Below, piece after piece: positions 1 to 64,000 of a stretch of DNA of 64,000 nucleotides. A program made the position numbers and the translations under genes. The stretch lies in the NCBI GenBank assembly GCA_038058635.1, contig JBBUAP010000004.1, positions 31,196 through 95,195 on the forward strand, written 5' to 3'. The notes under the pieces are model-generated. The model had not been told where the DNA came from. It worked only from the letters and a program-made list of their open reading frames with translations, and ran no database searches. How positions within the stretch are numbered: position 1 is the stretch's first letter; every line of letters begins with the position of its first letter. The stretch comes from Patescibacteria group bacterium (GTDB lineage Bacteria; Patescibacteriota; UBA1384; 2-12-FULL-50-11).

Positions 1-536
1 CCGCCTTAACCGGCCATCTGGTGCTGACGACGCTCCACACTAACGACGCCGCCGGCGCTCTGCCCCGATTGATTAATATGGGCGTCGAACCGTTCTTAAT
101 TACCTCATCGCTGAACGCCGTTATCGGTCAACGCTTGGTCCGAAAAATCTGCGACAAATGTCGGGAGAAAGCCACTATTCCTCACACCCTACTGGAAACT
201 ATCAAGCAGGAGCTATCAACCCTGCCCTCGGGCCAGATGAAAGATATCAACCCCGATCAACTAATTTTCTACCACGGCAAGGGCTGTAGCGAGTGCAATA
301 ATGGCTACTCTGGCCGACTGGGTATTTTCGAAGTTCTGCAAATGTCGAGTCGGGTTGAAGAGTTAGCGGTCAAAAAAGCCCCGACCTCCGAGATTAAAAA
401 GGCCGCCATCGCCGACGGCATGATTACGATGATTCAAGACGGGCTTCTGAAGGCCTTGAAAGGCATCACCACTGTCGATGAAGTTATGCGTGTCACCACC
501 ACCCACACCAAAGAGCTGCCGGAAGTAGAAGCATGA
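1..536 (+). CDS. pilB: Type IV pilus assembly ATPase PilB/GspE, C-terminal portion (5' end lies outside the window)
   Basis: The frame is open from the window edge. The translation ...[30 protein letters not shown]...CxxC...GKGCSEC... matches the GspE/PilB C-terminal domain and its tetracysteine motif. Confidence 0.85.
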
Positions 537-697
537 TAAAAATTACTAAATTACTAAATGGAAAACAAACTACCGCAATTCTGTAACTACGAACGAAGTG
601 AGGAGCGAGCGAAGCGACATTCCGCCAATTCTACCAAGACGATTTGGCTGACAACGTAGTTTGAGTGTAGTATCTATATATAGGAGGGAGGGGACAC

Positions 698-1765
698 ATG
701 GCTGAAGCAATGACAACTGAGATGAAGCACCTGCTCGATCTAGCGATCGAGAAGGGGGCGAGTGACCTGCATATTACTGTCGGTGTTCAGCCGATGATTC
801 GAGTTGACGGCAAGCTATTTCCGGCGCCCGACACTGTGGCCACCACCGCCGAAACGGCCGAGCGATTGCTAATGAGTATTATGACCGCCGAGCAAGTTGA
901 GCGGCTTCATCAACGGCGCGAATTAGACTTCTCGTTTGGTTATCAAAAAACTCGTTTTCGAACTAACGCTTTTTACCAAAAGGGCAATATCGGCGCCGCT
1001 TTGCGTTTAATTCCAGTCCTAATTAAGTCGATGGAGGAGTTGGGTGTCCCGCCAATTCTCGAGCGCTTTACCGAGCCCAGCCAGGGCTTTGTCGTCATCA
1101 CCGGTCCAACCGGTCACGGTAAATCGACGACGCTGGCGGCCTTAATCGAATCAATCAACCTCAAGCGAGCCGATCATATTATTACGATCGAAGATCCGAT
1201 CGAGTATGTTTTTGAGCACAAGAAATCGATTATCGTTCAACGAGAAGTCGGCTCCGATACCAATTCCTTTTCCCGCGCCCTGCGATCAGCCCTGCGCGAA
1301 GACCCTAATGTTATCCTGGTCGGTGAAATGCGCGATCTTGAAACGATCGAGGCGGCCCTGACCTTGGCCGAAACTGGGCATTTAGTCTTTACGACCTTGC
1401 ACACTAATTCTGCCGCCCAGACCGCCGATCGTATGATTGATGTTTTCCCACCACACCAACAACAGCAGGTACGAATGCAGTTGGCCAATGTTTTGCTCGG
1501 CGTTATCTCCCAGCGCTTACTGCCGCGAGTTCAGGGCGGGCGTGTGCTGGCCACGGAAATAATGGTCGCCAACTCAGCCGTTCGCAATACGATTCGCGAG
1601 GGAAAAACCCATCAGTTACCCAACATCATCCAAACTTCGGCTTCCGAAGGCATGATTGCTCTGGACAAAGTCTTAGCCGAGCTTGTTTCTCGTGGTGAAA
1701 TTACGATCGATGTCGCTCTCCAGTGGGCCCTCGACCCCAAAGCATTTAAGATGATGGTTTATTAA
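698..1765 (+). CDS. pilT: Twitching-motility / pilus retraction ATPase PilT
   Basis: 355 aa with Walker A GPTGHGKSTT, Asp box, Walker B and His box (TLHTNSAAQT) typical of PilT; the start at 698 follows a GGAGGGAGG RBS. Confidence 0.9.
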   Translation: MAEAMTTEMKHLLDLAIEKGASDLHITVGVQPMIRVDGKLFPAPDTVATTAETAERLLMSIMTAEQVERLHQRRELDFSFGYQKTRFRTNAFYQKGNIGAALRLIPVLIKSMEELGVPPILERFTEPSQGFVVITGPTGHGKSTTLAALIESINLKRADHIITIEDPIEYVFEHKKSIIVQREVGSDTNSFSRALRSALREDPNVILVGEMRDLETIEAALTLAETGHLVFTTLHTNSAAQTADRMIDVFPPHQQQQVRMQLANVLLGVISQRLLPRVQGGRVLATEIMVANSAVRNTIREGKTHQLPNIIQTSASEGMIALDKVLAELVSRGEITIDVALQWALDPKAFKMMVY

Positions 1766-1864
1766 TGGAAAACTCAAAACTCAAAACTCAAAGCTCAAAG
1801 CTACAGCTCAAAACTCAAAACTTTTTAGTTTCTAGTTATAGTTTTGACTTTTACCTTTTGACTT
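1766..1864. repeat. Tandem AACTCAAA octamer repeats followed by their imperfect reverse complement (long imperfect palindrome)
   Basis: aaaactcaaaactcaaaactcaaagctcaaagctacagctcaaaactcaaaac is followed by gttttgacttttaccttttgacttttgagtt; the arms are near reverse complements of each other. Confidence 0.8.
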
Positions 1865-2953
1865 TTGAGTTACCACCCAATGGCTAAAACCGACTCTCTA
1901 TTCACCTCTCTCTTCGTTCGGGTTAATCACAAAGACCGAGCGTTTCTGGCTCGCCAGCTGGCAGTAATGTTGGAGTCCGGACTGCCAATCACCCAAGCGA
2001 TTCGCTCGTTAATCGAGCAGACCAAGAACCCGTTAATGGAAGAGGTTCTCCAGGTCGTTTTGGTGGACTTAGAGAACGGCTTAAAATTTTCCGTCGCTAT
2101 CAAAAAACATCCTCAGGTTTTCAACGACGTCTTTGTCTCGGTCATTGCTTCCGGTGAAGTGACCGGTCAGCTCGATGTCGTTGCCAACTTGCTGGCCGAC
2201 GAGCTGGAGCGCGATCAGGGTTTCCGAAGCCGAGTCATCGGCGCGTTGTTGTACCCGGCCTTCATCATCATGGCGATGATTGTCGTCGGGATCATTATGG
2301 TCACTAAGATCGTCCCGGCGCTGGAGTTGGTTTTCAAGGAAGCCAACGCCACCTTGCCCTGGACGACCCTGACTGTCATCGCCATCACCAACAGCTTGAT
2401 TTACTACTGGTATGTTTATATTATCGTCATCGTCGGCGGTATTTTTGGTTTGTCGCGCTATCTAGCAACCGTCGACGGTCGACGAAACTCCAACGGCCTC
2501 CTGCTCAAAATCCCGGCCTTCGGGACGATGTTACGCAATATGGAAATGGCTCGCTTCACCCGCATTTTTGGCTTGATGATGCAGGCCGGCGTGCCAATAA
2601 TTCAAGCCCTCGATTCTGTCGCCATGGTTTTGGATAATGTTTTGTACAAGGAATCGCTCAATGTTGTCGCTCGCAATGTCGAGCGCGGCTCACCGATTGC
2701 CCAGTCCTTACAGCGCGACAATTTGTTTCCCGCTACCGTCACCCAAATGATCGCCGTTGGCGAACAGACCGGCAAACTCGAGCAGGTTTTACATAAGCTA
2801 GCTAACTATTACGAAGAGGAAACTAACCAATCAATTAAAAATATTACCGCCTTGACCGAACCGGTCATCTTCATCATCGTCGGTCTCGGTGTCGCTTTTC
2901 TCGTCTTTTCAATCATCGTCCCGATCTACAACCTAGCATCGGTGATAAAGTAA
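1865..2953 (+). CDS. pilC: Type IV pilus platform protein PilC (GspF family)
   Basis: 362 aa polytopic membrane protein with two T2SSF-like repeats (GEVTGQLD..., GEQTGKLEQVL) and the conserved GspF/PilC architecture. Confidence 0.85.
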   Translation: MSYHPMAKTDSLFTSLFVRVNHKDRAFLARQLAVMLESGLPITQAIRSLIEQTKNPLMEEVLQVVLVDLENGLKFSVAIKKHPQVFNDVFVSVIASGEVTGQLDVVANLLADELERDQGFRSRVIGALLYPAFIIMAMIVVGIIMVTKIVPALELVFKEANATLPWTTLTVIAITNSLIYYWYVYIIVIVGGIFGLSRYLATVDGRRNSNGLLLKIPAFGTMLRNMEMARFTRIFGLMMQAGVPIIQALDSVAMVLDNVLYKESLNVVARNVERGSPIAQSLQRDNLFPATVTQMIAVGEQTGKLEQVLHKLANYYEEETNQSIKNITALTEPVIFIIVGLGVAFLVFSIIVPIYNLASVIK

Positions 2954-3152
2954 TGTCAGGAATTACGAAATAACTCGATCCTATTTTAGTAACTTCGAAA
3001 GAAGTGAAAAGCGAGCGTTAGCGACATTCAGTAATTTTTCCCTCTCTTTGCCTCGACTCGCTTGACAAGATTCTAGACACAGTTAATAGTGGTATTAATG
3101 GCTTTCACCAGTCTTAAGACGAGAGGGGTGGTCGACGAAGGTCCAAATGATG

Positions 3153-3170
3153 GGCAAGCGAAAGCTTGCC
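3153..3170 (+). promoter_or_regulatory. 5' UTR stem-loop with GAAA tetraloop upstream of the major pilin gene
   Basis: ggcaagc-gaaa-gcttgcc forms a perfect 7 bp stem about 75 nt upstream of a strong AGGAGG RBS. Confidence 0.4.
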
Positions 3171-3243
3171 ATGACAGGCGTTCGCTTGCCGCGATGTTAA
3201 TTACGCAGCGGCATGCACGCTCATCATTAGAAATAGGAGGAAA

Positions 3244-3804
3244 ATGATAAAAACATTACAAAAAAGAGCTTTTACGCTCATCGAACTCTTGGTGGTTATT
3301 GCCATCATCGGTATCTTGGCTTCGCTTATTATCGTCTCGCTGTCAGGCGCACGTGGTAAAGCCCAGGACACACAACGCAAAAACAATGCTCGAAATTTGG
3401 ATAGTGCCCTATCTCAGCACTATGTCGATAAGTCTGGCTATCCATCGGACGCGGGTTCTGCCGCAGCGAATGGCGCAACTGCAGATGGTGGTAGCGCAAC
3501 CTGTGCTGCTCCTTTGGTAGCTAGCCTAGTAGGTGCTTACTTGACATCCGGTACCGCTTGTGACGAGTTGAGTACTAGCGCAACCGCTGTTTCTCGATAT
3601 GCAACATCTGCAAACACGAGTGGCCTAGCAAGTTACTACTCGCTAGGTTGGGGTCTAGCGGCTACAGCTGATTCTACAGTCACGGTTGGCAACGGTGTTT
3701 ATACCACAGCCGATGGATCGCTTAACCTACCACAGGTGGACTTCACAATTGCGAGTCCCTGGGCTGATGCCCAACTAGTCTTCGTTGTTTACGGTCCGCA
3801 GTAG
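3244..3804 (+). CDS. pilA: Type IV (major) pilin, class III signal peptide
   Basis: MIKTLQKRA|FTLIELLVVIAIIGILA: prepilin leader plus the invariant E5 hydrophobic helix; strong RBS; followed by a strong terminator. Confidence 0.8.
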   Translation: MIKTLQKRAFTLIELLVVIAIIGILASLIIVSLSGARGKAQDTQRKNNARNLDSALSQHYVDKSGYPSDAGSAAANGATADGGSATCAAPLVASLVGAYLTSGTACDELSTSATAVSRYATSANTSGLASYYSLGWGLAATADSTVTVGNGVYTTADGSLNLPQVDFTIASPWADAQLVFVVYGPQ

Positions 3805-3883
3805 TCGGCTAAAAGCCTCGTATCCCTCAACGACAAGCGTCTCGGGATAAAAATCTCACTCAAAAGAGAAGAGGATGAAAAAC

Positions 3884-3912
3884 CCGCCCTCCCGGGCGGG
3901 TTTTTCTTGATT
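3884..3912 (+). terminator. Rho-independent terminator after the pilin gene
   Basis: aaaaacccgccc-tccc-gggcgggtttttcttg: a GC hairpin followed by a T-tract. Confidence 0.75.
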
Positions 3913-3941
3913 CTTGAATCTTAAATCTATACGCTAATTCT

Positions 3942-4730
3942 ATGGTGGGGGTGGTGATTGCCTTTATTTTTGGGCTGGCTTACGGCTCGTTTCTGAATGT
4001 CGTTATTTTGCGTTTTGATGATTGGCGGTCGATCGCTAAAGACCGTTCACACTGCCCTAATTGCAAAACTCAACTGTCCTGGTGGGATTTAGTGCCGTTA
4101 TTTAGTTTTGCCTACCTGCAGGGAAAGTGCCGCTACTGCCACAAACCAATTTCTTGGCGGTATCCAATCGTTGAGCTAGCAACCGCCGTTTTGGTGGCAG
4201 CCGGCTATTATTTATTATTCAACAGCCAAGTATTAACGCATTGGCATTCAACGATTGGTCTAGCAGCTCTAGTCGTGGCCATTGGAGCGATGATAACTAT
4301 CTTTGTTCACGATTTGACAGAAATGATGGTGCCGGACTTGATGTCAAACCTACTGCTGGTCGCGACCGTAATTTATGCCCTGGTAGTTCATTACGATCCG
4401 CTCGGCTTGCTCTTTAGCGCTATGGTGGGCTTCTTGCCGATTCTTCTGTTGGTCATACCCAGCCGCGGCACCTTGATGGGGGAGGGGGATATCAAAATCG
4501 CCGGAGCCCTAGCGATACTAGCTGGCTGGCCAAATGCGGTGGCGTTTATGATAATCACCTTCTTACTCGGTGGAATATTTGGTGCAATCGCGCTGGCAAC
4601 CAAGCGCGTCAAGATGAAAACCGCCGTCCCGTTTGGCCCATTTCTAATTTCGGCCGCCATAATAATCTTGTTTTGGGGCGACGCCATCACTAACTGGTAC
4701 CTAGGAACGATAGGATATGGATACTACTAG
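3942..4730 (+). CDS. pilD: Prepilin peptidase (A24 family) PilD
   Basis: 262 aa; the N-terminal Zn-binding CPNC...CRYC motif and multi-TM peptidase A24 core with conserved Asp residues are present. Confidence 0.9.
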   Translation: MVGVVIAFIFGLAYGSFLNVVILRFDDWRSIAKDRSHCPNCKTQLSWWDLVPLFSFAYLQGKCRYCHKPISWRYPIVELATAVLVAAGYYLLFNSQVLTHWHSTIGLAALVVAIGAMITIFVHDLTEMMVPDLMSNLLLVATVIYALVVHYDPLGLLFSAMVGFLPILLLVIPSRGTLMGEGDIKIAGALAILAGWPNAVAFMIITFLLGGIFGAIALATKRVKMKTAVPFGPFLISAAIIILFWGDAITNWYLGTIGYGYY

Positions 4731-4800
4731 ATGAATTTCAAATTTCTAACTCTGAATGCAATGAAGAGCGAGCGAAGCAACATTTCTAATTACTAATGAA

Positions 4801-5592
4801 ATGATTAAATATCAAATTTGGGCATTCAAGAATTCAATTAGAAATTGGAAATTTGGCATTAGAAATTTACAGCCAGCTTTCACTCTTATCGAACTGCTCA
4901 TAGTCATCGCGATTATTGCTATTCTAATTGGTGTGTTGGTTCCGAGTATGAGTCGAGGTTTGTCCGGTAATCGACTGGCTAGCGATGTCGAAGTACTGCG
5001 GGCCAAAATCGAAGAAACTCGGCTACTGGCTGGTTCAACTCAGACAAACGACGAGGACATTTTGGTCGGTTCGGAGGTTCCCGGGACTGATCGCGTTGGC
5101 TATTACGGAATCTTAATTCCGGGTTCTGATATCATTAGAGACCCTCAATACGCTCCTCCATTTTATGCTATCGTTCGTCTTTCTGATCCATTTACTTTCA
5201 GGAGCGATCCCGGATATTGCAGTGGAAATCAAGCATTAACCGACGCTATCAACAATAATATGGGAAGCGGTACTTGCCTGATTGAAAAAGTCGAGCTTAC
5301 CAAGGGAGTGACATATAAAGATTTCTCTACCTATAATATCCATGCCAAACTGATCGCATTCAAAGTCCCTACTCAGCAAGTTTCTGAAATATACTGCCCA
5401 GGACCCTGTGGCGGGAATGGTAATGTTTATACTCTTCTTGAACCACCGCTCTTTCTTCAGCGCGGCGAAAATAACTTGCCAGTCAACCCGCCTAGCAATA
5501 CTTACTTCAAGCTAAAGTACAACGACAAAACCGCCACTATCGAAATCGAGCCCTACACAGGCAAACTAGTAGTAGTATATAGTGATATTTAG
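4801..5592 (+). CDS. Minor pilin / pseudopilin (prepilin-type N-terminus)
   Basis: Leader ...RNLQPA|FTLIELLIVIAIIAILIG carries the class III signal; the rest has no recognisable globular family. Confidence 0.7.
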   Translation: MIKYQIWAFKNSIRNWKFGIRNLQPAFTLIELLIVIAIIAILIGVLVPSMSRGLSGNRLASDVEVLRAKIEETRLLAGSTQTNDEDILVGSEVPGTDRVGYYGILIPGSDIIRDPQYAPPFYAIVRLSDPFTFRSDPGYCSGNQALTDAINNNMGSGTCLIEKVELTKGVTYKDFSTYNIHAKLIAFKVPTQQVSEIYCPGPCGGNGNVYTLLEPPLFLQRGENNLPVNPPSNTYFKLKYNDKTATIEIEPYTGKLVVVYSDI

Positions 5593-6309
5593 ATGCTAAA
5601 GAGGGGCTTCTCACTGCTCGAGACACTGATTGCCACTGGGGTCTTAATCGTGGTGATATTGGGCGTAACCTCACTTTCCAACTCGCTGATTGCCGGTACA
5701 GTGGTCAGCGCAGATAAGACCATCATCAACCGCTGGGCCTCGGAAGGTATCGAGCTGACGCAGAAAATCCGCGACGATACGATACTTGATGATTCCACCT
5801 CGCCAAATTGGTTTGAGCAAGCCATCGCCGAAAACGGCGACGGTTACGGGTGGTTCAAACTAAGCACAACCGATAGTAAAACCTGGAGCATTACGCGGGT
5901 AACTGGTGACTATAACAAAGCAATTGCGACCGACTTCATCAAAGATTCTATCAGCGAAAAACTGACGAGCGATACGACCACTGGCTACCGGCTTATCTGT
6001 GTTGAGGCAGTTGGAGCTAAAGACTCAAGGGCTAATGATGATTTCTTTTGTAATACTACCGATACCCAGAGGGTTCGTGATGGCGTCCGAACCGATCCCA
6101 ACGCTACTAATTGTCAAAACGGGGATCTCTACTGTCAGATGACTTTTGAAAGCGTTAATAAAAACCGCCTAACTTCGTTGGACAAAAAAATAATTCCTTC
6201 TGGAAACGCCGTTAAAATCCGTTCAGTTGTCGTCTGGCAAGACAAAGATCAATTCCGATCAAGCTCCATGGCAACTTTGATTACTAATTGGAAGGGATAT
6301 GAACAGTAG
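5593..6309 (+). CDS. Minor pilin / pseudopilin
   Basis: MLKRG|FSLLETLIATGVLIVVILG is a classical G-1/F+1/E+5 prepilin N-terminus; its start abuts the stop of the previous gene. Confidence 0.7.
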   Translation: MLKRGFSLLETLIATGVLIVVILGVTSLSNSLIAGTVVSADKTIINRWASEGIELTQKIRDDTILDDSTSPNWFEQAIAENGDGYGWFKLSTTDSKTWSITRVTGDYNKAIATDFIKDSISEKLTSDTTTGYRLICVEAVGAKDSRANDDFFCNTTDTQRVRDGVRTDPNATNCQNGDLYCQMTFESVNKNRLTSLDKKIIPSGNAVKIRSVVVWQDKDQFRSSSMATLITNWKGYEQ

Positions 6310-7120
6310 CGGAGCTACTGTTCTTTCTCACCCGAAGTTCGAAATGAGCAATAAAATGACGAATCACGAATCACCAATCACGAATCAGATACCATTTCGT
6401 TTTTCGTTACTTCGAGGCGGAGCCGAGAAGCGAGCGTCAGCGACATACAATATTCGTTATTCAAATTTCCGCGCTTCGCGTGGCTACACTCTGATTGAGA
6501 TGCTGATTTCGGTGACGATATTTTCAGGATTGCTCATCATCGTGCTCGGGACCGTTGCTTCATCGAGTAGCTCATCAGCCAAGGTTAGTCTGCTGCGTGA
6601 TAAAAGCCAAGCTGCCCGATCACTGATTGACCAAATTTCGAACGACCTGCGCTATGTCGACCTAACAGCTAATCTTAATAACGAAGACCAAGGATTTCTA
6701 ATCGATAGATCGGCTCGAACCAGCTTGACCATGGCCTTACTACTGCCGGGTAAAGACAAGGACACCGGCTTGATTAGAAAGGAATATAAAATCGAACAAC
6801 AGTTCAACAATCGCCTGACACTCACATTAAAAGAAGGCCGAGGTTGTAAGCGAGCTGGCTACCTTGCATTTAGTGCCTGTGACCAAGAATCCGAAAAGAC
6901 CGACCTACTGTCGAGCGCCTATACTCTCGGTCAGGAAACTGGGTTTTCGTCAGAGTTGAGCGGTCTGAATGTATTGGAAGCCGAACAACAGACTCCGCCG
7001 ATTTCGCCGTTTGTCTCGATGACATTTTCGCTCAAGCCCGTTGGACTAACCACTAGCTGCAGTTTAGATCCGGGAACTTGCTACAAAGTTTCAACGACAG
7101 TTAATATGGCTTCAAAATGA
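6299..7120 (+). CDS. Minor pilin / pseudopilin (true start uncertain; mature protein begins about 6485 at G|YTLIEM)
   Basis: ...RASRG|YTLIEMLISVTIFSGLLIIVLG prepilin motif; the in-frame ATG codons upstream of it imply a 43-62 aa leader, and that leader overlaps a conserved intergenic repeat element (6407-6447). Confidence 0.6.
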   Translation: MNSSGATVLSHPKFEMSNKMTNHESPITNQIPFRFSLLRGGAEKRASATYNIRYSNFRASRGYTLIEMLISVTIFSGLLIIVLGTVASSSSSSAKVSLLRDKSQAARSLIDQISNDLRYVDLTANLNNEDQGFLIDRSARTSLTMALLLPGKDKDTGLIRKEYKIEQQFNNRLTLTLKEGRGCKRAGYLAFSACDQESEKTDLLSSAYTLGQETGFSSELSGLNVLEAEQQTPPISPFVSMTFSLKPVGLTTSCSLDPGTCYKVSTTVNMASK

Positions 7121-7212
7121 TGAATAAATATCTACGCGGCAGTAGTTTGGTTTTGGTCGTCGTTGTCATGGCGGGCATAATGTCGATCGACTTTAGTGAG
7201 GGAGAGCTATGA
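7117..7212 (+). CDS. Micro-ORF (31 aa) encoding a PilX-N-like signal-anchor peptide; duplicate of the N-terminus of the next gene
   Basis: MMNKYLRGSSLVLVVVVMAGIMSIDFSEGEL; it shares GSSLVLVVVVMAGI with the downstream protein while differing at about 10 synonymous codon positions; ATGA overlaps at both ends. Confidence 0.3.
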   Translation: MMNKYLRGSSLVLVVVVMAGIMSIDFSEGEL

Positions 7213-8144
7213 ACCGGCCATCTAAAATTGGCAGTAGCTTAGTCCTTGTGGTGGTAGTGATGGCCGGGATTATTATTGTCGTCTTTGGTGCCAGCCGTTT
7301 GACGCTGGTGCAATACAACCAAGCCAATCGTGACGAAGATAATGTCTTTGCCCTGTACGCCGCCAAAGCCGGCATCGAAGACGGCTTACTGCGTTACCGC
7401 TATAACCGCAACGCCGAAACTACCGACACCAAAGTTGCTCGCTATAATTTGACCACCGGCACCAGCGCCGGCGAAGTTGCCGAAGGTTCTAAGACTCTTA
7501 ACTTTACTAAACCAACAGACCAGTATTACGACATGAAACTCAACTTTCGCGTTCAATCTCTGGGTGATTTTGACTTTAGCCCCGATCCATTTAGCGTAAC
7601 TCCCAAACCGATTCTTGCCAAGGATGATTTTCTAGAGATTTCTGGCTTCGAGGAAAAATCTAGTCTCTATTATCTAAGAGTAGCATTTAAATTCTATGAA
7701 CCTGTGACTCATGCCGCTTGTTCAAATCCCAATGCCTTAGTCCAAATCCAGCGGGTAGTAGAGGGGATTAGTAACCCCTACGAACAGATAACCGCTAAGC
7801 CGACTAACGATCGTTACGACTCTTTAGGAAGCTCTAATATTGAAGTCAACCTCATTAATCCATCTCGACTGGCAACGACATTTCGTGTTAGACCATATTA
7901 TTGCGATGTTGCTTACGCCATTGCGACAACCACAGATATTAATGGGCGGGGTGTCGACAATGACGGTAAAAAGACAAGTGACGCCGGCTTACTCTTTGGT
8001 GGTCTCAAATCTTACATCACCTCAACCGGCTACTACGGTGAGGCCAAGCGCACCTTGATCGGCGAGATCGACCGCATCTCCGGTCAACTGATCAGTATCT
8101 ACGACTTCAATCTCTATTCCGGCGAAGGCAATATCCGCCCATAG
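7209..8144 (+). CDS. PilX-like minor pilin (type IV pilus assembly protein PilX N-terminal domain)
   Basis: MNRPSKIGSSLVLVVVVMAGIIIVVFG resembles the PilX_N motif (xRGSALVVSLI...); the 311 aa C-terminal part is unassigned. Confidence 0.65.
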   Translation: MNRPSKIGSSLVLVVVVMAGIIIVVFGASRLTLVQYNQANRDEDNVFALYAAKAGIEDGLLRYRYNRNAETTDTKVARYNLTTGTSAGEVAEGSKTLNFTKPTDQYYDMKLNFRVQSLGDFDFSPDPFSVTPKPILAKDDFLEISGFEEKSSLYYLRVAFKFYEPVTHAACSNPNALVQIQRVVEGISNPYEQITAKPTNDRYDSLGSSNIEVNLINPSRLATTFRVRPYYCDVAYAIATTTDINGRGVDNDGKKTSDAGLLFGGLKSYITSTGYYGEAKRTLIGEIDRISGQLISIYDFNLYSGEGNIRP

Positions 8145-8219
8145 GGGAAAAGATTCAAGATTTAAGAATAATCCATCGATTCTTCTTGATTCTATATTCC
8201 TAATTCTCTATTCTACAAT

Positions 8220-8642
8220 TTGATAATGAATCAAATTGTAATTCACACCGACGGGGCGTCGCGCGGTAATCCAGGAGCGGCGGCGATTGCTTTTGTTATC
8301 GACGGCTTGCCCAGTGGCGCTCTCGAATATAAAAAAGCGATCGGAATCTACTCGAACAATCAGGCCGAATATCGAGCTATGCTTTCGGCGCTAGAAAAAT
8401 TGGTCGAGCTGGAGATTAAAGATTCCGAGATCGATTTTCTGGCCGATTCCGAGCTAATGATTAAACAAATCAAGGGCGAATATCGGGTGAAAGACGCTAA
8501 TCTTCGACCGCTCTACGATCAGGCTATGGGTCATTTCGCCACTCTCAAAGCTGGCGGTAACGAACTGCAATTCACCGCCATTCGTCGCGAGCGCAACACC
8601 AGAGCCGACCGACTGGCAAATATTGCTTTGGACGAGGCGTGA
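8220..8642 (+). CDS. rnhA: Ribonuclease H (RNase HI family)
   Basis: IHTDGASRGNPGAAAIAFVI...NNQAEYRAML...ADRLAN shows the RNase H DEDD-type catalytic motifs. Confidence 0.85.
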   Translation: MIMNQIVIHTDGASRGNPGAAAIAFVIDGLPSGALEYKKAIGIYSNNQAEYRAMLSALEKLVELEIKDSEIDFLADSELMIKQIKGEYRVKDANLRPLYDQAMGHFATLKAGGNELQFTAIRRERNTRADRLANIALDEA

Positions 8643-9757
8643 TGTTTCGTCGTTTTTTGTCCGCGCCGATCGATTGGGTGACGATAATTATTCCGACCAT
8701 CCTCACCGTCACCGGCATCATTACTATTTACACCATCACTTTTGCCCAAGAAAAATCTGGTCTAGCCACTAGCCAGATTATTTTTGCCCTAATTGGCTTA
8801 GTGACGATGGTCGTGGCGATGTTTTCTGATTATCGCCATCTGCGCTCGTTTGCCAACATTCTTTACGCCCTAGGCGTAATCATGCTAATTCTATTAGTCC
8901 CGCCGTTAGCCGCCAAAATACCGTTTACCCTCAAAATATTCGGCGCTTATCGCTGGCTAGATCTGGGTTTCTTCCAGCTCCAGCCTGGCGAAATATTTAA
9001 ACTAATCGCCGCAATTTTTGGTGCCAAAATCTTGACTCAACATATCGGCTTGATCGACTGGAAAAAGACACTGGTCTACATTCTTTTTAGCGCTGTCCCA
9101 ATATTGCTCGTTCTTTCCCAGCCAGATCTGGGAACAGCTTCAGTTATCCTGGTTGTCTTTGCCGCCTGCTTTTTAGCCGCCCGTCCATCAGGTCGGATTG
9201 TGACGACAATCCTGACTGTGTTTATCATCTCCTTGCCGCTGATTTGGGCCAATCTCCGGCCATATCAACAAAGTAGGGTCGAAACTCTACTCAACCCCGC
9301 CAGCGATCCGCAGGGACAGGGCTACAATGTCCGCCAATCATTGATTGCCATCGGTTCGGGCGGGCTGACTGGCCGAGGTTTCGGTCAGGGTTCACAGACA
9401 GTTCTAAACTTTTTGCCAGTGGCCCATACCGACTTTGTCTTCTCTGGTTTTGCCGAAGCAACCGGATTTGTCGGCTCGATAGTCATCATTTTCCTCTATA
9501 TGCTGCTTATCTACCGAGCTATCAATATCGCCAGTATCTCGACTGACAAGTTCGGCCAGTTGCTAGCCATAGCTATTGCGGCCAAACTTCTCTTTCAAGT
9601 GACGGTTCATATCGGTATGAATCTCGGGCTATTACCGGTGACAGGCATTCCATTGCCATTTATGTCGGGCGGTGGCACCTCGCTCATTATCGATTTACTA
9701 TGTATCGGCATCTTGCAAAGCATCCACATCCGCCATAAGAGAACAGGACTAGGGTAA
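8639..9757 (+). CDS. ftsW: SEDS-family peptidoglycan polymerase FtsW/RodA
   Basis: 372 aa 10-TM protein with conserved SEDS motifs (GQGSQTVLNFLPVAHTDFVFS, PLPFMSGGGTSL). Confidence 0.85.
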   Translation: MMFRRFLSAPIDWVTIIIPTILTVTGIITIYTITFAQEKSGLATSQIIFALIGLVTMVVAMFSDYRHLRSFANILYALGVIMLILLVPPLAAKIPFTLKIFGAYRWLDLGFFQLQPGEIFKLIAAIFGAKILTQHIGLIDWKKTLVYILFSAVPILLVLSQPDLGTASVILVVFAACFLAARPSGRIVTTILTVFIISLPLIWANLRPYQQSRVETLLNPASDPQGQGYNVRQSLIAIGSGGLTGRGFGQGSQTVLNFLPVAHTDFVFSGFAEATGFVGSIVIIFLYMLLIYRAINIASISTDKFGQLLAIAIAAKLLFQVTVHIGMNLGLLPVTGIPLPFMSGGGTSLIIDLLCIGILQSIHIRHKRTGLG

Positions 9758-9783
9758 TTAATTACTTTTGACTTTTGACCTTT

Positions 9784-9803
9784 GTCGCTTCGCTCGCTTC
9801 TCC
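9784..9803 (-). repeat. Copy of the conserved intergenic element (core GAGAAGCGAGCGAAGCGAC) in reverse orientation
   Basis: Plus strand reads gtcgcttcgctcgcttctccc, the reverse complement of the core seen at 601, 3010, 4767 and 6430; flanked by TTTTGAC tandem repeats. Confidence 0.7.
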
Positions 9804-9888
9804 CTTTGGTCGCAGTGAGTTTTGACTTACTTTTGCCGTTGACCCCAACAGAGAATTAAGCTACACTAGCTTCTGTTAATATATATAC

Positions 9889-10305
9889 ATGGAGTCAATA
9901 ATCGCGATCGTTAGTCTCGGTGGTAAACAACATCTTGTCTCGCAAGGCGCTAAGGTCGTGGTCAACAAATTAGATTCCGTTGAAGGTGAAATCCTTAATT
10001 TACCCGATATGTTGAGCGACCGAACTGTTCAGGTTAAGGTAATGTCTCATCAGCTGGGTAAAAAGGTTAACGGCCTGAAATTCAAAGCCAAGACCCGTTA
10101 TTTTAAACGCTACGGCCATCGCCAGCAAGAAACAACCGTTGAGGTTATTTCTCTTGATGCCACCGTCCAGAAGCCCAAAGTTAAACCAGTGGCTAAGTCA
10201 GTCAATCCGCCAGCCGTCCCTTCTAGCGGAACCGAAAATAAAACCGCCACCAAGAAACCAGCAACGAAGAAACTAGTCACTGCCAAGAAAGTTGTCGATG
10301 CCTAG
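9889..10305 (+). CDS. rplU: 50S ribosomal protein L21 with a Lys/Pro-rich C-terminal extension
   Basis: IAIVSLGGKQHLVSQGAKVVVNKLD...KFKAKTRYFKRYGHRQQETTVEV aligns with the L21 core; about 40 aa of low-complexity tail. Confidence 0.85.
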   Translation: MESIIAIVSLGGKQHLVSQGAKVVVNKLDSVEGEILNLPDMLSDRTVQVKVMSHQLGKKVNGLKFKAKTRYFKRYGHRQQETTVEVISLDATVQKPKVKPVAKSVNPPAVPSSGTENKTATKKPATKKLVTAKKVVDA

Positions 10306-10495
10306 ACTTAGACTGCCGGTGGTGCCGTTTTTGGGGTCTGTTGTCGACGAAGGCAAGAAAGTCGTTTGGCCAACTCGAGATGTCGTTATTCGTCATACCT
10401 TGATGGTCATTATTTCGGTTGCCATCGCCACTCTGATTTACGCCTCGCTTGATTTTGGTTTACAGAAGCTGGTGATTTTAGCGCTTAAAAACTGA
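10292..10495 (+). CDS. secE: Preprotein translocase subunit SecE
   Basis: 67 aa single-TM protein (VVWPTRDVVIRHTLMVIISVAIATLIYASLDFGLQKLV) sitting in the conserved position upstream of nusG. Confidence 0.8.
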   Translation: MSMPRLRLPVVPFLGSVVDEGKKVVWPTRDVVIRHTLMVIISVAIATLIYASLDFGLQKLVILALKN

Positions 10496-11148
10496 TGTCT
10501 AAAAAACCCGATAAAGTAGTCGAGCTGGACGAAGAACTAGACACAACACCAGAAGTCAATCCGCCAGATTTGTCGGTTGACGGAGGAGCAGATGAGCCGA
10601 CCACCACCAGCACTCGCCAAGCCGATACCGCTGGATGGTATGTAATCCACACCTACGCTGGCTACGAAGACCAGGTGGCGGAGAATATTTTACAGCGGGC
10701 GTCCAATTTAAAACTTCAAGATTTTATTTTTGAGGTAATCGTGCCAAAAGAAAAGCAAGTCGAGATCAAAAATGGCAAGCGCAAAACCATCGAGAAGCGC
10801 AGCTTTCCCGGGTATGTCTTTGTTAATATGGTTGTCACCGACGAGTCGTGGTATGTGGTTCGCAATACGCCCAGCGTCACTGGTTTTCTTGGCTCCGGTG
10901 TTCGACCAACGGCGATTCCCGAATCGGAAGTAGCGCAAATCAAGGCCCGAATGGCCCGAGACGAGCCAGAGCATGTCGTCGACCTAAAGTTGGACGATTT
11001 GGTCCGAATTTCTGACGGCCCACTTAAGGGCTACGAAGGCAAAATTACCGACGTCGACCCAGTCAAGGGCAAAATAAAAGTATCTGTTTCAATGTTTGGT
11101 CGCGAAACACCAGTTAATCTGGATTTTCTACAAGTTAAAAAAATGTAA
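10495..11148 (+). CDS. nusG: Transcription termination/antitermination factor NusG (with acidic N-terminal extension)
   Basis: NGN domain ([18 protein letters not shown]) and C-terminal KOW ([23 protein letters not shown]). Confidence 0.9.
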
Positions 11149-11150
11149 AT

Positions 11151-11576
11151 ATGGCAAAAAAAATTAAAACAATAGTTAAGTTACAAGCTCCGGCCGGTAA
11201 AGCCACTCCAGCGCCACCAGTTGGTACCGCTCTTGGGCCCCACGGCATTGCGCTGATGGATTTTGTCACCCAGTTCAACGAGCTAACTCGTCCGATGGGC
11301 GACACTGTCGTGCCAGTAGAGGTTACGATCTACGAAGACCGAACCTTCAGCTTCATCACCAAAACCCCGCCAGCCGCCAATCAGCTCCTGAAAGCGGCCG
11401 GTTTAGAAAAGGGTTCACAAACACCGAAGAAAGAAAAAGTCGGCAAAGTGTCTCGCGACCAAGTGCGGGCCATCGCTGAAAACAAAATGGACGACCTCAA
11501 CGCCCGCACGATCGAACAAGCCGTCAAGATTATCGAAGGTACCGCAAGGTCTATGGGTATTGAGGTAGAGAAGTAA
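11151..11576 (+). CDS. rplK: 50S ribosomal protein L11
   Basis: [39 protein letters not shown] matches the L11 N-terminal signature. Confidence 0.95.
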
Positions 11577-11607
11577 AATCAGCGTTCTACACAGAAGGAC
11601 TAAAAAA

Positions 11608-11632
11608 GGAGGCCGGGCGATGCCCGGCCTCC
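11608..11632 (-). terminator. Rho-independent terminator for the minus-strand membrane-protein gene
   Basis: ggaggccggg-cgatg-cccggcctcc is a perfect 10 bp stem, flanked by A6 on the plus strand (U-tract on the minus strand). Confidence 0.7.
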
Positions 11633-11648
11633 TGGGCCGAATAGTGAA

Positions 11649-12836
11649 TCAGGTGATCTCGATCCTCGGACAGGCGAGTCCCTTGATGGCGAGGAGTAGC
11701 GACCAACAGAGCCTTAGGGCGCTCCAACAAAGCCAGAGGGCATCCTTAGCCGCTTGCGCAAGCCAGTTCGGTTTTGGTATTGGGGGTGGTTGACGTACAC
11801 CCATTGTCGCAGGAGTATCTGCCGTTTCTCCCAGCCCTGTAGCAACAGGTACTTCAGCCCGTTCCTCTTTCTGTCGAAAGTCGTCCGACCACCACCAAAG
11901 CACGAGAATGGCAAGGAGTCCAAAGAACACGGTCAAGAGTCCTTGGATAGGTACTGAACTCAAGTAGACGGTCGATGAAATGGCACCGCCGGCGCCAACA
12001 CCGAACAACGCCAGGTCCACTCCGTTGGGGCTCTCTATCTTTTTCTTGCTGTCGAAAAGGCGGAGAAAGCCGGCAAAAAGCATGAATGCTACCGCGCATG
12101 CAATCATGATTCCTAGCCAACCGGCGCCAACCACCATCACGGGGGTGAATGTTACCGAAACCCACCAGATGCCGTAGACCGCGGCGAGCACAAGAAGTAA
12201 TAGTCCGGGGGAGCGTGGAGTGTTGCCCCAGTACTTCATCCTCTTGTGTCTGTTCTTGATTTCAAAGTCCTCCATGGCATCAAGCCAGACCAAGAACGGG
12301 TTGGAACCGTTATAGAGGAAAAACCCTAGTGCGATGACCACATTTACCACTGCGCCAACCCCAACTAGCACCCCACCGAACAGTATGGCGCCGCCGATTG
12401 ACCAAGAGGCTTTGCATAAGGAACGGCCACCCAGATCCCAATCTCTCGACAACGCAGTTGCTTCTGCTATTCGATAAATCAGGCTGTTATGTCTGATTCC
12501 CAGGGCACCATTTTTGTAGCTGATGTCTTGCGAACACACCAGCATAGTCCCTAACATAAAGACACTACTGACCGCAACGATCAGTGCGGCAACTCCCCAC
12601 GAATCAGCCCAATGACTAGCTGGGACTATTGCCACCGCTTGCCATAAAGTGAATAGGTATACGCCGCTGGCAAGAACCAGAAGGGGCTTGCTTAGTGTTT
12701 TGACGAGCTTGGTTCGCGATAGCGCGCCCAAGACGATGGCGATGCCGGCCATGACGCCGAGCCAAAGCAGCGCATCTCCCAAGCTGGGGTAGCGCACGAT
12801 TGCGGATCTCCAAACATTTTCCATCTTCATCTCCAA
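11649..12836 (-). CDS. Hypothetical polytopic membrane protein (395 aa), inserted between rplK and the expected rplA position
   Basis: Long ORF with more than 8 hydrophobic segments and Trp-rich helices; no recognisable family; own terminator. Confidence 0.5.
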   Translation of the reverse strand: MEMKMENVWRSAIVRYPSLGDALLWLGVMAGIAIVLGALSRTKLVKTLSKPLLVLASGVYLFTLWQAVAIVPASHWADSWGVAALIVAVSSVFMLGTMLVCSQDISYKNGALGIRHNSLIYRIAEATALSRDWDLGGRSLCKASWSIGGAILFGGVLVGVGAVVNVVIALGFFLYNGSNPFLVWLDAMEDFEIKNRHKRMKYWGNTPRSPGLLLLVLAAVYGIWWVSVTFTPVMVVGAGWLGIMIACAVAFMLFAGFLRLFDSKKKIESPNGVDLALFGVGAGGAISSTVYLSSVPIQGLLTVFFGLLAILVLWWWSDDFRQKEERAEVPVATGLGETADTPATMGVRQPPPIPKPNWLAQAAKDALWLCWSALRLCWSLLLAIKGLACPRIEIT

Positions 12837-13080
12837 TTTGTTGAGCTTTTTAGGGCTGACGAACTATGGCAGAGTTTACCCGACGACCGCAGGAATGTCA
12901 ACAACTTTCGCCCCGTTTACGCTAGCACCACCTTTCCAGGTTACGGAAAAAGCCACCGCTTACGCAGTGGCCTTTCCCTTAACCTCCCAAATGCTATCAA
13001 CCTCCTGAAGAATTATGCGCGACCAATTATATGAGGCCGCGGGCGATTGCTATTTCGAAGTTTTGAAAATTTAACATAAA

Positions 13081-14178
13081 ATGGACGTGATGTCAATGAA
13101 AAAACACTGGTTTTTAGATTCTTCCGTCGATGAGATTTTGGCCATCTCGATGGTTGAGCCGCTCGGGCCGGTTTCTTGGCAGAAACTCTACCGAAACTTT
13201 GCGGGCTTGAAGGAGGTATTGGCGGCCGGTTCACACCTACTGATAAAAGCCGGTCTCAACCCTAACCAGGCCGAAGCACTGCGAGATCGTCCCAAGAATG
13301 TTGAAGCCGCCAAGCGCCTACTGGCAAGCAAGAAAACTGAGATTCTAACAATTGATTCACCCGACTATCCAGCGTTACTTAAAGAAATCAACGATCCGCC
13401 GTTATGGCTATTCTGCCGCGGCAATATAAAAGTTTTCAAAGAGACCTGCCTGACTGTCGTCGGCACCCGCAAGCCGTCCAGCTATGCCCTATTGGCCGCG
13501 GAGAAGCTTTTACCAGAAGAATTGGTATCACAGCTCTGTCTGGTTTCTGGGTTGGCCTACGGCGTCGACAAGAAGGTGCACCAACTGGCCTTGAAATACA
13601 ATGCGCCGACAATTGCTGTATTAGCTGGCGGACTCGATTCAATTTACCCAGCCGATCATCATCGATTAGCCGAACAGATCGTTGCGTCCGGTGGATTGCT
13701 AATCACCGAATACCCACCTTTGTCTCGACCGCGTCCGGCCAAATTTCCGATTCGTAATCGTATCATTGCCGGCTTATCAAAAGTAACCATCGTTCTGGAA
13801 GCTGCCATTCGCTCCGGCTCGCTAACCACCGCCAAAGCCGCCTTAGACTATAATCGGGAAGTTATGGCCGTGCCGAGCGAAATCACTCGACGCCACGCCG
13901 ACGGCACTAATTTTCTCATCAAGCAAGGCGCGACTTTACTCGATGATCCGAATCAACTCTACGAAATTCTTGGTCTCAAACCCAAGAGAGCTAGCGATAC
14001 GCTTGACGAACCAGCGCACAAGCTTCTACACTTACTAGCCAAGGAAGCGCTAGATGTTGACCGAATTGCCGTCTTGACCAAGCAGTCAATTCCAGAGATT
14101 CTATGGATACTGACTGAGTTGGAACTGGTAGGACAAATTTACCAGCCAAAACCAGGGTTCTACGAAGCAAAGAAGTAG
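13081..14178 (+). CDS. dprA: DNA processing protein DprA (Smf)
   Basis: Rossmann-like DprA core (VVGTRKPSSYALLAAEKLL...GLAYGVDKKVHQLAL...VLAGGLDSIYPADH...GSLTTAKAALDYNREVMAVP). Confidence 0.85.
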   Translation: MDVMSMKKHWFLDSSVDEILAISMVEPLGPVSWQKLYRNFAGLKEVLAAGSHLLIKAGLNPNQAEALRDRPKNVEAAKRLLASKKTEILTIDSPDYPALLKEINDPPLWLFCRGNIKVFKETCLTVVGTRKPSSYALLAAEKLLPEELVSQLCLVSGLAYGVDKKVHQLALKYNAPTIAVLAGGLDSIYPADHHRLAEQIVASGGLLITEYPPLSRPRPAKFPIRNRIIAGLSKVTIVLEAAIRSGSLTTAKAALDYNREVMAVPSEITRRHADGTNFLIKQGATLLDDPNQLYEILGLKPKRASDTLDEPAHKLLHLLAKEALDVDRIAVLTKQSIPEILWILTELELVGQIYQPKPGFYEAKK

Positions 14179-14200
14179 AGTTACGATTTACGATTTAAGA

Positions 14201-16441
14201 ATGAAGAAATTAGTTATTGTTGAGTCGCCCGCCAAAGCCAAGACAATTGGCCAGTATTTGGGGAGCGATTTTACTGTCCGGGCCTCGTACGGTCATGTTC
14301 GAGACTTACCGGTCAAGAAACTTGGCATCGATCCAGCCAAACATTTCGAAGTCGATTATGTGCCGATTGTTAGAGCCAAAAAGGTTTTGACGGAACTAAA
14401 AACCCTTCTCAAGACTTCTACCGAACTCTATCTCGCAACCGACTTTGATCGAGAAGGGGAAGCCATTGCTTGGCATCTGACGGAGCTGTTAAAGCCGAAA
14501 ATGCCGATTCACCGGATTACTTTCCACGAAATTACCAAGCCAGCCATTGAAAATGCCCTCAAGCACCCGCGCAGTATCGACGCCAAATTAGTTGACGCCC
14601 AGCAAGCCCGAAGAATTCTAGACCGCCTGGTTGGCTACAAACTTTCGCCATTTCTTTGGAAAAAAGTTTATCGCGGCTTGTCGGCTGGTCGCGTGCAATC
14701 CGTTGCCGTCCGCCTTATTGTTGAGCGCGAACGGGAGATTGCCGCTTTCAAATCCGTCGAATCTTGGACTCTTGACGCTATTTTAAAAAGTAAAGAAGGC
14801 GATTTTGCCGCTTATCTAGCCAAAGAGGGGACAACGGCCAAATTGGAATTGGCAGACGCGAAAGCGATTGATGGTCTCAAGAAAAAACTCGAAAAATCCA
14901 AACTCGAAGTCGAAAAAATTGAATCGAGCGATTCTCAACTCAAACCCCAAGCCCCGCTAATTACCTCAACCCTTCAGCAAGCCGCGGCGCGAGTTTTACA
15001 TTTTTCAGCCAAAAAAACGATGAAGATCGCCCAGGATTTGTACGAGGGCGTTGATGTCGAGGGCAAAGGCTCGGTCGCCTTAATCACCTATATGCGTACC
15101 GATTCTTTTCAGATGTCGGATCTGGCCAAGAAACAGGCCGAAGCTTTAATTGCTAAGAATTACGGTGCCAAATACCTGCCCGACCGACCAAATATGTTTT
15201 CCAAGAAAGTTCGGGGCGCCCAAGAAGCTCACGAAGCGATTCGCCCGACCGACTTTGCCATTCGACCCGACGAAATCAAAGGTCACCTAACAAAAGATCA
15301 TTACAACCTTTATAACCTGATCTGGTCGCAAGCTATGGGCTCGCTAATGGCACCAGCCCAAGTTAAAACCATCACCGCCTCCATTCACTCTGACGCCGGT
15401 ATACTAATCGGCCGCGGCCGCGAACTGGTCTTCGACGGCTTTATGAAGCTTGTGCCAGATGTCGAAGAAAACTTTGTTCAATTGCCGAAATTGGCCGAAA
15501 AAGATGCGGTCACGCTCAAGAAACTCGATTCCGTCCAGCATTTCACTGAACCACCAGCTCGTTACTCTGAAGCATCGCTCGTTCGCGAGTTAGAAAAGCG
15601 GGGGATCGGCCGACCGTCGACCTACGCTCCGATTATGTCGACAATTGTTGACCGCGGTTATGTCACTAAACTAGCCAGTCGTTTTACGCCAACAGAAGTG
15701 GCGGGAATTGTCGTCGATCTGTTAGTCGAGCATTTTCCCGACATCGTTGATTACAATTTTACCGCCGAGATGGAAGACAAGCTCGACGATATCGCCGAGG
15801 GCAAGAGAGAACTCGAACCGGTTTTAGAGGAGTTTTACACTCCATTTGCCAAGCTCTTGGCCGAAAAAGAAAAATCGGTTGATAAAAAAGCCATTGTCGA
15901 AGAAGCGACGGACAAAAAGTGTCCCGACTGTGGCAAGCCCGTCGTGCTGAAGCTTGGTCGTTACGGCAAGTTTTACTCCTGTAGCGGTTTTCCCGACTGT
16001 AAGTACACGGCGCCGTATTTGGACGATAAATTTACTAAAGACGAAGAGAAGGAGATCGCCGAGGAAGTCAAGGAAAATTGCGCCAAGTGCGGTGGCAAAA
16101 TGGCCATCAAACAAGGCCGGTTCGGGACATTTCTGGCTTGTACTAATTATCCGAAATGTAAATTCACCAAAGCAATTGTGATTGGTTCGAGCGTACCGTG
16201 CCCGAACTGCGGCAAGGAATTGATTCGCCGTAACACCCGCCGGGGCAAAGTTTTCTGGGGCTGTTCTGGTTACCCCGACTGTAAAACTGCCTACTGGGAC
16301 GAGCCGCTAGCTGAAAAGTGTCCAAAATGCAGCAATCTGATGGTCAACAAAAAATCCGGCCCGGCCTGCAGCCAGTGCGACTACAAAAAGGACAAGGAAG
16401 ACGAGCCAGCCGAAGTCAAGACAGAGGTCTCGGACAAATAG
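14201..16441 (+). CDS. topA: DNA topoisomerase I with C-terminal zinc-ribbon repeats
   Basis: Toprim start (MKKLVIVESPAKAKTI), active-site Tyr region, and four C4 zinc ribbons (CPDCGKP...CSGFPDC etc.) at the C-terminus. Confidence 0.95.
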   Translation: MKKLVIVESPAKAKTIGQYLGSDFTVRASYGHVRDLPVKKLGIDPAKHFEVDYVPIVRAKKVLTELKTLLKTSTELYLATDFDREGEAIAWHLTELLKPKMPIHRITFHEITKPAIENALKHPRSIDAKLVDAQQARRILDRLVGYKLSPFLWKKVYRGLSAGRVQSVAVRLIVEREREIAAFKSVESWTLDAILKSKEGDFAAYLAKEGTTAKLELADAKAIDGLKKKLEKSKLEVEKIESSDSQLKPQAPLITSTLQQAAARVLHFSAKKTMKIAQDLYEGVDVEGKGSVALITYMRTDSFQMSDLAKKQAEALIAKNYGAKYLPDRPNMFSKKVRGAQEAHEAIRPTDFAIRPDEIKGHLTKDHYNLYNLIWSQAMGSLMAPAQVKTITASIHSDAGILIGRGRELVFDGFMKLVPDVEENFVQLPKLAEKDAVTLKKLDSVQHFTEPPARYSEASLVRELEKRGIGRPSTYAPIMSTIVDRGYVTKLASRFTPTEVAGIVVDLLVEHFPDIVDYNFTAEMEDKLDDIAEGKRELEPVLEEFYTPFAKLLAEKEKSVDKKAIVEEATDKKCPDCGKPVVLKLGRYGKFYSCSGFPDCKYTAPYLDDKFTKDEEKEIAEEVKENCAKCGGKMAIKQGRFGTFLACTNYPKCKFTKAIVIGSSVPCPNCGKELIRRNTRRGKVFWGCSGYPDCKTAYWDEPLAEKCPKCSNLMVNKKSGPACSQCDYKKDKEDEPAEVKTEVSDK

Positions 16442-16461
16442 CCGCAACATGCTATTAATGA

Positions 16462-16902
16462 GTGGAAGCAATGATTAAGGTTGTTAATAAAGTTATGATG
16501 TTTATCTATCGCGTTCACGACGGCGAGAAGCAGTTTTATATGCTTAGTCGACCGAATATTCCAGCAAAGGATAGCGTTGTTCCGACAGGCCATATTGGTG
16601 ATGTCATTGCCGGAGAGAAGTCGATGGATGCAGCTGTCCGTGAGCTTGAAGAAGAGCTTGGTGCCGAGCCACTCTCAATCAGGGAGTTGGATTATAAAGT
16701 TGAAACACTTTTAAATATGGGAAGAATTCGCTCGCTTGAACAGGCTTTCATTATAGAGGTCGCAGATCAAGACTACCCATTTCTCGAATACGAGGGCGTT
16801 GATCATTCGTGGCAAAGTCTAAATGAATTAGAGAAGTTACTGACGTACGAATCGCAGTTTTCTGCAGTAACCGAAATTAGGTTGGCACTTGGCACTAAAT
16901 GA
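16462..16902 (+). CDS. NUDIX hydrolase
   Basis: Nudix box GEKSMDAAVRELEEELG. Confidence 0.7.
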   Translation: MEAMIKVVNKVMMFIYRVHDGEKQFYMLSRPNIPAKDSVVPTGHIGDVIAGEKSMDAAVRELEEELGAEPLSIRELDYKVETLLNMGRIRSLEQAFIIEVADQDYPFLEYEGVDHSWQSLNELEKLLTYESQFSAVTEIRLALGTK

Positions 16903-17531
16903 AAAACATTTTACCCCGCTCGGTCGAAGCTATGTCGAGTTTACTCTCGACTCTGCCGAGTATCGGGCCGAAAACCGCCAATCGCTTAACTTTCTTTTTA
17001 CTTGGTCGCCAAGAAGGGGAGTTAGATGAATTTGGTCAGGCATTTATTAACCTTAAAAAGAATCTTGTTACTTGCTCCAGGTGTTTCTTAATTGCCGAAA
17101 CCGATCCTTGTATTATCTGTCAGGACAAGCAACGAGTGCAGGACAAGTTGGTCGTTGTTGAAGAGCCGTTAGATGTCTTAGCGCTCGAAAAAGCTCATTT
17201 CGACGGGCTGTACCATGTTATCGGCGGCCAGATTTCGCCGATTAATAATGTTTCACCGGACGATCTAAAGATTAAAGAATTACTGTTGCGTCTGGAAACC
17301 GGCCAATTCAAGGAGGTAATCTTAGCGATGGATACCGTTCTGGAGGGTGAAGCAACCGCTCTATATATCGACGATCAAATAAGTCGAGGTCAAAAAGAGA
17401 ACAAGTTTAAGGGGGTTAGAGTGACCAGAATCGCCCGGGGTTTACCGGTTGGGGGAGACCTGGAATACGCCGACGAGCTGACACTAGCCCGAGCTCTTGA
17501 AGGTCGCCACTCATATTTGAGTAAAAATTAA
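16899..17531 (+). CDS. recR: Recombination protein RecR
   Basis: HhH (LPSIGPKTANRLTFFLL), C4 zinc finger (CSRCFLIAETDPCIIC) and Toprim domain. Confidence 0.9.
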   Translation: MKNILPRSVEAMSSLLSTLPSIGPKTANRLTFFLLGRQEGELDEFGQAFINLKKNLVTCSRCFLIAETDPCIICQDKQRVQDKLVVVEEPLDVLALEKAHFDGLYHVIGGQISPINNVSPDDLKIKELLLRLETGQFKEVILAMDTVLEGEATALYIDDQISRGQKENKFKGVRVTRIARGLPVGGDLEYADELTLARALEGRHSYLSKN

Positions 17532-17571
17532 AGTGTTGCGCTAACGATCAAAAGAAATTACAGTATTTAAA

Positions 17572-17850
17572 ATGTCTCAACCAAACACCATCGTTGACGA
17601 ACAGTACATCTGCGATGAATGCGGCTACACCAGCCCGGTCGCTAACGAACGCTGTCCGGATTGCGGATCAATGATGAGCGCCCTTCACGACGAAAAACCA
17701 AAAGCCAAGGTTCTTGACGGCGAAAGTGAAGAAGTACTAGCGGAAGAAGGCATGGACTCTGAAGCCCCAAAATCGCTTGAAACTCTCCAGAACGAAGAAC
17801 AAGAAGAATCCGACAAAGAGTACCAAAACGATACTTACGGAAACGAGTGA
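17572..17850 (+). CDS. Small zinc-ribbon protein with acidic tail (hypothetical)
   Basis: CDECGYTSPVANERCPDCG zinc ribbon followed by a Glu-rich C-terminus. Confidence 0.4.
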   Translation: MSQPNTIVDEQYICDECGYTSPVANERCPDCGSMMSALHDEKPKAKVLDGESEEVLAEEGMDSEAPKSLETLQNEEQEESDKEYQNDTYGNE

Positions 17851-17875
17851 GGCGAGACAATTGCGCTGGAACACT

Positions 17876-17925
17876 CTGACTCACCGTATATAGTATAGTG
17901 TATACGGTAAGTCAGGGTGAGTTAC
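17876..17925 (+). promoter_or_regulatory. Alternative (mutually exclusive) hairpins in the cysS 5' region
   Basis: ctgactcaccgtata/tatacggtaagtcag forms a 15-17 bp stem; the overlapping actcacc/ggtgagt offers an alternative pairing. Confidence 0.35.
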
Positions 17926-17997
17926 TAATGTGGTCGTCTACATAACCGATCAACTGCAGACTTTCATATACAGACTGAATAGGGTAAAAAGAGAGTA

Positions 17998-19332
17998 ATG
18001 CTTCAGATTTACAACACTCTTTCCGGTAAGAAGGAAAAGTTTAAGTCGATTAAGCCCAAGAAAGTTGGCATGTATGTTTGTGGTCCAACGGTTTACGACT
18101 ACGGTCATGTTGGTCACGCCCGAACCTATCTAACTTTCGACCTCCTCAACCGATTCTTAGAATATCTTGGCTATAAGGTTAATTATGTTCAAAACATCAC
18201 TGACGTTGGGAACCTAGTAGGGGACGCTGAAACAGGTACAGATAAGATCAAGAAGAAGGCCCAGGAGACTGGCGAGAGTATTGGCGATATTGTGCGACAT
18301 TATACCGAGGCACACCTGGAAGATCTGAAATCCCTCAATATTCTCGAACCAAGCAATTCACCTAAAGCATCAGAGCATATCGCTGATATAATAAAATATA
18401 TCAAGGAGCTAATTACGCTTGGTTACGCCTATGTTACCGACGAGGGTAATGTCTACTTCAGCGTTAATAAAAAACCAGATTACGGCAAATTAAGCCACCG
18501 CGGACTCGCCGAAATTCTTACCGGCACTAGGGTTGAATCAGCCAAAGATAAGCGAATTGTGGCCGATTTTGCCCTTTGGAAAGCCGCTCCAACCGGAGCG
18601 ACAGAAATGGTTTGGGACTCACCCTGGGGTAAGGGATTCCCTGGATGGCACATCGAGTGCTCGGTTATGAGCCAGAAATACTTGGGCGATACTTTTGATA
18701 TTCACGGTTCAGCCGTCGAGCATGTCTTCCCGCATCACGAGAACGAGATCGCTCAAGCCGAGGCCAAAACCGACCAACCTCTGGCTAATTACTGGATTCA
18801 CTCGGGGATGCTGACAGTAAATGGGCGCAAGATGAGCAAATCGCTCAGTAACACCGTTCGTGTAACCGACGCCCTCAAGGACTATTCTGCTAATGAAATC
18901 CGTTTGGCCTTTTTCCAAACACCATACCGCCAACCGTTTGATTACACCCGAGAATCGATGACTCAAGGGATAGCACTCCGCTCCAAACTCTTCAGCGCTT
19001 ACATGGTTGCGAAGGTCGGAGGAGACGAGGAGCAGTTTACAGGTATAATTGACGCAATATCCGACGACCTCGATACTCATCGAGCCCTAGACTTGTGGTC
19101 GGAGTACGCCAAGGATTTAAGCCGAGAGCAGTTCGAGAAACTGTTTGACATCTTTGGATTAAAGTTCGTGGCGATCGAAGATAATCCTCAAGCCAAGAAA
19201 CTCACTGACGAACGGCAAGAAGCCAGAACCAGCAGAGACTTCCTCACTGCCGACAACCGCCGGACAGAAATCGAGCAATTGGGTTACGAGGTAGAAGACA
19301 CCGATTCTGGCTCGCGCTACATTCCGAGATAG
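17998..19332 (+). CDS. cysS: Cysteinyl-tRNA synthetase
   Basis: HIGH motif (HVGHARTY), CysRS zinc-binding residues and KMSKS (RKMSKSLSN). Confidence 0.95.
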   Translation: MLQIYNTLSGKKEKFKSIKPKKVGMYVCGPTVYDYGHVGHARTYLTFDLLNRFLEYLGYKVNYVQNITDVGNLVGDAETGTDKIKKKAQETGESIGDIVRHYTEAHLEDLKSLNILEPSNSPKASEHIADIIKYIKELITLGYAYVTDEGNVYFSVNKKPDYGKLSHRGLAEILTGTRVESAKDKRIVADFALWKAAPTGATEMVWDSPWGKGFPGWHIECSVMSQKYLGDTFDIHGSAVEHVFPHHENEIAQAEAKTDQPLANYWIHSGMLTVNGRKMSKSLSNTVRVTDALKDYSANEIRLAFFQTPYRQPFDYTRESMTQGIALRSKLFSAYMVAKVGGDEEQFTGIIDAISDDLDTHRALDLWSEYAKDLSREQFEKLFDIFGLKFVAIEDNPQAKKLTDERQEARTSRDFLTADNRRTEIEQLGYEVEDTDSGSRYIPR

Positions 19333-19356
19333 TATATATTTATTACCTGAAAACTA

Positions 19357-19385
19357 TTGACTTCCTTATATAATTAAGGTATATT
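19357..19385 (+). promoter_or_regulatory. Sigma70-like promoter (TTGACT-17-TATATT)
   Basis: The -35 is TTGACT, the spacer is 17 nt (tccttatataattaagg) and the -10 is TATATT, upstream of a GC-rich structured leader. Confidence 0.5.
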
Positions 19386-19426
19386 CTCACCGTACGTTAA
19401 GCGACCGAAATTCGTCGGCGCCGTCT

Positions 19427-19515
19427 CGGCTGGGATTTGGGAGAGCCGTCACATGAGTTGCCCTCGGGCTTCTCGACGGTTTCCCTCCTTCCCTTTTCCT
19501 GGCTGAGACGGCGCT
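19427..19515 (+). ncRNA. Structured GC-rich 5' leader element (unknown class) closed by a 10 bp stem
   Basis: gcgccgtctc ... gagacggcgc encloses about 65 nt that include a polypyrimidine tract tttccctccttcccttttcc (anti-SD-like). Confidence 0.35.
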
Positions 19516-19589
19516 GATGAACGCATTCGCTTGACGCGTTTGTTTACATCAACGACTACGATATGAGCCCCGCAAGGGGCGAGGTGGAT

Positions 19590-20513
19590 ATGAGAAAAGT
19601 ACTATGGATCATCGTCGCCCTGTTGGTTGCCACTCAGGCATTCGCGGGGCGATACAAGAAAACCTGGGAGGATGTCGGCCAAGTCTCCGTCGCGCTTTTC
19701 GACGACGAAGACGGGCACCAGAAGATCCTCTTCCGAGGATTACCAATGACAGCTGACCGGACACCAGGTCCCGCAGTCATGCGGTTCAACGGTGTCAACA
19801 TCGCTCAATGGAATGCGCCGACTTACGAATTCGAGTTCGATGTCGACGCCGGGTTCATCCCCGCTCTGCAGGGCAACCCAAGAAAGGGTGGCGAGTTGGT
19901 GATTCCGTGGCTGAAGAGCGACGCGAATCAGAAAGTCGATTTACGGCGGCTTGCCGTTGGCAAGAATACCGTCGAGATTTACTTTCTGTCTAAGGACGGT
20001 AACGGCAAACTGGACCGAAACCGAAGCGCTGCGCCAGCAACGCAATTTATCCTTGAGGAGACAGACCCGCCTCCAGCGGCCAATACCGCGAAAGGTGAAG
20101 TCTTGTCCACTACCCAGCTCGAAGCTGCGATCAAGCAGTCCTACGAGCAGGGAGCGAGTGAGGGCAAAGCCGCTGCCGCGCAAGAGCGCGAACAGCTGCT
20201 AGTTGAGTTGAAGAAGGCAACAGACGAGCTCAACGAGCTCCGTCGGCAAGTTGCCTTGAATACTCAGCCGAGAACAATGCCTTTGGGGCAGCGCTACCTA
20301 CCAATCAAATGCCAACTGCGGCAGGAGGATTGGCCCAAACTGGGTGATGAAATGGAATTGGTGGATTCGGCCGGAAGGTCGGTTGCCAAGGCCAAAGTAG
20401 TCGAGACTGTTCACGGGATCGGTCGATACTGGATCTCGGTGACCGTTCCGGTCGACTTCGACCCGGCTGGTCACACTGTACGGCGGCCGAACGGCCGCAA
20501 GGAGAATAGGTAA
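19590..20513 (+). CDS. Secreted hypothetical protein with C-terminal coiled coil (ORF opens at 19563; probable start at the second Met)
   Basis: Signal peptide MRKVLWIIVALLVATQAFAG begins at the second Met, which follows a GAGGTGG RBS; the coiled-coil-like segment is EQLLVELKKATDELNELRRQVAL. Confidence 0.5.
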   Translation: MRKVLWIIVALLVATQAFAGRYKKTWEDVGQVSVALFDDEDGHQKILFRGLPMTADRTPGPAVMRFNGVNIAQWNAPTYEFEFDVDAGFIPALQGNPRKGGELVIPWLKSDANQKVDLRRLAVGKNTVEIYFLSKDGNGKLDRNRSAAPATQFILEETDPPPAANTAKGEVLSTTQLEAAIKQSYEQGASEGKAAAAQEREQLLVELKKATDELNELRRQVALNTQPRTMPLGQRYLPIKCQLRQEDWPKLGDEMELVDSAGRSVAKAKVVETVHGIGRYWISVTVPVDFDPAGHTVRRPNGRKENR

Positions 20514-20517
20514 GGAC

Positions 20518-21483
20518 ATGAAACTCCTGAAAGTTTTACTCGCGGCTTTGGCCGCGAGTCTCGTCATTCCGGTCTTTGCTCAGAACGAAGGCGAGTACCT
20601 GGATCTATCCAAGGACCAGTTCGTAGCTGGGGGTATGACCTCAAGCGGGATCGCCAATGAGCTCTTGCCGGCTTTTGCTGGCTATGCTCCGAAGGAGAAG
20701 GCCGACGAGGTGATCTCGTTTGCCTTCAACTACGATATCCCGAAGCTTCAACTAGCTTTTCGGGATTCGAAAGGGAAGGTGCACACTCGCACCGGCAAGC
20801 TCGCCAAAGGCGAGAAGCTCATTTCGACGGTCAACTCCAAAACTCGCCAAGGTGGCATTTGGTTGGTTGACGCGACTGTGCGTTGGGCGCAGCATTGCGG
20901 TAACCCGCTGCCGTCACCCTTCCGGGTGACGCTCTGGATCCCGGACTGGTCGCAAGACCGGATCGTCGTCCAGAGAGTGGAAATACTGAAACCATATGCT
21001 GTCACGGTCCGTGAAAATGTCATCGTTCAGCAACTGATTCCAACCCTCGGCAATGTGGAGCTCAACCTGCCGCCGGTGGAGCGCGGCCGGTACAAGCTGA
21101 CGGTCGTTGGAAACGAGGGCGCAGGACATCGCTGGGAGTATGTGAAGTCCTTCTGGGACAACTTCCTAGACTTCCTGCGCGTTGCCGCTTTCCCGATCGG
21201 ACAACTCGTTCGTCGGGCGGACAACCTATCCATCAACACCTCCTCGCAAGGAGGAGCGGGTGGCAATGGTTATGGTGCAGCGGCAGCGGCTGCTTCATCC
21301 TCGTCTTCGTCGTCCTCGACGTCGGCGACGCCAACCTCCGCAGCCGGTACTTCTGGCTCTGGCGGATCGTCTGCTGGCGGCGCTGCTGGCGGAGGCGGCA
21401 ACGACACGACAGGAACCGGTTCGGGCGGAATGCCTGAATTGGTTCTCTTCTTTGAGCGGACTTGGTTGCAAGTCGCAGCCTAG
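20518..21483 (+). CDS. Secreted hypothetical protein with Gly/Ser/Ala-rich C-terminal region
   Basis: Signal peptide MKLLKVLLAALAASLVIPVFAQ; low-complexity tail [31 protein letters not shown]... Confidence 0.5.
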   Translation: MKLLKVLLAALAASLVIPVFAQNEGEYLDLSKDQFVAGGMTSSGIANELLPAFAGYAPKEKADEVISFAFNYDIPKLQLAFRDSKGKVHTRTGKLAKGEKLISTVNSKTRQGGIWLVDATVRWAQHCGNPLPSPFRVTLWIPDWSQDRIVVQRVEILKPYAVTVRENVIVQQLIPTLGNVELNLPPVERGRYKLTVVGNEGAGHRWEYVKSFWDNFLDFLRVAAFPIGQLVRRADNLSINTSSQGGAGGNGYGAAAAAASSSSSSSSTSATPTSAAGTSGSGGSSAGGAAGGGGNDTTGTGSGGMPELVLFFERTWLQVAA

Positions 21484-21494
21484 TTCGCTATCCT

Positions 21495-21526
21495 GGCCAA
21501 ATCACACAGCGCTGTGTGATTTGGCC
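21495..21526. promoter_or_regulatory. Perfect 32 bp palindrome between the surface-protein genes
   Basis: GGCCAAATCACACAGCGCTGTGTGATTTGGCC has perfect dyad symmetry; it could be an operator or an intercistronic hairpin. Confidence 0.5.
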
Positions 21527-21594
21527 TCATCCCATGCCTAACTAATGGTCGATTGGTTGGGAATGTAGATGAATATAAGTAAAGGAGAATAATA

Positions 21595-22203
21595 ATGAAT
21601 AAAGTAATTATTTCAATTCTTGGAGTTATTGTCGCAACTGGCTTTGCCGGAACGGTGTTTGCCGCTTCGACAAGCTCAAGTTCTACAAGCTCAACCAGCT
21701 CTTCTGTCGTCGTTTCTAACGGTAACGGTGGTGCTGCCGCTTCGAGTGGTGCATCAGGCGCTGCTTCAGCTTCATCCGGTAACGGTGCCTCTAGTGCATC
21801 TGCTGCTAGCTCTTCGAGTTCAGCTGCGGTTGCCAATGGTGCCGCGGCTAGCTCCGGTTCTGCCGGCTCTAGCTCAAGTGGATCAAGCTCGGGTTCCAGC
21901 GCTTCTAGCGCCGCCAGCTCTTCAGCTTCTGCGGGTGGCAAAACAATTGTCGCCTCAGACAAGAAGGACTGTCCTAGCGCTTCAGCCAGTGCTGCCGCCG
22001 CTGCTTCTAGCTCTTCAGCTAGTTCAGCTGCTGCCGCCAAAGCTGCTTGCTCCACTACTGCCAAGGTTGTTACAACCAAGTCAGTAAAAAGCCTGCCTGC
22101 AACCGGTGCCGAAACGGCCCTGTTGCCAGGTGCTATGGCTATGTTTGCCCTTGCGGCTCGACGCTTCGCGTTGGCCAAAAAGGAAGCAAGTCTCTTGGCC
22201 TAA
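21595..22203 (+). CDS. LPXTG-anchored Ser/Ala-rich cell-surface protein (sortase substrate)
   Basis: Signal peptide MNKVIISILGVIVATGFAGTVFA; the C-terminus carries LPATG, a hydrophobic stretch (AETALLPGAMAMFALAA) and a basic tail (RRFALAKK). Confidence 0.6.
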   Translation: MNKVIISILGVIVATGFAGTVFAASTSSSSTSSTSSSVVVSNGNGGAAASSGASGAASASSGNGASSASAASSSSSAAVANGAAASSGSAGSSSSGSSSGSSASSAASSSASAGGKTIVASDKKDCPSASASAAAAASSSSASSAAAAKAACSTTAKVVTTKSVKSLPATGAETALLPGAMAMFALAARRFALAKKEASLLA

Positions 22204-22248
22204 CCGCTAAGAGTTGTCGAAAGGCTTCGGCCTCAAGACAAAGAAAAT

Positions 22249-22274
22249 GACCTCGCAAGAGGTCTTTTTCTTTT
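22249..22274 (+). terminator. Rho-independent terminator after the surface-protein operon
   Basis: gacctcgcaagaggtc followed by tttttctttt. Confidence 0.75.
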
Positions 22275-22314
22275 GACTCAAGATTTTTTGTTGGTTAACG
22301 GATACAATAGATAC

Positions 22315-23304
22315 ATGAGCAATCAGGAACGGAAAGCGGAGTTGGCCGAAACTTTACGGATTGACGAAAAGTCAGCGCGGATTAAACACATCGAGGCCGA
22401 AATGGCGACGCCGTCTTTTTGGCAGGAACACCAGCGAGCGGCCAAGCTAACCCAAGAGTTGAAGCATCTGCAGGACTTTGTGGCGGAATTTGAGCTAGCC
22501 GAGACAGATGCAGAGTTAGAAAAGCTGGAAACTGAGGCTTTTTTCTCCGGCGATCACGACGATTCTTCTTGTTTTGTCGGCATTCATTCCGGCTCGGGTG
22601 GCGTCGATGCCCAAGATTGGGCGGAGATGTTGGCTCGGATGTACACTCGCTACGGCGAAAGAGCCGACTACAAAGTCACCCTACTCGATCAAGCCGACGG
22701 TGAGGAGGCGGGAATCAAAAGCGCGACCCTACTAATCGAAGGGTTCAGAGCATATGGCAAGCTCAAAGCCGAGAACGGTGTTCATCGATTAGTCCGGATT
22801 AGTCCGTTTGATGCTGCCAAAGCCAGGCACACTTCGTTTGCCCTGGTCGAGGTCGTCCCCGAAGTGGCGGACGCCAGAGAGATTGAAATCAAGCCCGAGG
22901 AGATTCGAATAGATGTTTACCGTGCTGGTGGACACGGCGGTCAGGGCGTTAACACCACCGACTCGGCGGTCCGAATCACCCACTTACCCACCAAAATTGT
23001 TGTTACCTGTCAAAACGAGCGTAGCCAATTGCAAAATAAGGCTCAAGCGCTTAAGATTCTTCAGGGGAAGCTTCAGTTACTAGACGATGAGAAGAGACGC
23101 ATCGCCAACCAAAATCATAAGGGCGAGCCGGTTCTGGCCAGCTGGGGCAATCAGATTCGTTCATATATTCTTCAGCCATACCAGATGGTTAAGGATCTGC
23201 GGAGTGGCTACGAGACCTCCGGCGTTGACGATATTCTTGACGGACACTTAGAGAACATAATTGAAGCAAATATAAAATACTTCGCTAATTTAAAGAAAGG
23301 ATAA
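22315..23304 (+). CDS. prfB: Peptide chain release factor 2 (no programmed frameshift evident)
   Basis: SPF tripeptide (RISPFDAAK), GGQ motif (GGHGGQGVNTTDSAVRITHLPT); the ORF is continuous from the ATG at 22315 (TTG at 22273). Confidence 0.9.
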   Translation: MSNQERKAELAETLRIDEKSARIKHIEAEMATPSFWQEHQRAAKLTQELKHLQDFVAEFELAETDAELEKLETEAFFSGDHDDSSCFVGIHSGSGGVDAQDWAEMLARMYTRYGERADYKVTLLDQADGEEAGIKSATLLIEGFRAYGKLKAENGVHRLVRISPFDAAKARHTSFALVEVVPEVADAREIEIKPEEIRIDVYRAGGHGGQGVNTTDSAVRITHLPTKIVVTCQNERSQLQNKAQALKILQGKLQLLDDEKRRIANQNHKGEPVLASWGNQIRSYILQPYQMVKDLRSGYETSGVDDILDGHLENIIEANIKYFANLKKG

Positions 23305-23306
23305 AC

Positions 23307-23618
23307 ATGGAACTACCAAAATTTGGACAAATGAAGGATATGTATTCTCTGGCCAAGAAAGCCAAGCAGATGCAAAAGGAACTCAAAGACCTTGAGGTTG
23401 AGGGTAAGTCGGCTAACGGCGAAGTAACGGTTGTGGTCAGTGGAGAAATGAAAATCGTCTCAATTGATATTAGTGAGCATATGCTAGAGCCCAGCAAGAA
23501 AAGAGAGCTGGAAGATATCATCAAAGAAACAGTTGCGAAAGCTCTGGCAACTGCGCAAAGCGAGTCGGCGGCTCGAATGCAACCGCTACTTAAGGATATG
23601 AACTTCCCGGGAATGTAA
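23307..23618 (+). CDS. ybaB: Nucleoid-associated protein YbaB/EbfC
   Basis: 103 aa; MQKELKDLEVEGKSANGEVTVVVSGEMKIVSIDIS matches the YbaB family. Confidence 0.85.
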   Translation: MELPKFGQMKDMYSLAKKAKQMQKELKDLEVEGKSANGEVTVVVSGEMKIVSIDISEHMLEPSKKRELEDIIKETVAKALATAQSESAARMQPLLKDMNFPGM

Positions 23619-23644
23619 GGGTAGCTCAAAAGTTAAAAGTCAAA

Positions 23645-23977
23645 ATGTCAGACTCGAATGTAAAAATCGTAATTACTGTCCCAACAACACACGCCGAAGT
23701 TGTTAGGAAAGCAATGGGTGATGCCGGTGCAGGAAAGATCGGCAAGTACGAGCACTGCACTTTTTCGTCTAAGGGTATAGGTAGATTTTTTCCAACGGCA
23801 GCAGCTAGTCCTAAAATTGGTTCCGTCGGAAAAATAGAGGCAGTTGAAGAAGAAAGAATTGAGACGGTCTGCCCCCGAGACAGTCTAGACTCTGTTATTA
23901 AGGCAATTAAAAGTGCCCATCCTTACGAGGAACTGGCCTTAGATGTCTACCCGCTTTTAGAGATGGAGAAGTCATGA
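23645..23977 (+). CDS. Small PII-like protein, Nif3/YqfO C-terminal-domain-like (tentative)
   Basis: C-terminal ...AHPYEELALDVYPLL resembles the Nif3-family C-terminal motif; 110 aa. Confidence 0.35.
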   Translation: MSDSNVKIVITVPTTHAEVVRKAMGDAGAGKIGKYEHCTFSSKGIGRFFPTAAASPKIGSVGKIEAVEEERIETVCPRDSLDSVIKAIKSAHPYEELALDVYPLLEMEKS

Positions 23978-24537
23978 TCCTCGTTGTTGGTTTAGGGAAT
24001 CCTGGGCAGAAATACGATAAGAACAGGCACAATCTGGGATTTTTAACGATCGGCGCGTTGGCCAAGAGATCGGAGCTTCAATTAAACGAAGACAAGTATA
24101 TACCAGCCGAGGCGGCCAAAAGTGACGACTTTCAGTTGATTGCCCCCCTAACATATGTCAACGAATCTGGTACTGCCGTGGCGAAGGTTCAGAAAAAGCA
24201 CAATATTGACCTCAGCGACATCTGGGTTGTCCACGATGACACCGAGATTCCGTTTGGAGAAGTTCGGGTCAAGCGGGGAGGCACTAGCGGTGGCCACAAC
24301 GGTATCAAATCTATTGACCAAGCGATCGGTCCGGATTATTGGCGGATCCGGGTTGGTGTTGGGCGTCCAGAAAATACGAACATCGACTTGGCCGACTATG
24401 TTTTGAGCGATTTTACGCCAGAAGAAGCGGGAGTGCTGCCGTTAATTATTGACCGAGTTGCCGATTTCCTGGTACAATCTCTCAAAGACAAGCAATTACA
24501 AGTAACAACATTCAATGGCACGACCAAAAACAATTAA
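23974..24537 (+). CDS. pth: Peptidyl-tRNA hydrolase
   Basis: MILVVGLGNPGQKYDKNRHNLGF...VVHDD...GGHNGIKS is the canonical Pth sequence. Confidence 0.9.
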   Translation: MILVVGLGNPGQKYDKNRHNLGFLTIGALAKRSELQLNEDKYIPAEAAKSDDFQLIAPLTYVNESGTAVAKVQKKHNIDLSDIWVVHDDTEIPFGEVRVKRGGTSGGHNGIKSIDQAIGPDYWRIRVGVGRPENTNIDLADYVLSDFTPEEAGVLPLIIDRVADFLVQSLKDKQLQVTTFNGTTKNN

Positions 24538-25465
24538 TCAACCAGTCGAGGAAGAGAAGCTAGCGGAGGCCGAGGCAGAAATTATGCCTCATCATTCAGC
24601 CGAGGCCAGTTTTGATGAGTCAGCTGGCAATGTCGACGAAGAAGCAGAAAAGGAGACAGCGGTTGAAGAAGGGGCTGATCTAGATCAAGCCATACCGGCC
24701 GAAGTAGCGGCCATTCATGTCGGCAACGAATCGGCCAGTGCGTTAAACAAGGCCGAGCCATCAAAACTGGAACGGAAAAAAGAGGCCAAGGCCGAGCGTC
24801 AGGCCGCTAAAAGCGAGAAGATCGCCGCTACCAAAGAAGTTGAGAGCAAGAGCCGCCGCTCCAAGAAATACCTCGCCGCCCGCGCCAAAGTCGAACCAGG
24901 GAAACTTTACCAACTCGCCGAAGCTCTGACTTTAGTTAAAGAACTATCAATGTCCAAATTCGACGGTTCTGTTGAAATTCACCTTCGTTTAAATAAGAAA
25001 AAAGCTAAGGGTTCAACCGAATCGAGCCGCGGCGTTGTCCACTTGCCTCACGGTACTGGCAAGGAAAAGAAAGTCGTCGTCTTGGACGAAAAGATGATCG
25101 ACGAGATCGCCAAGACCAAAAAAATGGATTTTGATATCTGTATCGCTTCACCGGAGTTGATGCCGAAAGTGGCGAAAATCGCCAAGATCTTGGGTCCAAA
25201 AGGTAAAATGCCCGACCCTAAATCCGGCACCGTTACTAACGATCCGAAAAAAGTGATGGAGGAAATTAAGAGCGGCAAGACTGAATATCGTGTTGACGCC
25301 AGCAACATCGTTCACCAAATCATCGGCAAGGTTTCCTGGGAAGATGCTAAACTGGCCGATAACGCTAAAGTCGTCATGGCAATCTATCCGAAATCCCGCC
25401 TCAACAGTGCTTTTATCACTGCTTCAATCGCCCCATCAATCCCGCTCGATCTAAGCAAGTTCTAA
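24515..25465 (+). CDS. rplA: 50S ribosomal protein L1 with ~110 aa N-terminal acidic/lysine-rich extension
   Basis: The canonical L1 core starts near KKYLAARAKVEPGKLYQLAEALTLVKELSMSKFDGSVEIHLRL; the start overlaps the pth 3' end. Confidence 0.9.
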   Translation: MARPKTINQPVEEEKLAEAEAEIMPHHSAEASFDESAGNVDEEAEKETAVEEGADLDQAIPAEVAAIHVGNESASALNKAEPSKLERKKEAKAERQAAKSEKIAATKEVESKSRRSKKYLAARAKVEPGKLYQLAEALTLVKELSMSKFDGSVEIHLRLNKKKAKGSTESSRGVVHLPHGTGKEKKVVVLDEKMIDEIAKTKKMDFDICIASPELMPKVAKIAKILGPKGKMPDPKSGTVTNDPKKVMEEIKSGKTEYRVDASNIVHQIIGKVSWEDAKLADNAKVVMAIYPKSRLNSAFITASIAPSIPLDLSKF

Positions 25466-25468
25466 CTA

Positions 25469-26002
25469 ATGGTACAAAGATTGGTCGCGCCAATCGGCTT
25501 TCTCATCGGCCTAGTAGCGCTAGCTTTTGTCATGCAAACGCTGGGAAACTCATCGCCAACCAATAAACCCCTAGTGGGTCCGGAGCTATTAAAACAATTT
25601 GAGATTGTCGAGATAGCCCCTCCGGCAGCAACTGTCACCGACGAAGACAGTAAAAAAGTTGATTTATCAACGCTTTTTTTCAAACCAACTCTAGTGACTT
25701 TCTGGAGCGTTAACTGCGGCGAATGCGATACCGGTTTGCCAGTGCTAGATAATTTTGCCAAAAGTCAGAGTCAAGTCGCGGTGATATTGATTGATACCAA
25801 AGACGAACCAAAAGACGCCGAGGAAAAACTTACCTCACTTAATGTGACGACTGGTACTTATTACGATACCGACGGCTCGACCTTCCAGAGCTGGGAGGCA
25901 ACGATGCCTGCGTCCTACTTTGTCATTAACGGCAAAATTAAATACTATTTTCCCGGCCGAGTTAGCCAGGAACACCTCGACGCCTTGTTGACGGTTCAAT
26001 AA
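25469..26002 (+). CDS. TlpA/ResA-like thiol-disulfide oxidoreductase (secreted thioredoxin-fold)
   Basis: N-terminal TM/signal segment; the redox motif is WSVNCGECD. Confidence 0.7.
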   Translation: MVQRLVAPIGFLIGLVALAFVMQTLGNSSPTNKPLVGPELLKQFEIVEIAPPAATVTDEDSKKVDLSTLFFKPTLVTFWSVNCGECDTGLPVLDNFAKSQSQVAVILIDTKDEPKDAEEKLTSLNVTTGTYYDTDGSTFQSWEATMPASYFVINGKIKYYFPGRVSQEHLDALLTVQ

Positions 26003-26060
26003 AAAAAGCCGCCAAGCCCGCGGATGCGGAACGAGGCGGCAGCAAGTTTGGGTTTTTCCT
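26003..26060. terminator. Bidirectional terminator hairpin between convergent genes
   Basis: A7-gccgcc...cccgcggatgcggaa...ggcggc-...gggttttt serves the plus gene ending at 26002 and the minus gene ending at 26068. Confidence 0.5.
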
Positions 26061-26067
26061 TGGTGAG

Positions 26068-26412
26068 TCAGTTTGCACAGATTTCTATGTTATCCCTCCA
26101 GTTTGCAATCCGGTAACTACCAGCCCTTTCGAAGGTTACACCGAGCAAATCTGAAAGAAGATCAGACAGCTCGTACTGCCACTTATTAGCAGAATCGCGA
26201 GTCATCTGAAAGTGAATGGCGAAGCTTCCAAATGTTCCGTTCACTTCGATATGCACCTCGTGGATGTTATTCCCGAGTTCGGAGGGCTTGTTGAACCGAT
26301 TGAATTGTTCGCGTAGTTCGTAAAGTGCAGAGAGCCAGCCCTTCGGCTGTATGTCGACAAGGACCGGATTTTCGTACAGTGCGATCGTCGCGTCTAATGC
26401 CGTAACTCGCAA
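26068..26412 (-). CDS. Hypothetical protein (114 aa), no recognisable family
   Basis: Clean ORF on the opposite strand to the flanking ribosomal genes, with its own upstream region. Confidence 0.4.
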   Translation of the reverse strand: MRVTALDATIALYENPVLVDIQPKGWLSALYELREQFNRFNKPSELGNNIHEVHIEVNGTFGSFAIHFQMTRDSANKWQYELSDLLSDLLGVTFERAGSYRIANWRDNIEICAN

Positions 26413-26516
26413 AATTTGCCTCCTGTGCGAAATTCGCTTGGAGCAATACTACCATCTTCGAGAGAGAAGGTCAACCCCCTTCTACCCCGAGCTGTCGAGT
26501 GGGCTGAGGGTAAATA

Positions 26517-26555
26517 AAAAAGCCGCGCCAGAGGCAGATGCCCGGGCGCGGGAAG
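26517..26555 (-). terminator. Rho-independent terminator for the 26566..26982 minus-strand gene
   Basis: Plus strand reads aaaaaagccgcgcc-agaggcagatgcccgg-gcgcgg: a hairpin plus a U-tract when read on the minus strand. Confidence 0.5.
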
Positions 26556-26565
26556 GCAGGAAGGT

Positions 26566-26982
26566 TCAGAATCTGATTGTAACCCCTCCCTTTATTGTCA
26601 GAATTACACCAAACGTCGGATCGTCCATGACAAAAAAACTTGGATACGTACCGAAGTCGTTGGTACGCCCACGGTAGAACGGGATTTCGAGAGATTGGGT
26701 GCCTACCTCGCACAGCTTCTGAACGCAAGTTAAGTGAGCTTTAGCTGCGAGAGCGCTCACAACCTTTTCGACGTCCTCACTATCACGACAGATGATTGTC
26801 AGCATGTCATCTTCCGGTAATCCGAAGTCGATGGCCATAATCTCCCGTTGAAGATCTTGGTCGAAACTCACAGTGTTGTGAAGATAGTGAACGAGCAGTA
26901 TAAGATCGGCTTGCATCTTTAAATACTTCCGTGAAATCTCTCCGACTTTCGCTGCCCGATTGAGGAGCATCTTTACCATCAT
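26566..26982 (-). CDS. Hypothetical protein (138 aa), no recognisable family
   Basis: Clean ORF; paired with 26068..26412 as a two-gene minus-strand insertion between rplA and rplJ. Confidence 0.4.
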   Translation of the reverse strand: MMVKMLLNRAAKVGEISRKYLKMQADLILLVHYLHNTVSFDQDLQREIMAIDFGLPEDDMLTIICRDSEDVEKVVSALAAKAHLTCVQKLCEVGTQSLEIPFYRGRTNDFGTYPSFFVMDDPTFGVILTIKGGVTIRF

Positions 26983-27077
26983 TTGCCTCCGCGCTAGCCG
27001 TAGCTAGTTATGGAGAGATTATAGCTTTCCAAGCATCTGTAATCAATCCCTGTTTACCCTGAGCAAAGTCGAATGGG

Positions 27078-27106
27078 TTGACGTATTTTTTAAATAGTGG
27101 CATAAT
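27078..27106 (+). promoter_or_regulatory. Sigma70-like promoter for rplJ-rplL (TTGACG-17-CATAAT)
   Basis: ttgacg tattttttaaatagtgg cataat, about 175 nt upstream of rplJ. Confidence 0.55.
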
Positions 27107-27281
27107 CATTAAGTCCAAAGACAGTAGGTGACCTCTGCCAGCAGGCGGAACAAGTCGTAAGTCCTACCGAGGCAAGAACCAAAAATGCCGGTCTTTGACG
27201 CGGCTATTTCATTTTCAAATGAAATTTGTCACTTGAAACATAAATCAGCCTTTAGTTTTGGAACTTTAGACTTAAACAATA
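27107..27281 (+). ncRNA. rplJ 5' UTR, candidate ribosomal protein L10 leader (autoregulatory) element
   Basis: A ~175 nt untranslated leader directly upstream of rplJ, where the L10(L12)4-binding leader is found in many bacteria; the structure was not verified here. Confidence 0.3.
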
Positions 27282-28091
27282 ATGCCTATCTTAAGAGCCC
27301 AAAAAGAAGACCTAGTCGCCAAACTAACAGAGGAGTTGCAAAACTCTCGTATTGCTTTGGTCTTTGCTTACACCGCCCTAAATATGAAGGCCAACGACAC
27401 CCTGCGCACTCGCGCTTTTGAGGGCGGCGCCAAAGTAAAAATGATCTCCAACACTTTGCTCGCCATCATTTTGAAAAACATTGGCAAAGAATTGGAGATT
27501 CCGCAAAAGACCTTGGCTTTGGCCTACGGTTTTGAGGACGAAGTAATCGCCGCCAAAACCTTAGTGGAATTTGCCAAAGAAACTGAAACGCTGGAAGTAT
27601 TGGGTGGCTGGGTTGATGGCAATTTCTTTGACGCCTCGCAAATCAAAACTCTGGCAACTTTGCCAAACAAAGAAACCCTGCAAGCACAATTGGTTGGTCG
27701 CCTAAACGGTTTGATTGGTGGTTTGGCATATTCTTTGAACTTCCCAATTCAGAAGCTGGCCTTTGTGATTGAGGCAGTCAAGTCGGCTAGCGGTGAGCCA
27801 GTTGCGGCTGAAGCGCCAGAAACATCAGAGAAACCAGCTGACGAGCCAGTTACAGAAGCTGCTGAAGAATCCTTCGACCCCGCTGGAAACAGTGAGATTG
27901 TCGAATCTGCTCAGGATAAACCAACTGCAGAAACGGAACTAGTCGACACTCCTACCGAGCCTGCCGAAGAGAAGGCAGAGGAGTCAGACTCGTCCGACGA
28001 CCAGTCCGTCGAAGCTTCAGCGGAGGAAGAGGTAGTGGCGAAGTCGGAAGAAGTCCAAGAAGAAAGCAAAGAAGAAATAAAAGAAAGTTAA
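27282..28091 (+). CDS. rplJ: 50S ribosomal protein L10 with long acidic C-terminal extension
   Basis: MPILRAQKEDLVAKLTEELQNSRIALVFAYTALNMKANDTLRTRA is the L10 core; about 100 aa of Glu/Ser-rich tail. Confidence 0.9.
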   Translation: MPILRAQKEDLVAKLTEELQNSRIALVFAYTALNMKANDTLRTRAFEGGAKVKMISNTLLAIILKNIGKELEIPQKTLALAYGFEDEVIAAKTLVEFAKETETLEVLGGWVDGNFFDASQIKTLATLPNKETLQAQLVGRLNGLIGGLAYSLNFPIQKLAFVIEAVKSASGEPVAAEAPETSEKPADEPVTEAAEESFDPAGNSEIVESAQDKPTAETELVDTPTEPAEEKAEESDSSDDQSVEASAEEEVVAKSEEVQEESKEEIKES

Positions 28092-28103
28092 GAAAGGAAA
28101 TAA

Positions 28104-28484
28104 ATGGCAGAAAAAGTTGAAAAATTATTAGAACAGATTTCCGAGCTATCCGTAATGGAACTCTCGGAATTGGTTAAGGGTGTGGAAGAGAAGTTTGGTG
28201 TGAGCGCGATGCCAGTTATGGCTGCAGGTGCTGCTCCAGCCGCCGGCGGAGCCGCCGAAGCCGCCGAAGAGAAGTCGGAATACAATGTTGTCCTGACCGC
28301 CTCTGGCGAGCAAAAGATCGCCGTCATTAAGGCCGTCCGTGAAATCAAACAAGACTTAGGTCTTAAAGAAGCTAAGGATCTCGTTGACGCCGCTCCAAAA
28401 GAACTCGGTATCATGAAGAAGGCCGACGCTGAAGAAGCCAAGAAAAAGCTTGAAGAAGCCGGCGCAACGGTTGAACTAAAATAA
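28104..28484 (+). CDS. rplL: 50S ribosomal protein L7/L12
   Basis: N-terminal dimerisation helix, Ala/Gly-rich hinge, CTD ...[32 protein letters not shown]... Confidence 0.95.
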
Positions 28485-28508
28485 ATTAGTCTCTAGTTTA
28501 GAAACGCA

Positions 28509-28534
28509 GAAACCGCCTTTCCGGGCGGTTTTTG
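28509..28534 (+). terminator. Rho-independent terminator after rplL
   Basis: aaaccgcc-tttcc-gggcggttttt. Confidence 0.6.
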
Positions 28535-28547
28535 CTACACTAAACTA

Positions 28548-29330
28548 ATGGACGAAACGCAAACAAAACTTAAAAAACTGCGCACATTCAACCGGGTGAT
28601 GTTTTTCTTACATGCGGCGCAAGGCGTGGCAATTCTACTCTTGAGCACCAACTTCACAGTACCCGTCAATGCTAGCTATCTGACATTTGATGTCGCAACA
28701 CAATCGCTCCTGCCGGCCTCGAGCGAACTATTTCGAATGTCGCTCGCCTGGCTTGTGGCGGCGTTTTTCTTTATCTCGGCTTTTGCCCACCTTTCGATCG
28801 CCACCTACTACAACAAAAACTACAATGCCAATCTCCTGCGCGGCCTGAACAAAGCTCGTTGGTGGGAGTACTCGATCTCAGCGTCGATAATGCTGATCGC
28901 CATCGCCATGCTGGTGGGAATATATGATTTCGGTACCTTAGTGCTGATATTTGGCCTCGGCGCGGCGATGAATATGATGGGCCTGATGATGGAAACGCAC
29001 AATTTGGGTGTGCTCGAGCGCGGCGACAAGCCGAATTGGCTAGCATTCAAACTCGGCTCGTTTGCTGGAGTAATTCCGTGGCTAATAATTGCCTTGGGTT
29101 TTTACTGGAGCAGCCGATTTAGCGGCGCTCAACCACCAACATTCGTTTACTGGATTTACGTTTCAATCTTCGTTTTCTTCAACTGCTTTGCGATTAATAT
29201 GTTCCTGCAGTACAAGCAAATCGGCCGTTGGCGCGACTACCTCTACGGCGAGCGAGCGTTTATTATCTTAAGCTTGGTCGCCAAGTCTTTATTGGCCTGG
29301 CAGGTTTTTGCCGGAACACTCCGGCCGTAA
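28548..29330 (+). CDS. Heliorhodopsin (inverted-topology microbial rhodopsin)
   Basis: 260 aa 7-TM protein; it aligns with heliorhodopsin 48C12 across FNR...HxxQ, RWWEYxxSASxM (counterion Glu) and IGRWRDY...LSLVAKSLLAWQV (Schiff-base Lys in TM7). Confidence 0.85.
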   Translation: MDETQTKLKKLRTFNRVMFFLHAAQGVAILLLSTNFTVPVNASYLTFDVATQSLLPASSELFRMSLAWLVAAFFFISAFAHLSIATYYNKNYNANLLRGLNKARWWEYSISASIMLIAIAMLVGIYDFGTLVLIFGLGAAMNMMGLMMETHNLGVLERGDKPNWLAFKLGSFAGVIPWLIIALGFYWSSRFSGAQPPTFVYWIYVSIFVFFNCFAINMFLQYKQIGRWRDYLYGERAFIILSLVAKSLLAWQVFAGTLRP

Positions 29331-29399
29331 GGCTGGAAGGACTATTCACTAGGTGGGGTAAATAGAGCTGTGCTGTCGAAGTTTTGATATTCTATTCAA

Positions 29400-29921
29400 A
29401 TGACTGAGACGATTGTGTTTGGTGGCGGATGCTTCTGGTGCACCGAGGCGATTTTTAAAATGCTCAAGGGGGTGGAATCGGTCGAGCCGGGTTATGCTGG
29501 CGGGACGACAGATAATCCGAGCTATCAGACTATTGGCGATCACGCCGAAGTGGTCAAGGTCGAATTCGATCCAGCGAAAATTGAATTTTCTGATTTGCTC
29601 ACAGTCTTTTTTGCGACGCACGACCCCACAACGCCTAACCAGCAGGGCGCGGATATTGGCTCGCAGTACCGATCACTCATATTATTCACAACGCTCGAGC
29701 AGGAAACCGACGCCCGGAAATTTATTGACGAGCTGAACGACTCGTCGGAATTTGGCGAGCCGATTGTCACCGAAATTAAGCCGCTAGAAAAGTTCTATCC
29801 GGCCGAAGCCGAACATCCCGGCTATTATCAACGCAACCAAAACACCGGCTACTGCCAGGTGGTCATTAATCCTAAGCTGCAAAAAGTCAAATCCAAATTC
29901 TCGCAACTGCTGGCCGAGTAA
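29400..29921 (+). CDS. msrA: Peptide methionine sulfoxide reductase MsrA
   Basis: Active-site GCFWC (FGGGCFWCTEAIF) plus the MsrA core. Confidence 0.9.
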   Translation: MTETIVFGGGCFWCTEAIFKMLKGVESVEPGYAGGTTDNPSYQTIGDHAEVVKVEFDPAKIEFSDLLTVFFATHDPTTPNQQGADIGSQYRSLILFTTLEQETDARKFIDELNDSSEFGEPIVTEIKPLEKFYPAEAEHPGYYQRNQNTGYCQVVINPKLQKVKSKFSQLLAE

Positions 29922-29976
29922 TAAGCGTATTTCTGCGGAAGTCACCGGAACGAGTAAATTTTGTTACGATAAATAA

Positions 29977-30801
29977 ATGAAAAAGATTTGGTGGATTGTA
30001 ATAGCGTTCGTCGTTTTAGTGGTGCTCTTTTTGATCGGCGGAGAGGTGTATAAACGACAAACCAATCCTCAAACAGCAACCAGCAGTACCGAAAATGGTG
30101 AAGCGCCGACAATCACGGCGAATTTTGTTGATCTGGATAAGATTGCCGCAATTACTAAATTTCGCAGTTGTCAGGGGCACATCGTCGTCCCGCAAGACGG
30201 TTCAGAAACCAGAAGTAATATGAAGCACTATCTTTATCTTAAAAAAGAATCCACCTCGGCTCGGCGACTAGTGAAATTGTACGCGCCGTTCGATGGATTT
30301 GTCAGCGACATCTATAAAGGCGACGAAGATTTTAGTGATCGTGATCCGGCTTCGCGGGACCTGACCGTAAGCAAGTCCAAGGGCCTCGGCGCTCGCAGTG
30401 ATTGGGGTTTTTCCTTTTTGCACATTGAGCCGCTCGATGGCCTGAAAGAAGGTAACGCAGTTAAGGCGGGAGAACTGCTTGGCTATGTCTCTCTCGAGCT
30501 AATCCCACCGTATTATGCCTTTGACGTTGTCTATGCCAAGATGGGGTCATTCCCCAAGAAAATCGACAAGTGGAACAGCCCGTACGCCGCTCTGGAATCG
30601 GCCTTTGCTCATATGGACAGCGATACCCTAGCCAAGTTTTCTGTTTTTGACGTCGATTCAGCTGACGACTTTGCCATTACTAAAGCAACCCGTGACGCCG
30701 CACCGTGCCAGTACGGCCCCGATGGCCGACAGTTCAACCAAGAGCGAGATGAGAATTGGTACAATGATTGGGTGGGCGACATAAACGATGCGGTAAACTA
30801 G
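29977..30801 (+). CDS. Membrane-anchored hypothetical protein, divergent LytM/M23-like domain (paralog A)
   Basis: N-terminal signal anchor MKKIWWIVIAFVVLVVLFLIGG; degenerate M23-like motifs (GHIVVPQDG, APFDGFV, LHIEPL...VKAGELLGYV). Confidence 0.45.
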   Translation: MKKIWWIVIAFVVLVVLFLIGGEVYKRQTNPQTATSSTENGEAPTITANFVDLDKIAAITKFRSCQGHIVVPQDGSETRSNMKHYLYLKKESTSARRLVKLYAPFDGFVSDIYKGDEDFSDRDPASRDLTVSKSKGLGARSDWGFSFLHIEPLDGLKEGNAVKAGELLGYVSLELIPPYYAFDVVYAKMGSFPKKIDKWNSPYAALESAFAHMDSDTLAKFSVFDVDSADDFAITKATRDAAPCQYGPDGRQFNQERDENWYNDWVGDINDAVN

Positions 30802-30807
30802 GAGACC

Positions 30808-32019
30808 ATGAAAAAGATTTGGTGGATTGTAATTGGGGTTGTGGTGGTTATAGTAATCATTAGTGGAGTGGTCTGGAGCAAATCACGAAGCCAACAAAAT
30901 GGTTCAAGGGTTAACGTTCCTTCGGCTGATAGTGGCCAGAGCCAAAAAGACAGTATTGCGGTTGCGGCCGGTAAAATGCTAACTAACAACAACTGCAAGG
31001 GCGAGGGGCCGGGCGTGCTAACTCGCTTGCCGATGGACGAGCCGGATTACGCTATGATTCTGCCTTACGGATTAATGGTTGGCGGTCATGTTACCCCCAT
31101 TGATCATCAATACTTTTCGCCGACGATCTTCAATTCGCCGCGCGACACCTATCCGGTTTACGCTATGGCCGATTCGAAGATAGTCGACATCCAACCCCGT
31201 ACAAACGAACGAGGAACGGAATATCGCTTTGTTTTCACGATGACCTGTACTTTTCAGTACTACTACGACTTGGTAACGAGTTTGACGCCGGAACTGAAAA
31301 CCGCCGTCGACAGTCGCCAGTTCAATATTGATGTTAAGGCAGGGGATTTGGTCGGACGAATTGGCGGCCAAACTTTGGATTTTGCAGTCTGGGACACCAC
31401 CAAGCCATTGAAAAATTTCGTTAACCCGAAGAGTTACGAAAGCGAAATCTGGAAAATCTACACCGCCGATCCGCTCGATTACTATACGCCCGAGATTAAA
31501 GTAAAAGCATTAGCGAAATACATTCGTACCACCGCTCCATTATCTGGCCGGATTGACTACGACATTGACGGCAAATTGATCGGCAGCTGGTTTTTGAAAG
31601 ACTCGGGCGGTTATGCCGGGCCAGGCGGAGGCAGCGAAGGTTACTGGGCGGGGCATTTAGCGATTGCGCCGGAGTATATCGACAATTCAGCAACAGTAAT
31701 TTCATTTGGGAGTTGGAACGGTGGCGAAGCCAAACAATTCACTGCCAAGAACCCGATTGACCCTGCTACTGTCGGTGTGGCGTCGGCGCTAACAAAATAC
31801 GAACTTTACGTGTCGCGCTACTACAAGCCCGACGGACAGATGTGGGACAATATGAAATTAGCCCACGACCTAAAATTGAAGATAAGTGAAAGTGAGCTTG
31901 GTGGCTGTGTCTTATTCCAGCTCACCAGCGCTCGCGAGTTGAGAGTGGAACAATTCGCCAAGAAAAAATGTACCGCAGTGGCTGGGTTTAGCGGTCAGGA
32001 AAAAACCTACGAACGCTAG
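30808..32019 (+). CDS. Membrane-anchored hypothetical protein, divergent LytM/M23-like domain (paralog B)
   Basis: Same N-terminus MKKIWWIVI (the first 26 nt are identical to paralog A); GGHVTPIDHQ, YAMADSKIVDI, VKAGDLVGRIGG. Confidence 0.45.
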   Translation: MKKIWWIVIGVVVVIVIISGVVWSKSRSQQNGSRVNVPSADSGQSQKDSIAVAAGKMLTNNNCKGEGPGVLTRLPMDEPDYAMILPYGLMVGGHVTPIDHQYFSPTIFNSPRDTYPVYAMADSKIVDIQPRTNERGTEYRFVFTMTCTFQYYYDLVTSLTPELKTAVDSRQFNIDVKAGDLVGRIGGQTLDFAVWDTTKPLKNFVNPKSYESEIWKIYTADPLDYYTPEIKVKALAKYIRTTAPLSGRIDYDIDGKLIGSWFLKDSGGYAGPGGGSEGYWAGHLAIAPEYIDNSATVISFGSWNGGEAKQFTAKNPIDPATVGVASALTKYELYVSRYYKPDGQMWDNMKLAHDLKLKISESELGGCVLFQLTSARELRVEQFAKKKCTAVAGFSGQEKTYER

Positions 32020-32033
32020 TATGTACAAAAGAG

Positions 32034-32117
32034 ATGAGTGATATCAGTAATATCAATTTATTCTGGTTCGCCTTGGTGGCGGTGTTGCTTTTCGCTCTTT
32101 ACATGCGGGGGCGATAA
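32034..32117 (+). CDS. Micro-ORF, 27 aa hydrophobic (single-TM) peptide (speculative)
   Basis: MSDISNINLFWFALVAVLLFALYMRGR; weak RBS; lies between two convincing genes. Confidence 0.2.
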   Translation: MSDISNINLFWFALVAVLLFALYMRGR

Positions 32118-32156
32118 AGTTAAAACAATAGATAGAATAGAAGGGAGGTGAATACA

Positions 32157-32321
32157 ATGGACAAACATTACGCTTGCCCAGGTGGTTGCGGTGGCTCGGC
32201 GATAGACGAGAAAGCTTGCGATACCGAGGGTTGTGAAAAAAACGGTGAAATGATGAAGGAGTGCGACTGCCACGACAACGAGCACGCTCAAGTCATGGAA
32301 CCAACCGGCGAAATCGCCTAA
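32157..32321 (+). CDS. Small Cys/His-rich acidic protein (54 aa), putative metal-binding
   Basis: MDKHYACPGGCGGSAIDEKACDTEGCEKNGEMMKECDCHDNEHAQVMEPTGEIA; excellent RBS AAGGGAGGTG 7 nt upstream; it falls below the 60 aa ORF cutoff. Confidence 0.45.
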   Translation: MDKHYACPGGCGGSAIDEKACDTEGCEKNGEMMKECDCHDNEHAQVMEPTGEIA

Positions 32322-32364
32322 GGCGCTCCTGTACGCTCGAGGGTGTTACTGGTAAGATTTAAAT

Positions 32365-32889
32365 ATGTCTGAAAAATCACAGACGATTCTTTTTTTGGTT
32401 CGTCATGGCCAGACCGATCACGGTTACAGCCAACAAGCCAATCTTGATAGTCAGCGACAGCTGACACTACTTGGTCGCGAACAGTCTGTCGCCGTCGGGC
32501 GATACTTGGCGGAATTTCAGCCAACAGCAATTTACTCCAGCCCGCTCGATCGTTGCCGCGATATGGCCGATATAATCCGGACCGAAGTGGGTTTAAAAGA
32601 CGACCTAGTGATTACTAAACAATTATCTGAGATTTACTCTACCGAACCGCGCCAAGAAGCAGGGGAGAGGGGAGAGTCAATTTTTGAAACTGTCTTGCGA
32701 GACCATCGGGGCGAGCAGGTGGTCGCCGTTACCCATCAATACATCATCGGCTACGTTATCGCCGAATATTTGGGAGTTGGGTTTCGAGATGTCCCTTGCG
32801 ATTTTGCCGATATTTATCGCCTGGTCTTTGCCGACGACACACTGGTCGAAGCCACCAGACTCCAGCCAGCACAGGCTATCAATAACTGA
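32365..32889 (+). CDS. Histidine phosphatase family protein (phosphoglycerate-mutase-like)
   Basis: The LVRHGQTDH catalytic RHG motif is at the N-terminus. Confidence 0.7.
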   Translation: MSEKSQTILFLVRHGQTDHGYSQQANLDSQRQLTLLGREQSVAVGRYLAEFQPTAIYSSPLDRCRDMADIIRTEVGLKDDLVITKQLSEIYSTEPRQEAGERGESIFETVLRDHRGEQVVAVTHQYIIGYVIAEYLGVGFRDVPCDFADIYRLVFADDTLVEATRLQPAQAINN

Positions 32890-32939
32890 AAATTATGCGC
32901 CCAAGCGTAATTTTCACAACACCCCTGTGGGTAGCGTGC

Positions 32940-34185
<1,246 letters not shown>

Positions 34186-34212
34186 CAACTCAACTTCTGG
34201 TATATTTAACTG

Positions 34213-34524
34213 ATGGTGGAGAGGGGAAAGCGGCCAGAGTTCCAAACAGGGGCGCCCGAAATAAAAGTGGCACCGGAATTTCCGGGGGACGATAGCTCTT
34301 CTAGTTTCGAACACAATCCGGCTGGTTTACCGTCTGCCACTCCTGAAATTACACCGGCTCCATCAGTATCCTCTCCAGAATCGAGATTACCATCTGACGG
34401 AGAGCCTGTGATTCATAGCCACGACCAGACGGTGGGTTTTGAGGAAATTCCTAAAGGTGAAAATACGCTGCGTGACCAAGATACGGTCGACGCAGTGTTT
34501 GAAAGGGAAGCAAGAAGTCAATGA
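34213..34524 (+). CDS. Small Pro/Ser-rich disordered protein (hypothetical), translationally coupled to the next gene
   Basis: 103 aa low-complexity protein; ATGA overlap with the downstream ATPase gene; no obvious SD, so the call is tentative. Confidence 0.35.
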   Translation: MVERGKRPEFQTGAPEIKVAPEFPGDDSSSSFEHNPAGLPSATPEITPAPSVSSPESRLPSDGEPVIHSHDQTVGFEEIPKGENTLRDQDTVDAVFEREARSQ

Positions 34525-36962
34525 GTGACTTTCTGCCGACCTATCTTATCTACACCATCTTAGCCGCGATTGTCATCCTGCCGTTGGCGCTAATGTGGTT
34601 TTTCCGTTATTGGCAGAAAAAGGATGCGCTAGGCGATGTTAACTCTTTAGTTTGTCTATTGGTGTCGCTGCCGAAAGAAGCGACCATCGATCCGCACGCC
34701 GCCAACGAACCCGTCAAAGACTTCAAGGGTTTGATTGCGCCGACAGAACAATTTTACTCGGCGCTAACAACAATAATTCACCAGCGTCATTTTATCGACT
34801 GGCTTTTTAGCACCCCCGCTCACATTAGCTTTGAAATCTATTCAGTCGGTGGCGTGATTTCGTTTGGAATTATCTGTCCAAAGCGGATTCGAACGATCGT
34901 TGAACGACAGGTTCACAGTTTTTTCCACAATGCTCAAATAGTCATTGGTGTCCCACCGAAGGTCTTCACTAGCGAACAAGAACATGTCTCGGGCGTTGTA
35001 TTCGAACAAGGTAAGAACTTTGTCCTCCCCCTCAAGACCTATCAGTATCTTGAGGCTGATCCGCTTAATACTCTAACGACAGCGCTGACCAAATTGCAGG
35101 GCTCGGGCGCCGCTACAATTCAAATGCTGATTCGGCCGATTAGCGACAATTGGCGGATGCACACTGGTATTGCCAGCGGCCATGTTGTCGCAAATAAAAT
35201 GCACCTCGTTAACCGGACTGGTACTGCTCGAGTTCTTGGTACCATTGGTGAAGCAATAAAAACCTCCCCACCGACAGAAATCTCAAAGCAAACCCAGCGC
35301 TCGCCAGCGCAAGAGGAGTTGCTAAAAGCCCTTCAAGAAAAAGGCAATAAAACTGGCTTCGAAACTATCATTCGAGTGCTGGCAACTGGCGACACTCCGA
35401 CGGCAGCCGAAGAAAACACCAAGGCATTGATTAGCTCCTTTTCCCAGTTTTACTCACCGCAATTAAATAGTCTGAAATACCGCCAGATCGAACAAAAACG
35501 AATTTCACGCGATTATCTGCTCCGACTGTTTTCCGGCGCGCCAAAGATGATTTTGAATGTCGAGGAGTTGGCTAGTATTTATCACTTCCCAAATCGTTTC
35601 AGCGAAGTCCCGGGGATGAAATGGGTCTTGGCCAAAACTTTGCCATCACCACCAAACTTGCCCAAAGAGGGAGTGGTCATTGGCGAAAGTAATTATCGAG
35701 GCGAAAAAAATCTAGTTCGACTTCAGGACGAAGACCGCCGTCGTCATATCTTTATGATTGGCAAAACTGGTACTGGTAAGACGACGCTCTTTGAGATGAT
35801 GATCGAGCAGGATATGCATAACGGCAAAGGGCTTTGCTTTATCGATCCACTTGGCGACGCCATCGAGTCGCTATTAAAGAAAGTGCCGACGCACCGGGCT
35901 AATGATGTGATTGTGTTTGACCCGTCCGATATCAAATTTCCACTTGGCTTAAATCTACTTGAATACACCAAACCCGAAGAAAAAGACTTCTTAATTCAGG
36001 AAGTAATCGAGATATTCTACAAACTGTTCGACCCGAACCGGACTGGTATCGTTGGACCCCAGTGGGAGCATTGGGCGCGCAATGCCGCCCTGACGGTGAT
36101 GAGTCGCCCCGAAGGAGGGAGCTTAATCGATTTGCCCCGTCTTTTTACCGACGACGCTTTCCGAGAGGAATCAGTTTCGTTTGTCAGAGACCCGGTTGTC
36201 AAAGCCTTCTGGGAGCAACAGCTAGCCAAAACGGCCGACTTTCACAAATCGGAGATGTATAACTATTTCATCTCTAAGTTTGGCCGATTTATGACCAACG
36301 ATTTGATGCGTAATATTATCGGACAAACCAAAAGCTCTTTTGACCTAAGGGAATTGATGGATTCCGGCAAGATTTTGTTCGTCAACCTCGCCAAAGGTAA
36401 AATTGGCGAGATTAACTCAAATCTATTGGGCTTAATTTTGGTTTCAAAAATCCAAGTCGCGGCTTTCAGTCGGGCAGATACGCCCGAAGAACAGCGGAAA
36501 GATTTCTATCTTTATGTCGATGAGTTTCAGAACTTTACAACCGATACTTTCGCGACGATATTGGCCGAAGCTCGCAAATATCGCCTCAATCTTAATGTCA
36601 CCAATCAGTATTTCGCCCAACTGACCGAACATATTCGTGACGCCGTTATTGGTAATGTGGGAACACTAATTTCCTATCGTATCGGTGCTGAGGACGGCGA
36701 GTATTTAGTCAAAGAAATGCCCGGACTAACGGCCGAAGACCTGACTAACCTTGATCGGTTCCAGGCATATGTTAAACTTCTAATCGATCTGACTCCAAGC
36801 AAGCCGTTCTCGCTTTCGGGTATCAAAAGTGCCAACCCTGGTTCAGTTGAGATGTCCGATTGGCTCAAAAAGTCCACCCGGGCTAAATATACCAAGCAAC
36901 CAGTTGTCTTTGCCCCGATTGCTAAACCAGCAGAATCACCAGTAACCACCCCAAAACCATGA
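34521..36962 (+). CDS. Single-TM membrane protein with C-terminal FtsK/HerA-superfamily P-loop ATPase domain, VirD4/TrwB (type IV coupling protein)-like (paralog 1, 813 aa)
   Basis: N-terminal TM helix; ~400 aa unassigned domain; Walker A FMIGKTGTGKTT; Walker B-like FYLYVDEFQNF; Arg finger-like ARKYRLNLNVTNQ; homologous along its length to the next gene. Confidence 0.6.
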   Translation: MSDFLPTYLIYTILAAIVILPLALMWFFRYWQKKDALGDVNSLVCLLVSLPKEATIDPHAANEPVKDFKGLIAPTEQFYSALTTIIHQRHFIDWLFSTPAHISFEIYSVGGVISFGIICPKRIRTIVERQVHSFFHNAQIVIGVPPKVFTSEQEHVSGVVFEQGKNFVLPLKTYQYLEADPLNTLTTALTKLQGSGAATIQMLIRPISDNWRMHTGIASGHVVANKMHLVNRTGTARVLGTIGEAIKTSPPTEISKQTQRSPAQEELLKALQEKGNKTGFETIIRVLATGDTPTAAEENTKALISSFSQFYSPQLNSLKYRQIEQKRISRDYLLRLFSGAPKMILNVEELASIYHFPNRFSEVPGMKWVLAKTLPSPPNLPKEGVVIGESNYRGEKNLVRLQDEDRRRHIFMIGKTGTGKTTLFEMMIEQDMHNGKGLCFIDPLGDAIESLLKKVPTHRANDVIVFDPSDIKFPLGLNLLEYTKPEEKDFLIQEVIEIFYKLFDPNRTGIVGPQWEHWARNAALTVMSRPEGGSLIDLPRLFTDDAFREESVSFVRDPVVKAFWEQQLAKTADFHKSEMYNYFISKFGRFMTNDLMRNIIGQTKSSFDLRELMDSGKILFVNLAKGKIGEINSNLLGLILVSKIQVAAFSRADTPEEQRKDFYLYVDEFQNFTTDTFATILAEARKYRLNLNVTNQYFAQLTEHIRDAVIGNVGTLISYRIGAEDGEYLVKEMPGLTAEDLTNLDRFQAYVKLLIDLTPSKPFSLSGIKSANPGSVEMSDWLKKSTRAKYTKQPVVFAPIAKPAESPVTTPKP

Positions 36963-39900
36963 ATGTAGCGTTAATCAACCTAATCTTCACCGGCCTCTTT
37001 CTATTCGGGGCAACAATGTTGTGGTATCGGGCCAACAAATTTCGCAAGAAAATAAATTGGGAGGAGCCAGGCGCTTACAGCTTACTTTGCATTTCCGTGC
37101 CGAAAAACAACGAACGAACTCCCCAAGCGGCCGAGCAAATGTTTGCGGCCATGCACGGCATTTTCCGCTCTAGCGCCCAGCAACAGGCCCACCTTAGTTT
37201 TGAGATTGTTTCCAAAGCCCACGCCATCAATTTTTACACCTACGTGCCGACGGATTTGCGAGACTTCGTCTCGAGTCAAATTTTCGCTCAATATCCTACT
37301 GTCGAAATCAGGGAAATCGCGCCTGACGATGACTACACGACCTTAACCGACGAGAAACATATTGCCGCTACTGAACTTGATTTGAAAAAACCGACCGCTT
37401 TTCCGATTAAAACTTTTCAAAACTTTGAAGTTGATCCGCTCTCATCGATTGCTGGCGCTCTCTCCTCGGTCAATGAACAGGAGGAGGTTTGGGTACAGGT
37501 ACTGATCAGACCAATCGATGACGACTGGCAGGACTTGGGTAAAACCGAGGTTAAAAAGCTGAAAGATGGCTTCAAGTCGTTGGGTTTGAGGCAATTACTA
37601 AAAGCCGAGCTAAAGACCATGCTTTTCGATCTGACCAAGCACGCCCTAACAGGTCCACCTCCCGAAGAGAAGAAAAAAGACGACAAGAAAAAGGACGAGA
37701 AAGACACGCCGGAGTCGGCAGCGATTAAGGCGATCGAAGAGAAAATTACTAAACTCGGTTTCGCCACCAACATTCGAATTTTAGCGGCTGGTAGCGACGA
37801 GTATTCGGCTCGGGCTAAACTAGAACAGGTGGTCGGTGCTTTCAAACAATTCAATACTATCAACCTTAACGCCTTTATAGCTAAAGACATTACCAGCGAT
37901 CGGGCCGCTCATGAACTTTTTACGAGTAGAGTTTTTGGAGAGCACACCATGATTTTTAATATCACCGAACTGGCCTCAGTTTATCACTACCCATCGGAAA
38001 CAGTGGCGACCCCGACGATTGCCTGGGCGGGTTCAAAAAAGGGCGAACCACCAGCCAATCTGCCACTAGAAAATGTCGTGCCGGCCGACGAGCTAACAGT
38101 GTTTGGCCAGACTAACTTCCGTAGTCAGGTAAAGAGGTTTGGTATCAAAAGGAAAGATCGTCGCTTGCATATGTACATTATCGGTAAAACCGGCACCGGT
38201 AAATCGACGCTGATGGAGAATATGATTATCGACGATATTAATGAAGGCAGGGGAATGGCCGTAGTCGATCCACACGGTTCGCTCATTCAACATGTACTAG
38301 AATTTATCCCCGAAAACAGAATTCAGGATGTGATCTATTTTAACCCAGCCGATCACGAACACCCCGTCGGGTTCAATTTATTAGAAAATGTCGATCCCGA
38401 ACAGAAGAATATTGTTGCCTCCGGAGTAATCGGCATTATGGAGAAGATTTTCGGCGAAGTCTCTTGGGGCCCGCGATTGGAGTACATTTTGCGCAATGTT
38501 ATTTTAGCGCTTTTAGAATACCCAAACTCTACTTTCATGGGCATTATGAGAATATTGACCGACAACGCTTACCGACGACTGGTCGTCAACGAAGTCAAAG
38601 ATCCGGTCATTCGCGACTTCTTCATTAACGAGTTTGAGAAGTACGAGCCAAAGTTTCGAACTGAAGCGATCGCCCCGATTCAAAATAAGGTCGGCCAGTT
38701 TCTATCGGCCTCAACGATTCGCAACATTGTCGGCCAGCCTAAATCGACTATTGATATCCGCCGCATTATGGACGAGGGCAAAATACTCTTAGCTGACTTA
38801 TCGATCGGTAAGATCGGGGAAGACAACTCCGCCCTACTTGGCTCGATGTTGATTACCAAAATTCAGTTGGCGGCGATGGGGCGAGTCGATACGGCTGAAA
38901 GTGAACGGCGCGATTTTTACTTGTATGTTGATGAGTTTCAGAACTTTGCGACCGAATCGTTTGCGACTATTCTGTCGGAAGCCCGCAAGTACCGTCTCAA
39001 TCTGGCGATGGCCAACCAATATACGGCCCAAATGCCGGAAGCCGTTTCTAATGCCGTCTTTGGCAATGTCGGGACGATGATCAGCTTCCGCGTTGGGGCG
39101 CAAGATGCCGACACCTTGGTTAAAGAGTACGAGCCAGTCTTTGACGCTAATGACTTAGTTAATCTAGATAACTTCCAGATATACCTAAAGATGGCCATCG
39201 ACGGCGTGACTGTACCGGCCTTTTCGGCTGGTACATTGCCACCACGTACGGAGAAAACTCATCTTGTCGATCAAATCATTGCCAACAGTCGTCTGATGTA
39301 CTCACGACCGGTTGAGGAGGTAGAAGATTACATCACCGAATGGTCAACACCGATAAATTTGTCAGACCCTTCGAAGCAACCGATACCTCAACCCTACGAA
39401 GAACTGAAGACAAAGCCCAACGCCTTCGAGAAAGATAAAGCTCGCTCTCCAATCATCGGAGTAGAAGAGCAATCTAGTCCCCAGCCCCTAGCTCCTAGTC
39501 CCGACGAAGTAGGGGAGAGCGAAGAAAAAAAGGAAGCCGAAAAGGCGCCAAAAGTATTTGAGGAAGAGGGGACTGAAGCGACGAAAGCGGCCAAGACAGA
39601 GCCGGGTCGGGTGGAATTACCAAGAGGCATCAAGACCGAAATTATCAAAGACAGATTCGATCGACAGTGGTATGCGGTGACGGAAGAGGGCAAGATTCAA
39701 GGACCAGGATTAAAGAGTCAAGAGTTAAGTGATAATACTTCAGATGAGTCCAGTGTCCAGTCCCCAGTTCCTAGTCCCACTGAAAGTGGGGGAGAGAGGC
39801 AAGCCGAAGAAGAGTCTAGTTCTCAGTCCCTAGCTCCTAGTTCCACCGAAAGTGGGGGAGCAGAAGTCGTAGAAAATACAGAGCCTCCGGTCCAGAGTGG

Positions 39901-40042
39901 GGGAGAGGCGACCGAAAAAGACCAATTGATTAGCTGGGATGATATTGAGCAGCTTGATATCCAAGCACCAATTGAGCCAGTTAGCGAGCCAGTTCAAAGC
40001 AGTCCCGATCAGGGCCTGACGCCCTTGGACGAAATCCGTTAA
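36959..40042 (+). CDS. Single-TM membrane protein with VirD4/TrwB/FtsK-like P-loop ATPase domain and long acidic repeat-containing C-terminal tail (paralog 2, 1027 aa)
   Basis: TM helix MNVALINLIFTGLFLFGATMLWY; Walker A MYIIGKTGTGKST; Walker B FYLYVDEFQNF; ARKYRLNLAMANQ; ~250 aa Glu/Ser/Pro-rich tail with three ~60 nt repeats. Confidence 0.6.
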   Translation: MNVALINLIFTGLFLFGATMLWYRANKFRKKINWEEPGAYSLLCISVPKNNERTPQAAEQMFAAMHGIFRSSAQQQAHLSFEIVSKAHAINFYTYVPTDLRDFVSSQIFAQYPTVEIREIAPDDDYTTLTDEKHIAATELDLKKPTAFPIKTFQNFEVDPLSSIAGALSSVNEQEEVWVQVLIRPIDDDWQDLGKTEVKKLKDGFKSLGLRQLLKAELKTMLFDLTKHALTGPPPEEKKKDDKKKDEKDTPESAAIKAIEEKITKLGFATNIRILAAGSDEYSARAKLEQVVGAFKQFNTINLNAFIAKDITSDRAAHELFTSRVFGEHTMIFNITELASVYHYPSETVATPTIAWAGSKKGEPPANLPLENVVPADELTVFGQTNFRSQVKRFGIKRKDRRLHMYIIGKTGTGKSTLMENMIIDDINEGRGMAVVDPHGSLIQHVLEFIPENRIQDVIYFNPADHEHPVGFNLLENVDPEQKNIVASGVIGIMEKIFGEVSWGPRLEYILRNVILALLEYPNSTFMGIMRILTDNAYRRLVVNEVKDPVIRDFFINEFEKYEPKFRTEAIAPIQNKVGQFLSASTIRNIVGQPKSTIDIRRIMDEGKILLADLSIGKIGEDNSALLGSMLITKIQLAAMGRVDTAESERRDFYLYVDEFQNFATESFATILSEARKYRLNLAMANQYTAQMPEAVSNAVFGNVGTMISFRVGAQDADTLVKEYEPVFDANDLVNLDNFQIYLKMAIDGVTVPAFSAGTLPPRTEKTHLVDQIIANSRLMYSRPVEEVEDYITEWSTPINLSDPSKQPIPQPYEELKTKPNAFEKDKARSPIIGVEEQSSPQPLAPSPDEVGESEEKKEAEKAPKVFEEEGTEATKAAKTEPGRVELPRGIKTEIIKDRFDRQWYAVTEEGKIQGPGLKSQELSDNTSDESSVQSPVPSPTESGGERQAEEESSSQSLAPSSTESGGAEVVENTEPPVQSGGEATEKDQLISWDDIEQLDIQAPIEPVSEPVQSSPDQGLTPLDEIR
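39473..39915 (+). repeat. Three-plus imperfect ~60-66 bp tandem-like repeats inside the 3' end of the paralog-2 CDS
   Basis: Repeated peptide SSxQ(S/P)LAPS(P/S)TESGGE..EE at 39473-39526, 39748-39813, 39814-39873 (partial copy at 39883-39915). Confidence 0.7.
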
Positions 40043-40300
40043 AAACCCGTCCCCTCTCCAAGGGGAGAATTGTCAAATTTTTTAAATTTGTTTGGTAATT
40101 CCCCCACCTAGCCCCGGGGGAGAGTAGAGTGAAATTTACTGAAATTGACCCCATCTTGGCTACCTCTCTCGAAAGTCGTTTTTAGGCCAATTCCCCTGTT
40201 TCTAAATTTCTTGACGCACAAGATACATTGTACGTCAAAGATTATCTACCACCTCTTTACTTACTCTTTGGCTCTTGTATAATATTTCGAGAGGTGTTGA

Positions 40301-40495
40301 ATGTCAGACGTCTCTCACTCCAATATCGGCCTCCTCTTTATCTGTCCTGCATGTAATCACACAAACTTAGGTTTTGGCCTGGAACCTTATCAGTGTAAGG
40401 AATGTGGTCGGGAGTTCGAGTACATATCTGATACACTCGAGCTCATCGGTCAAGTCCGAAAGAAGATCGAAGAAGAACAGGAACAAGGGCAGTGA
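40301..40495 (+). CDS. Small zinc-ribbon protein with acidic C-terminus (hypothetical)
   Basis: CPACNH...CKECG ribbon; extended -10 TGTATAAT and GAGAGGTG RBS upstream. Confidence 0.45.
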   Translation: MSDVSHSNIGLLFICPACNHTNLGFGLEPYQCKECGREFEYISDTLELIGQVRKKIEEEQEQGQ

Positions 40496-40646
40496 CCGCA
40501 AGGAAACTGCCCTTAGCATATACTCCACACCTGTCAAAACACACTTTACGGTCAAATCTGCGTTTTAAGCGACGCAATTGTTTTTGATGATTAGTTCATC
40601 GTCCAACCGTCAAAAATTACACCCGACAATGCCGATGACGGCGAAC

Positions 40647-41570
40647 TTACAGCCGTGGATGCTGGCGACTAATGCGGTTTTGCCACACGGCCAATAATGG
40701 CGTGGCGGTGAAGATCGACGAGTAAGTTCCGATCGCAATTCCAACTAACAGCGTGACGACAAACCCTCGAATACTCTCGCCGCCCATAATCGTTAAGGCA
40801 GTTAGGGTAATGACGACCGTCAAGCTGGTCGCAATCGATCGGTTTAAGGTTTGACCGAGCGACATGTCGGCAATTGTTTCAAAACCAAGTGATTCACCTT
40901 TATGTCTGGCTAGATTCTCGCGAATTCGATCGAAGACAACGATGGTATCATGAACCGAGAAACCCATGACCGTCAACAAGGCAGTGATAAACGAAGCGTC
41001 AACTTCAAAGTGGAAAAAATGGGCCAGGATCGAGAAAACCCCGACCGTTATAACTAAATCATGCAGTAGGGCGATGACGGCCACGACCCCAAAACGCCAA
41101 GATGAGACGGGGTAAGTTACCGCTCTGAACGAGTACGCGAGGTAAAGTACGATAAATACCGAGGCCAAAAAGACGGCGATAATCGCTTTGCGGGTTAAGT
41201 CTCGACTAACGCTCGGGCCGACCAGTTGGTATTGGCGCTCTGTCACTGTCCCGAAGTCCTCGCCGGCTTTCTTGAGAATCTCCTGGTGATCGGCGTCAGT
41301 AATAGGAAGCATTCGCAGAGTCAGAACTGATTGGTCGGTTTTAGTGACCACTAACCCGTTGACGCCTGGATAACTGGCAACTTTTTCTCGAAGTTGGTTT
41401 TCGTCAACTGGTTGCTCAAAGCTCAAGTCCAACTGGGCCCCGCCCTTGAAATCAATCCCGAGCGGTAATTTCCAAATTCCCAAGAATGCTAGGCCGATCA
41501 CAAATAAAGCTATTGAGATTACGAACCATAGCTTCTTTTTCCGCCCTAGAAATGAGTAGTGTTCTGTCAT
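40647..41570 (-). CDS. secF: Protein translocase subunit SecF
   Basis: 307 aa; 6-TM SecF signature, immediately downstream of secD on the same strand. Confidence 0.9.
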   Translation of the reverse strand: MTEHYSFLGRKKKLWFVISIALFVIGLAFLGIWKLPLGIDFKGGAQLDLSFEQPVDENQLREKVASYPGVNGLVVTKTDQSVLTLRMLPITDADHQEILKKAGEDFGTVTERQYQLVGPSVSRDLTRKAIIAVFLASVFIVLYLAYSFRAVTYPVSSWRFGVVAVIALLHDLVITVGVFSILAHFFHFEVDASFITALLTVMGFSVHDTIVVFDRIRENLARHKGESLGFETIADMSLGQTLNRSIATSLTVVITLTALTIMGGESIRGFVVTLLVGIAIGTYSSIFTATPLLAVWQNRISRQHPRL

Positions 41571-42835
41571 CAGATTTTTTCTAACTGCCTCTCCCCTATC
41601 CTGAAAATTGTTAAAACTCGCAGGAACGCTCGGCTGGCGGTGATTGAGCTAAAGAGTGAGACAATCACACCGAGAGCGAGAGTAAAAGCGAATCCCCTGA
41701 CCGAACCGGTGGTGGTGTAGTAGAGAATAATACAGGTGATAATGGTTGAAGCGTTGGAGTCGCGAACCGAAGGCCAAGCCCGGCGGAAAGCTTCTTCTAG
41801 GGCAATCTTCAGGGTCTTCCCTTCTCTCAACTCCTCCCGCAACCTCTCAAATATTAGAATATTAGCGTCAACGGCCATACCAATCGATAGAATGAAACCA
41901 GCCATGCCGGCTAAGGTTAGGGTGACGGGAATGAGTTTAAAGAGCGCTAAGGTAATCAGGGCGTAGCCGGTCAGGGCGAAGACCGCGATTAGCCCGGCCA
42001 GGCGGTAATTGAAAACCATGAATAACATGACCAGCACCAAACCAACGATACCGGCCACTAGAGATTTCTTGATCGAATCGACGCCAAGTGTTGCCCCAAC
42101 AGTGTGCTGTTCGATTAATTTGATCGGTACATCAAGCGCCCCGGCGTTGAGTAAGCTGACTAACTGCTTGACTTGCTCAATAGTGAACTGGCCAGTGATG
42201 ACGGCGTCGCCAGAATCGATTTGTTGTTGAACGGTTGGCGCCGACAGGACTTGATCGTCAAGGAAAATCGCCACCTGCTTGCCAACATTACGACCGGTAA
42301 TCTCGCTAAACAGTCGCTGTCCCTCTTCACTAAATTGCAGTCCAATTTGGGGGGCGTTGGTTGTTTGATCGAAACTAACCTGAGCTCTTTTTAGCTGCTT
42401 GCCATTGAGATTGGTCGGTAGCCATTTAATATCATTCTCAGTACTGGACGGGTCCAGCTCTTTGAAATCCAGTTGAGCAGTCTTACCGATCAGATCGATC
42501 GCCTGCTGAACATCTTTAATGCCCGGTAGTTCAACGACAACGGTGTTGGTCGTCCCCACTTTAGCGGGTTGAATTAACGGTTCGGAGACGCCTGTACTAT
42601 TCACTCGGCGTTCGATAACTTGCCGGGTCGATTCGATGGCGCCAGCTTTTTCGCTATCGGCGGTTTTGGAGAGGTCGAGTTCGTAGGCAAGACGAACTCC
42701 GCCTTGCAAATCGAGTCCTTGTCGGACTGGCAGGTCACGACCCAAAAACTCTTCTGTCTTTGGATATGAAATGTAACCAGATAAGCCGATAATCGCTACT
42801 ATTAATAATAGTCCGAACCAGAAACTCTTTCGCAT
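41570..42835 (-). CDS. secD: Protein translocase subunit SecD
   Basis: 421 aa; large periplasmic-type loop followed by the RND-like TM bundle (LGVDSIKKSLVAGIVGLVLVMLFM...). Confidence 0.9.
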   Translation of the reverse strand: MRKSFWFGLLLIVAIIGLSGYISYPKTEEFLGRDLPVRQGLDLQGGVRLAYELDLSKTADSEKAGAIESTRQVIERRVNSTGVSEPLIQPAKVGTTNTVVVELPGIKDVQQAIDLIGKTAQLDFKELDPSSTENDIKWLPTNLNGKQLKRAQVSFDQTTNAPQIGLQFSEEGQRLFSEITGRNVGKQVAIFLDDQVLSAPTVQQQIDSGDAVITGQFTIEQVKQLVSLLNAGALDVPIKLIEQHTVGATLGVDSIKKSLVAGIVGLVLVMLFMVFNYRLAGLIAVFALTGYALITLALFKLIPVTLTLAGMAGFILSIGMAVDANILIFERLREELREGKTLKIALEEAFRRAWPSVRDSNASTIITCIILYYTTTGSVRGFAFTLALGVIVSLFSSITASRAFLRVLTIFRIGERQLEKI

Positions 42836-42866
42836 TGCGTCATACTAACAGAGAAGTTTTGGCTTT

Positions 42867-43601
42867 TCAAGCAAGTTGGATTTTCAGAAGAATTAGGACA
42901 TTTTGGAGATCTTCTGGCAGTGGAGCTTGGTAAGTATTGGCATCCAGCTCAATCGAACTGGCGTGAAGAAATTGGCGAGTTAAGCCAAGATGTTCGGCTA
43001 AGTTGTCAGACAGTTTGCTGCCGTAAAGTTCATCACCGATTATTGGATGTCCGATTGACTGCAGGTGGACTCGGATTTGGTGCGTTCGGCCAGTAACCGG
43101 ACTACATTCTACCAAACTAACTTTCTCCCCTTCCCGCTCCCCTACCGCTAGACGCCTGTAGTTTGTGATGGCAGGACGAGATTTAGCGCTAGGTAATAAG
43201 GCGACGCGCATACGGTCATTACGGTTATCACGCTCAATAGAAAGCTCGACACTCCCCGCTTCTGGCGTCTCCCCTACCACCAAAGCGATGTAGGTTTTTT
43301 TGACCACTCTCCCCTGCCAGGACTTTTGTAAGTCTTCTTGGGCGAGTTTATTCTTGGCCCAAATCAAAACTCCTGAAGTCTCAACATCGAGTCGATGAAC
43401 GATGCCGAATCGGTCTAAGTCCTTTATCGCATATATGTGATAAACAGTATTGAGCCAGTCGCTGATTGATGGGTAATTTGGGTGTGGCTCAACCGAATAC
43501 CCAGCTGGTTTGTTGATGACAAAGTAATCGGCGTTCTCGGTAATTAGGGTGGGTAACATCTTACCTATTATATAATAAAGGAAGCCCCACCGCCGATCCA
43601 A
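42867..43601 (-). CDS. RluA-family pseudouridine synthase
   Basis: Catalytic motif HRLDVETSGVLIWAKNK. Confidence 0.85.
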   Translation of the reverse strand: MDRRWGFLYYIIGKMLPTLITENADYFVINKPAGYSVEPHPNYPSISDWLNTVYHIYAIKDLDRFGIVHRLDVETSGVLIWAKNKLAQEDLQKSWQGRVVKKTYIALVVGETPEAGSVELSIERDNRNDRMRVALLPSAKSRPAITNYRRLAVGEREGEKVSLVECSPVTGRTHQIRVHLQSIGHPIIGDELYGSKLSDNLAEHLGLTRQFLHASSIELDANTYQAPLPEDLQNVLILLKIQLA

Positions 43602-43824
43602 AGATCATTGGTGAGGCCGAGAACCGCTTCTCTCCAGCGCGCTGGAGACTAGAGCGGTCTTTCTAGACCAGGGCCCAATATAAACCATCCTGAACCGCTT
43701 ATAGCTCGAAGGACAGTGTTCTTGCGGATCTGGTTGCCCCGCACAGATACGAATACGTTAGCATATTCAGCAAACAGTGTCAATGCCCTTGGCCTAAATT
43801 TCAAAACCAGCTAAGCTGACTTCG

Positions 43825-46767
43825 ATGAAGAATCAGTCTTTTGCTCGCGAATTTGCCAAGTTGAATCCCGAGCAGAAACTAGCGGTGGAAACTATCGAAG
43901 GACCGGTGATGGTTTTGGCTGGTCCGGGTACAGGCAAAACCCAGGTCGTGGCGATGAGAATCGGCCAGATTTTATCTAAAAGTCACGCTAACGCGCGCAA
44001 CATCCTAGCGCTGACTTTTACCGAGGCTGGCGTCACCGCTCTGCGTCAACGGCTAATCGACATTATCGGACCCGATGCTTATCAGGTGACAGTGGCGACT
44101 TTTCACGGCTTTGCCAACGAGGTCATCAGCACTTTTCCCTATGCTTTCGAGCTACCAGCGACAACCAGTAATCTTGACGAGCTAGAAACTCACCAAATCG
44201 TCGACAAGATCGTCCGGGCTCTGCCAGGGCTAGATTTACTTCGTCCGGCTCGTGTCCCCAATCACCATGTGGGGGCAATTATATCAGCTATCAAAACTCT
44301 CAAACAGGAGGCGGTGACACCGTCCGAGCTTCAGAAACTCTCACTTGCCAAAATTGCTCCAAATTCTAAAACTAGCAAAATTGCCATCGAAGCGGCCGAA
44401 CGACAAAAAGCAGTCTTAAAAGAACTTGGGTTGGTATATCGGGCTTATCAAAAACATTTAGCCGAGCGTCAGCTGTACGACTACGAGGATATGATTATCT
44501 TTGTCAGCCGTTCATTGTCGACCAAACTGGAAATTAAACAGTACCTTCAGGAGCGCTATCAGTATATTTTGGTTGACGAGTACCAAGACACCAATAACGC
44601 CCAGAATGCTCTTATTGAAGCCCTGGCCGACTTCTTTGATAAGCCAAATCTCTTCGTGGTTGGCGACGACAAACAGGCAATTTACCGTTTTCAGGGTGCG
44701 TCGGTGGCAAATATGCTCCACTTTGCCAAGAAATATCCCGGCATCAAAACTATTGCTCTGAAAATTAACTACCGCAATCCCAAACTAATCATTGATACCG
44801 CCACTAAATTAATTACCAATAATCAACAACAGCTCTCGTCGTACCTGCAGATTGACACCGGTCTGAAGGCGGCTTCAACCTTAATTAGCCAGCCCCGACT
44901 GGTGACCTTCGCCACTCTCGATGCCCAATACGCCGGTATTACCGAACAATGCCTAGCTCGTATTAAAGAAGGGTCGGCTCCGAGCCAGATCGCTGTCATC
45001 TTGCGAACTAACCGCGAAGTACAGGAATTTCGCGCTGTCGCCCAAACGCTTGGGCTCTCAGTGGCCGGAGCGCCGCCAGCTAGCGGAGGCGCTGATCTGA
45101 TGGGCGAGCCGATTATTCGCGGACTCCTAAATATTCTTCGAGCTCTTAACGAGCCAAGCAACAGCTACCGGATTTTGGCCGCCCTTCCCTATCTCGAACA
45201 TGAGGTGACGGCAATTGAGGTTTCTGAAGCGCTCAATGGTCGTAGCACTAACCGTCCGCTTCTGGACGAGCTTCAGTCTCTTCGTCGTCTAACTGGAGTA
45301 AGCCAAGCTGCCGCTACCTTGCGGGGCTTAATCGTCCAACAAAAATCAGTAGGATTACTCGAACTACTAATGGTTATTATTGGAAAATGTTCTCTGACGA
45401 CGATTGGGGCTGAAAACCGGTCGATCGATCGCCTGGAGATAATTCACGCATTTCTCGATAAGTCTAAGCAACTGCTTGCTCGCCAGCCCGGTCTAAATAT
45501 CAAGGGATTAGTGGAGTACTTTCAGCTCCTGCAGGATTATAAAATCTCCATTCCGGTTAGCCGGGCGGAGAGCGAAACCGAGGGGGTTAAAGTTTCAACG
45601 GTACACGGCGTCAAAGGGTTGGAGTTTAGCACAGTTATTATGGCCAATGTCGGCGCCGATTCTTGGCATACGCGAGCTAACCGTTCGATTATCAAACTAC
45701 CGAGTTCAATTGCCGGAGTTAAAAATTGGCGGGAAGATCAGCTCGAAGACGAACGGCGATTGTTTTATGTTGGTATGACCCGCGCCAAGCAGGAACTGGT
45801 TCTGACCCAAAGTCGCTCGCGAGATAATGGTCTTGAAACTTTGCCAAGCCAATTCGTCACTGAAATTGATAGCGAGCTAAAAAAAGAAGCCGTTGCACTG
45901 ACCCCCAAAGCGACGGAAAAATTACTCAACGACCTACTCTTACCCAACCCGCCAACGATGCTGACTAAAAGACAGGATCAGTACATCAAAGAGAAGATCA
46001 CCACCTCCCCCTTCTCGTATACCCACTATCGTTCGTATCTCGTCTGCCCTCGACGATACTTACTGCGCAATGTTTTAAAACTTCCCGAGCCACCTAGCTT
46101 CGCCCTGCAGTACGGTTCAGCCGTTCATAAAGCATTCGAGCTCTACTTTAAGCAATACACTCAGACCAAGCAGAAACCTGGTAAGGATCGTCTGATTCTG
46201 GGCTTTGTCGAAGCGATTAAACGAGAGCTAACCGGCACTCAACTAACCCAAACGATGAAAAAGGGCACCGCCCTACTCTCTACTTACTTCGACCAAAAGT
46301 CAGCCGATTGGCTGATGCCGGTCGGCGTTGAGTATAGCTTTTACACCCACCACACCATGCTTGAAGATTTGTGGTTGACGGGTAAGTTTGATCGCATCGA
46401 CCCAATCGACCCGATTGCCCGAACAGTTCGGGTGATCGACTACAAGACCGGTTCCAAGCCCAAAACTCGCGGGCAAATCGAAGGCACAACCAAGGATTCG
46501 GACGGTGAGATTAAACAGCAGCTAACCTTCTATGCCCTGCTGGCCAAGCACGATCGCATCTTTCCTTTTAATGTTCGAGAGCTGGTTATTAGCTCGGTTG
46601 ACGACGCTGGCAAATTTACCGACGAGATCTTTACGGTTAGCGCCGACGAAATTATGGCATTAGAAAAAAGTATTTTAGCGACCTATAAAGAAATTGTCGC
46701 CCGGAAAGATTTTCCCCACCTCGGGGAATCGTACGAACGCGGCTGTGAGCTCTGCAGCTTGTTCTAA
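43825..46767 (+). CDS. UvrD/PcrA-like SF1 helicase fused to a C-terminal RecB-family PD-(D/E)xK nuclease domain
   Basis: N-terminal helicase motifs (LAGPGTGKTQV, VDEYQDTN); C-terminal nuclease motifs GKFDRID and VIDYKTGSKPK plus a terminal CxxC (RGCELCSLF). Confidence 0.8.
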   Translation: MKNQSFAREFAKLNPEQKLAVETIEGPVMVLAGPGTGKTQVVAMRIGQILSKSHANARNILALTFTEAGVTALRQRLIDIIGPDAYQVTVATFHGFANEVISTFPYAFELPATTSNLDELETHQIVDKIVRALPGLDLLRPARVPNHHVGAIISAIKTLKQEAVTPSELQKLSLAKIAPNSKTSKIAIEAAERQKAVLKELGLVYRAYQKHLAERQLYDYEDMIIFVSRSLSTKLEIKQYLQERYQYILVDEYQDTNNAQNALIEALADFFDKPNLFVVGDDKQAIYRFQGASVANMLHFAKKYPGIKTIALKINYRNPKLIIDTATKLITNNQQQLSSYLQIDTGLKAASTLISQPRLVTFATLDAQYAGITEQCLARIKEGSAPSQIAVILRTNREVQEFRAVAQTLGLSVAGAPPASGGADLMGEPIIRGLLNILRALNEPSNSYRILAALPYLEHEVTAIEVSEALNGRSTNRPLLDELQSLRRLTGVSQAAATLRGLIVQQKSVGLLELLMVIIGKCSLTTIGAENRSIDRLEIIHAFLDKSKQLLARQPGLNIKGLVEYFQLLQDYKISIPVSRAESETEGVKVSTVHGVKGLEFSTVIMANVGADSWHTRANRSIIKLPSSIAGVKNWREDQLEDERRLFYVGMTRAKQELVLTQSRSRDNGLETLPSQFVTEIDSELKKEAVALTPKATEKLLNDLLLPNPPTMLTKRQDQYIKEKITTSPFSYTHYRSYLVCPRRYLLRNVLKLPEPPSFALQYGSAVHKAFELYFKQYTQTKQKPGKDRLILGFVEAIKRELTGTQLTQTMKKGTALLSTYFDQKSADWLMPVGVEYSFYTHHTMLEDLWLTGKFDRIDPIDPIARTVRVIDYKTGSKPKTRGQIEGTTKDSDGEIKQQLTFYALLAKHDRIFPFNVRELVISSVDDAGKFTDEIFTVSADEIMALEKSILATYKEIVARKDFPHLGESYERGCELCSLF

Positions 46768-46775
46768 CAAAAGAT

Positions 46776-47066
46776 TCAGCCCACAGCTTGGTTGAGGGCG
46801 TTGACTAAAACGGTTTTGCTTTGAGCGCCAACAAAGGAGTTCAAGACCTGGCCCTTCTTTTCGATGATGTAGGTGGGCATGGCGCCAATCTGATACTGCT
46901 CAACCACTGCTTGACTAGAGGGTTCGTCAACATTAACTTTGACGACATTAACTTTGCCGGCAAATTCTTTTTCGATCTCCTCAACAATCGGGTGCATTAC
47001 CTTACACGGCCCGCACCAGGCGGCCCAAAAATCAAACATTGTGATTGCTTCATCTTTTTTAACCAT
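46776..47066 (-). CDS. trxA: Thioredoxin (ORF extends to 47192, but the probable start is the Met at 47066)
   Basis: WCGPC active site (FWAAWCGPCK); the longer ORF would overlap the upstream membrane-protein gene. Confidence 0.8.
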   Translation of the reverse strand: MVKKDEAITMFDFWAAWCGPCKVMHPIVEEIEKEFAGKVNVVKVNVDEPSSQAVVEQYQIGAMPTYIIEKKGQVLNSFVGAQSKTVLVNALNQAVG

Positions 47067-47082
47067 CTTGCTCCCCTCTAAT

Positions 47083-47634
47083 TTAGCTACCAGACTTACG
47101 TAACCAGCTTGAGAGGTTCTTGTCAAATTGTTGCATTTGCACTCTTTTTTCAGCCCAGGCGTACAGGCCGAAGATGCCGAGGGTGTAGCCAAGATCGCCG
47201 ACGAGCATGTTACGCAGGAACGGTAAGCCCATGGCGTACGATTCGATCAGTCCGGTGAGTGTGGGTGGATATAGACGACCCTCCAGCCAAACAGCAAAGT
47301 TAGTTACTAGGAAAAATATCAAAGCGTTGGCGGTGGCCAGCGCAATCAGCTTTTTGGTCGTGACCGATTGCTTCAGAAATCGCTCGGCTAAAAAGACGCT
47401 GAAAATAAAGGAGCCGTAAACGAACGGCATCAATGCGTGAAAGCCCAAAAATAAATCAGTCAGAAATAGAACCATCATCGGCGCCAAGTAGTTCCACGGG
47501 CGGGCTAGTTTAGCGCCGCCGAATAAGGCTGTTGCGCCGACCGGCGTCATATTACCAGGGTGCGGCAAAAGTCGAACGGCGATTGCGCCGATGCTGATGG
47601 CCAGGGCTGTCGGTTTTTTGAAGAGTTCTAGCAT
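47083..47634 (-). CDS. Small 5-6 TM membrane protein, putative vitamin/cobalamin uptake component (ECF S-component or BtuM-like), assigned from context only
   Basis: 183 aa hydrophobic protein between the PduO-type adenosyltransferase and thioredoxin genes in the nrdJ cluster; preceded by its own promoter and a ~150 nt leader. Confidence 0.3.
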   Translation of the reverse strand: MLELFKKPTALAISIGAIAVRLLPHPGNMTPVGATALFGGAKLARPWNYLAPMMVLFLTDLFLGFHALMPFVYGSFIFSVFLAERFLKQSVTTKKLIALATANALIFFLVTNFAVWLEGRLYPPTLTGLIESYAMGLPFLRNMLVGDLGYTLGIFGLYAWAEKRVQMQQFDKNLSSWLRKSGS

Positions 47635-47830
47635 CGGTCTCCCTAAAATATCTTAACTTAGCGCAAAAAGATAGAGTCCCGCTTTGGTATCATCGAGGTG
47701 GTTGTCGTTCGCACAGTGGTATCGAAAGAGATGGGAGGGGGCACACCCTTTCGACACCGCCGCACTAACGAGCTACCTGATTTAGTAACCCTCCTTAATG
47801 TTGGCATCAATGTATCATAAAAGTATATGT
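47635..47830 (-). promoter_or_regulatory. Promoter (TTGACT-17-TACATT on minus strand) plus ~150 nt structured leader of the membrane-protein gene; candidate riboswitch of unknown class
   Basis: Minus-strand leader contains gtcgaaagggtgtgccccctccc and ccactgtgcg (resembling the GCCACTG element of cobalamin riboswitches), but the full consensus was not found. Confidence 0.3.
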
Positions 47831-47833
47831 CAG

Positions 47834-48391
47834 TCAAGAGAGATTGTCGCCAATCTTCCAAATGATGTCAGGGCGGTTGGCAAGGAGATTTAGGTACCGG
47901 GCGCATTGGAAGAAGTAGTCGGATAAGCGGTTGAGGTAACGAGCGATTGGCTCCAACTGACCGGCATTTTCCAGTCGGTGAAAGGCTCGTTCAGCCTGCC
48001 TAATGCCAACTCGTGCCAAATGAATCGCCGATGCCGCTTGGCTGCCACCAGGCAGGATGAAATTTCTCAACTCTGGTAGTTGTTTGTCCCATTCGTCGAT
48101 CCGATGTTCTAACTTACAAGTTTGCTCATCGAGCGTTGCTAAAATTGGGGCGTCTATCGGCGACTCGGCGGCCAAACAGGCACCGACGGCTAGAAAAGTT
48201 GACTGAATCTCTTGTAGTTCGTCAATCAACTCGACTTCTTTCTGGTCAACCATACTGACAGCTTGTCCGATCAAAGCGTTAGTCTGATCTAGTCCGCCAA
48301 GGCACTCAAAGACACTGTCAGTCTTAAGAAGTCTCCTCTTTCCAGGTAGTCCAGTTTCTCCCTTATCCCCTTTTTTTGTGTAGATTGGCAT
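47834..48391 (-). CDS. PduO-type ATP:cob(I)alamin adenosyltransferase
   Basis: MPIYTKKGDKGETGLPGKRRLLKTDSVFECLGGLDQTNALIG matches the PduO/MMAB N-terminal signature. Confidence 0.85.
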   Translation of the reverse strand: MPIYTKKGDKGETGLPGKRRLLKTDSVFECLGGLDQTNALIGQAVSMVDQKEVELIDELQEIQSTFLAVGACLAAESPIDAPILATLDEQTCKLEHRIDEWDKQLPELRNFILPGGSQAASAIHLARVGIRQAERAFHRLENAGQLEPIARYLNRLSDYFFQCARYLNLLANRPDIIWKIGDNLS

Positions 48392-48400
48392 TAGTTAGGA

Positions 48401-48515
48401 ATAAGTCTGAAGTCTAATTTCTGAAGTCTGATTTAAGATTTAAGTATCAAGTCTCAATTACTTTGTACTTGCAATATATTACTTAAATTAGACTTCATCC
48501 TTGTCGCTTTAGACT
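48401..48515. repeat. Intergenic AAGTCT / AGACTT short repeats in both orientations (imperfect long palindrome)
   Basis: gaagtctaatttctgaagtctgatttaagatttaagtatcaagtctc ... ttagacttcatcc...tttagacttattt; same architecture as 1766-1864. Confidence 0.7.
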
Positions 48516-48518
48516 TAT

Positions 48519-51500
48519 TTAGCTGCAGCCCCCGGTAGTTGAGCCGCAGGATAGACAGGTGTAGCAAGTGCCGGTTTTGAAGGTTAACGAGCCACAGCTC
48601 GGGCAAGGCGGCGCATCGGTTTGCTGAAGTTTTCGCGCTGGGATTGTTTCGATTTCCTCCATTGGTGGCGCTACTGGAGGTGCGACAGCTTCTGGGGTGG
48701 CAGTCATGTCACCATTGGTTGGTTCGGACGACTTCGTTGGCACGGGTACGGCGCCAAAGTCGAGCTGCTCCTGGGAACTGGAAGTCTCGCCATCGGCCTT
48801 AATCCCCAGCTCGACCTGACCTTCGGGTGTTAAGAACTTGATGCCGAGGTAGCGAGCAATGTAGTCAATAATTGACTTGGCGATGCGAATTTGCGGGTTG
48901 GTGGTAAAGCCGTACGGTTCAAAGCGGCTGTTAGCAAATTGACGAACAACCATCGTCATCGGGACGCCGTATTGCAGGCCAATCGAAATTGATTTGGCGA
49001 AAGCGTCCATCAAGCCCGAAATAGTACTGCCCTGCTTGGCCATGGTGACGAAGATCTCGCCCGGGGTACCGTCATCAAACAACCCAACGGTTATATAGCC
49101 CTTGTGCCCCGAAATGCTGAATTTATGAGTGATTGATCGCCTTTCGTCCGGCATTCGGCGACGCTTGGGGGCGTAGACAATTTTCTCAACAACCGTCTCG
49201 ACCACTTCAGTTTTATTCTCGAGATCGTCCTTTTTGGTATTGAGCGGCTGGGAAAGTTTGGAGCCGTCGCGATACAAAGCCAGCGCTTTCAGCCCGAGCT
49301 TCCAAGATTGAAGATAAACTTCCTCGACATCCTCGATGGTCGCCTCGTTAGGCATATTAATCGTTTTAGAGATTGCGCCAGAGATGAATGGCTGGACGGC
49401 CGCCATCATTCGGACGTGAGCCAGTGGGGCGATAAAACGCTTTCCCGTTGGCCCGCAACGATTAGCGCAGTCAAAGACCGACAGGTGCTCGTCTTTAAGC
49501 TCGGGTGCGCCCTCAACCGTTTGGGTGCCACATATAATAGTGTTTGATCGGTCGATCTCTTCTTGGCTGAAGCCGAGTCGAGCCAGAAGGGAGAAGCTCG
49601 ACCGGATTTCTTCCGCTTCGGTGATCGCGAGGCGGGCAAAAATTTCCGAGCCCAACACCATACGGTTAAAGGAGAAGGTGATGTCAAACGAGCTTTGTAG
49701 AGTGGTTTCGACCTTGTCGATTTCGTCGGTGGTCAGGCCTTTTGCCGCTAGACTACTGCGATTAATCGGTGAAGAATCGACAAAGGCACCGGTTCCAACG
49801 GCGTAGTCGATGACTGCCTGTTGCTGCTGGCTGGTGTAGCCAAGATTCTTCAGGGCCTGTTTGACAGCAGTGTTAACGATTTTCATCGAGCCGCCGCCGG
49901 CCAATTTTTTGAACTTAACTAAAGCGAAGTCTGGCTCGACGCCGGTGGTGTCACAGTCCATTAACAGACCGATTGTGCCAGTAGGGGCAATTACTGTCGC
50001 CTGGCTATTGCGGTAGCCGAACTGCTCGCCCAGAGCGACGGCTTCGTCCCAATCCTGGTGGGCGGCGGTTAGCAAATCGGTGTGGTCGTAATTAGCACTA
50101 ATGGCGTACGCGGCTTGGCGATGCATTTTCATGACATTTAACATCGGGGCACGATTTTTGGTGAATCCTTCGAACGAACCCTTGACTGCCGCCATCTCCG
50201 CCGAAGTCTTGTAGGCATGGCCGGTCATAATCGCCGATAAAGTGCCAGCAATAACTAAGGCTTCCGGCGAGTCGTAGGCGATCCCTTTCAGCATCAATAA
50301 GGTGCCGAGGTTGGCAAATCCCAGTCCAAGCGGTCGGTAGTCGTGGCTGTTACGGGTGATCGGCTCGGTTGGGTAGCTCGAAAGATCGACCTCAATCTCC
50401 TGGGCGATAAACATAATCTTACAGGCATGGCGGTAGCCCTCGATGTCGAAGTTGCCCATCTCGTCGGCGAATTTGACAAGATTGATCGAGGCGAGATTAC
50501 ACGCACTGTCATCCAGGTGTAAATATTCGCTGCACGGGTTTGAAGCGTTAATCCGACCGGTATTAGGAACCGTGTGCCATTTGTTGATAGTAGTGTCGAA
50601 CTGCACTCCCGGGTCAGCGCACTGCCAGGCGGCGTTAGCAATAGCATCCATCAATTCTTTAGCGCGATAGGTTTTGTGGGGCTCGCCGTTAGAAACATAT
50701 CGGGTCGTCCATTCACCGTCGTTGGCGGCGGCTTCCATAAATTCGTCAGTAATGCGGACGGAGTTGTTGGAATTCTGGCCGGAAACGGTGTGGTAGGCCT
50801 CACCGTTGAAATCCGATGAATAGCCAGCGGCAATCAAAGCCATCACTTTTTTCTCTTCATTAAACTTCCAGTTAATGAAATCCTCAATTTCCGGGTGGGT
50901 CATGTCAACGACGACCATTTTGGCTGCTCGTCGAGTGGTGCCGCCAGATTTGACGGCGTCAGCGCCACGATCAAACACTCTCAAGAAGCTCATCATACCA
51001 CTCGATGTGCCGCCGCCGCTTAACCGCTCATATTTGCTGCGCAGGCGAGAGTAGTTAGCCCCGGTGCCAGAGCCAAACTTGAAGACGCGCGATTCGGTTT
51101 TAAGGAGGTTAAAAATGGCGTCGAGCGAATCCTCTACCGCTAAAATAAAGCAGGCCGAGCACTGGGGGTTGCGATAAGAATCTTTGGTTTCGAGCACTTT
51201 TTCTTGCTCAAAATCCCAGTAGAAACTGCCGCCAGAGCCGGCGATCTTATATTGATGATACAAACCGCAGTTGAACCAAACTGGCGAGTTAAAGGCGGCT
51301 TTCTGATAAGTCAGCAAATGGGTCAGCTCGTCCTCGAAAGTAACCCGATCTTCGTTCGAGGCAAAATAACCAAATTTCTCGCCAAAATCAGCGATAGTGT
51401 GAGCGATGCGGTAAACGGCCTGTTTTAAAGAAACCTCTCTCCCCTCTTTGGTCGGGACGCCGGCCTTGCGCAGATATTTATAAGCTAAAATATCGGTCGC

Positions 51501-51755
51501 TAATTGAGTCCAGGTTGTTGGGACTTCAACATCGGTAATTTGCGAGATAACATTTCCTTTTTCGTCAGAAATCGTGGTGGTTCGTTTGTCCCATTGGACG
51601 GTATCGAAAACAATCTCCCCTAGCTTGGTGTAACGACGAGCAACTTTTAGGCCAAGTTTCTTGGTCGAGTTCTTCTTTTCTGGCAATTCGGCCGAAATCT
51701 CAACGGGTTTTAAGGCGATCTCGCTTAGTAAGTTGTGTTTGTCTTTTTTGGCCAT
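48519..51755 (-). CDS. nrdJ: Class II (adenosylcobalamin-dependent) ribonucleotide reductase NrdJ
   Basis: 1078 aa; the RNR catalytic core motifs are conserved and the C-terminal Cys-rich tail is CPSCGS...CYTCLSCGS. Confidence 0.95.
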   Translation of the reverse strand: MAKKDKHNLLSEIALKPVEISAELPEKKNSTKKLGLKVARRYTKLGEIVFDTVQWDKRTTTISDEKGNVISQITDVEVPTTWTQLATDILAYKYLRKAGVPTKEGREVSLKQAVYRIAHTIADFGEKFGYFASNEDRVTFEDELTHLLTYQKAAFNSPVWFNCGLYHQYKIAGSGGSFYWDFEQEKVLETKDSYRNPQCSACFILAVEDSLDAIFNLLKTESRVFKFGSGTGANYSRLRSKYERLSGGGTSSGMMSFLRVFDRGADAVKSGGTTRRAAKMVVVDMTHPEIEDFINWKFNEEKKVMALIAAGYSSDFNGEAYHTVSGQNSNNSVRITDEFMEAAANDGEWTTRYVSNGEPHKTYRAKELMDAIANAAWQCADPGVQFDTTINKWHTVPNTGRINASNPCSEYLHLDDSACNLASINLVKFADEMGNFDIEGYRHACKIMFIAQEIEVDLSSYPTEPITRNSHDYRPLGLGFANLGTLLMLKGIAYDSPEALVIAGTLSAIMTGHAYKTSAEMAAVKGSFEGFTKNRAPMLNVMKMHRQAAYAISANYDHTDLLTAAHQDWDEAVALGEQFGYRNSQATVIAPTGTIGLLMDCDTTGVEPDFALVKFKKLAGGGSMKIVNTAVKQALKNLGYTSQQQQAVIDYAVGTGAFVDSSPINRSSLAAKGLTTDEIDKVETTLQSSFDITFSFNRMVLGSEIFARLAITEAEEIRSSFSLLARLGFSQEEIDRSNTIICGTQTVEGAPELKDEHLSVFDCANRCGPTGKRFIAPLAHVRMMAAVQPFISGAISKTINMPNEATIEDVEEVYLQSWKLGLKALALYRDGSKLSQPLNTKKDDLENKTEVVETVVEKIVYAPKRRRMPDERRSITHKFSISGHKGYITVGLFDDGTPGEIFVTMAKQGSTISGLMDAFAKSISIGLQYGVPMTMVVRQFANSRFEPYGFTTNPQIRIAKSIIDYIARYLGIKFLTPEGQVELGIKADGETSSSQEQLDFGAVPVPTKSSEPTNGDMTATPEAVAPPVAPPMEEIETIPARKLQQTDAPPCPSCGSLTFKTGTCYTCLSCGSTTGGCS

Positions 51756-51796
51756 TTATTACCCTCCTTTTTATTGCGCGGCAACTAGCAAACAGC

Positions 51797-51840
51797 TTTG
51801 TCGCTGGCGCTCGCTTCTCGTCAAAGACTCGAAGTCAGCA
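51797..51840 (-). repeat. Copy of the conserved intergenic element in the nrdJ 5' leader (same orientation as nrdJ)
   Basis: Minus strand reads tgacttcgagtctttgacGAGAAGCGAGCGccAGCGACAaagc, matching the element at 589-623, 2993-3029, 4754-4786 and 6407-6447. Confidence 0.7.
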
Positions 51841-52380
51841 ATCAGTCGGAACCTGTTTATCGAGCCGCAGAACTTCCCCAGACATCTACAGTACCACTCT
51901 TATCTAGTACCTTGTCAATAGCTAAAATTACGGGGTTTGTACGGGGTTTGTCTGGGCGCTTATTCTATCTCCCTCTGATAGAGATTATATGGGAAACCCG
52001 CCGCACAAGGCGACGGGTTCGAGTTCAGAAAGCAGTGCTTTCCTACACATTTCTAGTAACCAGCCTTAGAAATGTTGCCGATGGTAGGATCCAAGAAATT
52101 AGTGACACTCTACTAAACGCTTCCTTGGGTACCGTCTAGGATTGCTCGGCTAACGCATCCCCGGGGCTTTTCCAGGTGCCGCGATTCCAACTTGCTCTAA
52201 GAGATTTCCTCGCAGTGGAGGCCCTTCAAGAGTTTGTTGTCCGGGTTACCCATGCTGGCGGGCCGGCTATTAATAGAACAAAAGAAGTATACCTCAAACA
52301 CGACGAAAGTCAATGCTTTTCGCATGAAAAATTAGCCTTTAAACTTGCTTAAGACTTTAGTCTCCAGTCTTGGCCGAAAA

Positions 52381-53637
52381 TTACTGTCGTAACTTTCTCC
52401 GGATGAAACTCGGGACATCCAGCTCGTCTTCGTCGGCTGGCTCTTCTTTAAGCTCTGGTCGGTTGTGATTTTTGGTGACGAAGGTGTTGTCGTTCGACTC
52501 AAGTTCCATTGGGAAGGGGTTCTGCCCGTTGGCGCCAGGGGGAGAATACGGCTGTTGAGCCGGCGCTTGGCGACCAAAAAACGGAATACTCGAGGCGGCT
52601 GGGGTTTGGGGCAGGGACAGCGTCGCCCCAAAGCTACTCGGTTCTTCGCTGCCGAAACGACTTCTCTGCTTCGGCGCCGGTTTAGCGATCTCGTTTTCAA
52701 ACCCTGTCGCGATAACGGTCACTTTGATTTCACCGGACATCGATTCGTCAACGGTGGCGCCAAAGATAACATTAGCTTCGGGATCGGCCGCTTCGGTGAT
52801 GGCCTTGGAAACTTCTTCCACTTCGTACATCGTCATATCTGGCCCACCAGTGATGTTATAAAGAATGCCGCGGGCGCCGTCGATTGAAAGTTCCAGTAGC
52901 GGTGAATCAATGGCTTGACGAGCGGCTTCGATCGCTCGGCTTTCGCCAGCGGCGCGGCCAATTCCCATCAGAGCGCTACCAGCATCTTTCATAATCGTTC
53001 GGACATCAGCAAAGTCGACGTTGATAATCGCAGGGACGACAATAATCTCGGAGATACCCTGAACGCCTTGGCGCAAAATATCGTCGACGATGCCGAAAGC
53101 ATCGGTCATCGAAGTTTTCTTGTCGATCACCTGCAGTAAGCGATCGTTTGGAATAATAATTAAAGTGTCAACTTTTTCTCGCAGTTCCTCGATACCAAGT
53201 TCGGCGACTTTCTTACGGCGTAAGCCCTCAAAACTGAATGGTTTGGTTACCACCCCGACGGTCAAGGCCCCAAGCTCTTTAGCGATTTGAGCAATTAACG
53301 GCGCCGCGCCGGTACCGGTGCCACCACCCATACCCGCGGTGACGAAAACCATATTCGCTCCTTTAAGGACTTCGTAAATTTCGTCTTTGTTCTCTTCGGC
53401 CGATTTTCGGCCAACTTCAGTGTCGCTGCCGGCGCCTAAGCCTTGGGTCGACTCTTTGCCGATCTGAACTTTAATCGGCGCGGGGTTGCTAGAAAGGGCT
53501 TGGGCATCAGTATTGATGGCAATAAACTCGACGCCCCTAACTCGAGCGGCGATCATCCGCGCCACGGCGTTACCGCCGGAGCCGCCGATACCACAAACTT
53601 TAATACTGGCGAAGGTGTCGAGCGTGTCTTTGTTCAT
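52381..53637 (-). CDS. ftsZ: Cell division GTPase FtsZ
   Basis: Tubulin signature [10 protein letters not shown] and the N-terminal [10 protein letters not shown]. Confidence 0.95.
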
Positions 53638-53680
53638 TTATATAATATAGGGTTGTTATACTTAACTACCGTAGCTCGGA

Positions 53681-54922
53681 TTAACTACTAAAATTTCGTA
53701 GAATCCCACGAAATCGGTCAAACACCCCCCCCAATTTTCCGAAATCGTAACGTTCGCGTCCGTGTCCGGATTGATTCTCCTCCACTCCCCAAAGAACCAG
53801 CCCAACGGCGCAAGCGTAAATCGGATTGTCGAGCTTGTCAAGCAGGCCCGAAAATTGGGCAGTCGGAAAACCGACTGTGGCCGGTAGTCGGAGCTCTTTG
53901 CGGGCTAGCTCGGTTAGCCCTTCTATATCTGATCCGCCGCCAGTAAAGACCGCACCGGCAGGCAGGAGAGCGTCTTTGCCGATCGCCTGCAATTGCTCCC
54001 GAATTAGATGAAAGATTTCGGCGACGCGGGCTTCGATAATTTCAGAAATTTGTCGGCGCGAGACCTTTTCGTCTTCGGCGGGGTCAAGTGAAGCAAGATT
54101 AATTGTTTCTGACTCGCGAATTTTTTCTGGTAAAACTGTACCATATTTGGTCTTGATCGCTTCAGCAACATCTAAATTGGTTCGCAGGCCAATAGCGATA
54201 TCGTTGGTGATATGCATCGAGCCGACTGGCAGAGTCGCGCAGTGGATTAGTTCCCCCTCTTCGTAGACAGCAAAATCGGTTGTTCCGGCTCCGAGGTCGA
54301 TCACGACTACGCCGGAATCGCGTTGCTTCTTAGTCGTTAGGGCCTTCGAAGTTGCTAGAGGGGCGTAGACTAAGCCGTCAATCTGAATGCCGGCTTGTTC
54401 GATGGTTTTGATCAAATTTCGTAGTGCCGCCGAGGAAGCGCTGATAATGAGCGTGTCGACTTCCAGGCGAATTCCGTTCATTCCAATCGGGTCTCGAATT
54501 TCGTCTTGTCCGTCAACGGTAAAATGATGCGGGAAGGTGTGAATGAGCTCGCGGTTCTGGGGTAGGGCGATGGTTTTGGCGGCGTCGATTACCCGGCTGA
54601 CATCTTCGGCTTGAATTTCACCGTTGGGTCGGGCCACGGCCACGACTCCTTTGGCTGGTTGAGAGAGTATGTGCGAGCCGTTGATTGAAACGTAGGCGTG
54701 AGTAATTGGGAAACCAGACATTTTCTCGGCTTCCTCCAGAGCTTGTGAGAGGGCACTGACTGTTTCTTCGATATCAACTATCATCCCCCGCTTCATGCCG
54801 CTATGGGCAACGGCGGTGACGCCCATTAAAGATACTACGCCTTCGGCGACGCTACCGACACAGACGGCGATTTTCGACGCCCCAACATCAATGCCAACGA
54901 CAAGCGAGTCCTTCATGACCAA
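53681..54922 (-). CDS. ftsA: Cell division protein FtsA
   Basis: Actin-fold ATPase motifs (VGIDVGASKIAV, VIDLGAGTTDFAV). Confidence 0.95.
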   Translation of the reverse strand: MVMKDSLVVGIDVGASKIAVCVGSVAEGVVSLMGVTAVAHSGMKRGMIVDIEETVSALSQALEEAEKMSGFPITHAYVSINGSHILSQPAKGVVAVARPNGEIQAEDVSRVIDAAKTIALPQNRELIHTFPHHFTVDGQDEIRDPIGMNGIRLEVDTLIISASSAALRNLIKTIEQAGIQIDGLVYAPLATSKALTTKKQRDSGVVVIDLGAGTTDFAVYEEGELIHCATLPVGSMHITNDIAIGLRTNLDVAEAIKTKYGTVLPEKIRESETINLASLDPAEDEKVSRRQISEIIEARVAEIFHLIREQLQAIGKDALLPAGAVFTGGGSDIEGLTELARKELRLPATVGFPTAQFSGLLDKLDNPIYACAVGLVLWGVEENQSGHGRERYDFGKLGGVFDRFRGILRNFSS

Positions 54923-55043
54923 AACCTTTCAGGTTTTGAAGTCTGGGGCGTGGAATGGTTATTTAATAATCGCGGAGCGACACCACAATTGAGACCTGAG
55001 AGTTGAGACCTGAGACTTTCATCGATGACTCCCCTCCGATTTT

Positions 55044-55409
55044 TCATCGATGATGGTATCCCAGTAGGTGGAGCAGTCCGTGGCTGGAGAGCGTTTTTAG
55101 TTCGTCGATTAACTCGATGCCGGCCTCCGCGGCTTGTTTGGTGGCGGTTTCGACGGATATGGCAAGTGAACCAGTTAAACCCTTAACTTCGCCGTCATAC
55201 GGAAAGCTTAAAACATCAGTTGGTTCATTAATGCCAAAAAAGCGTTGTTTCAGTGTTTTTATCTCCTTGTCATCGACGATTGATATCTCAATCTCCACTC
55301 TACCAACCGTTTTCAGGCGTCGCAATACTTCGAGCAGATGTTGCTCGATCTCTTTAGTGTCAACGGTCGTTTTAGTGGTGTTCTGCCAGAGGATCTTCAG
55401 TTCAGCCAT
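55044..55409 (-). CDS. ybeY: rRNA maturation endoribonuclease YbeY
   Basis: TDVLSFP and the zinc-binding HGLLHLLGYHH motif. Confidence 0.8.
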   Translation of the reverse strand: MAELKILWQNTTKTTVDTKEIEQHLLEVLRRLKTVGRVEIEISIVDDKEIKTLKQRFFGINEPTDVLSFPYDGEVKGLTGSLAISVETATKQAAEAGIELIDELKTLSSHGLLHLLGYHHR

Positions 55410-55418
55410 GCCCGGCTC

Positions 55419-55865
55419 TTACCCGTTCTGAATTTTCTGACGAAGAATTTGGGAAACTAGAGTCATATCGGCCTGACCCTTCAGCTCGGCACTCAAGGCC
55501 CCCATCGCCAGGCCCATTTGGCTCATATCGGTCGGTTTGGCTTTGAGATATTTCTCGACGACTTCGATAACGGCCGCTTCGTCCATCTGTTCGGGGAGAT
55601 ATTTTTTCAAGAGCATCATTTCCTGATACTCTTTGTCGGCTAAATCAATCTTATCGATACCGCGGTAAATCGCTTCGGCTTCGACCCTTTTCTTAACCTC
55701 TCGCTGGATAATAGTCGTCACTTGCTGATCGTCGAGCGCCTTACCGGTGTCGATCTCGACGTTTTTAAGAATAGATTTCAAGAAACGCAAAGTTTCTTTG
55801 GTAAAGTCGTCACCGGATTTGAGGGCGGCTAAAAGGTCAGCTTCCAGAGTCGTCTGGAGGGCCAT
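55419..55865 (-). CDS. GatB/YqeY domain protein
   Basis: 148 aa helical protein with the YqeY pattern (LKSGDDFTKETLRFLKSILKNVEID); in the conserved position next to rpsU. Confidence 0.8.
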   Translation of the reverse strand: MALQTTLEADLLAALKSGDDFTKETLRFLKSILKNVEIDTGKALDDQQVTTIIQREVKKRVEAEAIYRGIDKIDLADKEYQEMMLLKKYLPEQMDEAAVIEVVEKYLKAKPTDMSQMGLAMGALSAELKGQADMTLVSQILRQKIQNG

Positions 55866-56062
55866 TAGAAGGTCCGGAAAGCTTTTCGGCGGACGGCGCG
55901 AGCTTGAGCGGACTGGCGGCGCTTGAAACGAGTTGGCTTTTTCTCGAAGAAACGACGTCGTTTTATCTCGGTCATGATTTCCGACTGTTGGACATCCCGA
56001 AAAAAGCGTCGCAAAACGACTTCGACGGGCATAGCTCTCTTTTCTTCGCTGTATTCAGCCAT
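55865..56062 (-). CDS. rpsU: 30S ribosomal protein S21
   Basis: MPVEVVLRRFFRDVQQSEIMTEIKRRRFFEKKPTRFKRR is similar to S21. Confidence 0.85.
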   Translation of the reverse strand: MAEYSEEKRAMPVEVVLRRFFRDVQQSEIMTEIKRRRFFEKKPTRFKRRQSAQARAVRRKAFRTF

Positions 56063-56145
56063 TAGTTTCTAAATTGTAGCAGGAAATACGGAATTAGTTA
56101 ATGGTTTTCGTGATTGAATCGCACTCTAATCACTAAGATAATGTG

Positions 56146-56592
56146 CTACATCCCCCAATCAAGCAACTCGGTGAATCGAATGTAATAACCATAAGGGTCG
56201 GCCATGCGAAAATCTTTCCAGGTCCTCGTATTGTCACTCTTCGCTAAGAGCTCTTGTACCACACTTTCACCTAATTTATGGGAGACTTCTTTATATAAGG
56301 TGCTAACTTCCTTAACGGGAATAGTTAGCTCAACGGCATAACCTCGCGGAGTATTCTTGTCAAACTGTTTAAAATACGACTGCTCATAAACCCGTTCATC
56401 GTCTCCGTAGAAATTTATCATAGTATCACCAAGCGGGTCCCGTCTTTGCATAACCATGTAGCCGGGATATTCTCCCTTAACATCTTCCGATATGATTTCA
56501 AAACCAAGCTTTGAATAAAAATCCTTAACCGGAGCAAACTCCGGCACATGAAGCTCAATAATTAAGTTATTTCGTACTAGCTGTTTCGACAT
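56146..56592 (-). CDS. Glyoxalase/bleomycin-resistance (VOC) family protein
   Basis: N-terminal HVPEFAPVKDFYSKLGFEI and the paired beta-alpha-beta-beta-beta module pattern. Confidence 0.7.
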   Translation of the reverse strand: MSKQLVRNNLIIELHVPEFAPVKDFYSKLGFEIISEDVKGEYPGYMVMQRRDPLGDTMINFYGDDERVYEQSYFKQFDKNTPRGYAVELTIPVKEVSTLYKEVSHKLGESVVQELLAKSDNTRTWKDFRMADPYGYYIRFTELLDWGM

Positions 56593-57149
56593 ATTTCAAT
56601 CCTACTCCTGAACCAGGAATTGTCGAGGGCTGTACGACGAGTCACCCACCCTCATTGTTCGATGAGCTGGGCTCGGTCGAACGTCAAAGGTGGGTTTCGT
56701 CAACTATCAGTTCGCCTGGTTTTACCAGGCTGAAGCGAGTTACTTTCAACCGAGATTAGCTGACCGCTTTTGCGGCCGCCAATCCATTAGTTCGGATTGC
56801 ATAGCACGAAAGGTTTTTGCCTTTCTCGTCGTTTCGTTTTTCACAATTCAATTCTCGTATCGTGGGTAAACGGGTTCTTTGAGGTCAGCTGGGTGTCCCG
56901 CAAATATTAGGAATTGGGAAGCTGGTTGCTCGGTGCGCAGCTTTGCTAAAAGCAAAGAGGCTGAAACAGTTTTTATTGTCACGTGATACAAATTCCGTCT
57001 GGAGGGACGAATCCCAATCACTAGAGAGTTGCAATCAAACAAGAAATCAATGGGACAGAGCCAGAGGCTCGTCCGTTAAAGGTACGCATAAGTCTTACTC
57101 CTATGATGGTTGTGGAGGAAAAGCTAGTAGCTGATTCCTCAGAGAACTT

Positions 57150-57185
57150 AATAGTTAGTAAAGTATATCATATCAGCCTCAAGAA
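57150..57185 (-). promoter_or_regulatory. Strong sigma70-like promoter on the minus strand (TTGACT-17-TATACT) at the head of a ~550 nt ORF-poor region
   Basis: Minus strand reads ccaTTGACTtcttgaggctgatatgaTATACTttac. Confidence 0.5.
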
Positions 57186-57261
57186 GTCAATGGATATATG
57201 GTTCGTAAAGAGCGTAGAAATAGAATGAGTGCCTTTTGTGATGATGCAATTTTCGGCTCAC

Positions 57262-57300
57262 CCCGATCATAAAAAAGTCGGCACACCCGATTGGGTGTAC
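57262..57300 (-). terminator. Rho-independent terminator for the KH-domain gene
   Basis: Minus strand reads ggtacacccaatcgggtgtgccgac followed by ttttttat. Confidence 0.6.
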
Positions 57301-57312
57301 CGATGACTACTC

Positions 57313-57591
57313 TCAGTTGAGGCTGATGCCGACAATCTTGACTCTGCTGACTTCAAGGATACTCGATAGTGTCGACACTATCCGACCACGTTCACCGATC
57401 CAACCGGCGAGATCGATTTGAGGCACTCTGAGGGTTGCGATCCCGTCCTCGGGATTAATCCTTAGGCTGTAAAGCCCTTGACCGTAATACTCCTCGAGCG
57501 CTCCAATCAGCCCGTCTTTAGATCGAGGGAATTCAATCATTCTCTCGAGCCAGCATGACCAAACCCTTACCCTAATTCCACCTCTAGCCAT
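57313..57591 (-). CDS. Small KH-domain (YlqC/KH_4-like) RNA-binding protein
   Basis: ...DGIATLRVPQIDLAGWIGERGRIVSTLSSILEVSRVKIVGI fits the KH GxxG pattern. Confidence 0.45.
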   Translation of the reverse strand: MARGGIRVRVWSCWLERMIEFPRSKDGLIGALEEYYGQGLYSLRINPEDGIATLRVPQIDLAGWIGERGRIVSTLSSILEVSRVKIVGISLN

Positions 57592-57792
57592 ACAGTAACC
57601 TCCTTCTGAGCTAGTCAGAAGTTGATAACGAAATTATAAAGGAAAGTTAGGAAAAGTCGAGTTCACTTTCTTCGGATTAGAAGTACCAATAAGAGGTAGG
57701 ACTTACCCATTTCAATTTTCTCCACCGATCGTTGGCGCGTCGTGTTTCCTTGAACTACTCCCTAAACGATGTAGGTCGAGTATAATTTTGGA

Positions 57793-58314
57793 ATGAATCT
57801 TTCAGAATTTAGAAATAACTATGTTAAAGGACTAAAGAAAACTACTCTAGGTATTATCCGGAACCCATCGGGAGAGGTTTGTTTGGCGATGAAGAAGCGC
57901 GGGTTCGGTGCCGGCAAGTGGAATTTCTCTGGCGGAAAAGTTCTGCCCGACGAAACACCCGAGCAATGTCTCGTCCGTGAGACAGAGGAAGAATTTGGGG
58001 TGAAGATTGGTAACCTTCGATCAGTCGGTATCCTCTATTTCTACTTTTCTGATGTGCCGTTAGAGAAAAACTGGAATCAGAAATGTTATGTTTTCGAAGC
58101 CGGAACTTGGGACGGAGAGCCGCAAGAGAGCGAGGAGATGCTCCCGAAGTGGTGGCGCCGAGACCGTATCCCCTACCAGGAAATGTGGCAGGAGGACAAA
58201 TCCTGGATCGAGCCTGCCCTCGACGGTCAGGTCTTAACCGGTCGCTTCCTCTTTACTTCAAAAGATGTTTGTTTGGAAAAAGCAATCGTAATAGGCAAAA
58301 TCATCGACGAGTGA
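57793..58314 (+). CDS. NUDIX hydrolase (MutT-like)
   Basis: Nudix box GGKVLPDETPEQCLVRETEEEFGV. Confidence 0.75.
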   Translation: MNLSEFRNNYVKGLKKTTLGIIRNPSGEVCLAMKKRGFGAGKWNFSGGKVLPDETPEQCLVRETEEEFGVKIGNLRSVGILYFYFSDVPLEKNWNQKCYVFEAGTWDGEPQESEEMLPKWWRRDRIPYQEMWQEDKSWIEPALDGQVLTGRFLFTSKDVCLEKAIVIGKIIDE

Positions 58315-58316
58315 AT

Positions 58317-58934
58317 TCAGCTTTTGCGCCAATTTTTGTCTAAGTCTTCTTCTGTGAGGCGAAAAATGGTTTCGTGATCCCCTGGTATGAGATCGTGGAG
58401 CTGGCAAAACTTTTTACCATATTCGAGCTTTTCTTTTTCTTTTGCTTCTTTTTCTTTTATAGTCTCTGGTGGAAAAGTGAAATCGGTATTAATGAGGTCG
58501 CAAGTATATTCCGGCCCAAAAATAAGACCGAGCGTCCAATGAGCTCGTTGACTCATTGGATAAATACTAACTAAAACTACCCGCTTCCAATTATTTGGAA
58601 TGAGTAAATCCTTTTTTATGAAATAGGCATTAGTGACAGTGGTGTACGAATCTTCCTCAAGCAAAGTCGCATTTTCTGGCAGTCCGAGACTTTGGGCGTA
58701 GTTTGCCATTGCCCTGGCTTCGGTGGTTGGAGGGGTGTAGTCGAGGGTGTAAGTCCACTTACCACTGAAGATTATTCTGTCGGACAGGCCGTCATTAAAA
58801 AGTTCCACAGCTTTCTCGACGGTAGATTTGGCGCTTTCAGAAGTTGACCCATCTTTATACACCCCCCTGCCCAAAACCAAAATCGCATCATACTTCATTC
58901 CCCGATTGTACCCATAAACGTAATTTTGAGCCAT
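58317..58934 (-). CDS. DUF218 (YdcF/SanA-like) domain protein
   Basis: AILVLGRGVYKDGSTSESAKSTVEKAVELFNDGLSDRIIFSG pattern. Confidence 0.6.
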   Translation of the reverse strand: MAQNYVYGYNRGMKYDAILVLGRGVYKDGSTSESAKSTVEKAVELFNDGLSDRIIFSGKWTYTLDYTPPTTEARAMANYAQSLGLPENATLLEEDSYTTVTNAYFIKKDLLIPNNWKRVVLVSIYPMSQRAHWTLGLIFGPEYTCDLINTDFTFPPETIKEKEAKEKEKLEYGKKFCQLHDLIPGDHETIFRLTEEDLDKNWRKS

Positions 58935-58976
58935 AAAAAATGGTCCGGAGAGCGGTCTCTCCGAACCTAGGGTTGG

Positions 58977-60254
58977 CTACGCCTGCGCGTAACGAGTGAC
59001 GACTTCCAAGATCTCCTTGGCTACACCCTCGTCGCGTAGTCGATCACGATGTTCGCGGTAGGTCGCGATATAGAATCGCGCGAACCTGCGACTAAGGTTG
59101 CGATCAGCTGACCACTGTTCTGGGTGAAGATCCTGGAGCGAAAATATACCCGCTCCGGTTAGGAAGTTGATGTTGTGCGGTGCAAATCTCCGCATTGGTG
59201 GTGCGGGTGTTGCCAGAATTGAATACTCCGGCAATGCAAGTAGATTCTCGATCTCACTCTCGAGCTTCCTTATTACGCGAATGTCGTGCATCTGTTTTTC
59301 GAAGAAGACTTCATCAGGGGCAGACATGTGGGTGATTGGGCTGCCACCGTTCCAGCTGATTCGGTGGAACAGATCCAGTTGTAGGACAATTGCCGGCCGC
59401 GGCTGATCCCGAACAAAGAGACGCTGATACTGTTGCTGAACGATCGGATTCTTAGCCTCTGCTAGTCGACTGTCGAGTTGGAAGTCGACCATCTCAACCA
59501 GCTGGGATTCTGTCAGTTCAGGATCGTGCCCCATCTGCCCGAGTAAGAGTGAGATCATTCTCTGCTCGAACCTCTCGCACGTCGCGACCCGCGGTTCGTA
59601 GTAAACCCGGTCGTACATCGTCCAGTAGTGATGGTTCAACATCAGAACTGGCTGGAAGATTTGAGCGTCAGCCACCAGTTTGTCTTCCAATAGGAAAACA
59701 GAGTTGATGAAAGTTGCTCTGTTGGGCATCCCACCAACACCAGTGTAGAGTGCGTCGCGCTCTAGATAGTCTAACTTTTCTACCCCAAGAGGAGTGTCGA
59801 AGATAGCAGCCGAATGCGGATGCTCTCGCTTGAGCAATAGGGCAATCTGCTCAGGGCGAGCACCGACCTTCACGATGGCCGACTCCATCTCATTGAGAAG
59901 CCGCAGGACGCGCTGGTCATGTGACTCGGCAACGATAGGGTCAGTCAAGTGAGACTTTGGTCCGTGTGCAACATCGTGAATTAAGGTCGCGACGGCCAGA
60001 TCGATCGCCTCCTGCGCGGTGATGAACCCTTGCTCTACCCAGAGCGTAGCGCGCTGGACCATAAGCCACCAAGAGCCAAATAGATGCTCGAGACGTTTAT
60101 GGAACGCGGCTGGAAACTTGACATGCGCCAATCCGAGCTGGTCGACAAATCTGCTTCTCTGAAAGATCGGGTGATCAACGACGGGTTTGATAGGGGTTAT
60201 GTCTATCGTCCCCGTGACTGGAACATAAATTTCCGTACGAGGACGGCCGTGCAT
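58977..60254 (-). CDS. HD-domain phosphohydrolase, dNTP triphosphohydrolase-like
   Basis: HD metal-binding motif LIHDVAHGPKSH; 425 aa. Confidence 0.65.
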   Translation of the reverse strand: MHGRPRTEIYVPVTGTIDITPIKPVVDHPIFQRSRFVDQLGLAHVKFPAAFHKRLEHLFGSWWLMVQRATLWVEQGFITAQEAIDLAVATLIHDVAHGPKSHLTDPIVAESHDQRVLRLLNEMESAIVKVGARPEQIALLLKREHPHSAAIFDTPLGVEKLDYLERDALYTGVGGMPNRATFINSVFLLEDKLVADAQIFQPVLMLNHHYWTMYDRVYYEPRVATCERFEQRMISLLLGQMGHDPELTESQLVEMVDFQLDSRLAEAKNPIVQQQYQRLFVRDQPRPAIVLQLDLFHRISWNGGSPITHMSAPDEVFFEKQMHDIRVIRKLESEIENLLALPEYSILATPAPPMRRFAPHNINFLTGAGIFSLQDLHPEQWSADRNLSRRFARFYIATYREHRDRLRDEGVAKEILEVVTRYAQA

Positions 60255-60342
60255 TTCGGAACCTCCTGTTAATTTTCGTCCCTAAGGACGGGTTCGACTG
60301 GAATGTAACTGGTCAGGAGAACAAATGCAAATCCTCTAGAAG

Positions 60343-60675
60343 TTAGTACATACTTTTCGAGGGAGCGCCGCCGAGGAGGTGCAAGTGGGCGTGGTTTATC
60401 TCTTGACCGGCGTGCTTGCCGACATTGAAAAGTAGTCGGTAGCCGGTTTCTTTGACGCCGAGAATTTGGGCCACCTCTTCTGAACCCAAAAACATATCAT
60501 GTAGTTCTTCGGCTCGTAGTTCTTCCGGTCGCTCAACATGGCGTTTCGGGACAATCAAAACATGTACCGGGGCTTTCGGGTGAGTATCTTTGAACGCCAT
60601 ATAGTGACTGGTCTCAATAACCTTTTCACAGGTTAACTCCCCGCTGATAATTTTGCAAAATAAACAATCTTCCAT
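60343..60675 (-). CDS. HIT-family nucleotide hydrolase
   Basis: Histidine triad HAHLHLLGG and N-terminal CLFCKII. Confidence 0.85.
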   Translation of the reverse strand: MEDCLFCKIISGELTCEKVIETSHYMAFKDTHPKAPVHVLIVPKRHVERPEELRAEELHDMFLGSEEVAQILGVKETGYRLLFNVGKHAGQEINHAHLHLLGGAPSKSMY

Positions 60676-60862
60676 TGACTAGATATTAGCACACTCTTGA
60701 AACGGTTTTTCATATTCCTGATTGCCAAAAGCGGTTAGCTGAAATGCTGGCGTAAACCATTGACATATACTTTGCCACCTGATAAGATACACAAACTTCC
60801 GCTGGGAAGCTTTTCCGTTAGTCGCCGGGTAACCGACGCTGGAAGTATAACCAGAGGATGCA

Positions 60863-61585
60863 TTGAAAAAAGTAATGAAAAAAACCTTGTTTGGCCGTTT
60901 GGCCAAACTTCAAGGGAGGATTCGTAAGTACCTGAAAAAATCGCGAGATACCAAACGCTTCATCTTAACGATGGTCGCCGTTTGGACCGTCATCCCCGCT
61001 CTGTCTGTTAACGCGGCCGGCAGTAATGTCGTCCCGGCTGAAGTCGTCGTTACTAATGTGACGATCGACCAGAACCTACAGATCGAGAAACCGAAATATA
61101 CTGTCGAAGTTCGCACTTCGCCTCGTCAAGTGGCCAAACAGGCTGCGGCGATCGAGGCTAATCGTGCCGCGACCCAAGCAGTGACAGTCAGTATCGCTTC
61201 AACCGAAACGACTGACCCCGGTATGGATGTTAAGCGTCAGTGGACTCAGAAAGCCGCTAGCACCTGGAACATCGACTGGAAGCTTCTAGAGGCTGTCTGG
61301 CAGGTAGAAACAGGCAAGACTTGGTATACAAGTCGTGGTTCGTCTGCCGGCGCTCGAGGACCTCTCCAGTTCATGCCGGGTACTTGGCGCGGTTACGCCC
61401 AAGACGGAAACGGTGACGGCGTTAAGAATGTTAATGACGCCCGAGATAGTCTGTTTGCCGCCGCTAAACTCTTAGCGGTCAACGGGGCCGCTTCAGGAAA
61501 TGTTGACGGAGCCTTGCTTCGCTACAACCATTCCCTGGCTTATGTGGCCCATGTCAAACGGATTGCCGCCTCAATCGGCGGCTAA
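60863..61585 (+). CDS. Membrane-anchored lytic transglycosylase (SLT-domain) protein
   Basis: N-terminal TM; catalytic-region pattern ...VETGKTWYTSRGSSAGARGPLQFMPGTWRGY... Confidence 0.65.
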   Translation: MKKVMKKTLFGRLAKLQGRIRKYLKKSRDTKRFILTMVAVWTVIPALSVNAAGSNVVPAEVVVTNVTIDQNLQIEKPKYTVEVRTSPRQVAKQAAAIEANRAATQAVTVSIASTETTDPGMDVKRQWTQKAASTWNIDWKLLEAVWQVETGKTWYTSRGSSAGARGPLQFMPGTWRGYAQDGNGDGVKNVNDARDSLFAAAKLLAVNGAASGNVDGALLRYNHSLAYVAHVKRIAASIGG

Positions 61586-61633
61586 ATCTCGCGGTTCAAA
61601 GCTTCTCGACTTCACTCGAAGTCAACAAAAAGT

Positions 61634-61656
61634 CCCGCCGAAAGGTGGGGCTTTTT
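61634..61656 (+). terminator. Terminator-like hairpin after the transglycosylase gene
   Basis: cccgcc-gaaa-ggtggg followed by gcttttt. Confidence 0.5.
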
Positions 61657-61681
61657 GTATTGAAAGATAGGGACGAAACCG

Positions 61682-61975
61682 TTGAACCTTCAGGAAGAAT
61701 ACGGTACTATTCCGCACATGAGTGACGAAAAGCAACAACTCGAAATCTCGGATCTCGTCGACCCGTTCCTTACGGAGAAAACTCGTCGGGCGGTAGCTAC
61801 CGCCTTTGGAGTTCCACATCTTGAGGGTGGGATGCGCACAAAGTTCTTTCGGACCCTTACTGTTGGCAAGATGCTTGAGCACATCCCAACCTACGACAAG
61901 TTCTGTGAAATTGCTCGCAAGAGAGGCCAACTCGGCCCCAAGACACTAAAGAAGGCACGCATCATCTACGAGTAG
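61682..61975 (+). CDS. Small helix-hairpin-helix (RNAP alpha-CTD-like) protein, hypothetical
   Basis: ISDLVDPFLTEKTRRAVATAFGVPHLEGGMRTKFFRTLTVGKMLEHIP fits an HhH DNA-binding module; a plus-strand terminator follows at 61997-62034. Confidence 0.35.
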   Translation: MNLQEEYGTIPHMSDEKQQLEISDLVDPFLTEKTRRAVATAFGVPHLEGGMRTKFFRTLTVGKMLEHIPTYDKFCEIARKRGQLGPKTLKKARIIYE

Positions 61976-61996
61976 AGCTCGTACGCCTCACTTCAC

Positions 61997-62034
61997 GCCC
62001 GCACGACCAGCAATGGTACGGCGGGCTTCTTTTT
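61997..62034 (+). terminator. Rho-independent terminator
   Basis: gcccgc...gcgggc followed by ttcttttt. Confidence 0.5.
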
Positions 62035-62043
62035 AAATAGGTG

Positions 62044-63132
62044 TTAAGCGCTCGGCGCAACTATCGAACCATCTTGGGGCAGGACTTCAATCCAGATTTG
62101 GCCGCGGTTGAGGGGGATTTCTGCGCCCTGGGAGTCGTAAAATCGGGTCCTTTCGAGCCGGGAAGCTTTTTTCCAGGTGCCATCGGTTCGAGTACCGTCA
62201 ACAAACACGCTCGCCGCGCCTGATCCAATAGTGGTCATTGTCCACTCCGATTCTTTACCGGTGCCGGCATACGGCGCGTTGGCCGAGTGTGCCACAGTCA
62301 TTGCGACAATCGTTTTAGCCTTAATTTGTTCGCTAGAAACCCGATCGTTATGCGCCGCATCGTTCATAACTCGAGCATAGGTGTTCGACACGGGATCGTG
62401 CGTCCAGATTGCTTGAAATTGAGTGGTTGAAAAATTGAGGGTTATCTTAGGAATTGAGCCGAAGGTTTTGGCGTCATCCTTAAATTTCCAACTCGGGGTT
62501 GAGTAAGTTTCCGGCCATTTTTTGTTACTCACTCCCAAATTATAAATTTTCGAAACATCGACAAATAAAGTGTGTTCACTGGCTATTCCGGCTTGAGGAA
62601 TTCGGACATAGGCGTCGTTGGAATGTGGGTAGTCTTTGATGCCATATGAGCTAATTCTTGCTAGTGCTGTCGGTGAGCCACCGGCGTGGGCGTAAAAAGC
62701 GTCGTACTCGCTTAGCCAATCGATAAAATACGATCGAGCCGACCGAACTGGCCCGGCCTTAGTTGGGTAGCTTTGAGAAAAAATACCCACAAAGCGAGTA
62801 ATTCCGCCTTCAGTAACGGCTTCGTAAACAATATCGGCGCCAGTTAGTCCGGCTTGCGGTCGAGCGTCAGGGGAATTTTCAATCATGACGGCGACCGGGT
62901 GGCGATTTGCAATATCCGAGGTCACGAGAACGCCGTTAGTTAGGCTGGACACCAGTGTTGAGGAGACCTTCTTTTTGGCGATAACCCCAGCCGTGGCGTC
63001 GTCAGGGGCGGGCTTAGTGATAAACCAGAAAACACTGGCAATGGCGATGACAAAAATGATTGGCGCAAATATCACAAAAAACTTTTTGTGATTAATGAAA
63101 AATAGCTTAAAACGACTTGTCTCCCCCTCCAT
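62044..63132 (-). CDS. DUF3048 (YerB-like) domain membrane-anchored protein
   Basis: RHPVAVMIENSPDARPQAGLTGADIVYEAVTEGGITRFVGIF...GPVRSARSYF matches DUF3048. Confidence 0.65.
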   Translation of the reverse strand: MEGETSRFKLFFINHKKFFVIFAPIIFVIAIASVFWFITKPAPDDATAGVIAKKKVSSTLVSSLTNGVLVTSDIANRHPVAVMIENSPDARPQAGLTGADIVYEAVTEGGITRFVGIFSQSYPTKAGPVRSARSYFIDWLSEYDAFYAHAGGSPTALARISSYGIKDYPHSNDAYVRIPQAGIASEHTLFVDVSKIYNLGVSNKKWPETYSTPSWKFKDDAKTFGSIPKITLNFSTTQFQAIWTHDPVSNTYARVMNDAAHNDRVSSEQIKAKTIVAMTVAHSANAPYAGTGKESEWTMTTIGSGAASVFVDGTRTDGTWKKASRLERTRFYDSQGAEIPLNRGQIWIEVLPQDGSIVAPSA

Positions 63133-63221
63133 TACTCCACGCTACCAGCAAATGTTTTTCATGCCAAGAGTAGTGACAATTGATGTAAAATGGAGTAGTA
63201 TTGGCTTCACGGAGGATACGA

Positions 63222-63475
63222 TGGACCTGAAAAAAATCAATTACGAGATTCCCAAAAACTACTCCGCATCTCCATGCGTGGTACTAGCGGAGGATGAGCA
63301 AGAGGTGCTTTTCGAAGGCCTGCTGCATCGCATCGAGGACATCGATGCCATCGAAGGAATGCACGGCGAGCCGGTTCGGCTCGAGAAAGACGGTCACTAC
63401 TTTGAGATCCCAGAGGAATGGCGGAATCGCTTCCCTCGGTTTCAGGGTGAACCACTCGAACCCACCTGCCGTTAG
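63222..63475 (+). CDS. Hypothetical small protein (84 aa from the Met after a GGAGG RBS)
   Basis: The ORF 63095..63475 has an internal Met at 63222 preceded by cacGGAGGatacg; no family assigned. Confidence 0.3.
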
Positions 63476-64000
63476 GCACTCTTCACCAGCCGTCGAGCAA
63501 GCTGCTCGGCGGCCTTTTTGTCGTCCTGATCGAGCTCGCTGTCTAACACCAGCTGTAGTAGATGTTCTTTGATTGGTTTAATCCACGCTCCAGCCGGTCG
63601 ATGAAACATCGCCATCAGTTCCTCGCCGTCGAGCGGGCTATGAATTTTGGCAATTTCGGCTTGCTTGTCTAATTCGATAATCCTCTCCTGCAAAACCGAG
63701 CGCATCTGTTTGTACTTCTCCATCTTACGCTGGTTAGCGCCGGTCGAATCGGCTTCGGCAAACAGAAATAAGTCATCAAGCGTCTCACCAGCATCACGGA
63801 CAAAGCGTCGGACCGCCCCGTCGGTCCATAAACCGTCATTATTAGGTATGCGTTGATGGAGATAGCAGAGCTTTGCAAGATAGTCGACAAATTCGTTGGC
63901 ATATTTTAACCGGCGCAAAATATCTTTGGCCAGCCGTGAACCAACTACCTCATGGCCCAAAAAGTGATACTCGCCACCAATTTTCTGACGAGTTAGGGGT
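63472..64000 (-). CDS. cca: CCA-adding enzyme / poly(A) polymerase family, C-terminal region (N-terminal part outside the window)
   Basis: The frame remains open to the window edge; ...RLKYANEFVDYLAKLCYLHQRI... is typical of the tRNA nucleotidyltransferase C-terminal domain. Confidence 0.65.
   Translation of the reverse strand, partial: PLTRQKIGGEYHFLGHEVVGSRLAKDILRRLKYANEFVDYLAKLCYLHQRIPNNDGLWTDGAVRRFVRDAGETLDDLFLFAEADSTGANQRKMEKYKQMRSVLQERIIELDKQAEIAKIHSPLDGEELMAMFHRPAGAWIKPIKEHLLQLVLDSELDQDDKKAAEQLARRLVKSA

Follow-up and report, generated by a model that had tools for sequence, protein, structure and literature searches.

The window, by which we mean the whole 64,000-nt stretch of DNA analysed here, carries copies of a short hairpin-and-tag unit that constitutes a new family of dispersed repeats, similar to REP elements and to the SDRs of cyanobacteria, the latter compared by description. 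Our preferred explanation of the whole, to which we assign a probability of about 0.6, is that these are lineage-specific small dispersed repeats with no pilus-specific job, which would be read and spread by a trans-acting protein. The copies are scattered, lie in either orientation and occupy varied sites, which points to selfish or mobile behaviour of the REP type and not to a switch of the pilus genes.

We trained a covariance model on 32 copies, 26 of them taken from other genomes and 6 from the window. With its filters off, it found exactly six copies in the window (Table 1), at 51.7-57.3 bits and E-values of 3e-15 to 2e-13. These are the six related copies that a preliminary description of this DNA had reported. 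No further match in the window exceeded 13.2 bits, and no decayed copies were seen there; the six are therefore far beyond chance. Taken singly, the 18-nt hairpin half occurred twice in the window, against 0.06 expected. Pairwise identity over the unit proved lower than the 80-90% first given, ranging from 59 to 85% with a mean of 73%. On the other hand, the concentration near the pilus locus was borne out. At an overall density of six copies per 64 kb (~0.1 per kb), mostly intergenic, five of the six fall in the first 10 kb, which hold ~18% of the intergenic bases (binomial P ~0.001), so that the local clustering is real.

Table 1. Copies of the element in the window (positions according to the family alignment), with adjoining arrays and promoters
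Feature	Position	Strand	Sequence	Bits	Site and flanks
Tandem array	540-559		AAATTACT x2.5		Period 8; near copy 1
Copy 1	586-619	+	ACTACGA-ACGAAGT-GAGGAG-CGAGCG-A-AGCGACA	56.8	pilB-pilT intergenic region, 50 nt past the upstream gene's stop; 12-13 nt direct repeat CCGC(C)AATTCT on both sides
Copy 2	2992-3026	+	ACTTCGA-AAGAAGT-GAAAAG-CGAGCG-TT-AGCGACA	57.3	Between pilC stop and pilA promoter
Promoter-like site	3062-3090		TTGACA-17-AATAGT		Downstream of copy 2
Copy 3	4749-4782	+	ACTCTGA-ATGCAAT-GAAGAG-CGAGCG-A-AGCAACA	53.4	pilD-minor pilin 1 interval of 70 nt; ATTTCTA on each side
Heptamer array	6355-6387	+	AATCACG x4.7		Immediately 5' of copy 4
Copy 4	6409-6445	+	ACTTCGA-GGCGGAGCC-GAGAAG-CGAGCG-TC-AGCGACA	52.3	In frame within minor pilin 2 (ORF 6299-7120), in the part coding for its extended leader peptide
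Tandem array	9764-9784		ACTTTTG x3		Period 7; beside copy 5
Copy 5	9783-9816	-	ACTGCGA-CCAAAGG-GAGAAG-CGAGCG-A-AGCGACA	51.7	Between ftsW stop and rplU promoter, antisense to both genes
rplU promoter	9839-9867		TTGACC-17-TACACT		Beside copy 5; conserved in relatives
Copy 6	51799-51835	-	ACTTCGA-GTCTTTGAC-GAGAAG-CGAGCG-CC-AGCGACA	52.9	nrdJ 5' leader, sense, 44 nt before the start codon

The unit runs in a fixed order: A-C-T-x1-x2-G-A, an apical stem-loop, G-A-y2-y1-A-G, CGAGCG, one or two variable bases and AGCGACA. It is 34-37 nt long, and longer where a second palindrome is nested in the loop. In its hairpin part, which is weak, C-T-x1-x2 pairs with y2-y1-A-G to form a base stem; above this come a tandem G·A internal loop, which is conserved, and an apical stem-loop whose sequence is nearly free. 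The invariant 3' tag, CGAGCG-N1-2-AGCGACA, measures 16-17 nt, lies 3' of the stem and is single-stranded in the model. Its spacer is indeed of two lengths differing by 1 nt, as had been noticed (1 or 2 nt, 32 vs 43 copies in the wider catalogue). In every copy, two AGCGA direct repeats lie within the tag region, 10-11 bp apart, and the two ends of the unit, ACTNNGA (5') and AGCGACA (3'), do not form an inverted repeat.

The family has a covarying shared structure made of the base stem, the tandem G·A internal loop and the apical stem. Across the 32 copies, 87.4% of paired cells could pair, compared with 72.7% in shuffles and 36-49% in slid controls. Changes on both sides of a pair affected 42 cells as opposed to 15.4 in shuffles, a value that none of 500 shuffles reached. 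Among 47 cleanly parsed copies there were 41 distinct apical sequences, nearly all of them paired: the first apical pair was Watson-Crick in 44 and the second in 40, with G·T in five more. The x1·y1 position was purine·purine in 25 of the 47, and both these purine pairs and the G-A/G-A loop are present on one strand only. The window hairpins are thermodynamically marginal (minimum free energies of -1.2 to -10 kcal/mol, z-scores of -1.0 to +2.0), and the model fold is the minimum-energy one only for the two 37-nt window copies; it is consequently on covariation that the structural claim stands. The ACTTC-GAAA-GAAGT hairpin with a GNRA loop, first taken for the common structure, occurs in copy 2 only, and the family fold differs from it.

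Most copies are singletons, accompanied in the catalogue by a few tail-to-tail pairs or tandem doublets. In four different backgrounds the apical loop harbours a nested palindrome, CCGCCAGCTGGCGG, and one subtype takes the form of a ~170-nt composite that has inverted heptamer arms and recurs at five loci in a single genome. Locus L068 holds the one head-to-tail array, five units with no spacers between them; only this variant array has GACGAGCG, whose other strand reads CGTC at the stem foot. A CRISPR array was considered and rejected, since the copies are kilobases apart and the one tandem array has no spacers.

A pattern scan covering 185,579 species genomes gave at least 110 rows of matches. 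Those listed concentrate in two Saccharibacteria MAGs, CAYHNZ01 and CAYIGA01, whose genes share ~70-82% DNA identity with the window; elsewhere the listed matches are single, and none of the 110 rows listed comes from a cyanobacterial genome. A stricter pattern retrieved 53 stretches of metagenome, almost all of them of Hainich groundwater origin, in which the covariance model finds 77 copies. Related genomes and metagenome contigs hold ~130 copies. Viral contigs gave 0 matches to the element, and Rfam returned no family at gathering or relaxed thresholds. Among the matches listed, the element is thus abundant only in the genomes of related, ultra-small Saccharibacteria-like groundwater bacteria of the Hainich aquifer. 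Across at least three genomes whose genes are ~70-80% identical, the invariant positions (the tag and G-A/G-A) are perfectly kept.

When orthologous intergenic regions of three genomes were compared, the element was present, absent, inverted or replaced by another subtype. At the region of copy 3, one relative (L019) has no copy and another (L023) holds a different subtype. Copy 4 does lie inside the 5' part of a minor pilin ORF, as first described, the N_methyl motif of the product being at aa 58-76; in L019 the orthologous gene has a reversed copy in the same leader region, with the frame open in both genomes, and in L023 the leader is short (MFRRG) and free of copies. At copy 5, the ~75 nt of heptamers and element in the window correspond to 15 nt in L019. 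The one clean filled-versus-empty site is the nrdJ leader, where L003 reads ...GTTGCTG/TTTGCCA... and the window ...ATTGCTG/element/AAGCTG/TTTGCTA..., the rest of the leader being conserved in the relative. Another copy lies in frame within a 1930-aa ORF. Copies come and go fast relative to the surrounding genes, and mobility would be the cause of this turnover. The earlier suggestion of a miniature mobile repeat fits the ~130 copies, the differences in position and orientation, the 6-7 nt flanking repeats and the in-frame copies within ORFs.

The flanks are a second characteristic of the family. Period-7 arrays dominate the tandem repeats of the window (17 of 42 TRF rows), and heptamer-like units also border copies 3 and 6. 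The flanking tandem repeats previously noted are present, with periods of 8, 7 and 7 rather than as 9-, 8- and 7-mers, and copy 2 has no adjoining array. The 6 nt to the left of a copy tend to match the 6 nt to its right (mean identity 4.0-4.2 of 7, against 2.4-2.6 for random pairing), with at least 5 of 7 identical in 20 of 41 copies. These direct repeats are imperfect and range from 6-7 nt up to ~16 nt, which is not as expected from a fixed staggered cut. Subtypes tend to accompany their own type of heptamer flank; the copied unit may thus be larger than the core, or the element may spread by local duplication or recombination instead of transposition.

The alternative that survives best is that the element is a domesticated host site, a protein-bound DNA or RNA sequence kept by selection for genome-wide housekeeping, with spread being secondary. 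The roles proposed for REP/BIME in E. coli are of this kind: mRNA 3'-end protection, transcription punctuation, and binding of nucleoid proteins or topoisomerase. The invariance of the tag and of G-A/G-A, six strong window copies with none decayed, and the sense orientation of all four copies in the pilus operon would agree with such a role. Between co-directional genes there is also a slight sense excess (22 copies versus 12), which nevertheless leaves one third antisense. Similarly, in both orientations the distance to the stop codon before a copy (median ~40-50 nt) is shorter than that to the start codon after it, but neutral tolerance of insertions predicts this equally, because promoters and leaders are constrained. 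Further arguments against a host site are that orthologous sites in relatives lack copies and that the hairpins are no more stable than shuffled sequence. In addition, CGAGCG... and not a T-run follows the stem, and no copy is among the terminator-like sites in a scan of the window; an intrinsic terminator was rejected on these same two grounds. We regard a domesticated site as unlikely, though it deserves the most weight after our preferred reading.

We consider it improbable that the element is a cis-acting RNA specific to the type IV pilus operon together with a small number of further genes, involved in processing, stability or attenuation. The fold does covary, four copies stand between pilus genes in sense orientation and, as the preliminary description correctly stated, copy 6 is sense to nrdJ, which its RNR domains identify as a class II (B12) ribonucleotide reductase gene. 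However, in the pilus loci of relatives the copies occupy different intergenic regions, point the other way or belong to other subtypes, and this variation in position, orientation and subtype contradicts the pilus RNA reading. Furthermore, of 49 copies in relatives, 44 have no pilin-like gene beside them, a relative's nrdJ leader is otherwise conserved without a copy, copy 5 is antisense, and copies 2 and 5 precede the conserved -35 box of the following gene instead of lying inside a conserved leader. Rfam offers no match, and a leader or riboswitch in general was rejected on this ground and for want of a conserved position or sense orientation.

Still less probable is a shared operator or promoter element, in which the AGCGA repeats would bind a protein of the response-regulator type that co-regulates the genes. 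The one-helical-turn spacing of AGCGA...AGCGA in every copy and the two copies placed 23-36 nt upstream of promoter-like sites speak for it, yet a double-stranded site offers no cause for covariation of the apical stem, distance to the promoter and orientation vary, and some copies are inside ORFs. The pilA, rplU and nrdJ promoters are conserved in relatives without the element; for instance, the -35 box after copy 2 is conserved in L023, which has no element upstream. With only 5 of 49 copies in relatives near pilin-like genes, no conserved position and mixed orientation, our data do not support either regulatory proposal of the preliminary description. Judged by the refuting condition which that description had itself set, namely dispersed copies with target duplications and a lack of conservation in relatives, the regulatory readings fail.

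A DNA uptake sequence read by the pilus or competence machinery would explain the clustering in the window's pilus locus and could be specific to one clade, as the element is among the matches listed, but it is the least credible proposal: known uptake sequences are 9-12 nt long and occur about once per kb, coding DNA included, as opposed to ~0.1 per kb and almost wholly intergenic here, hairpin covariation would have no role, and relatives show no association with pilus genes.

Returning to small dispersed repeats spread in trans, we infer that a dedicated protein exists, which would read the unit as single-stranded nucleic acid, on one strand only, recognising the hairpin by its shape and the tag by its sequence. 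Such recognition would copy the unit into new intergenic sites or keep it there. New sites would preferentially be 7-nt tandem arrays, and copies would gain a 6-7 nt direct repeat on each side. A bolder version, which we think unlikely, is that one undescribed machinery makes both the hairpin-tag units and the 7-nt arrays: it would read the single-stranded hairpin and cut with a stagger of ~7 nt, insertion duplicating a heptamer and loss leaving one, so that arrays would be traces left by earlier visits.

The neighbourhood of the copies yielded no mobilising gene, and an all-against-all comparison of ORFs in copy-bearing loci gave no recurrent family. The pilus locus of two relatives contains genes resembling those of REP-associated tyrosine transposases, or RAYTs (L019:900-1484 and L023:2166-2744), which match PF01797 at 50-63 bits and NF047646 at 62.5 bits, under its cutoff of 80. 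They are flanked by a different palindrome, ACACTGAAGGAC[A/T]GTCCTTCAGTGT, and the search of the window and the other sampled loci yielded no RAYT gene.

SDR1-8 of Nostoc punctiforme and its relatives are reportedly dispersed non-coding repeats of 21-27 nt, with hairpins that show compensatory changes, tandem heptamer or composite settings and nested insertions. They are said to be confined to a coherent clade and to have moved recently, with no enzyme identified. One account reports them as confined to Nostocaceae (PMC5861425). Our element is likewise very small, non-coding, dispersed and clade-confined, with a compensated hairpin, nested insertions, frequent heptamer-array or composite settings and signs of recent movement; it differs in its 34-37 nt unit, its invariant single-stranded tag and its Saccharibacteria-like (CPR) lineage.

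REP and REPIN elements and their RAYT transposases have been described (PMC3116915, PMC3733652), REP elements carrying GTAG or CGTC, a conserved tetranucleotide that is unpaired, at one end (PMC3733652). Our family shares with them a short imperfect palindrome with a conserved unpaired tag at one stem foot and a RAYT-type Y1 transposase gene in two related genomes; its tens of mostly extragenic copies in both orientations, with occasional inverted doublets, may be a further likeness. Unlike in REP/REPIN, the tag is long, 3' of the stem and neither GTAG nor CGTC, copies are mostly singletons instead of inverted pairs, the RAYT genes found adjoin another palindrome, and flanking direct repeats are present. 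To our knowledge, Y1 transposition is not expected to yield such repeats. None of the papers listed in our literature search mentions Patescibacteria or Saccharibacteria in connection with RAYT or REPIN.

Intergenic heptamer direct repeats are known as the cyanobacterial STRR and the TAACTGA of Beggiatoaceae (PMC4679880). The period-7 arrays of the window are similarly mostly intergenic and occasionally in frame near protein ends, but comprise many different heptamers, show no consistent placement just before start codons in the cases examined, and serve as a bed for a hairpin element. MITEs resemble our element in being non-coding and dispersed with short flanking direct repeats, and one subtype here is a composite. 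No parent insertion sequence is known for it, and a MITE was rejected because the core has no terminal inverted repeats and the flanking repeat length is not fixed.

These findings advise caution in annotation: the element sites should not be taken for regulatory motifs of pilus genes. The copies also flag places where strains of these uncultured bacteria probably differ. With its known invariant and free positions, the 34-37 nt family is a compact substrate for finding the protein that reads it. CPR genomes are regarded as streamlined, yet in this one much of the scarce intergenic space goes to fast-changing heptamer arrays and a hairpin repeat whose tag is strictly conserved, a situation of which our literature search gave no description. 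The family also opens up a further lineage, independent of the cyanobacteria, for work on the pairing of heptamer arrays with small hairpin repeats that is known from them. If the single machinery considered above were true and also lay behind the STRR and SDR landscape of the Nostoc type, it would represent an unknown class of mobile DNA common to distant phyla and active in ~1-Mb CPR genomes.

The window holds exactly six copies of a 34-37 nt hairpin repeat ending in the 3' tag CGAGCG-N1-2-AGCGACA. An unfiltered scan of the full window with a covariance model trained on 32 copies, of which other genomes supplied 26, returned six matches at 51.7-57.3 bits, the runner-up scoring 13.2 bits; the six are not chance matches. 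Together with an alignment block common to all six copies, these scores confirm the shared element of the preliminary description, but any two copies are 59-85% identical (mean 73%) rather than the 80-90% claimed there. A repeat finder independently recovered the same relations among the copies (families D2 and D20, inverted pairs I1 and I2). The reported concentration in the pilus locus also stands, as the first 10 kb, with about 18% of all intergenic bases in the window, contain five of the six copies; this local clustering is real (P ~0.001, binomial estimate). Proximity to pilin-like ORFs was seen for just 5 of the 49 copies in relatives. None of the six copies matched Rfam at gathering or relaxed thresholds, the sole weak matches falling on the pilA terminator (3838-3939), and a tRNA and tmRNA search found none.

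Copies of the hairpin element and neighbouring genes in the window, with gene order from Pfam scans
Feature	Position	Strand	Basis or remark
pilB, 3' end	start of window order		Pfam
Element copy 586	586-619	+	refined by family alignment
pilT	698-1765		Pfam
pilC	1865-2953		Pfam
Element copy 2992	2992-3026	+	refined by family alignment
pilin	3244-3804		Pfam
prepilin peptidase	3942-4730		Pfam
Element copy 4749	4749-4782	+	refined by family alignment
minor pilin (first)	4801-5592		Pfam
unassigned ORF	5593-6309		pilin-like N-terminus
second minor pilin	6299-7120		Pfam
Element copy 6409	6409-6445	+	refined by family alignment
unknown ORF, then RNase H	between second minor pilin and ftsW
ftsW	8639-9757		followed by rplU
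Element copy 9783	9783-9816	-	refined by family alignment
class II ribonucleotide reductase gene (nrdJ)	48519-51755	-	Pfam
Element copy 51799	51799-51835	-	refined by family alignment
ftsZ	upstream of nrdJ	-

Some other sequences of the window deserve mention in their own right. The pilin leader (3062-3243), which lies downstream of a TTGACA-17-AATAGT promoter, is long and may be structured, and gave no Rfam match; its blocks GGCTTTCACC, GGGGTGGTCGACGAAGG and ATGATGGGCAAGCGAAAGCTTGCC...ACAGGCGTTCGCTTGCCGCGATG are kept in the related loci L023 (~1240-1400) and L019 (1-60). At 51905-51951, a perfect tandem 11-mer (TACGGGGTTTG x2.1; ACAAACCCCGT on the nrdJ strand) sits directly upstream of the conserved nrdJ TTGACA promoter, is kept in the related locus L003 and may be a regulator binding site. 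The large ORF at 36959-40042 contains three CCCCAGT-like heptamer blocks, each followed by a hairpin CCCAC-YGAAA-GTGGG-GGAG (39466-39860), and this exact motif was not found in any sampled related locus.

All copies of the element share the frame A-C-T-x1-x2-G-A, an apical part, G-A-y2-y1-A-G, CGAGCG, one or two free bases and AGCGACA. The apical part is mostly 7 or 9 nt long, that is, two or three pairs and a 3-nt loop, and its sequence is nearly free: 41 distinct versions occur among 47 cleanly parsed copies, with the first apical pair Watson-Crick in 44 and the second in 40 (G·T in 5 more). The x2-y2 pair switches between C-G and T-A, x1·y1 is purine·purine (A·G or G·A) in 25/47, and the two opposed G-A steps form a tandem G·A internal loop. 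Only one of the two strands offers these purine-purine features, which marks it as the strand that folds. Counting G·T against A·C mismatches as a test of the folded strand was too weak to be of use (9 vs 9 overall, 9 vs 4 in the apical stem).

Counts of the proposed pairs support a structure shared by the family. Across the 32 copies, the proposed pairs are formed in 87.4% of cells, as compared with 72.7% in shuffles and 36-49% with slid partners, and changes on both sides of a pair occur in 42 cells against 15.4 in shuffles; the observed covariation value was reached by 0 of 500 shuffles. The hairpin is not the one first proposed, as ACTTC-GAAA-GAAGT with its GNRA loop can form in copy 2992 only. 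Folding energies, with RNA or DNA parameters, do not support unusual stability: the window copies have minimum free energies of -1.2 to -10 kcal/mol, nested copies in relatives go as low as -13.6, z-scores lie between -1.0 and +2.0, and the family fold is the minimum only in the two 37-nt window copies. The fold is weak; it is covariation that makes the structural case, and holding the fold would take a partner protein. A further closing helix, between the left flank and the spacer plus AGC, looked promising in copies with GCTG...CAGC, but family-wide it tracks subtype and heptamer type and not pairing.

As a rule, short arrays of period 7 flank the element, and no other tandem period is as frequent in the window (17/42 TRF rows). 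The periods first read beside the copies are corrected here to 8, 7 and 7, and an array does not accompany every copy, as none adjoins copy 2992. In 41 copies, the left 6 nt match the right 6 nt at a mean of 4.0-4.2/7 in the best register versus 2.4-2.6 in random pairings, and identity is at least 5/7 in 20 of them; longer direct repeats surround copy 586 (12-13 nt) and a copy in the related locus L125 (~16 nt). Element subtypes tend to retain their own heptamer type. One of them is a ~170-nt composite with inverted heptamer arms, which one genome carries at five loci and L108 once. A core-less ~100-nt composite, (AAAACTC)n-TTTTTAGTTTCTAGTTATAG-(TTTTGAC)n with mutually inverted arms, lies between pilT and pilC (1766-1864) and recurs, ~85% identical, between RNase H and ftsW at L019:6279-6386, which indicates that heptamer beds are dispersed on their own.

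Heptamer arrays are also found inside two minor pilin ORFs (4836-4867, AATTAGA x4.6; 6355-6387, AATCACG x4.7), downstream of the start codon and ahead of the N-terminal methylation motif. Since adding or losing a single 7-nt unit would shift the frame, these arrays could be phase-variable switches.

We compared orthologous intergenic regions of the window, L019 (MAG A) and L023 (MAG B). The region between pilD and minor pilin 1 has a copy in the window, no copy and 36 nt of other repeats in L019, and a different subtype with different heptamers in L023. Before minor pilin 2, the copy is on the plus strand in the window, on the minus strand in L019 and absent from L023; before RNase H, L019 has a copy and the other two have none. 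Between ftsW and rplU, the ~75 nt of heptamers plus a copy seen in the window correspond to 15 nt in L019, the downstream promoter being kept in both (the region is outside L023 coverage). Between pilT and pilC, the window has heptamers only and L023 a copy (outside L019 coverage). In the nrdJ leader, the empty site of L003 reads ...GTTGCTG followed directly by TTTGCCAGTTGCC..., and the filled site of the window reads ...ATTGCTG, the 37-nt element, AAGCTG and TTTGCTAGTTGCC...; relative to L003, the window carries an insertion, followed by one more, imperfect version of the 6-7 nt that precede it. Searching by flanks turned up more filled and empty pairs, in which genes were ~80-94% identical and the intergenic filler was unalignable.

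Where the flanking genes run in the same direction, sense copies outnumber antisense ones 22 to 12 (14 to 12 in a smaller subset), and in either orientation copies lie closer to the preceding stop codon than to the next start codon. Copies 2992 and 9783 sit immediately upstream of promoter-like sites, and relatives retain the -35 boxes of these sites. Some copies fall in frame within genes. At L091:3376-3412, a 1930-aa ORF that probably encodes a surface protein includes the element and its heptamers in frame, where they encode ...SYVADARSSSITQSQQSASRKLQAES.... The leader-peptide part of minor pilin 2 contains an in-frame element in both the window and L019, in opposite orientations, with the frame open from an upstream ATG across heptamers and element; L023 has an ordinary MFRRG leader there. 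As this leader is presumably removed by the prepilin peptidase, an insertion in it should be harmless.

Units also combine. The palindrome CCGCCAGCTGGCGG occupies the apical loop of four different backgrounds and was not found outside element apical loops in the sampled DNA. At L068:5886-6069, five 37-nt variant units (TCTTGA...GA-AAGACGAGCG-CT-AGCGACA), carrying GACGAGCG, follow head-to-tail without spacers, and there are a few tail-to-tail and tandem doublets.

A tag scan covering one genome per bacterial species returned at least 110 stretches, at least 32 of them in two MAGs labelled Candidatus Saccharibacteria (CAYHNZ01 and CAYIGA01, project ERP119705); among the matches listed, nearly all others are singles in unrelated, mostly G+C-rich genomes, as expected by chance. 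Window genes are syntenic with those of the two MAGs at 70-82% DNA identity. The heptamer arrays had at first suggested a cyanobacterium, a reading rejected once the scan assigned the element to these Saccharibacteria MAGs. Full-length copies occur in two more MAGs, labelled Berkelbacteria (L108) and Patescibacteria (L040), whose genes are 65-77% identical to the Saccharibacteria-like clade and which therefore belong within or close to it. A stricter pattern with the hairpin frame matched 53 stretches of metagenome sequence, almost all of them sampled from wells H43 and H51 of the Hainich aquifer; in these stretches the covariance model finds 77 copies, some being the same sites in parallel assemblies. 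The window PilT is also present on Logan assemblies of ERR3858118 and ERR3858116, and the viral contigs searched contained 0 copies.

Unconserved position, mixed orientation, in-frame copies, a clean empty site, nesting, tandem and inverted doublets, and restriction to one clade all fit poorly with the operator, promoter or regulatory RNA first suggested, and point instead to a dispersed repeat of the REP or SDR kind. The main rival is a REP-like host role, in mRNA 3' end protection or as a nucleoid-protein site; its best support is the perfectly conserved tag and a window without decayed copies, and we regard it as unlikely. We favor, with a probability of roughly 0.6, a dispersed repeat that is mobile or has a rapid turnover and is recognised by a trans-acting protein, with either DNA or RNA as the intermediate. 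An invariant tag beside a stem of free sequence and maintained pairing, with a tandem G·A loop, suggests single-stranded recognition, in which the protein would read one strand of the unit. HUH-type enzymes read their sites in this form, as do many RNA-binding proteins. To our knowledge, Y1 transposases do not leave flanking direct repeats.

No recurrent gene family was found in the copy-bearing loci. A tblastn search with an IS200-type consensus found a gene resembling REP-associated tyrosine transposases (RAYTs) between pilA and pilD (L019:900-1484, L023:2166-2744), scoring 50-63 bits against Pfam Y1_Tnp (cutoff 23) and 62.5 bits, under the cutoff of 80, against the NCBIfam model 'REP-associated tyrosine transposase'. 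It is flanked on both sides by inverted copies of a different palindrome, ACACTGAAGGAC[A/T]GTCCTTCAGTGT, which has a few copies elsewhere, and no such gene was found in the window (orthologous spot 3805-3941) or the other sampled loci. We therefore do not take it as the mobiliser of the element but retain it as a candidate for the enzyme class.

The element bears a resemblance to tagged REPs (PMC3733652), but its tag is not GTAG/CGTC, it does not flank the RAYT-like genes of the two relatives, and it occurs mostly as singletons, with few inverted pairs. We found no literature tying REP, REPIN or RAYT to Patescibacteria or Saccharibacteria. The small dispersed repeats (SDRs) of cyanobacteria, which Elhai et al. 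reportedly described in 2008, are said to be hairpin repeats with compensatory changes, nested, set in heptamer arrays or small composites, and confined to one clade. PMC5861425 supports this account. As described, SDRs come closest to our element, which differs from them in its longer unit, long tag and different phylum. The main interest is a Nostoc-like repeat landscape in a CPR genome of roughly 1 Mb, in which the element provides a well-defined substrate for finding the machinery.

Follow-up and report, generated by a model that had tools for sequence, protein, structure and literature searches.

A probable chimeric relic of a minor-pilin gene start, possibly kept as a ribosome relay, in a Patescibacteria pilus operon

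The last gene of a minor-pilin operon in a Patescibacteria group bacterium is preceded by a short open reading frame that appears to be the former beginning of that gene. The window analyzed here is a 64,000-nucleotide stretch of DNA in which the ORF list and the sequence place this micro-ORF at 7117..7212 of the + strand, with 31 codons encoding MMNKYLRGSSLVLVVVVMAGIMSIDFSEGEL. There is high confidence, from sequence comparison, that the micro-ORF is the displaced ancestral start, leader and alpha1N helix of the downstream GspK-like gene and thus a duplication relic, because most relatives start the gene at the start position of the micro-ORF. The relic is probably chimeric and has probably been kept as a ribosome relay between the preceding gene and the true start; confidence that such a relay has a function is moderate.

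The micro-ORF lies in a pilus locus of a Berkelbacteria-like genome. A major pilin gene (3244-3804) is followed by a strong terminator-like hairpin, a prepilin peptidase gene (PilD, 3942-4730) and three N_methyl minor-pilin genes (4801-7120). The hairpin (3877-3906, 13-bp stem with 8 GC pairs), placed between the major pilin and the prepilin peptidase/minor-pilin genes, would be consistent with abundant pilin transcripts and scarce minor-pilin ones. The minor-pilin gene directly upstream of the micro-ORF, mp3 (6299..7120, + strand), has an N_methyl motif (Pfam N_methyl, E = 3e-5), the stop codon TGA at 7118-7120, and a C-terminal tail (CYKVSTT, ending shortly before the stop) that is conserved in ∼45 related loci. 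The GspK/PilX-like minor-pilin gene (7209..8144, + strand, 311 aa) is last in the operon, with RNase H and FtsW genes downstream. An alignment of 38 homologues displays a leader ending in Gly or Ala and a hydrophobic alpha1N without Glu+5, and a Pfam scan places the gene in an operon with the other minor pilins and PilD, a gene order that is kept in related loci. Its product matches neither Pfam PilX_N nor T2SSK at E ≤ 1.

The minor-pilin genes are mosaic. The 38 homologues of the GspK-like gene have conserved ends and a hypervariable center; compared with the related locus L026 (loci are numbered with the prefix L), DNA identity is 32-51% over 7520-8020 of the window vs 82-98% over the N-terminal 70 and last 50 codons. 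This pattern suggests cassette-like exchange of the center or diversifying selection on the exposed region of the tip pilin. The mp1 gene is 92% identical to that of L027 and 61% to that of L026, and mp3 is 86% identical to that of L026 and 68% to that of L027, unlike FtsW and PilD, which are 92-96% identical to the L026/L027 loci. Recombination inside the minor-pilin operon (4801-7120) appears to be frequent. Elsewhere in the window, a 395-aa ORF with a TTG start and many hydrophobic segments (11649-12836, - strand) adjoins ribosomal protein genes.

The micro-ORF and the gene behind it begin alike. The gene starts with MNRPSKIGSSLVLVVVVMAGIIIVVFGASRL, and residues G8 to I21, GSSLVLVVVVMAGI, are the same in both products and in equal register from each ATG. 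Sequence comparison locates this direct repeat at 7138..7179 (copy 1, in the relic) and 7230..7271 (copy 2, in the functional gene, 92 nt 3′ of copy 1), both on the + strand. Fourteen identical residues at an equal offset from the start are not chance and stem from homology to the family N-terminus. The initial annotation had counted about 10 nucleotide differences between the copies, all synonymous; there are 12 in the 42 nt, and none changes an amino acid. Beyond I21 the copies differ non-synonymously, reading IMSIDFSEGEL in the micro-ORF vs IIIVVFGASRL in the gene, with an Asp inside the former helix of the micro-ORF. Two ATGA overlaps described in the same annotation are confirmed: the micro-ORF ATG overlaps the mp3 stop at 7117-7120, and its TGA shares bases with the start codon of the following gene at 7209-7212 (ATGA). 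The latter overlap, of short-ORF stop and main start, also occurs in L026, L030, L060, and L002. A Shine-Dalgarno (SD)-like GAGGGAG (7198..7204, + strand) lies 4 nt 5′ of the true ATG, within relic codons 28-30 (E-G-E). The motif AGTGAGGGA, relic codons 27-29 (S-E-G), is the sole block of the relic tail conserved between the window and L030, whose tails have D25 and the SD codons in common and nothing else. In the window peptide, a basic N-terminus leads into a hydrophobic stretch of ∼16 residues and then into an acidic tail, a by-product of the purine-rich SD.

Relatives place the ancestral start where the micro-ORF begins. Approximately 55 loci were gathered by scans of GTDB genomes and JGI metagenomes and by contig look-ups; a search with the first 90 residues returned three matches, one leading to L060, and exact-sequence look-ups of the micro-ORF peptides returned the three known variants and no further ones. 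In every one of the ∼45 insertion-less loci, the gene start overlaps or abuts the mp3 stop. For example, L032, L027/L028, and L029 have no micro-ORF, and their full-length gene begins at an ATGA overlapping the upstream stop. Around this ancestral start, ∼57 nt are identical in L032 and the window. The relic start has no SD and overlaps the mp3 stop by ATGA; the window relic would probably be translated, because its start context is this same ∼57 nt of L032's working, full-length gene. Both leader types occur among homologues (numbered with the prefix P): the micro-ORF type, M(M/I)NKYLRG or MKKYLRG, in P0009, P0011, P0002, and P0012, the group to which the L032, L027/L028, and L029 loci belong, and the window-gene type, MNRPSKIG or MNRPFKVG, in P0010 and P0018. 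The end of mp3 in the window (7092-7116) and its equivalents in L026, L032, and L027 lack the GGGAGG of distant relatives (NMASK-stop vs NMGGSR-stop), so that the ancestral start in the window cluster would rely solely on the stop-start overlap.

An insertion of 40-88 nt is found in five lineages (window/L001, L026, L030/L031, L060, and L002/L033), and the same arrangement recurs in independent assemblies and samples (L001, L026, L030/L031; ERR3858116, SRR22388066, SRR21686417/8, and an NCBI MAG). A single origin of the insertion is what the comparison points to, because the five carriers share the copy-2 leader type (MNRPSKIG, MNRPFKVG, MNQPSKIG, or MKQLKG, the same minus 6 nt) and have homologous relic tails. 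The carriers form no clade by housekeeping genes, and FtsW and PilD identities give a patchy distribution. FtsW identity to the window is 96% in L026, 95% in L029, 92% in L027, 90% in L003/L038, 80% in L030, and 73% in L002, and close pairs of opposite state exist (window vs L032; L060 vs L061). There is no clean tree for carrier monophyly, and pS values conflict from gene to gene. In L060, the GspK-like gene contains two in-frame stops at 500-600 (NLTT-stop-I-stop-SEV vs NLTTGANSEV in relatives), which may reflect either a pseudogene or a sequencing error in a contig of 2x coverage.

Geometry and homology suggest an old partial tandem duplication that took in the ribosome-binding site and start codon along with the leader and the N-terminal helix. 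The duplicated unit would have spanned ∼86-92 nt, beginning some 14 nt ahead of the ATG and ending at codon 24-26, and its length of 2 mod 3 would have put the upstream copy out of frame. As derived from L032, a 2-mod-3 tandem duplication of a gene that starts at ATGA automatically yields an upstream copy ending in a TGA that overlaps the second ATG. A spacing of 92 nt separates the helix copies in the window and in L030 alike, single-type alleles leave a clean 92-nt gap after codon 15 in a MAFFT alignment, and the homology of the relic to the gene stops near codon 26 (TTT). The duplicated unit probably carried its own ribosome-binding site, because the next 14 nt of the relic, AGTGAGGGAGAGCT, resemble the SD-bearing mp3 end of single-type loci (GGGAGG N6 ATGA). 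Within the window cluster, single-type alleles may descend from the duplicated type by deletion, or the reverse may hold; both directions fit the codon pattern and an mp3 tail that lacks the SD. Taken together, the micro-ORF displays the marks of a duplication relic: homology to the adjacent 5′ end, the ancestral start position, and degradation in some lineages. Other 5′-end remodeling is seen in the family; L053 has an in-frame repeat of GGYAGYAGTTTAA at 896-1045 that gives the leader MKLITNKKGSSLTASRRARSELGSSLILV, and the leaders of L016/P0065 and P0066 are 35-50 residues long. Duplications and indels seem to concentrate at this gene start.

The window relic also appears, with moderate confidence, to be a chimera, with codons 1-16 taken from a single-type allele that was functional until recently and codon 17 onward from the insertion segment. 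Codons 1-16 (7117..7164, + strand) comprise the leader MMNKYLRG and the first half of the helix, and they are like functional single-type alleles. The insertion-specific segment (7165..7273, + strand) comprises relic codons 17-31, the SD, the new start, the MNRPSKIG leader, and the copy-2 helix codons to 22. The window and L026 differ at 9 of 40 positions in 7125-7164, at 2 of 109 in 7165-7273, and at 9 of 43 in 7274-7316; third positions differ at 1 of 35 sites in 7165-7273 vs 17 of 29 in the flanks (Fisher p = 5e-7). This cold segment, from relic codon 17 to copy-2 codon 22, is found solely in the duplicated allele. The segment may have recently entered two diverged single-type backgrounds, or moved between them, with crossovers in the helix-coding repeats, and relic codons 1-16 would have been a working gene start until it arrived; this recombination explanation rests on one short cold segment. 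If codons 1-16 were recently functional, synonymous-only divergence and a low dN/dS against L026 would follow without selection on the peptide. The synonymous-only pattern, which the initial annotation had offered as the product of purifying selection on both peptide copies, accordingly loses its force as proof, since recently functional codons recombined onto an old insertion-specific segment could leave the same pattern. A further candidate, recent intra-locus gene conversion between the copies, was rejected, as nearly all synonymous sites differ. More generally, the case suggests that a synonymous-only duplicate resembling two selected peptides can come from recombination between allele classes.

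The feature that all carriers retain is the reading frame. In 5/5 carrier lineages it stays open between the ATGA of the upstream stop and that of the true start. The start-to-start offsets, 92, 92, 86, 89, and 44 in the window, L026, L030, L060, and L002, are all 2 mod 3, although the carriers have net indels of -6, -3, and -45 nt and are heavily substituted. Because every orthologue is free of stops and net frameshifts, these observations point to selection on the frame, with the peptide not its target. The chance of all five staying open and in frame is ∼0.004, a rough figure (1/3 per indel history multiplied by survival of ∼0.2-0.5) that assumes independent events. In the proposed relay, ribosomes ending mp3 would reinitiate on the relic at the first ATGA, translate 31 codons, stop at the UGA overlapping the true AUG, and reinitiate there with the aid of GAGGGAG (7198-7204); the full-length protein would be made from the second start. 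The trait kept in the five lineages would be the geometry, with the relic ending precisely where the gene begins, and the peptide is probably incidental. Relic variants that run on past the start, or terminate far upstream of it, would then be selected against. Precedents for the elements of this scheme include ATGA overlaps, which gave strict coupling in 13/14 tested gene pairs (PMC6728339), and iraD, which is controlled by an upstream ORF whose stop overlaps the main start (PMC5574718).

Several observations count against the relay. Survival of the ORF is not significant by itself, as ∼48% of simulated relics are open after 29 substitutions. Known carriers comprise five lineages only, of which L060, with its 2x coverage and two in-frame stops in the main gene, may be a dying locus, and the bridge in L002 is only 15 codons. 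The true start has its own SD, and coupling may be dispensable. Moreover, the pN/pS of the window vs L026, taken alone, resembles peptide-level purifying selection. In favor of the relay, searches for other elements of control gave no match to Rfam families over 6900-7500, no promoter or terminator within 7000-7300, and no RNA structure on folding of 7095-7260 (z = 0.12). An SD-masking mRNA structure was rejected on the basis of this z value. A force-sensing leader like that of MifM or SecM was also rejected, given the lack of structure and a peptide of 31 residues that stays in the ribosome tunnel until termination.

The simplest alternative to the relay is a neutral duplication remnant without a role, born open and with too few mutations since, whether translated or not. 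This explanation is unlikely, although the duplication would have created the micro-ORF automatically, open frames survived in 42-74% of simulations, and the peptide decays in L030, L060, and L002. Five length variants that are all 2 mod 3 and have 0 premature stops, after indels of such different sizes, are difficult to reconcile with neutrality; so are the tight stop/start coupling at the junction, universal in the ∼45 insertion-less loci, and the preservation of the relic between the window and L026, where it is 89-98% identical but the intergenic spacers are unalignable. The initial annotation had named absence from close relatives, or stops and frameshifts in orthologues, as signs of such a remnant: the micro-ORF is indeed absent in the closest relatives, but its orthologues contain neither stops nor net frameshifts. 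Hardly credible is an artefact, with an assembly or sequencing error splitting the gene, or a programmed frameshift or bypass that gives an alternative N-terminus. The copies do lie in different frames, 92 nt apart, but the arrangement recurs in independent samples and with independent assemblers, and copies differing at 12/42 nt are no collapsed repeat. Recoding would have to contend with a main frame that is closed by TAG TGA just before 7200, leaving 3 codons, no slippery site, and no RNA structure; a programmed frameshift or bypass was rejected on account of the closed frame and the missing slippery site.

A functional peptide was the reading of the initial annotation, which proposed purifying selection on a free signal anchor that might be a tip or assembly cofactor or a prepilin peptidase substrate decoy. 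In its present form, the hypothesis is of a 31-residue N-in/C-out membrane peptide, an alpha1N helix, under purifying selection in the window/L026 lineage if not more widely and acting as assembly cofactor, tip filler, or prepilin-peptidase substrate or decoy; it is quite improbable. The comparison of close orthologues is its best evidence. The helix is identical to copy 2 at 14/14 residues with synonymous divergence saturated, and between the window and L026 the relic has a pN of 0.041, equal to that of PilD, with a pS of 0.353 (genome pS 0.38-0.55). With 10 differences placed at random, the probability of at least 28/31 identical residues is 0.0026, and 8 of the 9 differences in codons 1-16 fall at third positions (p = 0.001). 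The signal, however, is confined to codons 1-16, which plausibly served as a gene start until recently, and codons 22-31 have already diverged non-synonymously, with the Asp in the helix. The low pN does not extend to L030, against which pN is 0.263 for the relic and 0.093 for the functional copy. The L030 relic peptide, MIKLRPSSLIWGVGIMAGIILTDQSEGKI, is 52% identical to that of the window, with V→G twice, W/G/G in the helix, and Pro at the -1 cleavage position; the L060 peptide, MRTSTFSMSSRLSARAMTEGIIYSPKGLTK, carries R, R, and E where the helix used to be and Met at -1; and in L002 (MRTITFSIYSPGFVK) a 45-nt in-frame deletion has removed the helix. Maximum KD hydrophobicity over 15 residues falls from 2.75 in the window and 2.42 in L026 to 1.99 in L030, where a hydrophobic core is still present, and to 0.28 in L060 and 0.40 in L002. 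Neither a transmembrane segment nor the amino acid sequence is conserved across orthologues, L060 having no hydrophobic segment and L002 no helix. A prepilin peptidase site, which had also been suggested for scrutiny, is compatible with the -1 Gly of the window and L026 but not with the Pro of L030 or the Met of L060. The nearest relatives, L027, L029, and L032, do without the micro-ORF altogether. A peptide of 31 residues is still within the ribosome tunnel at termination, which likewise counts against it. Conservation of a peptide function across orthologues is not supported. There is also little to recommend a narrower version, in which the window/L026 relic would be a working, alpha1N-only "pilin stub" that is cleaved by PilD after Gly8 and joins or regulates the minor-pilin tip complex. 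If it were true, the pristine helix would reflect real purifying selection and not recent recombination.

The ribosome relay, the preferred reading, would offer a natural example of selection that apparently keeps just the frame of a short ORF and the points where it begins and ends, with the peptide eroding stepwise across lineages. If it is confirmed, the last tip minor pilin of Patescibacteria type IV pili would depend strongly on stop-start coupling with its operon partners, which fits the idea that tip-complex subunits are made in fixed ratios. The micro-ORF reveals no new protein function and no new class of system, and is an unusual variant of the coupled short upstream ORF.

Comparison with known systems helps to define this variant. 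The product of the downstream gene resembles the tip minor (pseudo)pilins of the GspK/XcpX/PilX type, with 8% sequence identity to GspK, in a family that is restricted to Patescibacteria metagenomes and has a hypervariable and mosaic middle region. Like small bacterial membrane proteins of <50 aa, the window peptide combines a basic N-terminus, a hydrophobic stretch, and an acidic tail; unlike them, it has no family match, and these features are lost in L060 and L002. Partial tandem duplications that leave 5′ pseudogene fragments are closer in kind, as they too produce a direct repeat of the gene start with a frameshift-truncated upstream copy and a peptide that decays progressively across lineages. 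The relic differs from such fragments in being an intact ORF in every carrier, at an ancestral initiation site predicted to be still active, and in an insertion segment that appears mobile between diverged backgrounds, with the helix-coding repeats as homology arms. The nearest parallels are ATGA termination-reinitiation coupling (PMC6728339) and the iraD leader ORF (PMC5574718), in which the TGA of a short ORF likewise overlaps the main ATG, the SD lies inside the upstream ORF, and the geometry is conserved but the peptide is not. In contrast to these coupled ORFs, the window region has no evident regulator or SD-masking structure and its coupling is inferred here from sequence, its short ORF arose from the duplicated 5′ end of the main gene itself, and a second ATGA joins that ORF to the preceding gene in what would be a two-step relay.

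Follow-up and report, generated by a model that had tools for sequence, protein, structure and literature searches.

The analysed stretch, hereafter called the window, comprises 64,000 nucleotides of contig JBBUAP010000004.1 from a Patescibacteria group bacterium, and its features lie on the plus strand unless stated otherwise. A promoter-like site (9839–9867; TTGACC-17-TACACT, a consensus match only, from a consensus scan) precedes a tightly spaced run of four genes, namely rplU (9889–10305; L21 with a Lys-rich C-terminal tail; PF00829, TIGR00061), secE (10298–10495; TIGR00964, 52.8 bits), the start of which overlaps the rplU stop, nusG (10495–11148; Pfam NusG and KOW domains), in which an acidic N-terminal extension of ~45 aa precedes the NusG domain at residue 48, and rplK (11151–11576; L11, Pfam N- and C-terminal domains). 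Only 2 nt separate the nusG stop from the rplK start, leaving rplK without a leader, and hence without an L1-responsive one, as had been proposed. Between rplK and a convergent membrane-protein ORF on the minus strand (11649–12836; 395 aa, ~8 hydrophobic or transmembrane segments) lies a GC-rich 12-bp hairpin (11607–11633, minus strand); its T-run is on the minus strand and formally ends the membrane gene, in agreement with the terminator ascribed to that gene. The following block (13081–22203; assigned by Pfam, signal peptides and synteny) contains dprA, topA, a NUDIX gene, recR, a Zn-ribbon ORF, cysS and three secreted or sortase-anchored ORFs, all three with signal peptides and one with an LPATG sortase motif. 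These surface-protein genes appear to be closed by a terminator-like hairpin with T-run (22249–22269) just 5' of prfB (22273–23304; RF2, TIGR00020, 429.9 bits, cutoff 370), the true start of which is likely the in-frame ATG at 22315. Then follow ybaB/ebfC (23307–23618; PF02575), a 110-aa ORF, pth (23974–24537; peptidyl-tRNA hydrolase, PF01195) and rplA (24515–25465; 316 aa, core PF00687 and TIGR01169), which by Pfam and NCBIfam annotation begins 12.9 kb beyond the point at which the rplU-secE-nusG-rplK run stops.

Downstream of rplA, a redoxin/TlpA-like gene starts after 3 nt (25469–26002) and is followed by two orphan ORFs on the minus strand (26068–26412, 114 aa; 26566–26982, 138 aa). A promoter-like site (27078–27106; TTGACG-17-CATAAT with a TG, consensus scan) and an L10 leader (27097–27239; Rfam RF00557) precede rplJ (27282–28091; L10, Pfam and NF000955 over residues 7–168), which carries an acidic C-terminal tail of ~100 aa, and rplL (28104–28484; L7/L12). 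A terminator after rplL had been predicted and was read directly from the sequence as a GC-rich intrinsic-terminator-like hairpin (CCGCC/GGCGG) with TTTTT at 28513–28533, a feature unlisted by the automatic scan. The usual place of rpoB is taken by a heliorhodopsin gene (28548–29330; PF18761, 309 bits), again as predicted, and a tblastn search with the RpoB and RpoC proteins of E. coli matched nothing in the 64-kb window or in loci L001–L019 of relatives. All three breaks of the secE-nusG-rplK-rplA-rplJ-rplL-rpoBC cluster (rplK/rplA, rplA/rplJ and rplL/rpoB) are thus present where the original prediction had placed them.

Every relative's locus of sufficient length repeats the order topA-recR-cysS-…-prfB-ybaB-pth-rplA-[variable]-rplJ-rplL; among these are four metagenome-assembled genomes (MAGs) at 86–92% L1 identity, relatives at 46–58% identity and relatives with an L1 that does not have the long extension described below. 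In two relatives (JACRAP010000023 and SRR12113407_121508) rplK and rplA were found on the same contig, 10–13 kb apart, and the order rplU-secE-nusG-rplK is found in L014 and L015. A metagenome survey yielded 20 loci with pth-rplA, 48 with nusG-rplK-rplA, one with another upstream gene and 11 that were too short. Above 44% core identity, all loci with enough upstream sequence were of the pth-rplA type except for the one with a different upstream gene, and none had rplK adjacent to rplA. L1 homologues below ~44% identity come from loci of the canonical order nusG-rplK-rplA-rplJ, with some overlap between both types at 40–44% L1 core identity. The split cluster is therefore a lineage-specific variant, an old inherited order common to the whole CPR/Berkelbacteria-type clade of very small bacteria without cultured members, recent changes being limited to the membrane gene, the two orphan ORFs and the position of the heliorhodopsin gene. 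At the position flanking rplK, the membrane gene is missing in both relatives sampled (L014 is empty, L015 has an M3 peptidase instead). The orphan ORFs occur only in this genome (they are missing in L001–L004 and L020), have no match in Pfam, NCBIfam or PADLOC and no viral relatives, and each is followed by a GC-rich hairpin next to an A-run, the equivalent of a minus-strand T-run, as read by eye. The heliorhodopsin gene lies 3.4 kb downstream of rplL in L002 and is missing in L003 and L004. The TlpA-like gene is confined to the window's subclade (present in L001–L004 and L007; missing in L008, L009, L011, L012 and L017–L019), and among relatives the rplA-rplJ spacer variously holds tlpA, thymidylate kinase, UDG, a trypsin-like protease with an HNH gene, or a Y1 transposase.

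Two readings would make the split younger than this or altogether artificial. Mis-assembly, raised in the original prediction itself, was looked for: a contig that is chimeric at 11.6, 24.5, 26.0 or 28.5 kb and stems from a canonical genome could be suspected since the source is a MAG and since this genome alone carries the membrane gene and the two orphan ORFs, whose junctions are known only from this assembly. Against this, many independent assemblies (NCBI, ENA, JGI, Logan) agree with the window in gene order across each of the four junction regions, the conserved order resumes on either side of the window-specific inserts (rplK…dprA and tlpA…L10 leader-rplJ), the identical L1 protein is recorded on 6 contigs, the longest of 423 kb, and GC content is uniform across the joins, which makes a chimera hardly conceivable. 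The breaks had moreover been regarded as separate insertions to be dated, and recent independent insertions, for example of mobile elements, into a cluster still intact in close relatives would fit the genome-specific ORFs and a rplA-rplJ spacer that behaves as a hot spot with contents differing by relative. We consider this very unlikely, because the 10–13 kb dprA…pth block consists of core housekeeping genes that remain syntenic down to ~46% L1 identity, while in every sampled clade member rplK is split from rplA and rplL is not followed by rpoBC.

The leader of rplJ had been thought to be newly acquired together with its own promoter, but it is the standard L10 leader, the autoregulatory element of L10(L12)n, and is present in relatives. 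Upstream of rplJ, the window copy matches the family model RF00557 over its full length and contains the AAGACAG…CCGAGG core and a downstream hairpin with U-run; its score (40.1 bits, E = 3.8e-5) is slightly under the gathering score of 44, whereas three close relatives exceed it (45.5–46.5 bits). Compensatory changes in the hairpins are seen in the alignment, and the core was found by eye upstream of rplJ in nearly all relatives inspected, with only the 3' half in L011.

The first 110 aa of L1 (24515–24844) form an N-terminal extension that is acidic and then basic, and the canonical L1 fold starts at about residue 111 in the alignment (uL1 core, 24845–25465; PF00687, TIGR01169), with internal deletions of ~18 and 8 aa relative to E. 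coli. The extension is under purifying selection, with dN/dS of 0.04–0.13 at synonymous sites near saturation and with all indels in frame, and its motif EEGADxD…PAEvxAI…NE is conserved down to 46% identity. Such an extension has already been published for Berkelbacteria (Tsurumaki et al., 2022; bioRxiv 10.1101/2022.01.07.475337); the CPR-type uL1 described there shares with the window the 110-aa N-terminal region and ~26 aa of internal deletions in Berkelbacteria-labelled relatives and shows no essential difference, the selection and the conserved motif being what is added here.

The extension is as originally predicted, and rplA overlaps pth by 23 nt. Twelve relatives' loci besides the window keep the overlap, and in the window's subclade the rplA ATG lies 8–38 nt inside pth. 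That rplA is fused into the pth transcript stands only in part, as a conserved sigma-70-like motif (24449–24478; TTGACC-18-TGgTACAAT) within the 3' end of pth also precedes rplA, 36 nt upstream of its ATG. This motif is found in 13 of 13 overlap-type loci with variable spacer, and nucleotide and third-codon-position conservation of pth is raised there; part of the conservation could be explained by coding constraint on the Pth C-terminus (…IDx…LVQSLKDKQ). Activity of this putative promoter and coupling to pth are presumed, and the promoters and terminators named here are likewise predictions at the level of consensus. The ATG at 24515 has no Shine-Dalgarno sequence in front of it, like most genes of the window, and over its first ~60 nt the nucleotide sequence of rplA is unusually well conserved.

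In 15 clade members with the same split, an L1 operator mimicking rRNA lies just upstream of rplA. A general L1-site descriptor, which detects the sites of E. coli, Clostridiales and M. vannielii, together with a regular expression located such sites in L009, L011, L012, L018 and L019; 4 of 5 pairs of operator helix 2 covary. A hold-out model ranked three unseen sites as its top three matches in 306 kb, and the full model found 11 new sites in 340 kb, all on the plus strand and all just upstream of rplA. In 9 of 13 loci, the distance from the end of the operator to the rplA ATG is 10–12 nt. Within the window, no L1-binding structure was detectable near rplA or rplK by descriptor, relaxed descriptor or models; the best operator-model score was 8.5 bits, compared with 34–40 for training and 17–26 for new sites, although the model is clade-specific (GUGG…CCAC) and misses the E. 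coli site, so that a divergent window site could escape it. As a positive control, the rplK leader of E. coli was searched against Rfam 15 and gave no match. One candidate, GGCC-GA-GGC… at ~24563–24610, was rejected as it is not conserved in L001–L004. The operator is also absent in seven clade loci (L017, L030, L037, L039, L040, L045 and L052), at least six of which likewise have no promoter motif by regular expression. The original prediction that separating rplK from rplA removed L1 autoregulation is consistent with the leaderless rplK and with the window's missing site, but the split itself did not remove it, because distant clade members with the split carry the operator. The window's subclade lost the operator later than the split, from which we infer a loss of L1 feedback.

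Two further objections concern the L1 gene itself. The extension might be an ORF-calling artefact, with L1 starting near residue 111 and rplA neither overlapping nor coupled to pth; Tsurumaki et al. warn that a start predicted at the first start codon need not be the true one (bioRxiv 10.1101/2022.01.07.475337), and the missing Shine-Dalgarno and a Pfam match restricted to the C-terminal part of L1 point the same way. The selection and motif described above nevertheless argue for translation of the extension, in relatives the operator and Shine-Dalgarno directly precede the ATG of the extended ORF, not a single in-frame ATG lies between 24515 and the core start, and a Shine-Dalgarno is missing from most window genes anyway; an artefact is extremely unlikely. 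Less remote, yet still rather unlikely, is retention of L1 autoregulation via a divergent site that escapes the models, which could lie in the 5' coding region of rplA, or via action of L1 on another mRNA. Computational methods struggle to follow L1 sites, which are small (PMC3616713), and both the blind spot of the clade-specific model for E. coli and the conserved start of rplA would suit this possibility; when the general and relaxed descriptors were applied to the window and its close relatives, on the other hand, neither revealed a site of conserved position near rplA or rplK.

We consider it quite probable that an ancient clade-level rearrangement into separate units was followed by loss of the operator in the window's subclade and by recent fillers. 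The ancestral secE-nusG-rplK-rplA-rplJ-rplL-rpoBC supercluster would have been rearranged long ago in a Berkelbacteria-type CPR/Patescibacteria clade. One unit would be the tightly packed rplU-secE-nusG-rplK with leaderless rplK, ending at the hairpin shared with the convergent gene; another prfB-ybaB-(ORF)-pth-rplA(-tlpA), at the end of the conserved co-directional housekeeping block; and a third the putative promoter, L10 leader, rplJ, rplL and terminator, an ordinary L10 autoregulatory operon, with rpoBC presumably elsewhere in the genome. L1 autoregulation was likely kept in the clade ancestor via an rRNA-mimic operator (GUGG-GA-[hairpin]-G…-CCAC) upstream of rplA, mostly 10–12 nt before the ATG and beside the ribosome-binding site, resembling those of Methanococcus, Actinobacteria, Cyanobacteria and Chloroflexi. 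The spacer between pth and rplA, together with this operator, appears to be gone from the window's subclade, where the rplA ATG lies inside pth behind the promoter motif; L1 is therefore probably expressed from an internal promoter and/or by pth read-through or coupling, and probably neither L1 nor L11 is still under feedback control by L1. The variable intergenic slots would have been filled recently, by the membrane gene after rplK, the two orphan ORFs before the L10 leader and the heliorhodopsin gene after rplL.

Compared with E. coli and the general bacterial cluster, the window has the same genes, a contiguous secE-nusG-rplK and an rplJ-rplL pair behind an L10-type leader and before a terminator-like hairpin, but rplK and rplA are 12.9 kb apart in different units, rplK has no leader, three genes separate rplA from rplJ, rpoBC is missing nearby and rplU lies directly upstream of secE. 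Separation of rplL from rpoB occurs in cyanobacteria. Known partial splits (Bradyrhizobium, Actinomyces, cyanobacteria) share with the window breaks at rplA|rplJ and rplL|rpoB but keep rplK-rplA; the rplK|rplA break is the unusual one. The rplKA|rplJL split is documented for Bradyrhizobium and Actinomyces (bioRxiv 10.1101/2025.04.14.645983) and rplK is unlinked from rplA in Methanococcus (PMC3616713), so that the description of the cluster as universally conserved was overstated. The L1 operon of M. vannielii (L1-L10-L12, its L1 operator lying where rplA begins; PMC3616713) resembles the window in this unlinking, and resembles relatives in having rplA just upstream of rplJ-rplL (e.g., L008, L009, L012) and an rRNA-mimic operator at the rplA ribosome-binding site (L009, L012 and others). 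It differs in that the window belongs to a bacterial lineage, has no operator and ties rplA to the upstream pth; moreover rplJ keeps its own L10 leader, and L1 therefore probably does not control L10 and L12. In L049, a locus of canonical order that may be an outgroup, the L1 site lies between rplK and rplA. L1-binding mRNA sites directly before rplA are described for Cyanobacteria, Actinobacteria and Chloroflexi (Fu et al., 2013; PMC3616713) and match the clade operator in being placed before rplA rather than rplK and in their stem, GA bulge, hairpin and asymmetric 3' loop; in those phyla, however, rplK immediately precedes rplA, whereas in the clade pth does.

The gene order of the original prediction was reproduced almost gene for gene by ORF listing and by Pfam/NCBIfam scans. 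Downstream of ftsW (8639–9757), the genes rplU (L21; 9889–10305), secE (10298–10495), nusG (10495–11148), and rplK (L11; 11151–11576), all assigned by Pfam/NCBIfam, overlap their neighbors or lie 2 nt apart, and secE-nusG stands directly before rplK (10298–11576) as in the canonical cluster. The following pair, rplK-rplA, is among the most stable ones known in Bacteria and most Archaea, and it is interrupted here by 12,938 nt containing 14 ORFs. A 12-bp GC-rich hairpin (11607–11633) separates rplK from a convergent ORF of 395 aa encoding a membrane protein with about eight hydrophobic segments, and dprA, topA, a NUDIX gene, recR, a Zn-ribbon ORF, and cysS follow in this order. Three signal-peptide ORFs without family matches lie 3′ of cysS (19563–22203; GC 0.565 vs. 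about 0.48), the last of which is Ser/Ala-rich and carries a C-terminal LPATG sortase motif along with a TM segment and a basic tail; relatives carry highly divergent counterparts. Following a terminator-like hairpin (22249–22269), prfB (RF2; TIGR00020, 429.9 bits) probably starts with the ATG at 22315, while its listed TTG start at 22273 probably belongs to upstream non-coding sequence; from this ATG RF2 is apparently read in a single frame, and no CUU UGA-type programmed frameshift site was seen in the stretch read. Then follow ybaB, an ORF of 110 aa, pth (23974–24537), and rplA (L1; 24515–25465; 316 aa). Only 3 nt behind rplA lies a gene for a redoxin/TlpA-like protein (tlpA; 25469–26002), which together with two minus-strand ORFs without detectable family (26068–26412 and 26566–26982) separates rplA from a promoter-like site (27078–27106), rplJ (L10; 27282–28091), and rplL (28104–28484). 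A hairpin with a T-run (28513–28533) and a heliorhodopsin gene (28548–29330) come after rplL in place of rpoB-rpoC, and neither RpoB nor RpoC of E. coli, used as tblastn queries, gave a match in the window or in the relatives' loci L001–L019. Of the four adjacencies that define the canonical cluster, three are thus missing in this region, as had been claimed, while the L10 operon is kept intact. The 64-kb window contains no tRNA genes and no Rfam family at or above its gathering score. A Shine-Dalgarno sequence is unrecognizable at most window genes, which have A/T-rich upstream regions; in more distant relatives, rplA is preceded by AAAGGA or AAGGAG.

A mis-assembly of the contig is not borne out, the same order recurring in independent contigs of relatives. 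A scan of species-representative genomes for the L1 protein returned four metagenome-assembled genomes (MAGs) of the candidate phyla radiation (CPR) from different studies, labeled as Berkelbacteria, Saccharibacteria or Patescibacteria group, in which L1 is 86–92% identical across all 316 residues and which share, as far as each contig extends, the order topA-recR-Zn-ribbon ORF-cysS-…-prfB-ybaB-pth-rplA-tlpA-rplJ-rplL (tblastn). An L1 identical to that of the window is recorded on six contigs, the longest with 423 kb, and L1 proteins of this type, about 300 aa long, number in the hundreds in the protein database. The gene context was read for L1 homologs with 58, 51, and 46% identity, for two L1 proteins close to the canonical length (229 and 249 aa), and for a further three that are homologs of the 249-aa protein. 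All these contexts read (dprA-)topA-recR-x-cysS-…-prfB-ybaB-pth-rplA-[0–4 variable genes]-rplJ-rplL, with genes for TGT and DUF8128 ATPases coming next or, in some cases, a few genes further on; rpoB follows rplL in none of them. In two relatives rplK and rplA reside on one contig, with rplA 10–13 kb downstream: in JACRAP010000023 (L008) dprA directly follows rplU-secE-nusG-rplK, and in the other an M3 peptidase gene is placed in between. The order rplU-secE-nusG-rplK is that of L014 and L015, the loci covering the rplK side of these two relatives. Exact-protein look-ups with the 138-aa minus-strand ORF and the membrane protein, intended for junction confirmation, found no match, for which the choice of start codons is the probable cause; the membrane-protein query used a guessed and probably wrong start.

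An L1 alignment was used to scan metagenomes, and the 80 loci returned were classified by tblastn. The arrangement pth-rplA was found in 20 loci, whose core L1 is 40–96% identical to that of the window, and nusG-rplK-rplA(-rplJ-rplL) in 48 (35–44%); one locus showed another upstream gene (47%), and 11 were too short to classify. On the basis of this distribution and the synteny in relatives, the separation of rplK from rplA and the lack of rpoBC are derived features shared by a deep clade, and the canonical order reappears just outside of it. In the comparison with relatives, proposed earlier to date each insertion, the split and the absence of rpoBC are old and clade-wide, and the young parts are the fillers only, i.e., the membrane gene, tlpA, the orphan ORFs, and the placement of the heliorhodopsin gene. 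Neither of the two relatives reaching rplK carries the membrane gene where the window has it. tlpA is confined to the window's subclade, and its slot is occupied in other relatives by tmk, UDG, a protease together with an HNH gene, a Y1 transposase, or by nothing; among the relatives, rplJ-rplL lies directly 3′ of rplA only in L008. The two orphan ORFs (114 and 138 aa; 26068–26982, minus strand), located between tlpA and the rplJ leader and each carrying a GC-rich hairpin with an adjoining A-run 3′ on its own strand, are absent even from loci with 92–96% L1 identity (L004, L020); they gave no match in Pfam, NCBIfam or PADLOC and no relatives among viral contigs.

The heliorhodopsin gene differs in position among relatives. 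In the relative L002 it is found 3.4 kb downstream of rplL (16085–16864), and two additional short tblastn matches to the last approximately 30 residues of the protein (17492–17581 and 18274–18372) may represent repeated C-terminal fragments. In L008, prfB alone (7784–8767) is flipped to the minus strand within an otherwise co-directional prfB-ybaB-pth-rplA array, and in L011 pth is called as a protein of 419 aa (1472–2731), about twice the normal length, which suggests a fusion with, or a read-through into, another domain. Both flanks correspond to conserved modules typical for CPR bacteria, as compared in L014, L015, L008, L009, L011, and L012: upstream a type-IV-pilus cluster (window 1–8144; T2SSE, T2SSF, prepilin peptidase, N-methyl pilins), and downstream, in the relatives, TGT with paired DUF8128/TrwB-like ATPases, to which the 813-aa and 1027-aa ORFs of the window (34521–40042) probably correspond.

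The proposal that rplJ had acquired a leader of its own has to be revised. A local Rfam search yielded a full-model match to the L10 leader (RF00557) at 27097–27239, in the 5′ UTR of rplJ (ATG at 27282), with 40.1 bits and E = 3.8e-5 against a gathering score of 44, and the homologous elements of L001, L002, and L003 exceed this threshold (46.5, 46.2, and 45.5 bits). The window leader has the conserved AAGACAG…CCGAGG core on either side of a variable hairpin, and in an alignment of five genomes the core AAGACAGUAGG…CCUACCGAGG is invariant, while the hairpin it encloses shows compensatory changes. L007–L019 have recognizable variants of this core, which, with a hairpin and a U-run behind them, precede rplJ in nearly all distant relatives examined; the stretch read of L011 included the 3′ half alone. 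Leaders binding L10(L12)4 are widespread in bacteria (PMC3616713). Because of the full match, the conserved core, and this wide distribution, the leader is a standard one that was kept and not acquired, predicted to mediate repression of rplJL by L10(L12)n. A stretch in the 5′ region of rplA (CAAAGACAAG…GUCGAGG) resembling the core of the L10 leader was judged to be a chance similarity and is not conserved in L007 or L008.

For the L1 operator, the rRNA-mimicking mRNA site bound by L1, Rfam returned no L1 leader in the window at the gathering threshold and none around rplA and rplK at E ≤ 10; since the rplK leader of E. coli, taken as positive control, was not matched either, Rfam seems to hold no usable L1-leader model and its negative result is uninformative. 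A descriptor was therefore built from the E. coli site (L010), a Clostridiales rplK leader (L005), and the site of Methanococcus vannielii, and it recovers all three. It matches GUGG-GA-[hairpin]-G……-CCAC directly upstream of rplA in L011, and a relaxed descriptor and a regular expression found the same element in L009, L012, L018, and L019. Helix 1 does not vary, and in helix 2 both partners have changed in four of five pairs. A covariance model from three sites ranked three unseen sites as its top three matches in 306 kb on both strands, and a six-sequence model recovered 11 further sites in 340 kb of metagenome loci, all 11 on the plus strand just upstream of rplA; one of these lies between rplK and rplA in L049, a locus of canonical order and a possible outgroup. 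The feature (a stem of 6–12 bp, a G·A pair, and an unpaired A bulge) is present in 15 clade members and in L049, and in 9 of 13 loci it ends 10–12 nt before the rplA ATG, beside the Shine-Dalgarno sequence. This element, a predicted L1-binding site, mimics the junction GGUGG-GA-GGC…CCACC found in the L1 stalk of 23S rRNA. The clade ancestor probably carried the operator ahead of rplA, and hence rplA would have kept it when the rplK-rplA pair was broken up. The claim that this separation removes L1 autoregulation does not hold for the split clade members that keep the operator at rplA; the subclade of the window, in which no operator is detectable, would have lost it later.

In the window, the covariance model with filters off gave at most 8.5 bits over 9600–28700, compared with 34–40 for training and 17–26 for new sites, and the descriptor gave no positionally conserved match. 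A divergent operator that is unseen by these models may be retained; intergenic space in which it could be placed is lacking, with 2 nt before rplK and a 23-nt overlap of rplA with pth. A GGCC-GA-GGC…GCC…GGCC candidate in the 5′ coding region of rplA (about 24563–24610) was rejected, having too long a 3′ loop and being unconserved in L001–L004. The rplA ATG lies 8–38 nt inside pth in all 13 loci of the window type (the window, L001–L004, L007, L008, L020–L023, L025, and L028), and the operator was found in none. With rplK devoid of a leader and rplA devoid of a detectable operator, L1 apparently controls neither L11 nor its own synthesis. Each of the 13 loci carries a promoter-like TTGACn-N17/18-(TG)nTAnAAT motif that ends 36 nt upstream of the rplA ATG, inside pth, with fixed hexamers and a variable spacer. 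Against L001 and L003, the last approximately 90 nt of pth show 74–80% nucleotide identity vs. about 50% in the rest, and third-codon positions invariant in seven genomes amount to 5/15 and 5/11 at the pth end vs. 0–2/15 elsewhere. A deletion may have removed the pth-rplA spacer together with the operator, and L1 would then be made from a putative promoter within pth and/or from transcripts reading through from prfB-ybaB-pth.

The canonical fold of the window L1 begins at about residue 111 in the alignment with E. coli L1, preceded by a 110-aa N-terminal extension and followed by gaps of 18 and 8 aa. The extension is alignable across relatives down to 46% identity with a conserved motif EEGADxD…PAEvxAI…NExA, synonymous sites are near saturation, dN/dS is 0.04–0.13, and all indels are in frame; judged by the motif, the dN/dS, and the indels, it is translated and under selection. 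L1 proteins of Berkelbacteria, Microgenomates, and Saccharibacteria carry N-terminal additions of 40–130 aa along with internal deletions (Tsurumaki et al. 2022, bioRxiv 10.1101/2022.01.07.475337), and the window L1 has both features of this extended uL1 type (40–130 aa added, 20–40 aa missing internally). Low-complexity tails occur on several translation and transcription proteins of the subclade, namely L1, L10, L21, and NusG. L10 ends with a highly acidic tail of about 100 aa (residues ~170–269), superficially similar to the acidic tails of archaeal/eukaryotic P0, and its total length varies from 247 aa in L007 and 218 aa in L008 to 172–176 aa in more distant relatives. L21, encoded directly upstream of secE with no adjoining rpmA (L27), has a Lys-rich C-terminal tail, and NusG an acidic N-terminal extension of about 45 aa.

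One reading, to which we assign a low probability, is that L1 (and L11) of the subclade escaped autogenous feedback: rplA would have been captured by an operon for translation termination and recycling (RF2-YbaB-Pth-L1) and lost its operator, a promoter inside pth and/or coupling to Pth would set L1 supply, and the conserved L1 extension, first acidic and then basic, might act instead in regulation or assembly, e.g., by masking the RNA-binding face intramolecularly. If true, this would be a natural bacterium balancing the supply of its L1-stalk protein without the L1 operator found across many phyla. The clade as a whole, having split rplK from rplA yet moved the operator with rplA, is a clean natural experiment, in which the linkage that matters is that of operator and rplA and not that of rplK and rplA; the later operator loss and pth overlap in one subclade provide two contrasting regulatory states in one lineage that can be compared experimentally. 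The pth-rplA junction is moreover a simple synteny marker for the clade, and the split should not be taken as a mis-assembly by annotators or in MAG quality checks.

The split is a real, lineage-specific variant made of known parts: the L10 leader, the type of L1 operator, and the L1 extension are all already known, and no new kind of system is involved. Breaks between rplL and rpoB are known in cyanobacteria and those between rplA and rplJ are documented in other lineages; the unusual one of the three is the rplK/rplA break, of which a literature search found no description in CPR bacteria. Operators directly before rplA are present in Cyanobacteria, Actinobacteria, and Chloroflexi, and in Methanococcus vannielii the operator lies at rplA with rplK unlinked (PMC3616713). 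The operator placement in the clade is thus of the former type and, combined with the unlinked rplK, of the M. vannielii type. The window is most similar to this archaeal arrangement, with rplK unlinked and the L1 operator at rplA, but differs in that its rplA was drawn into a unit with prfB and pth and subsequently lost the operator. With the archaeal L1-L10-L12 operon it shares the unlinked rplK, whereas two minus-strand ORFs with hairpins, a separate promoter-like site, and an L10 leader lie between its rplA and rplJ.
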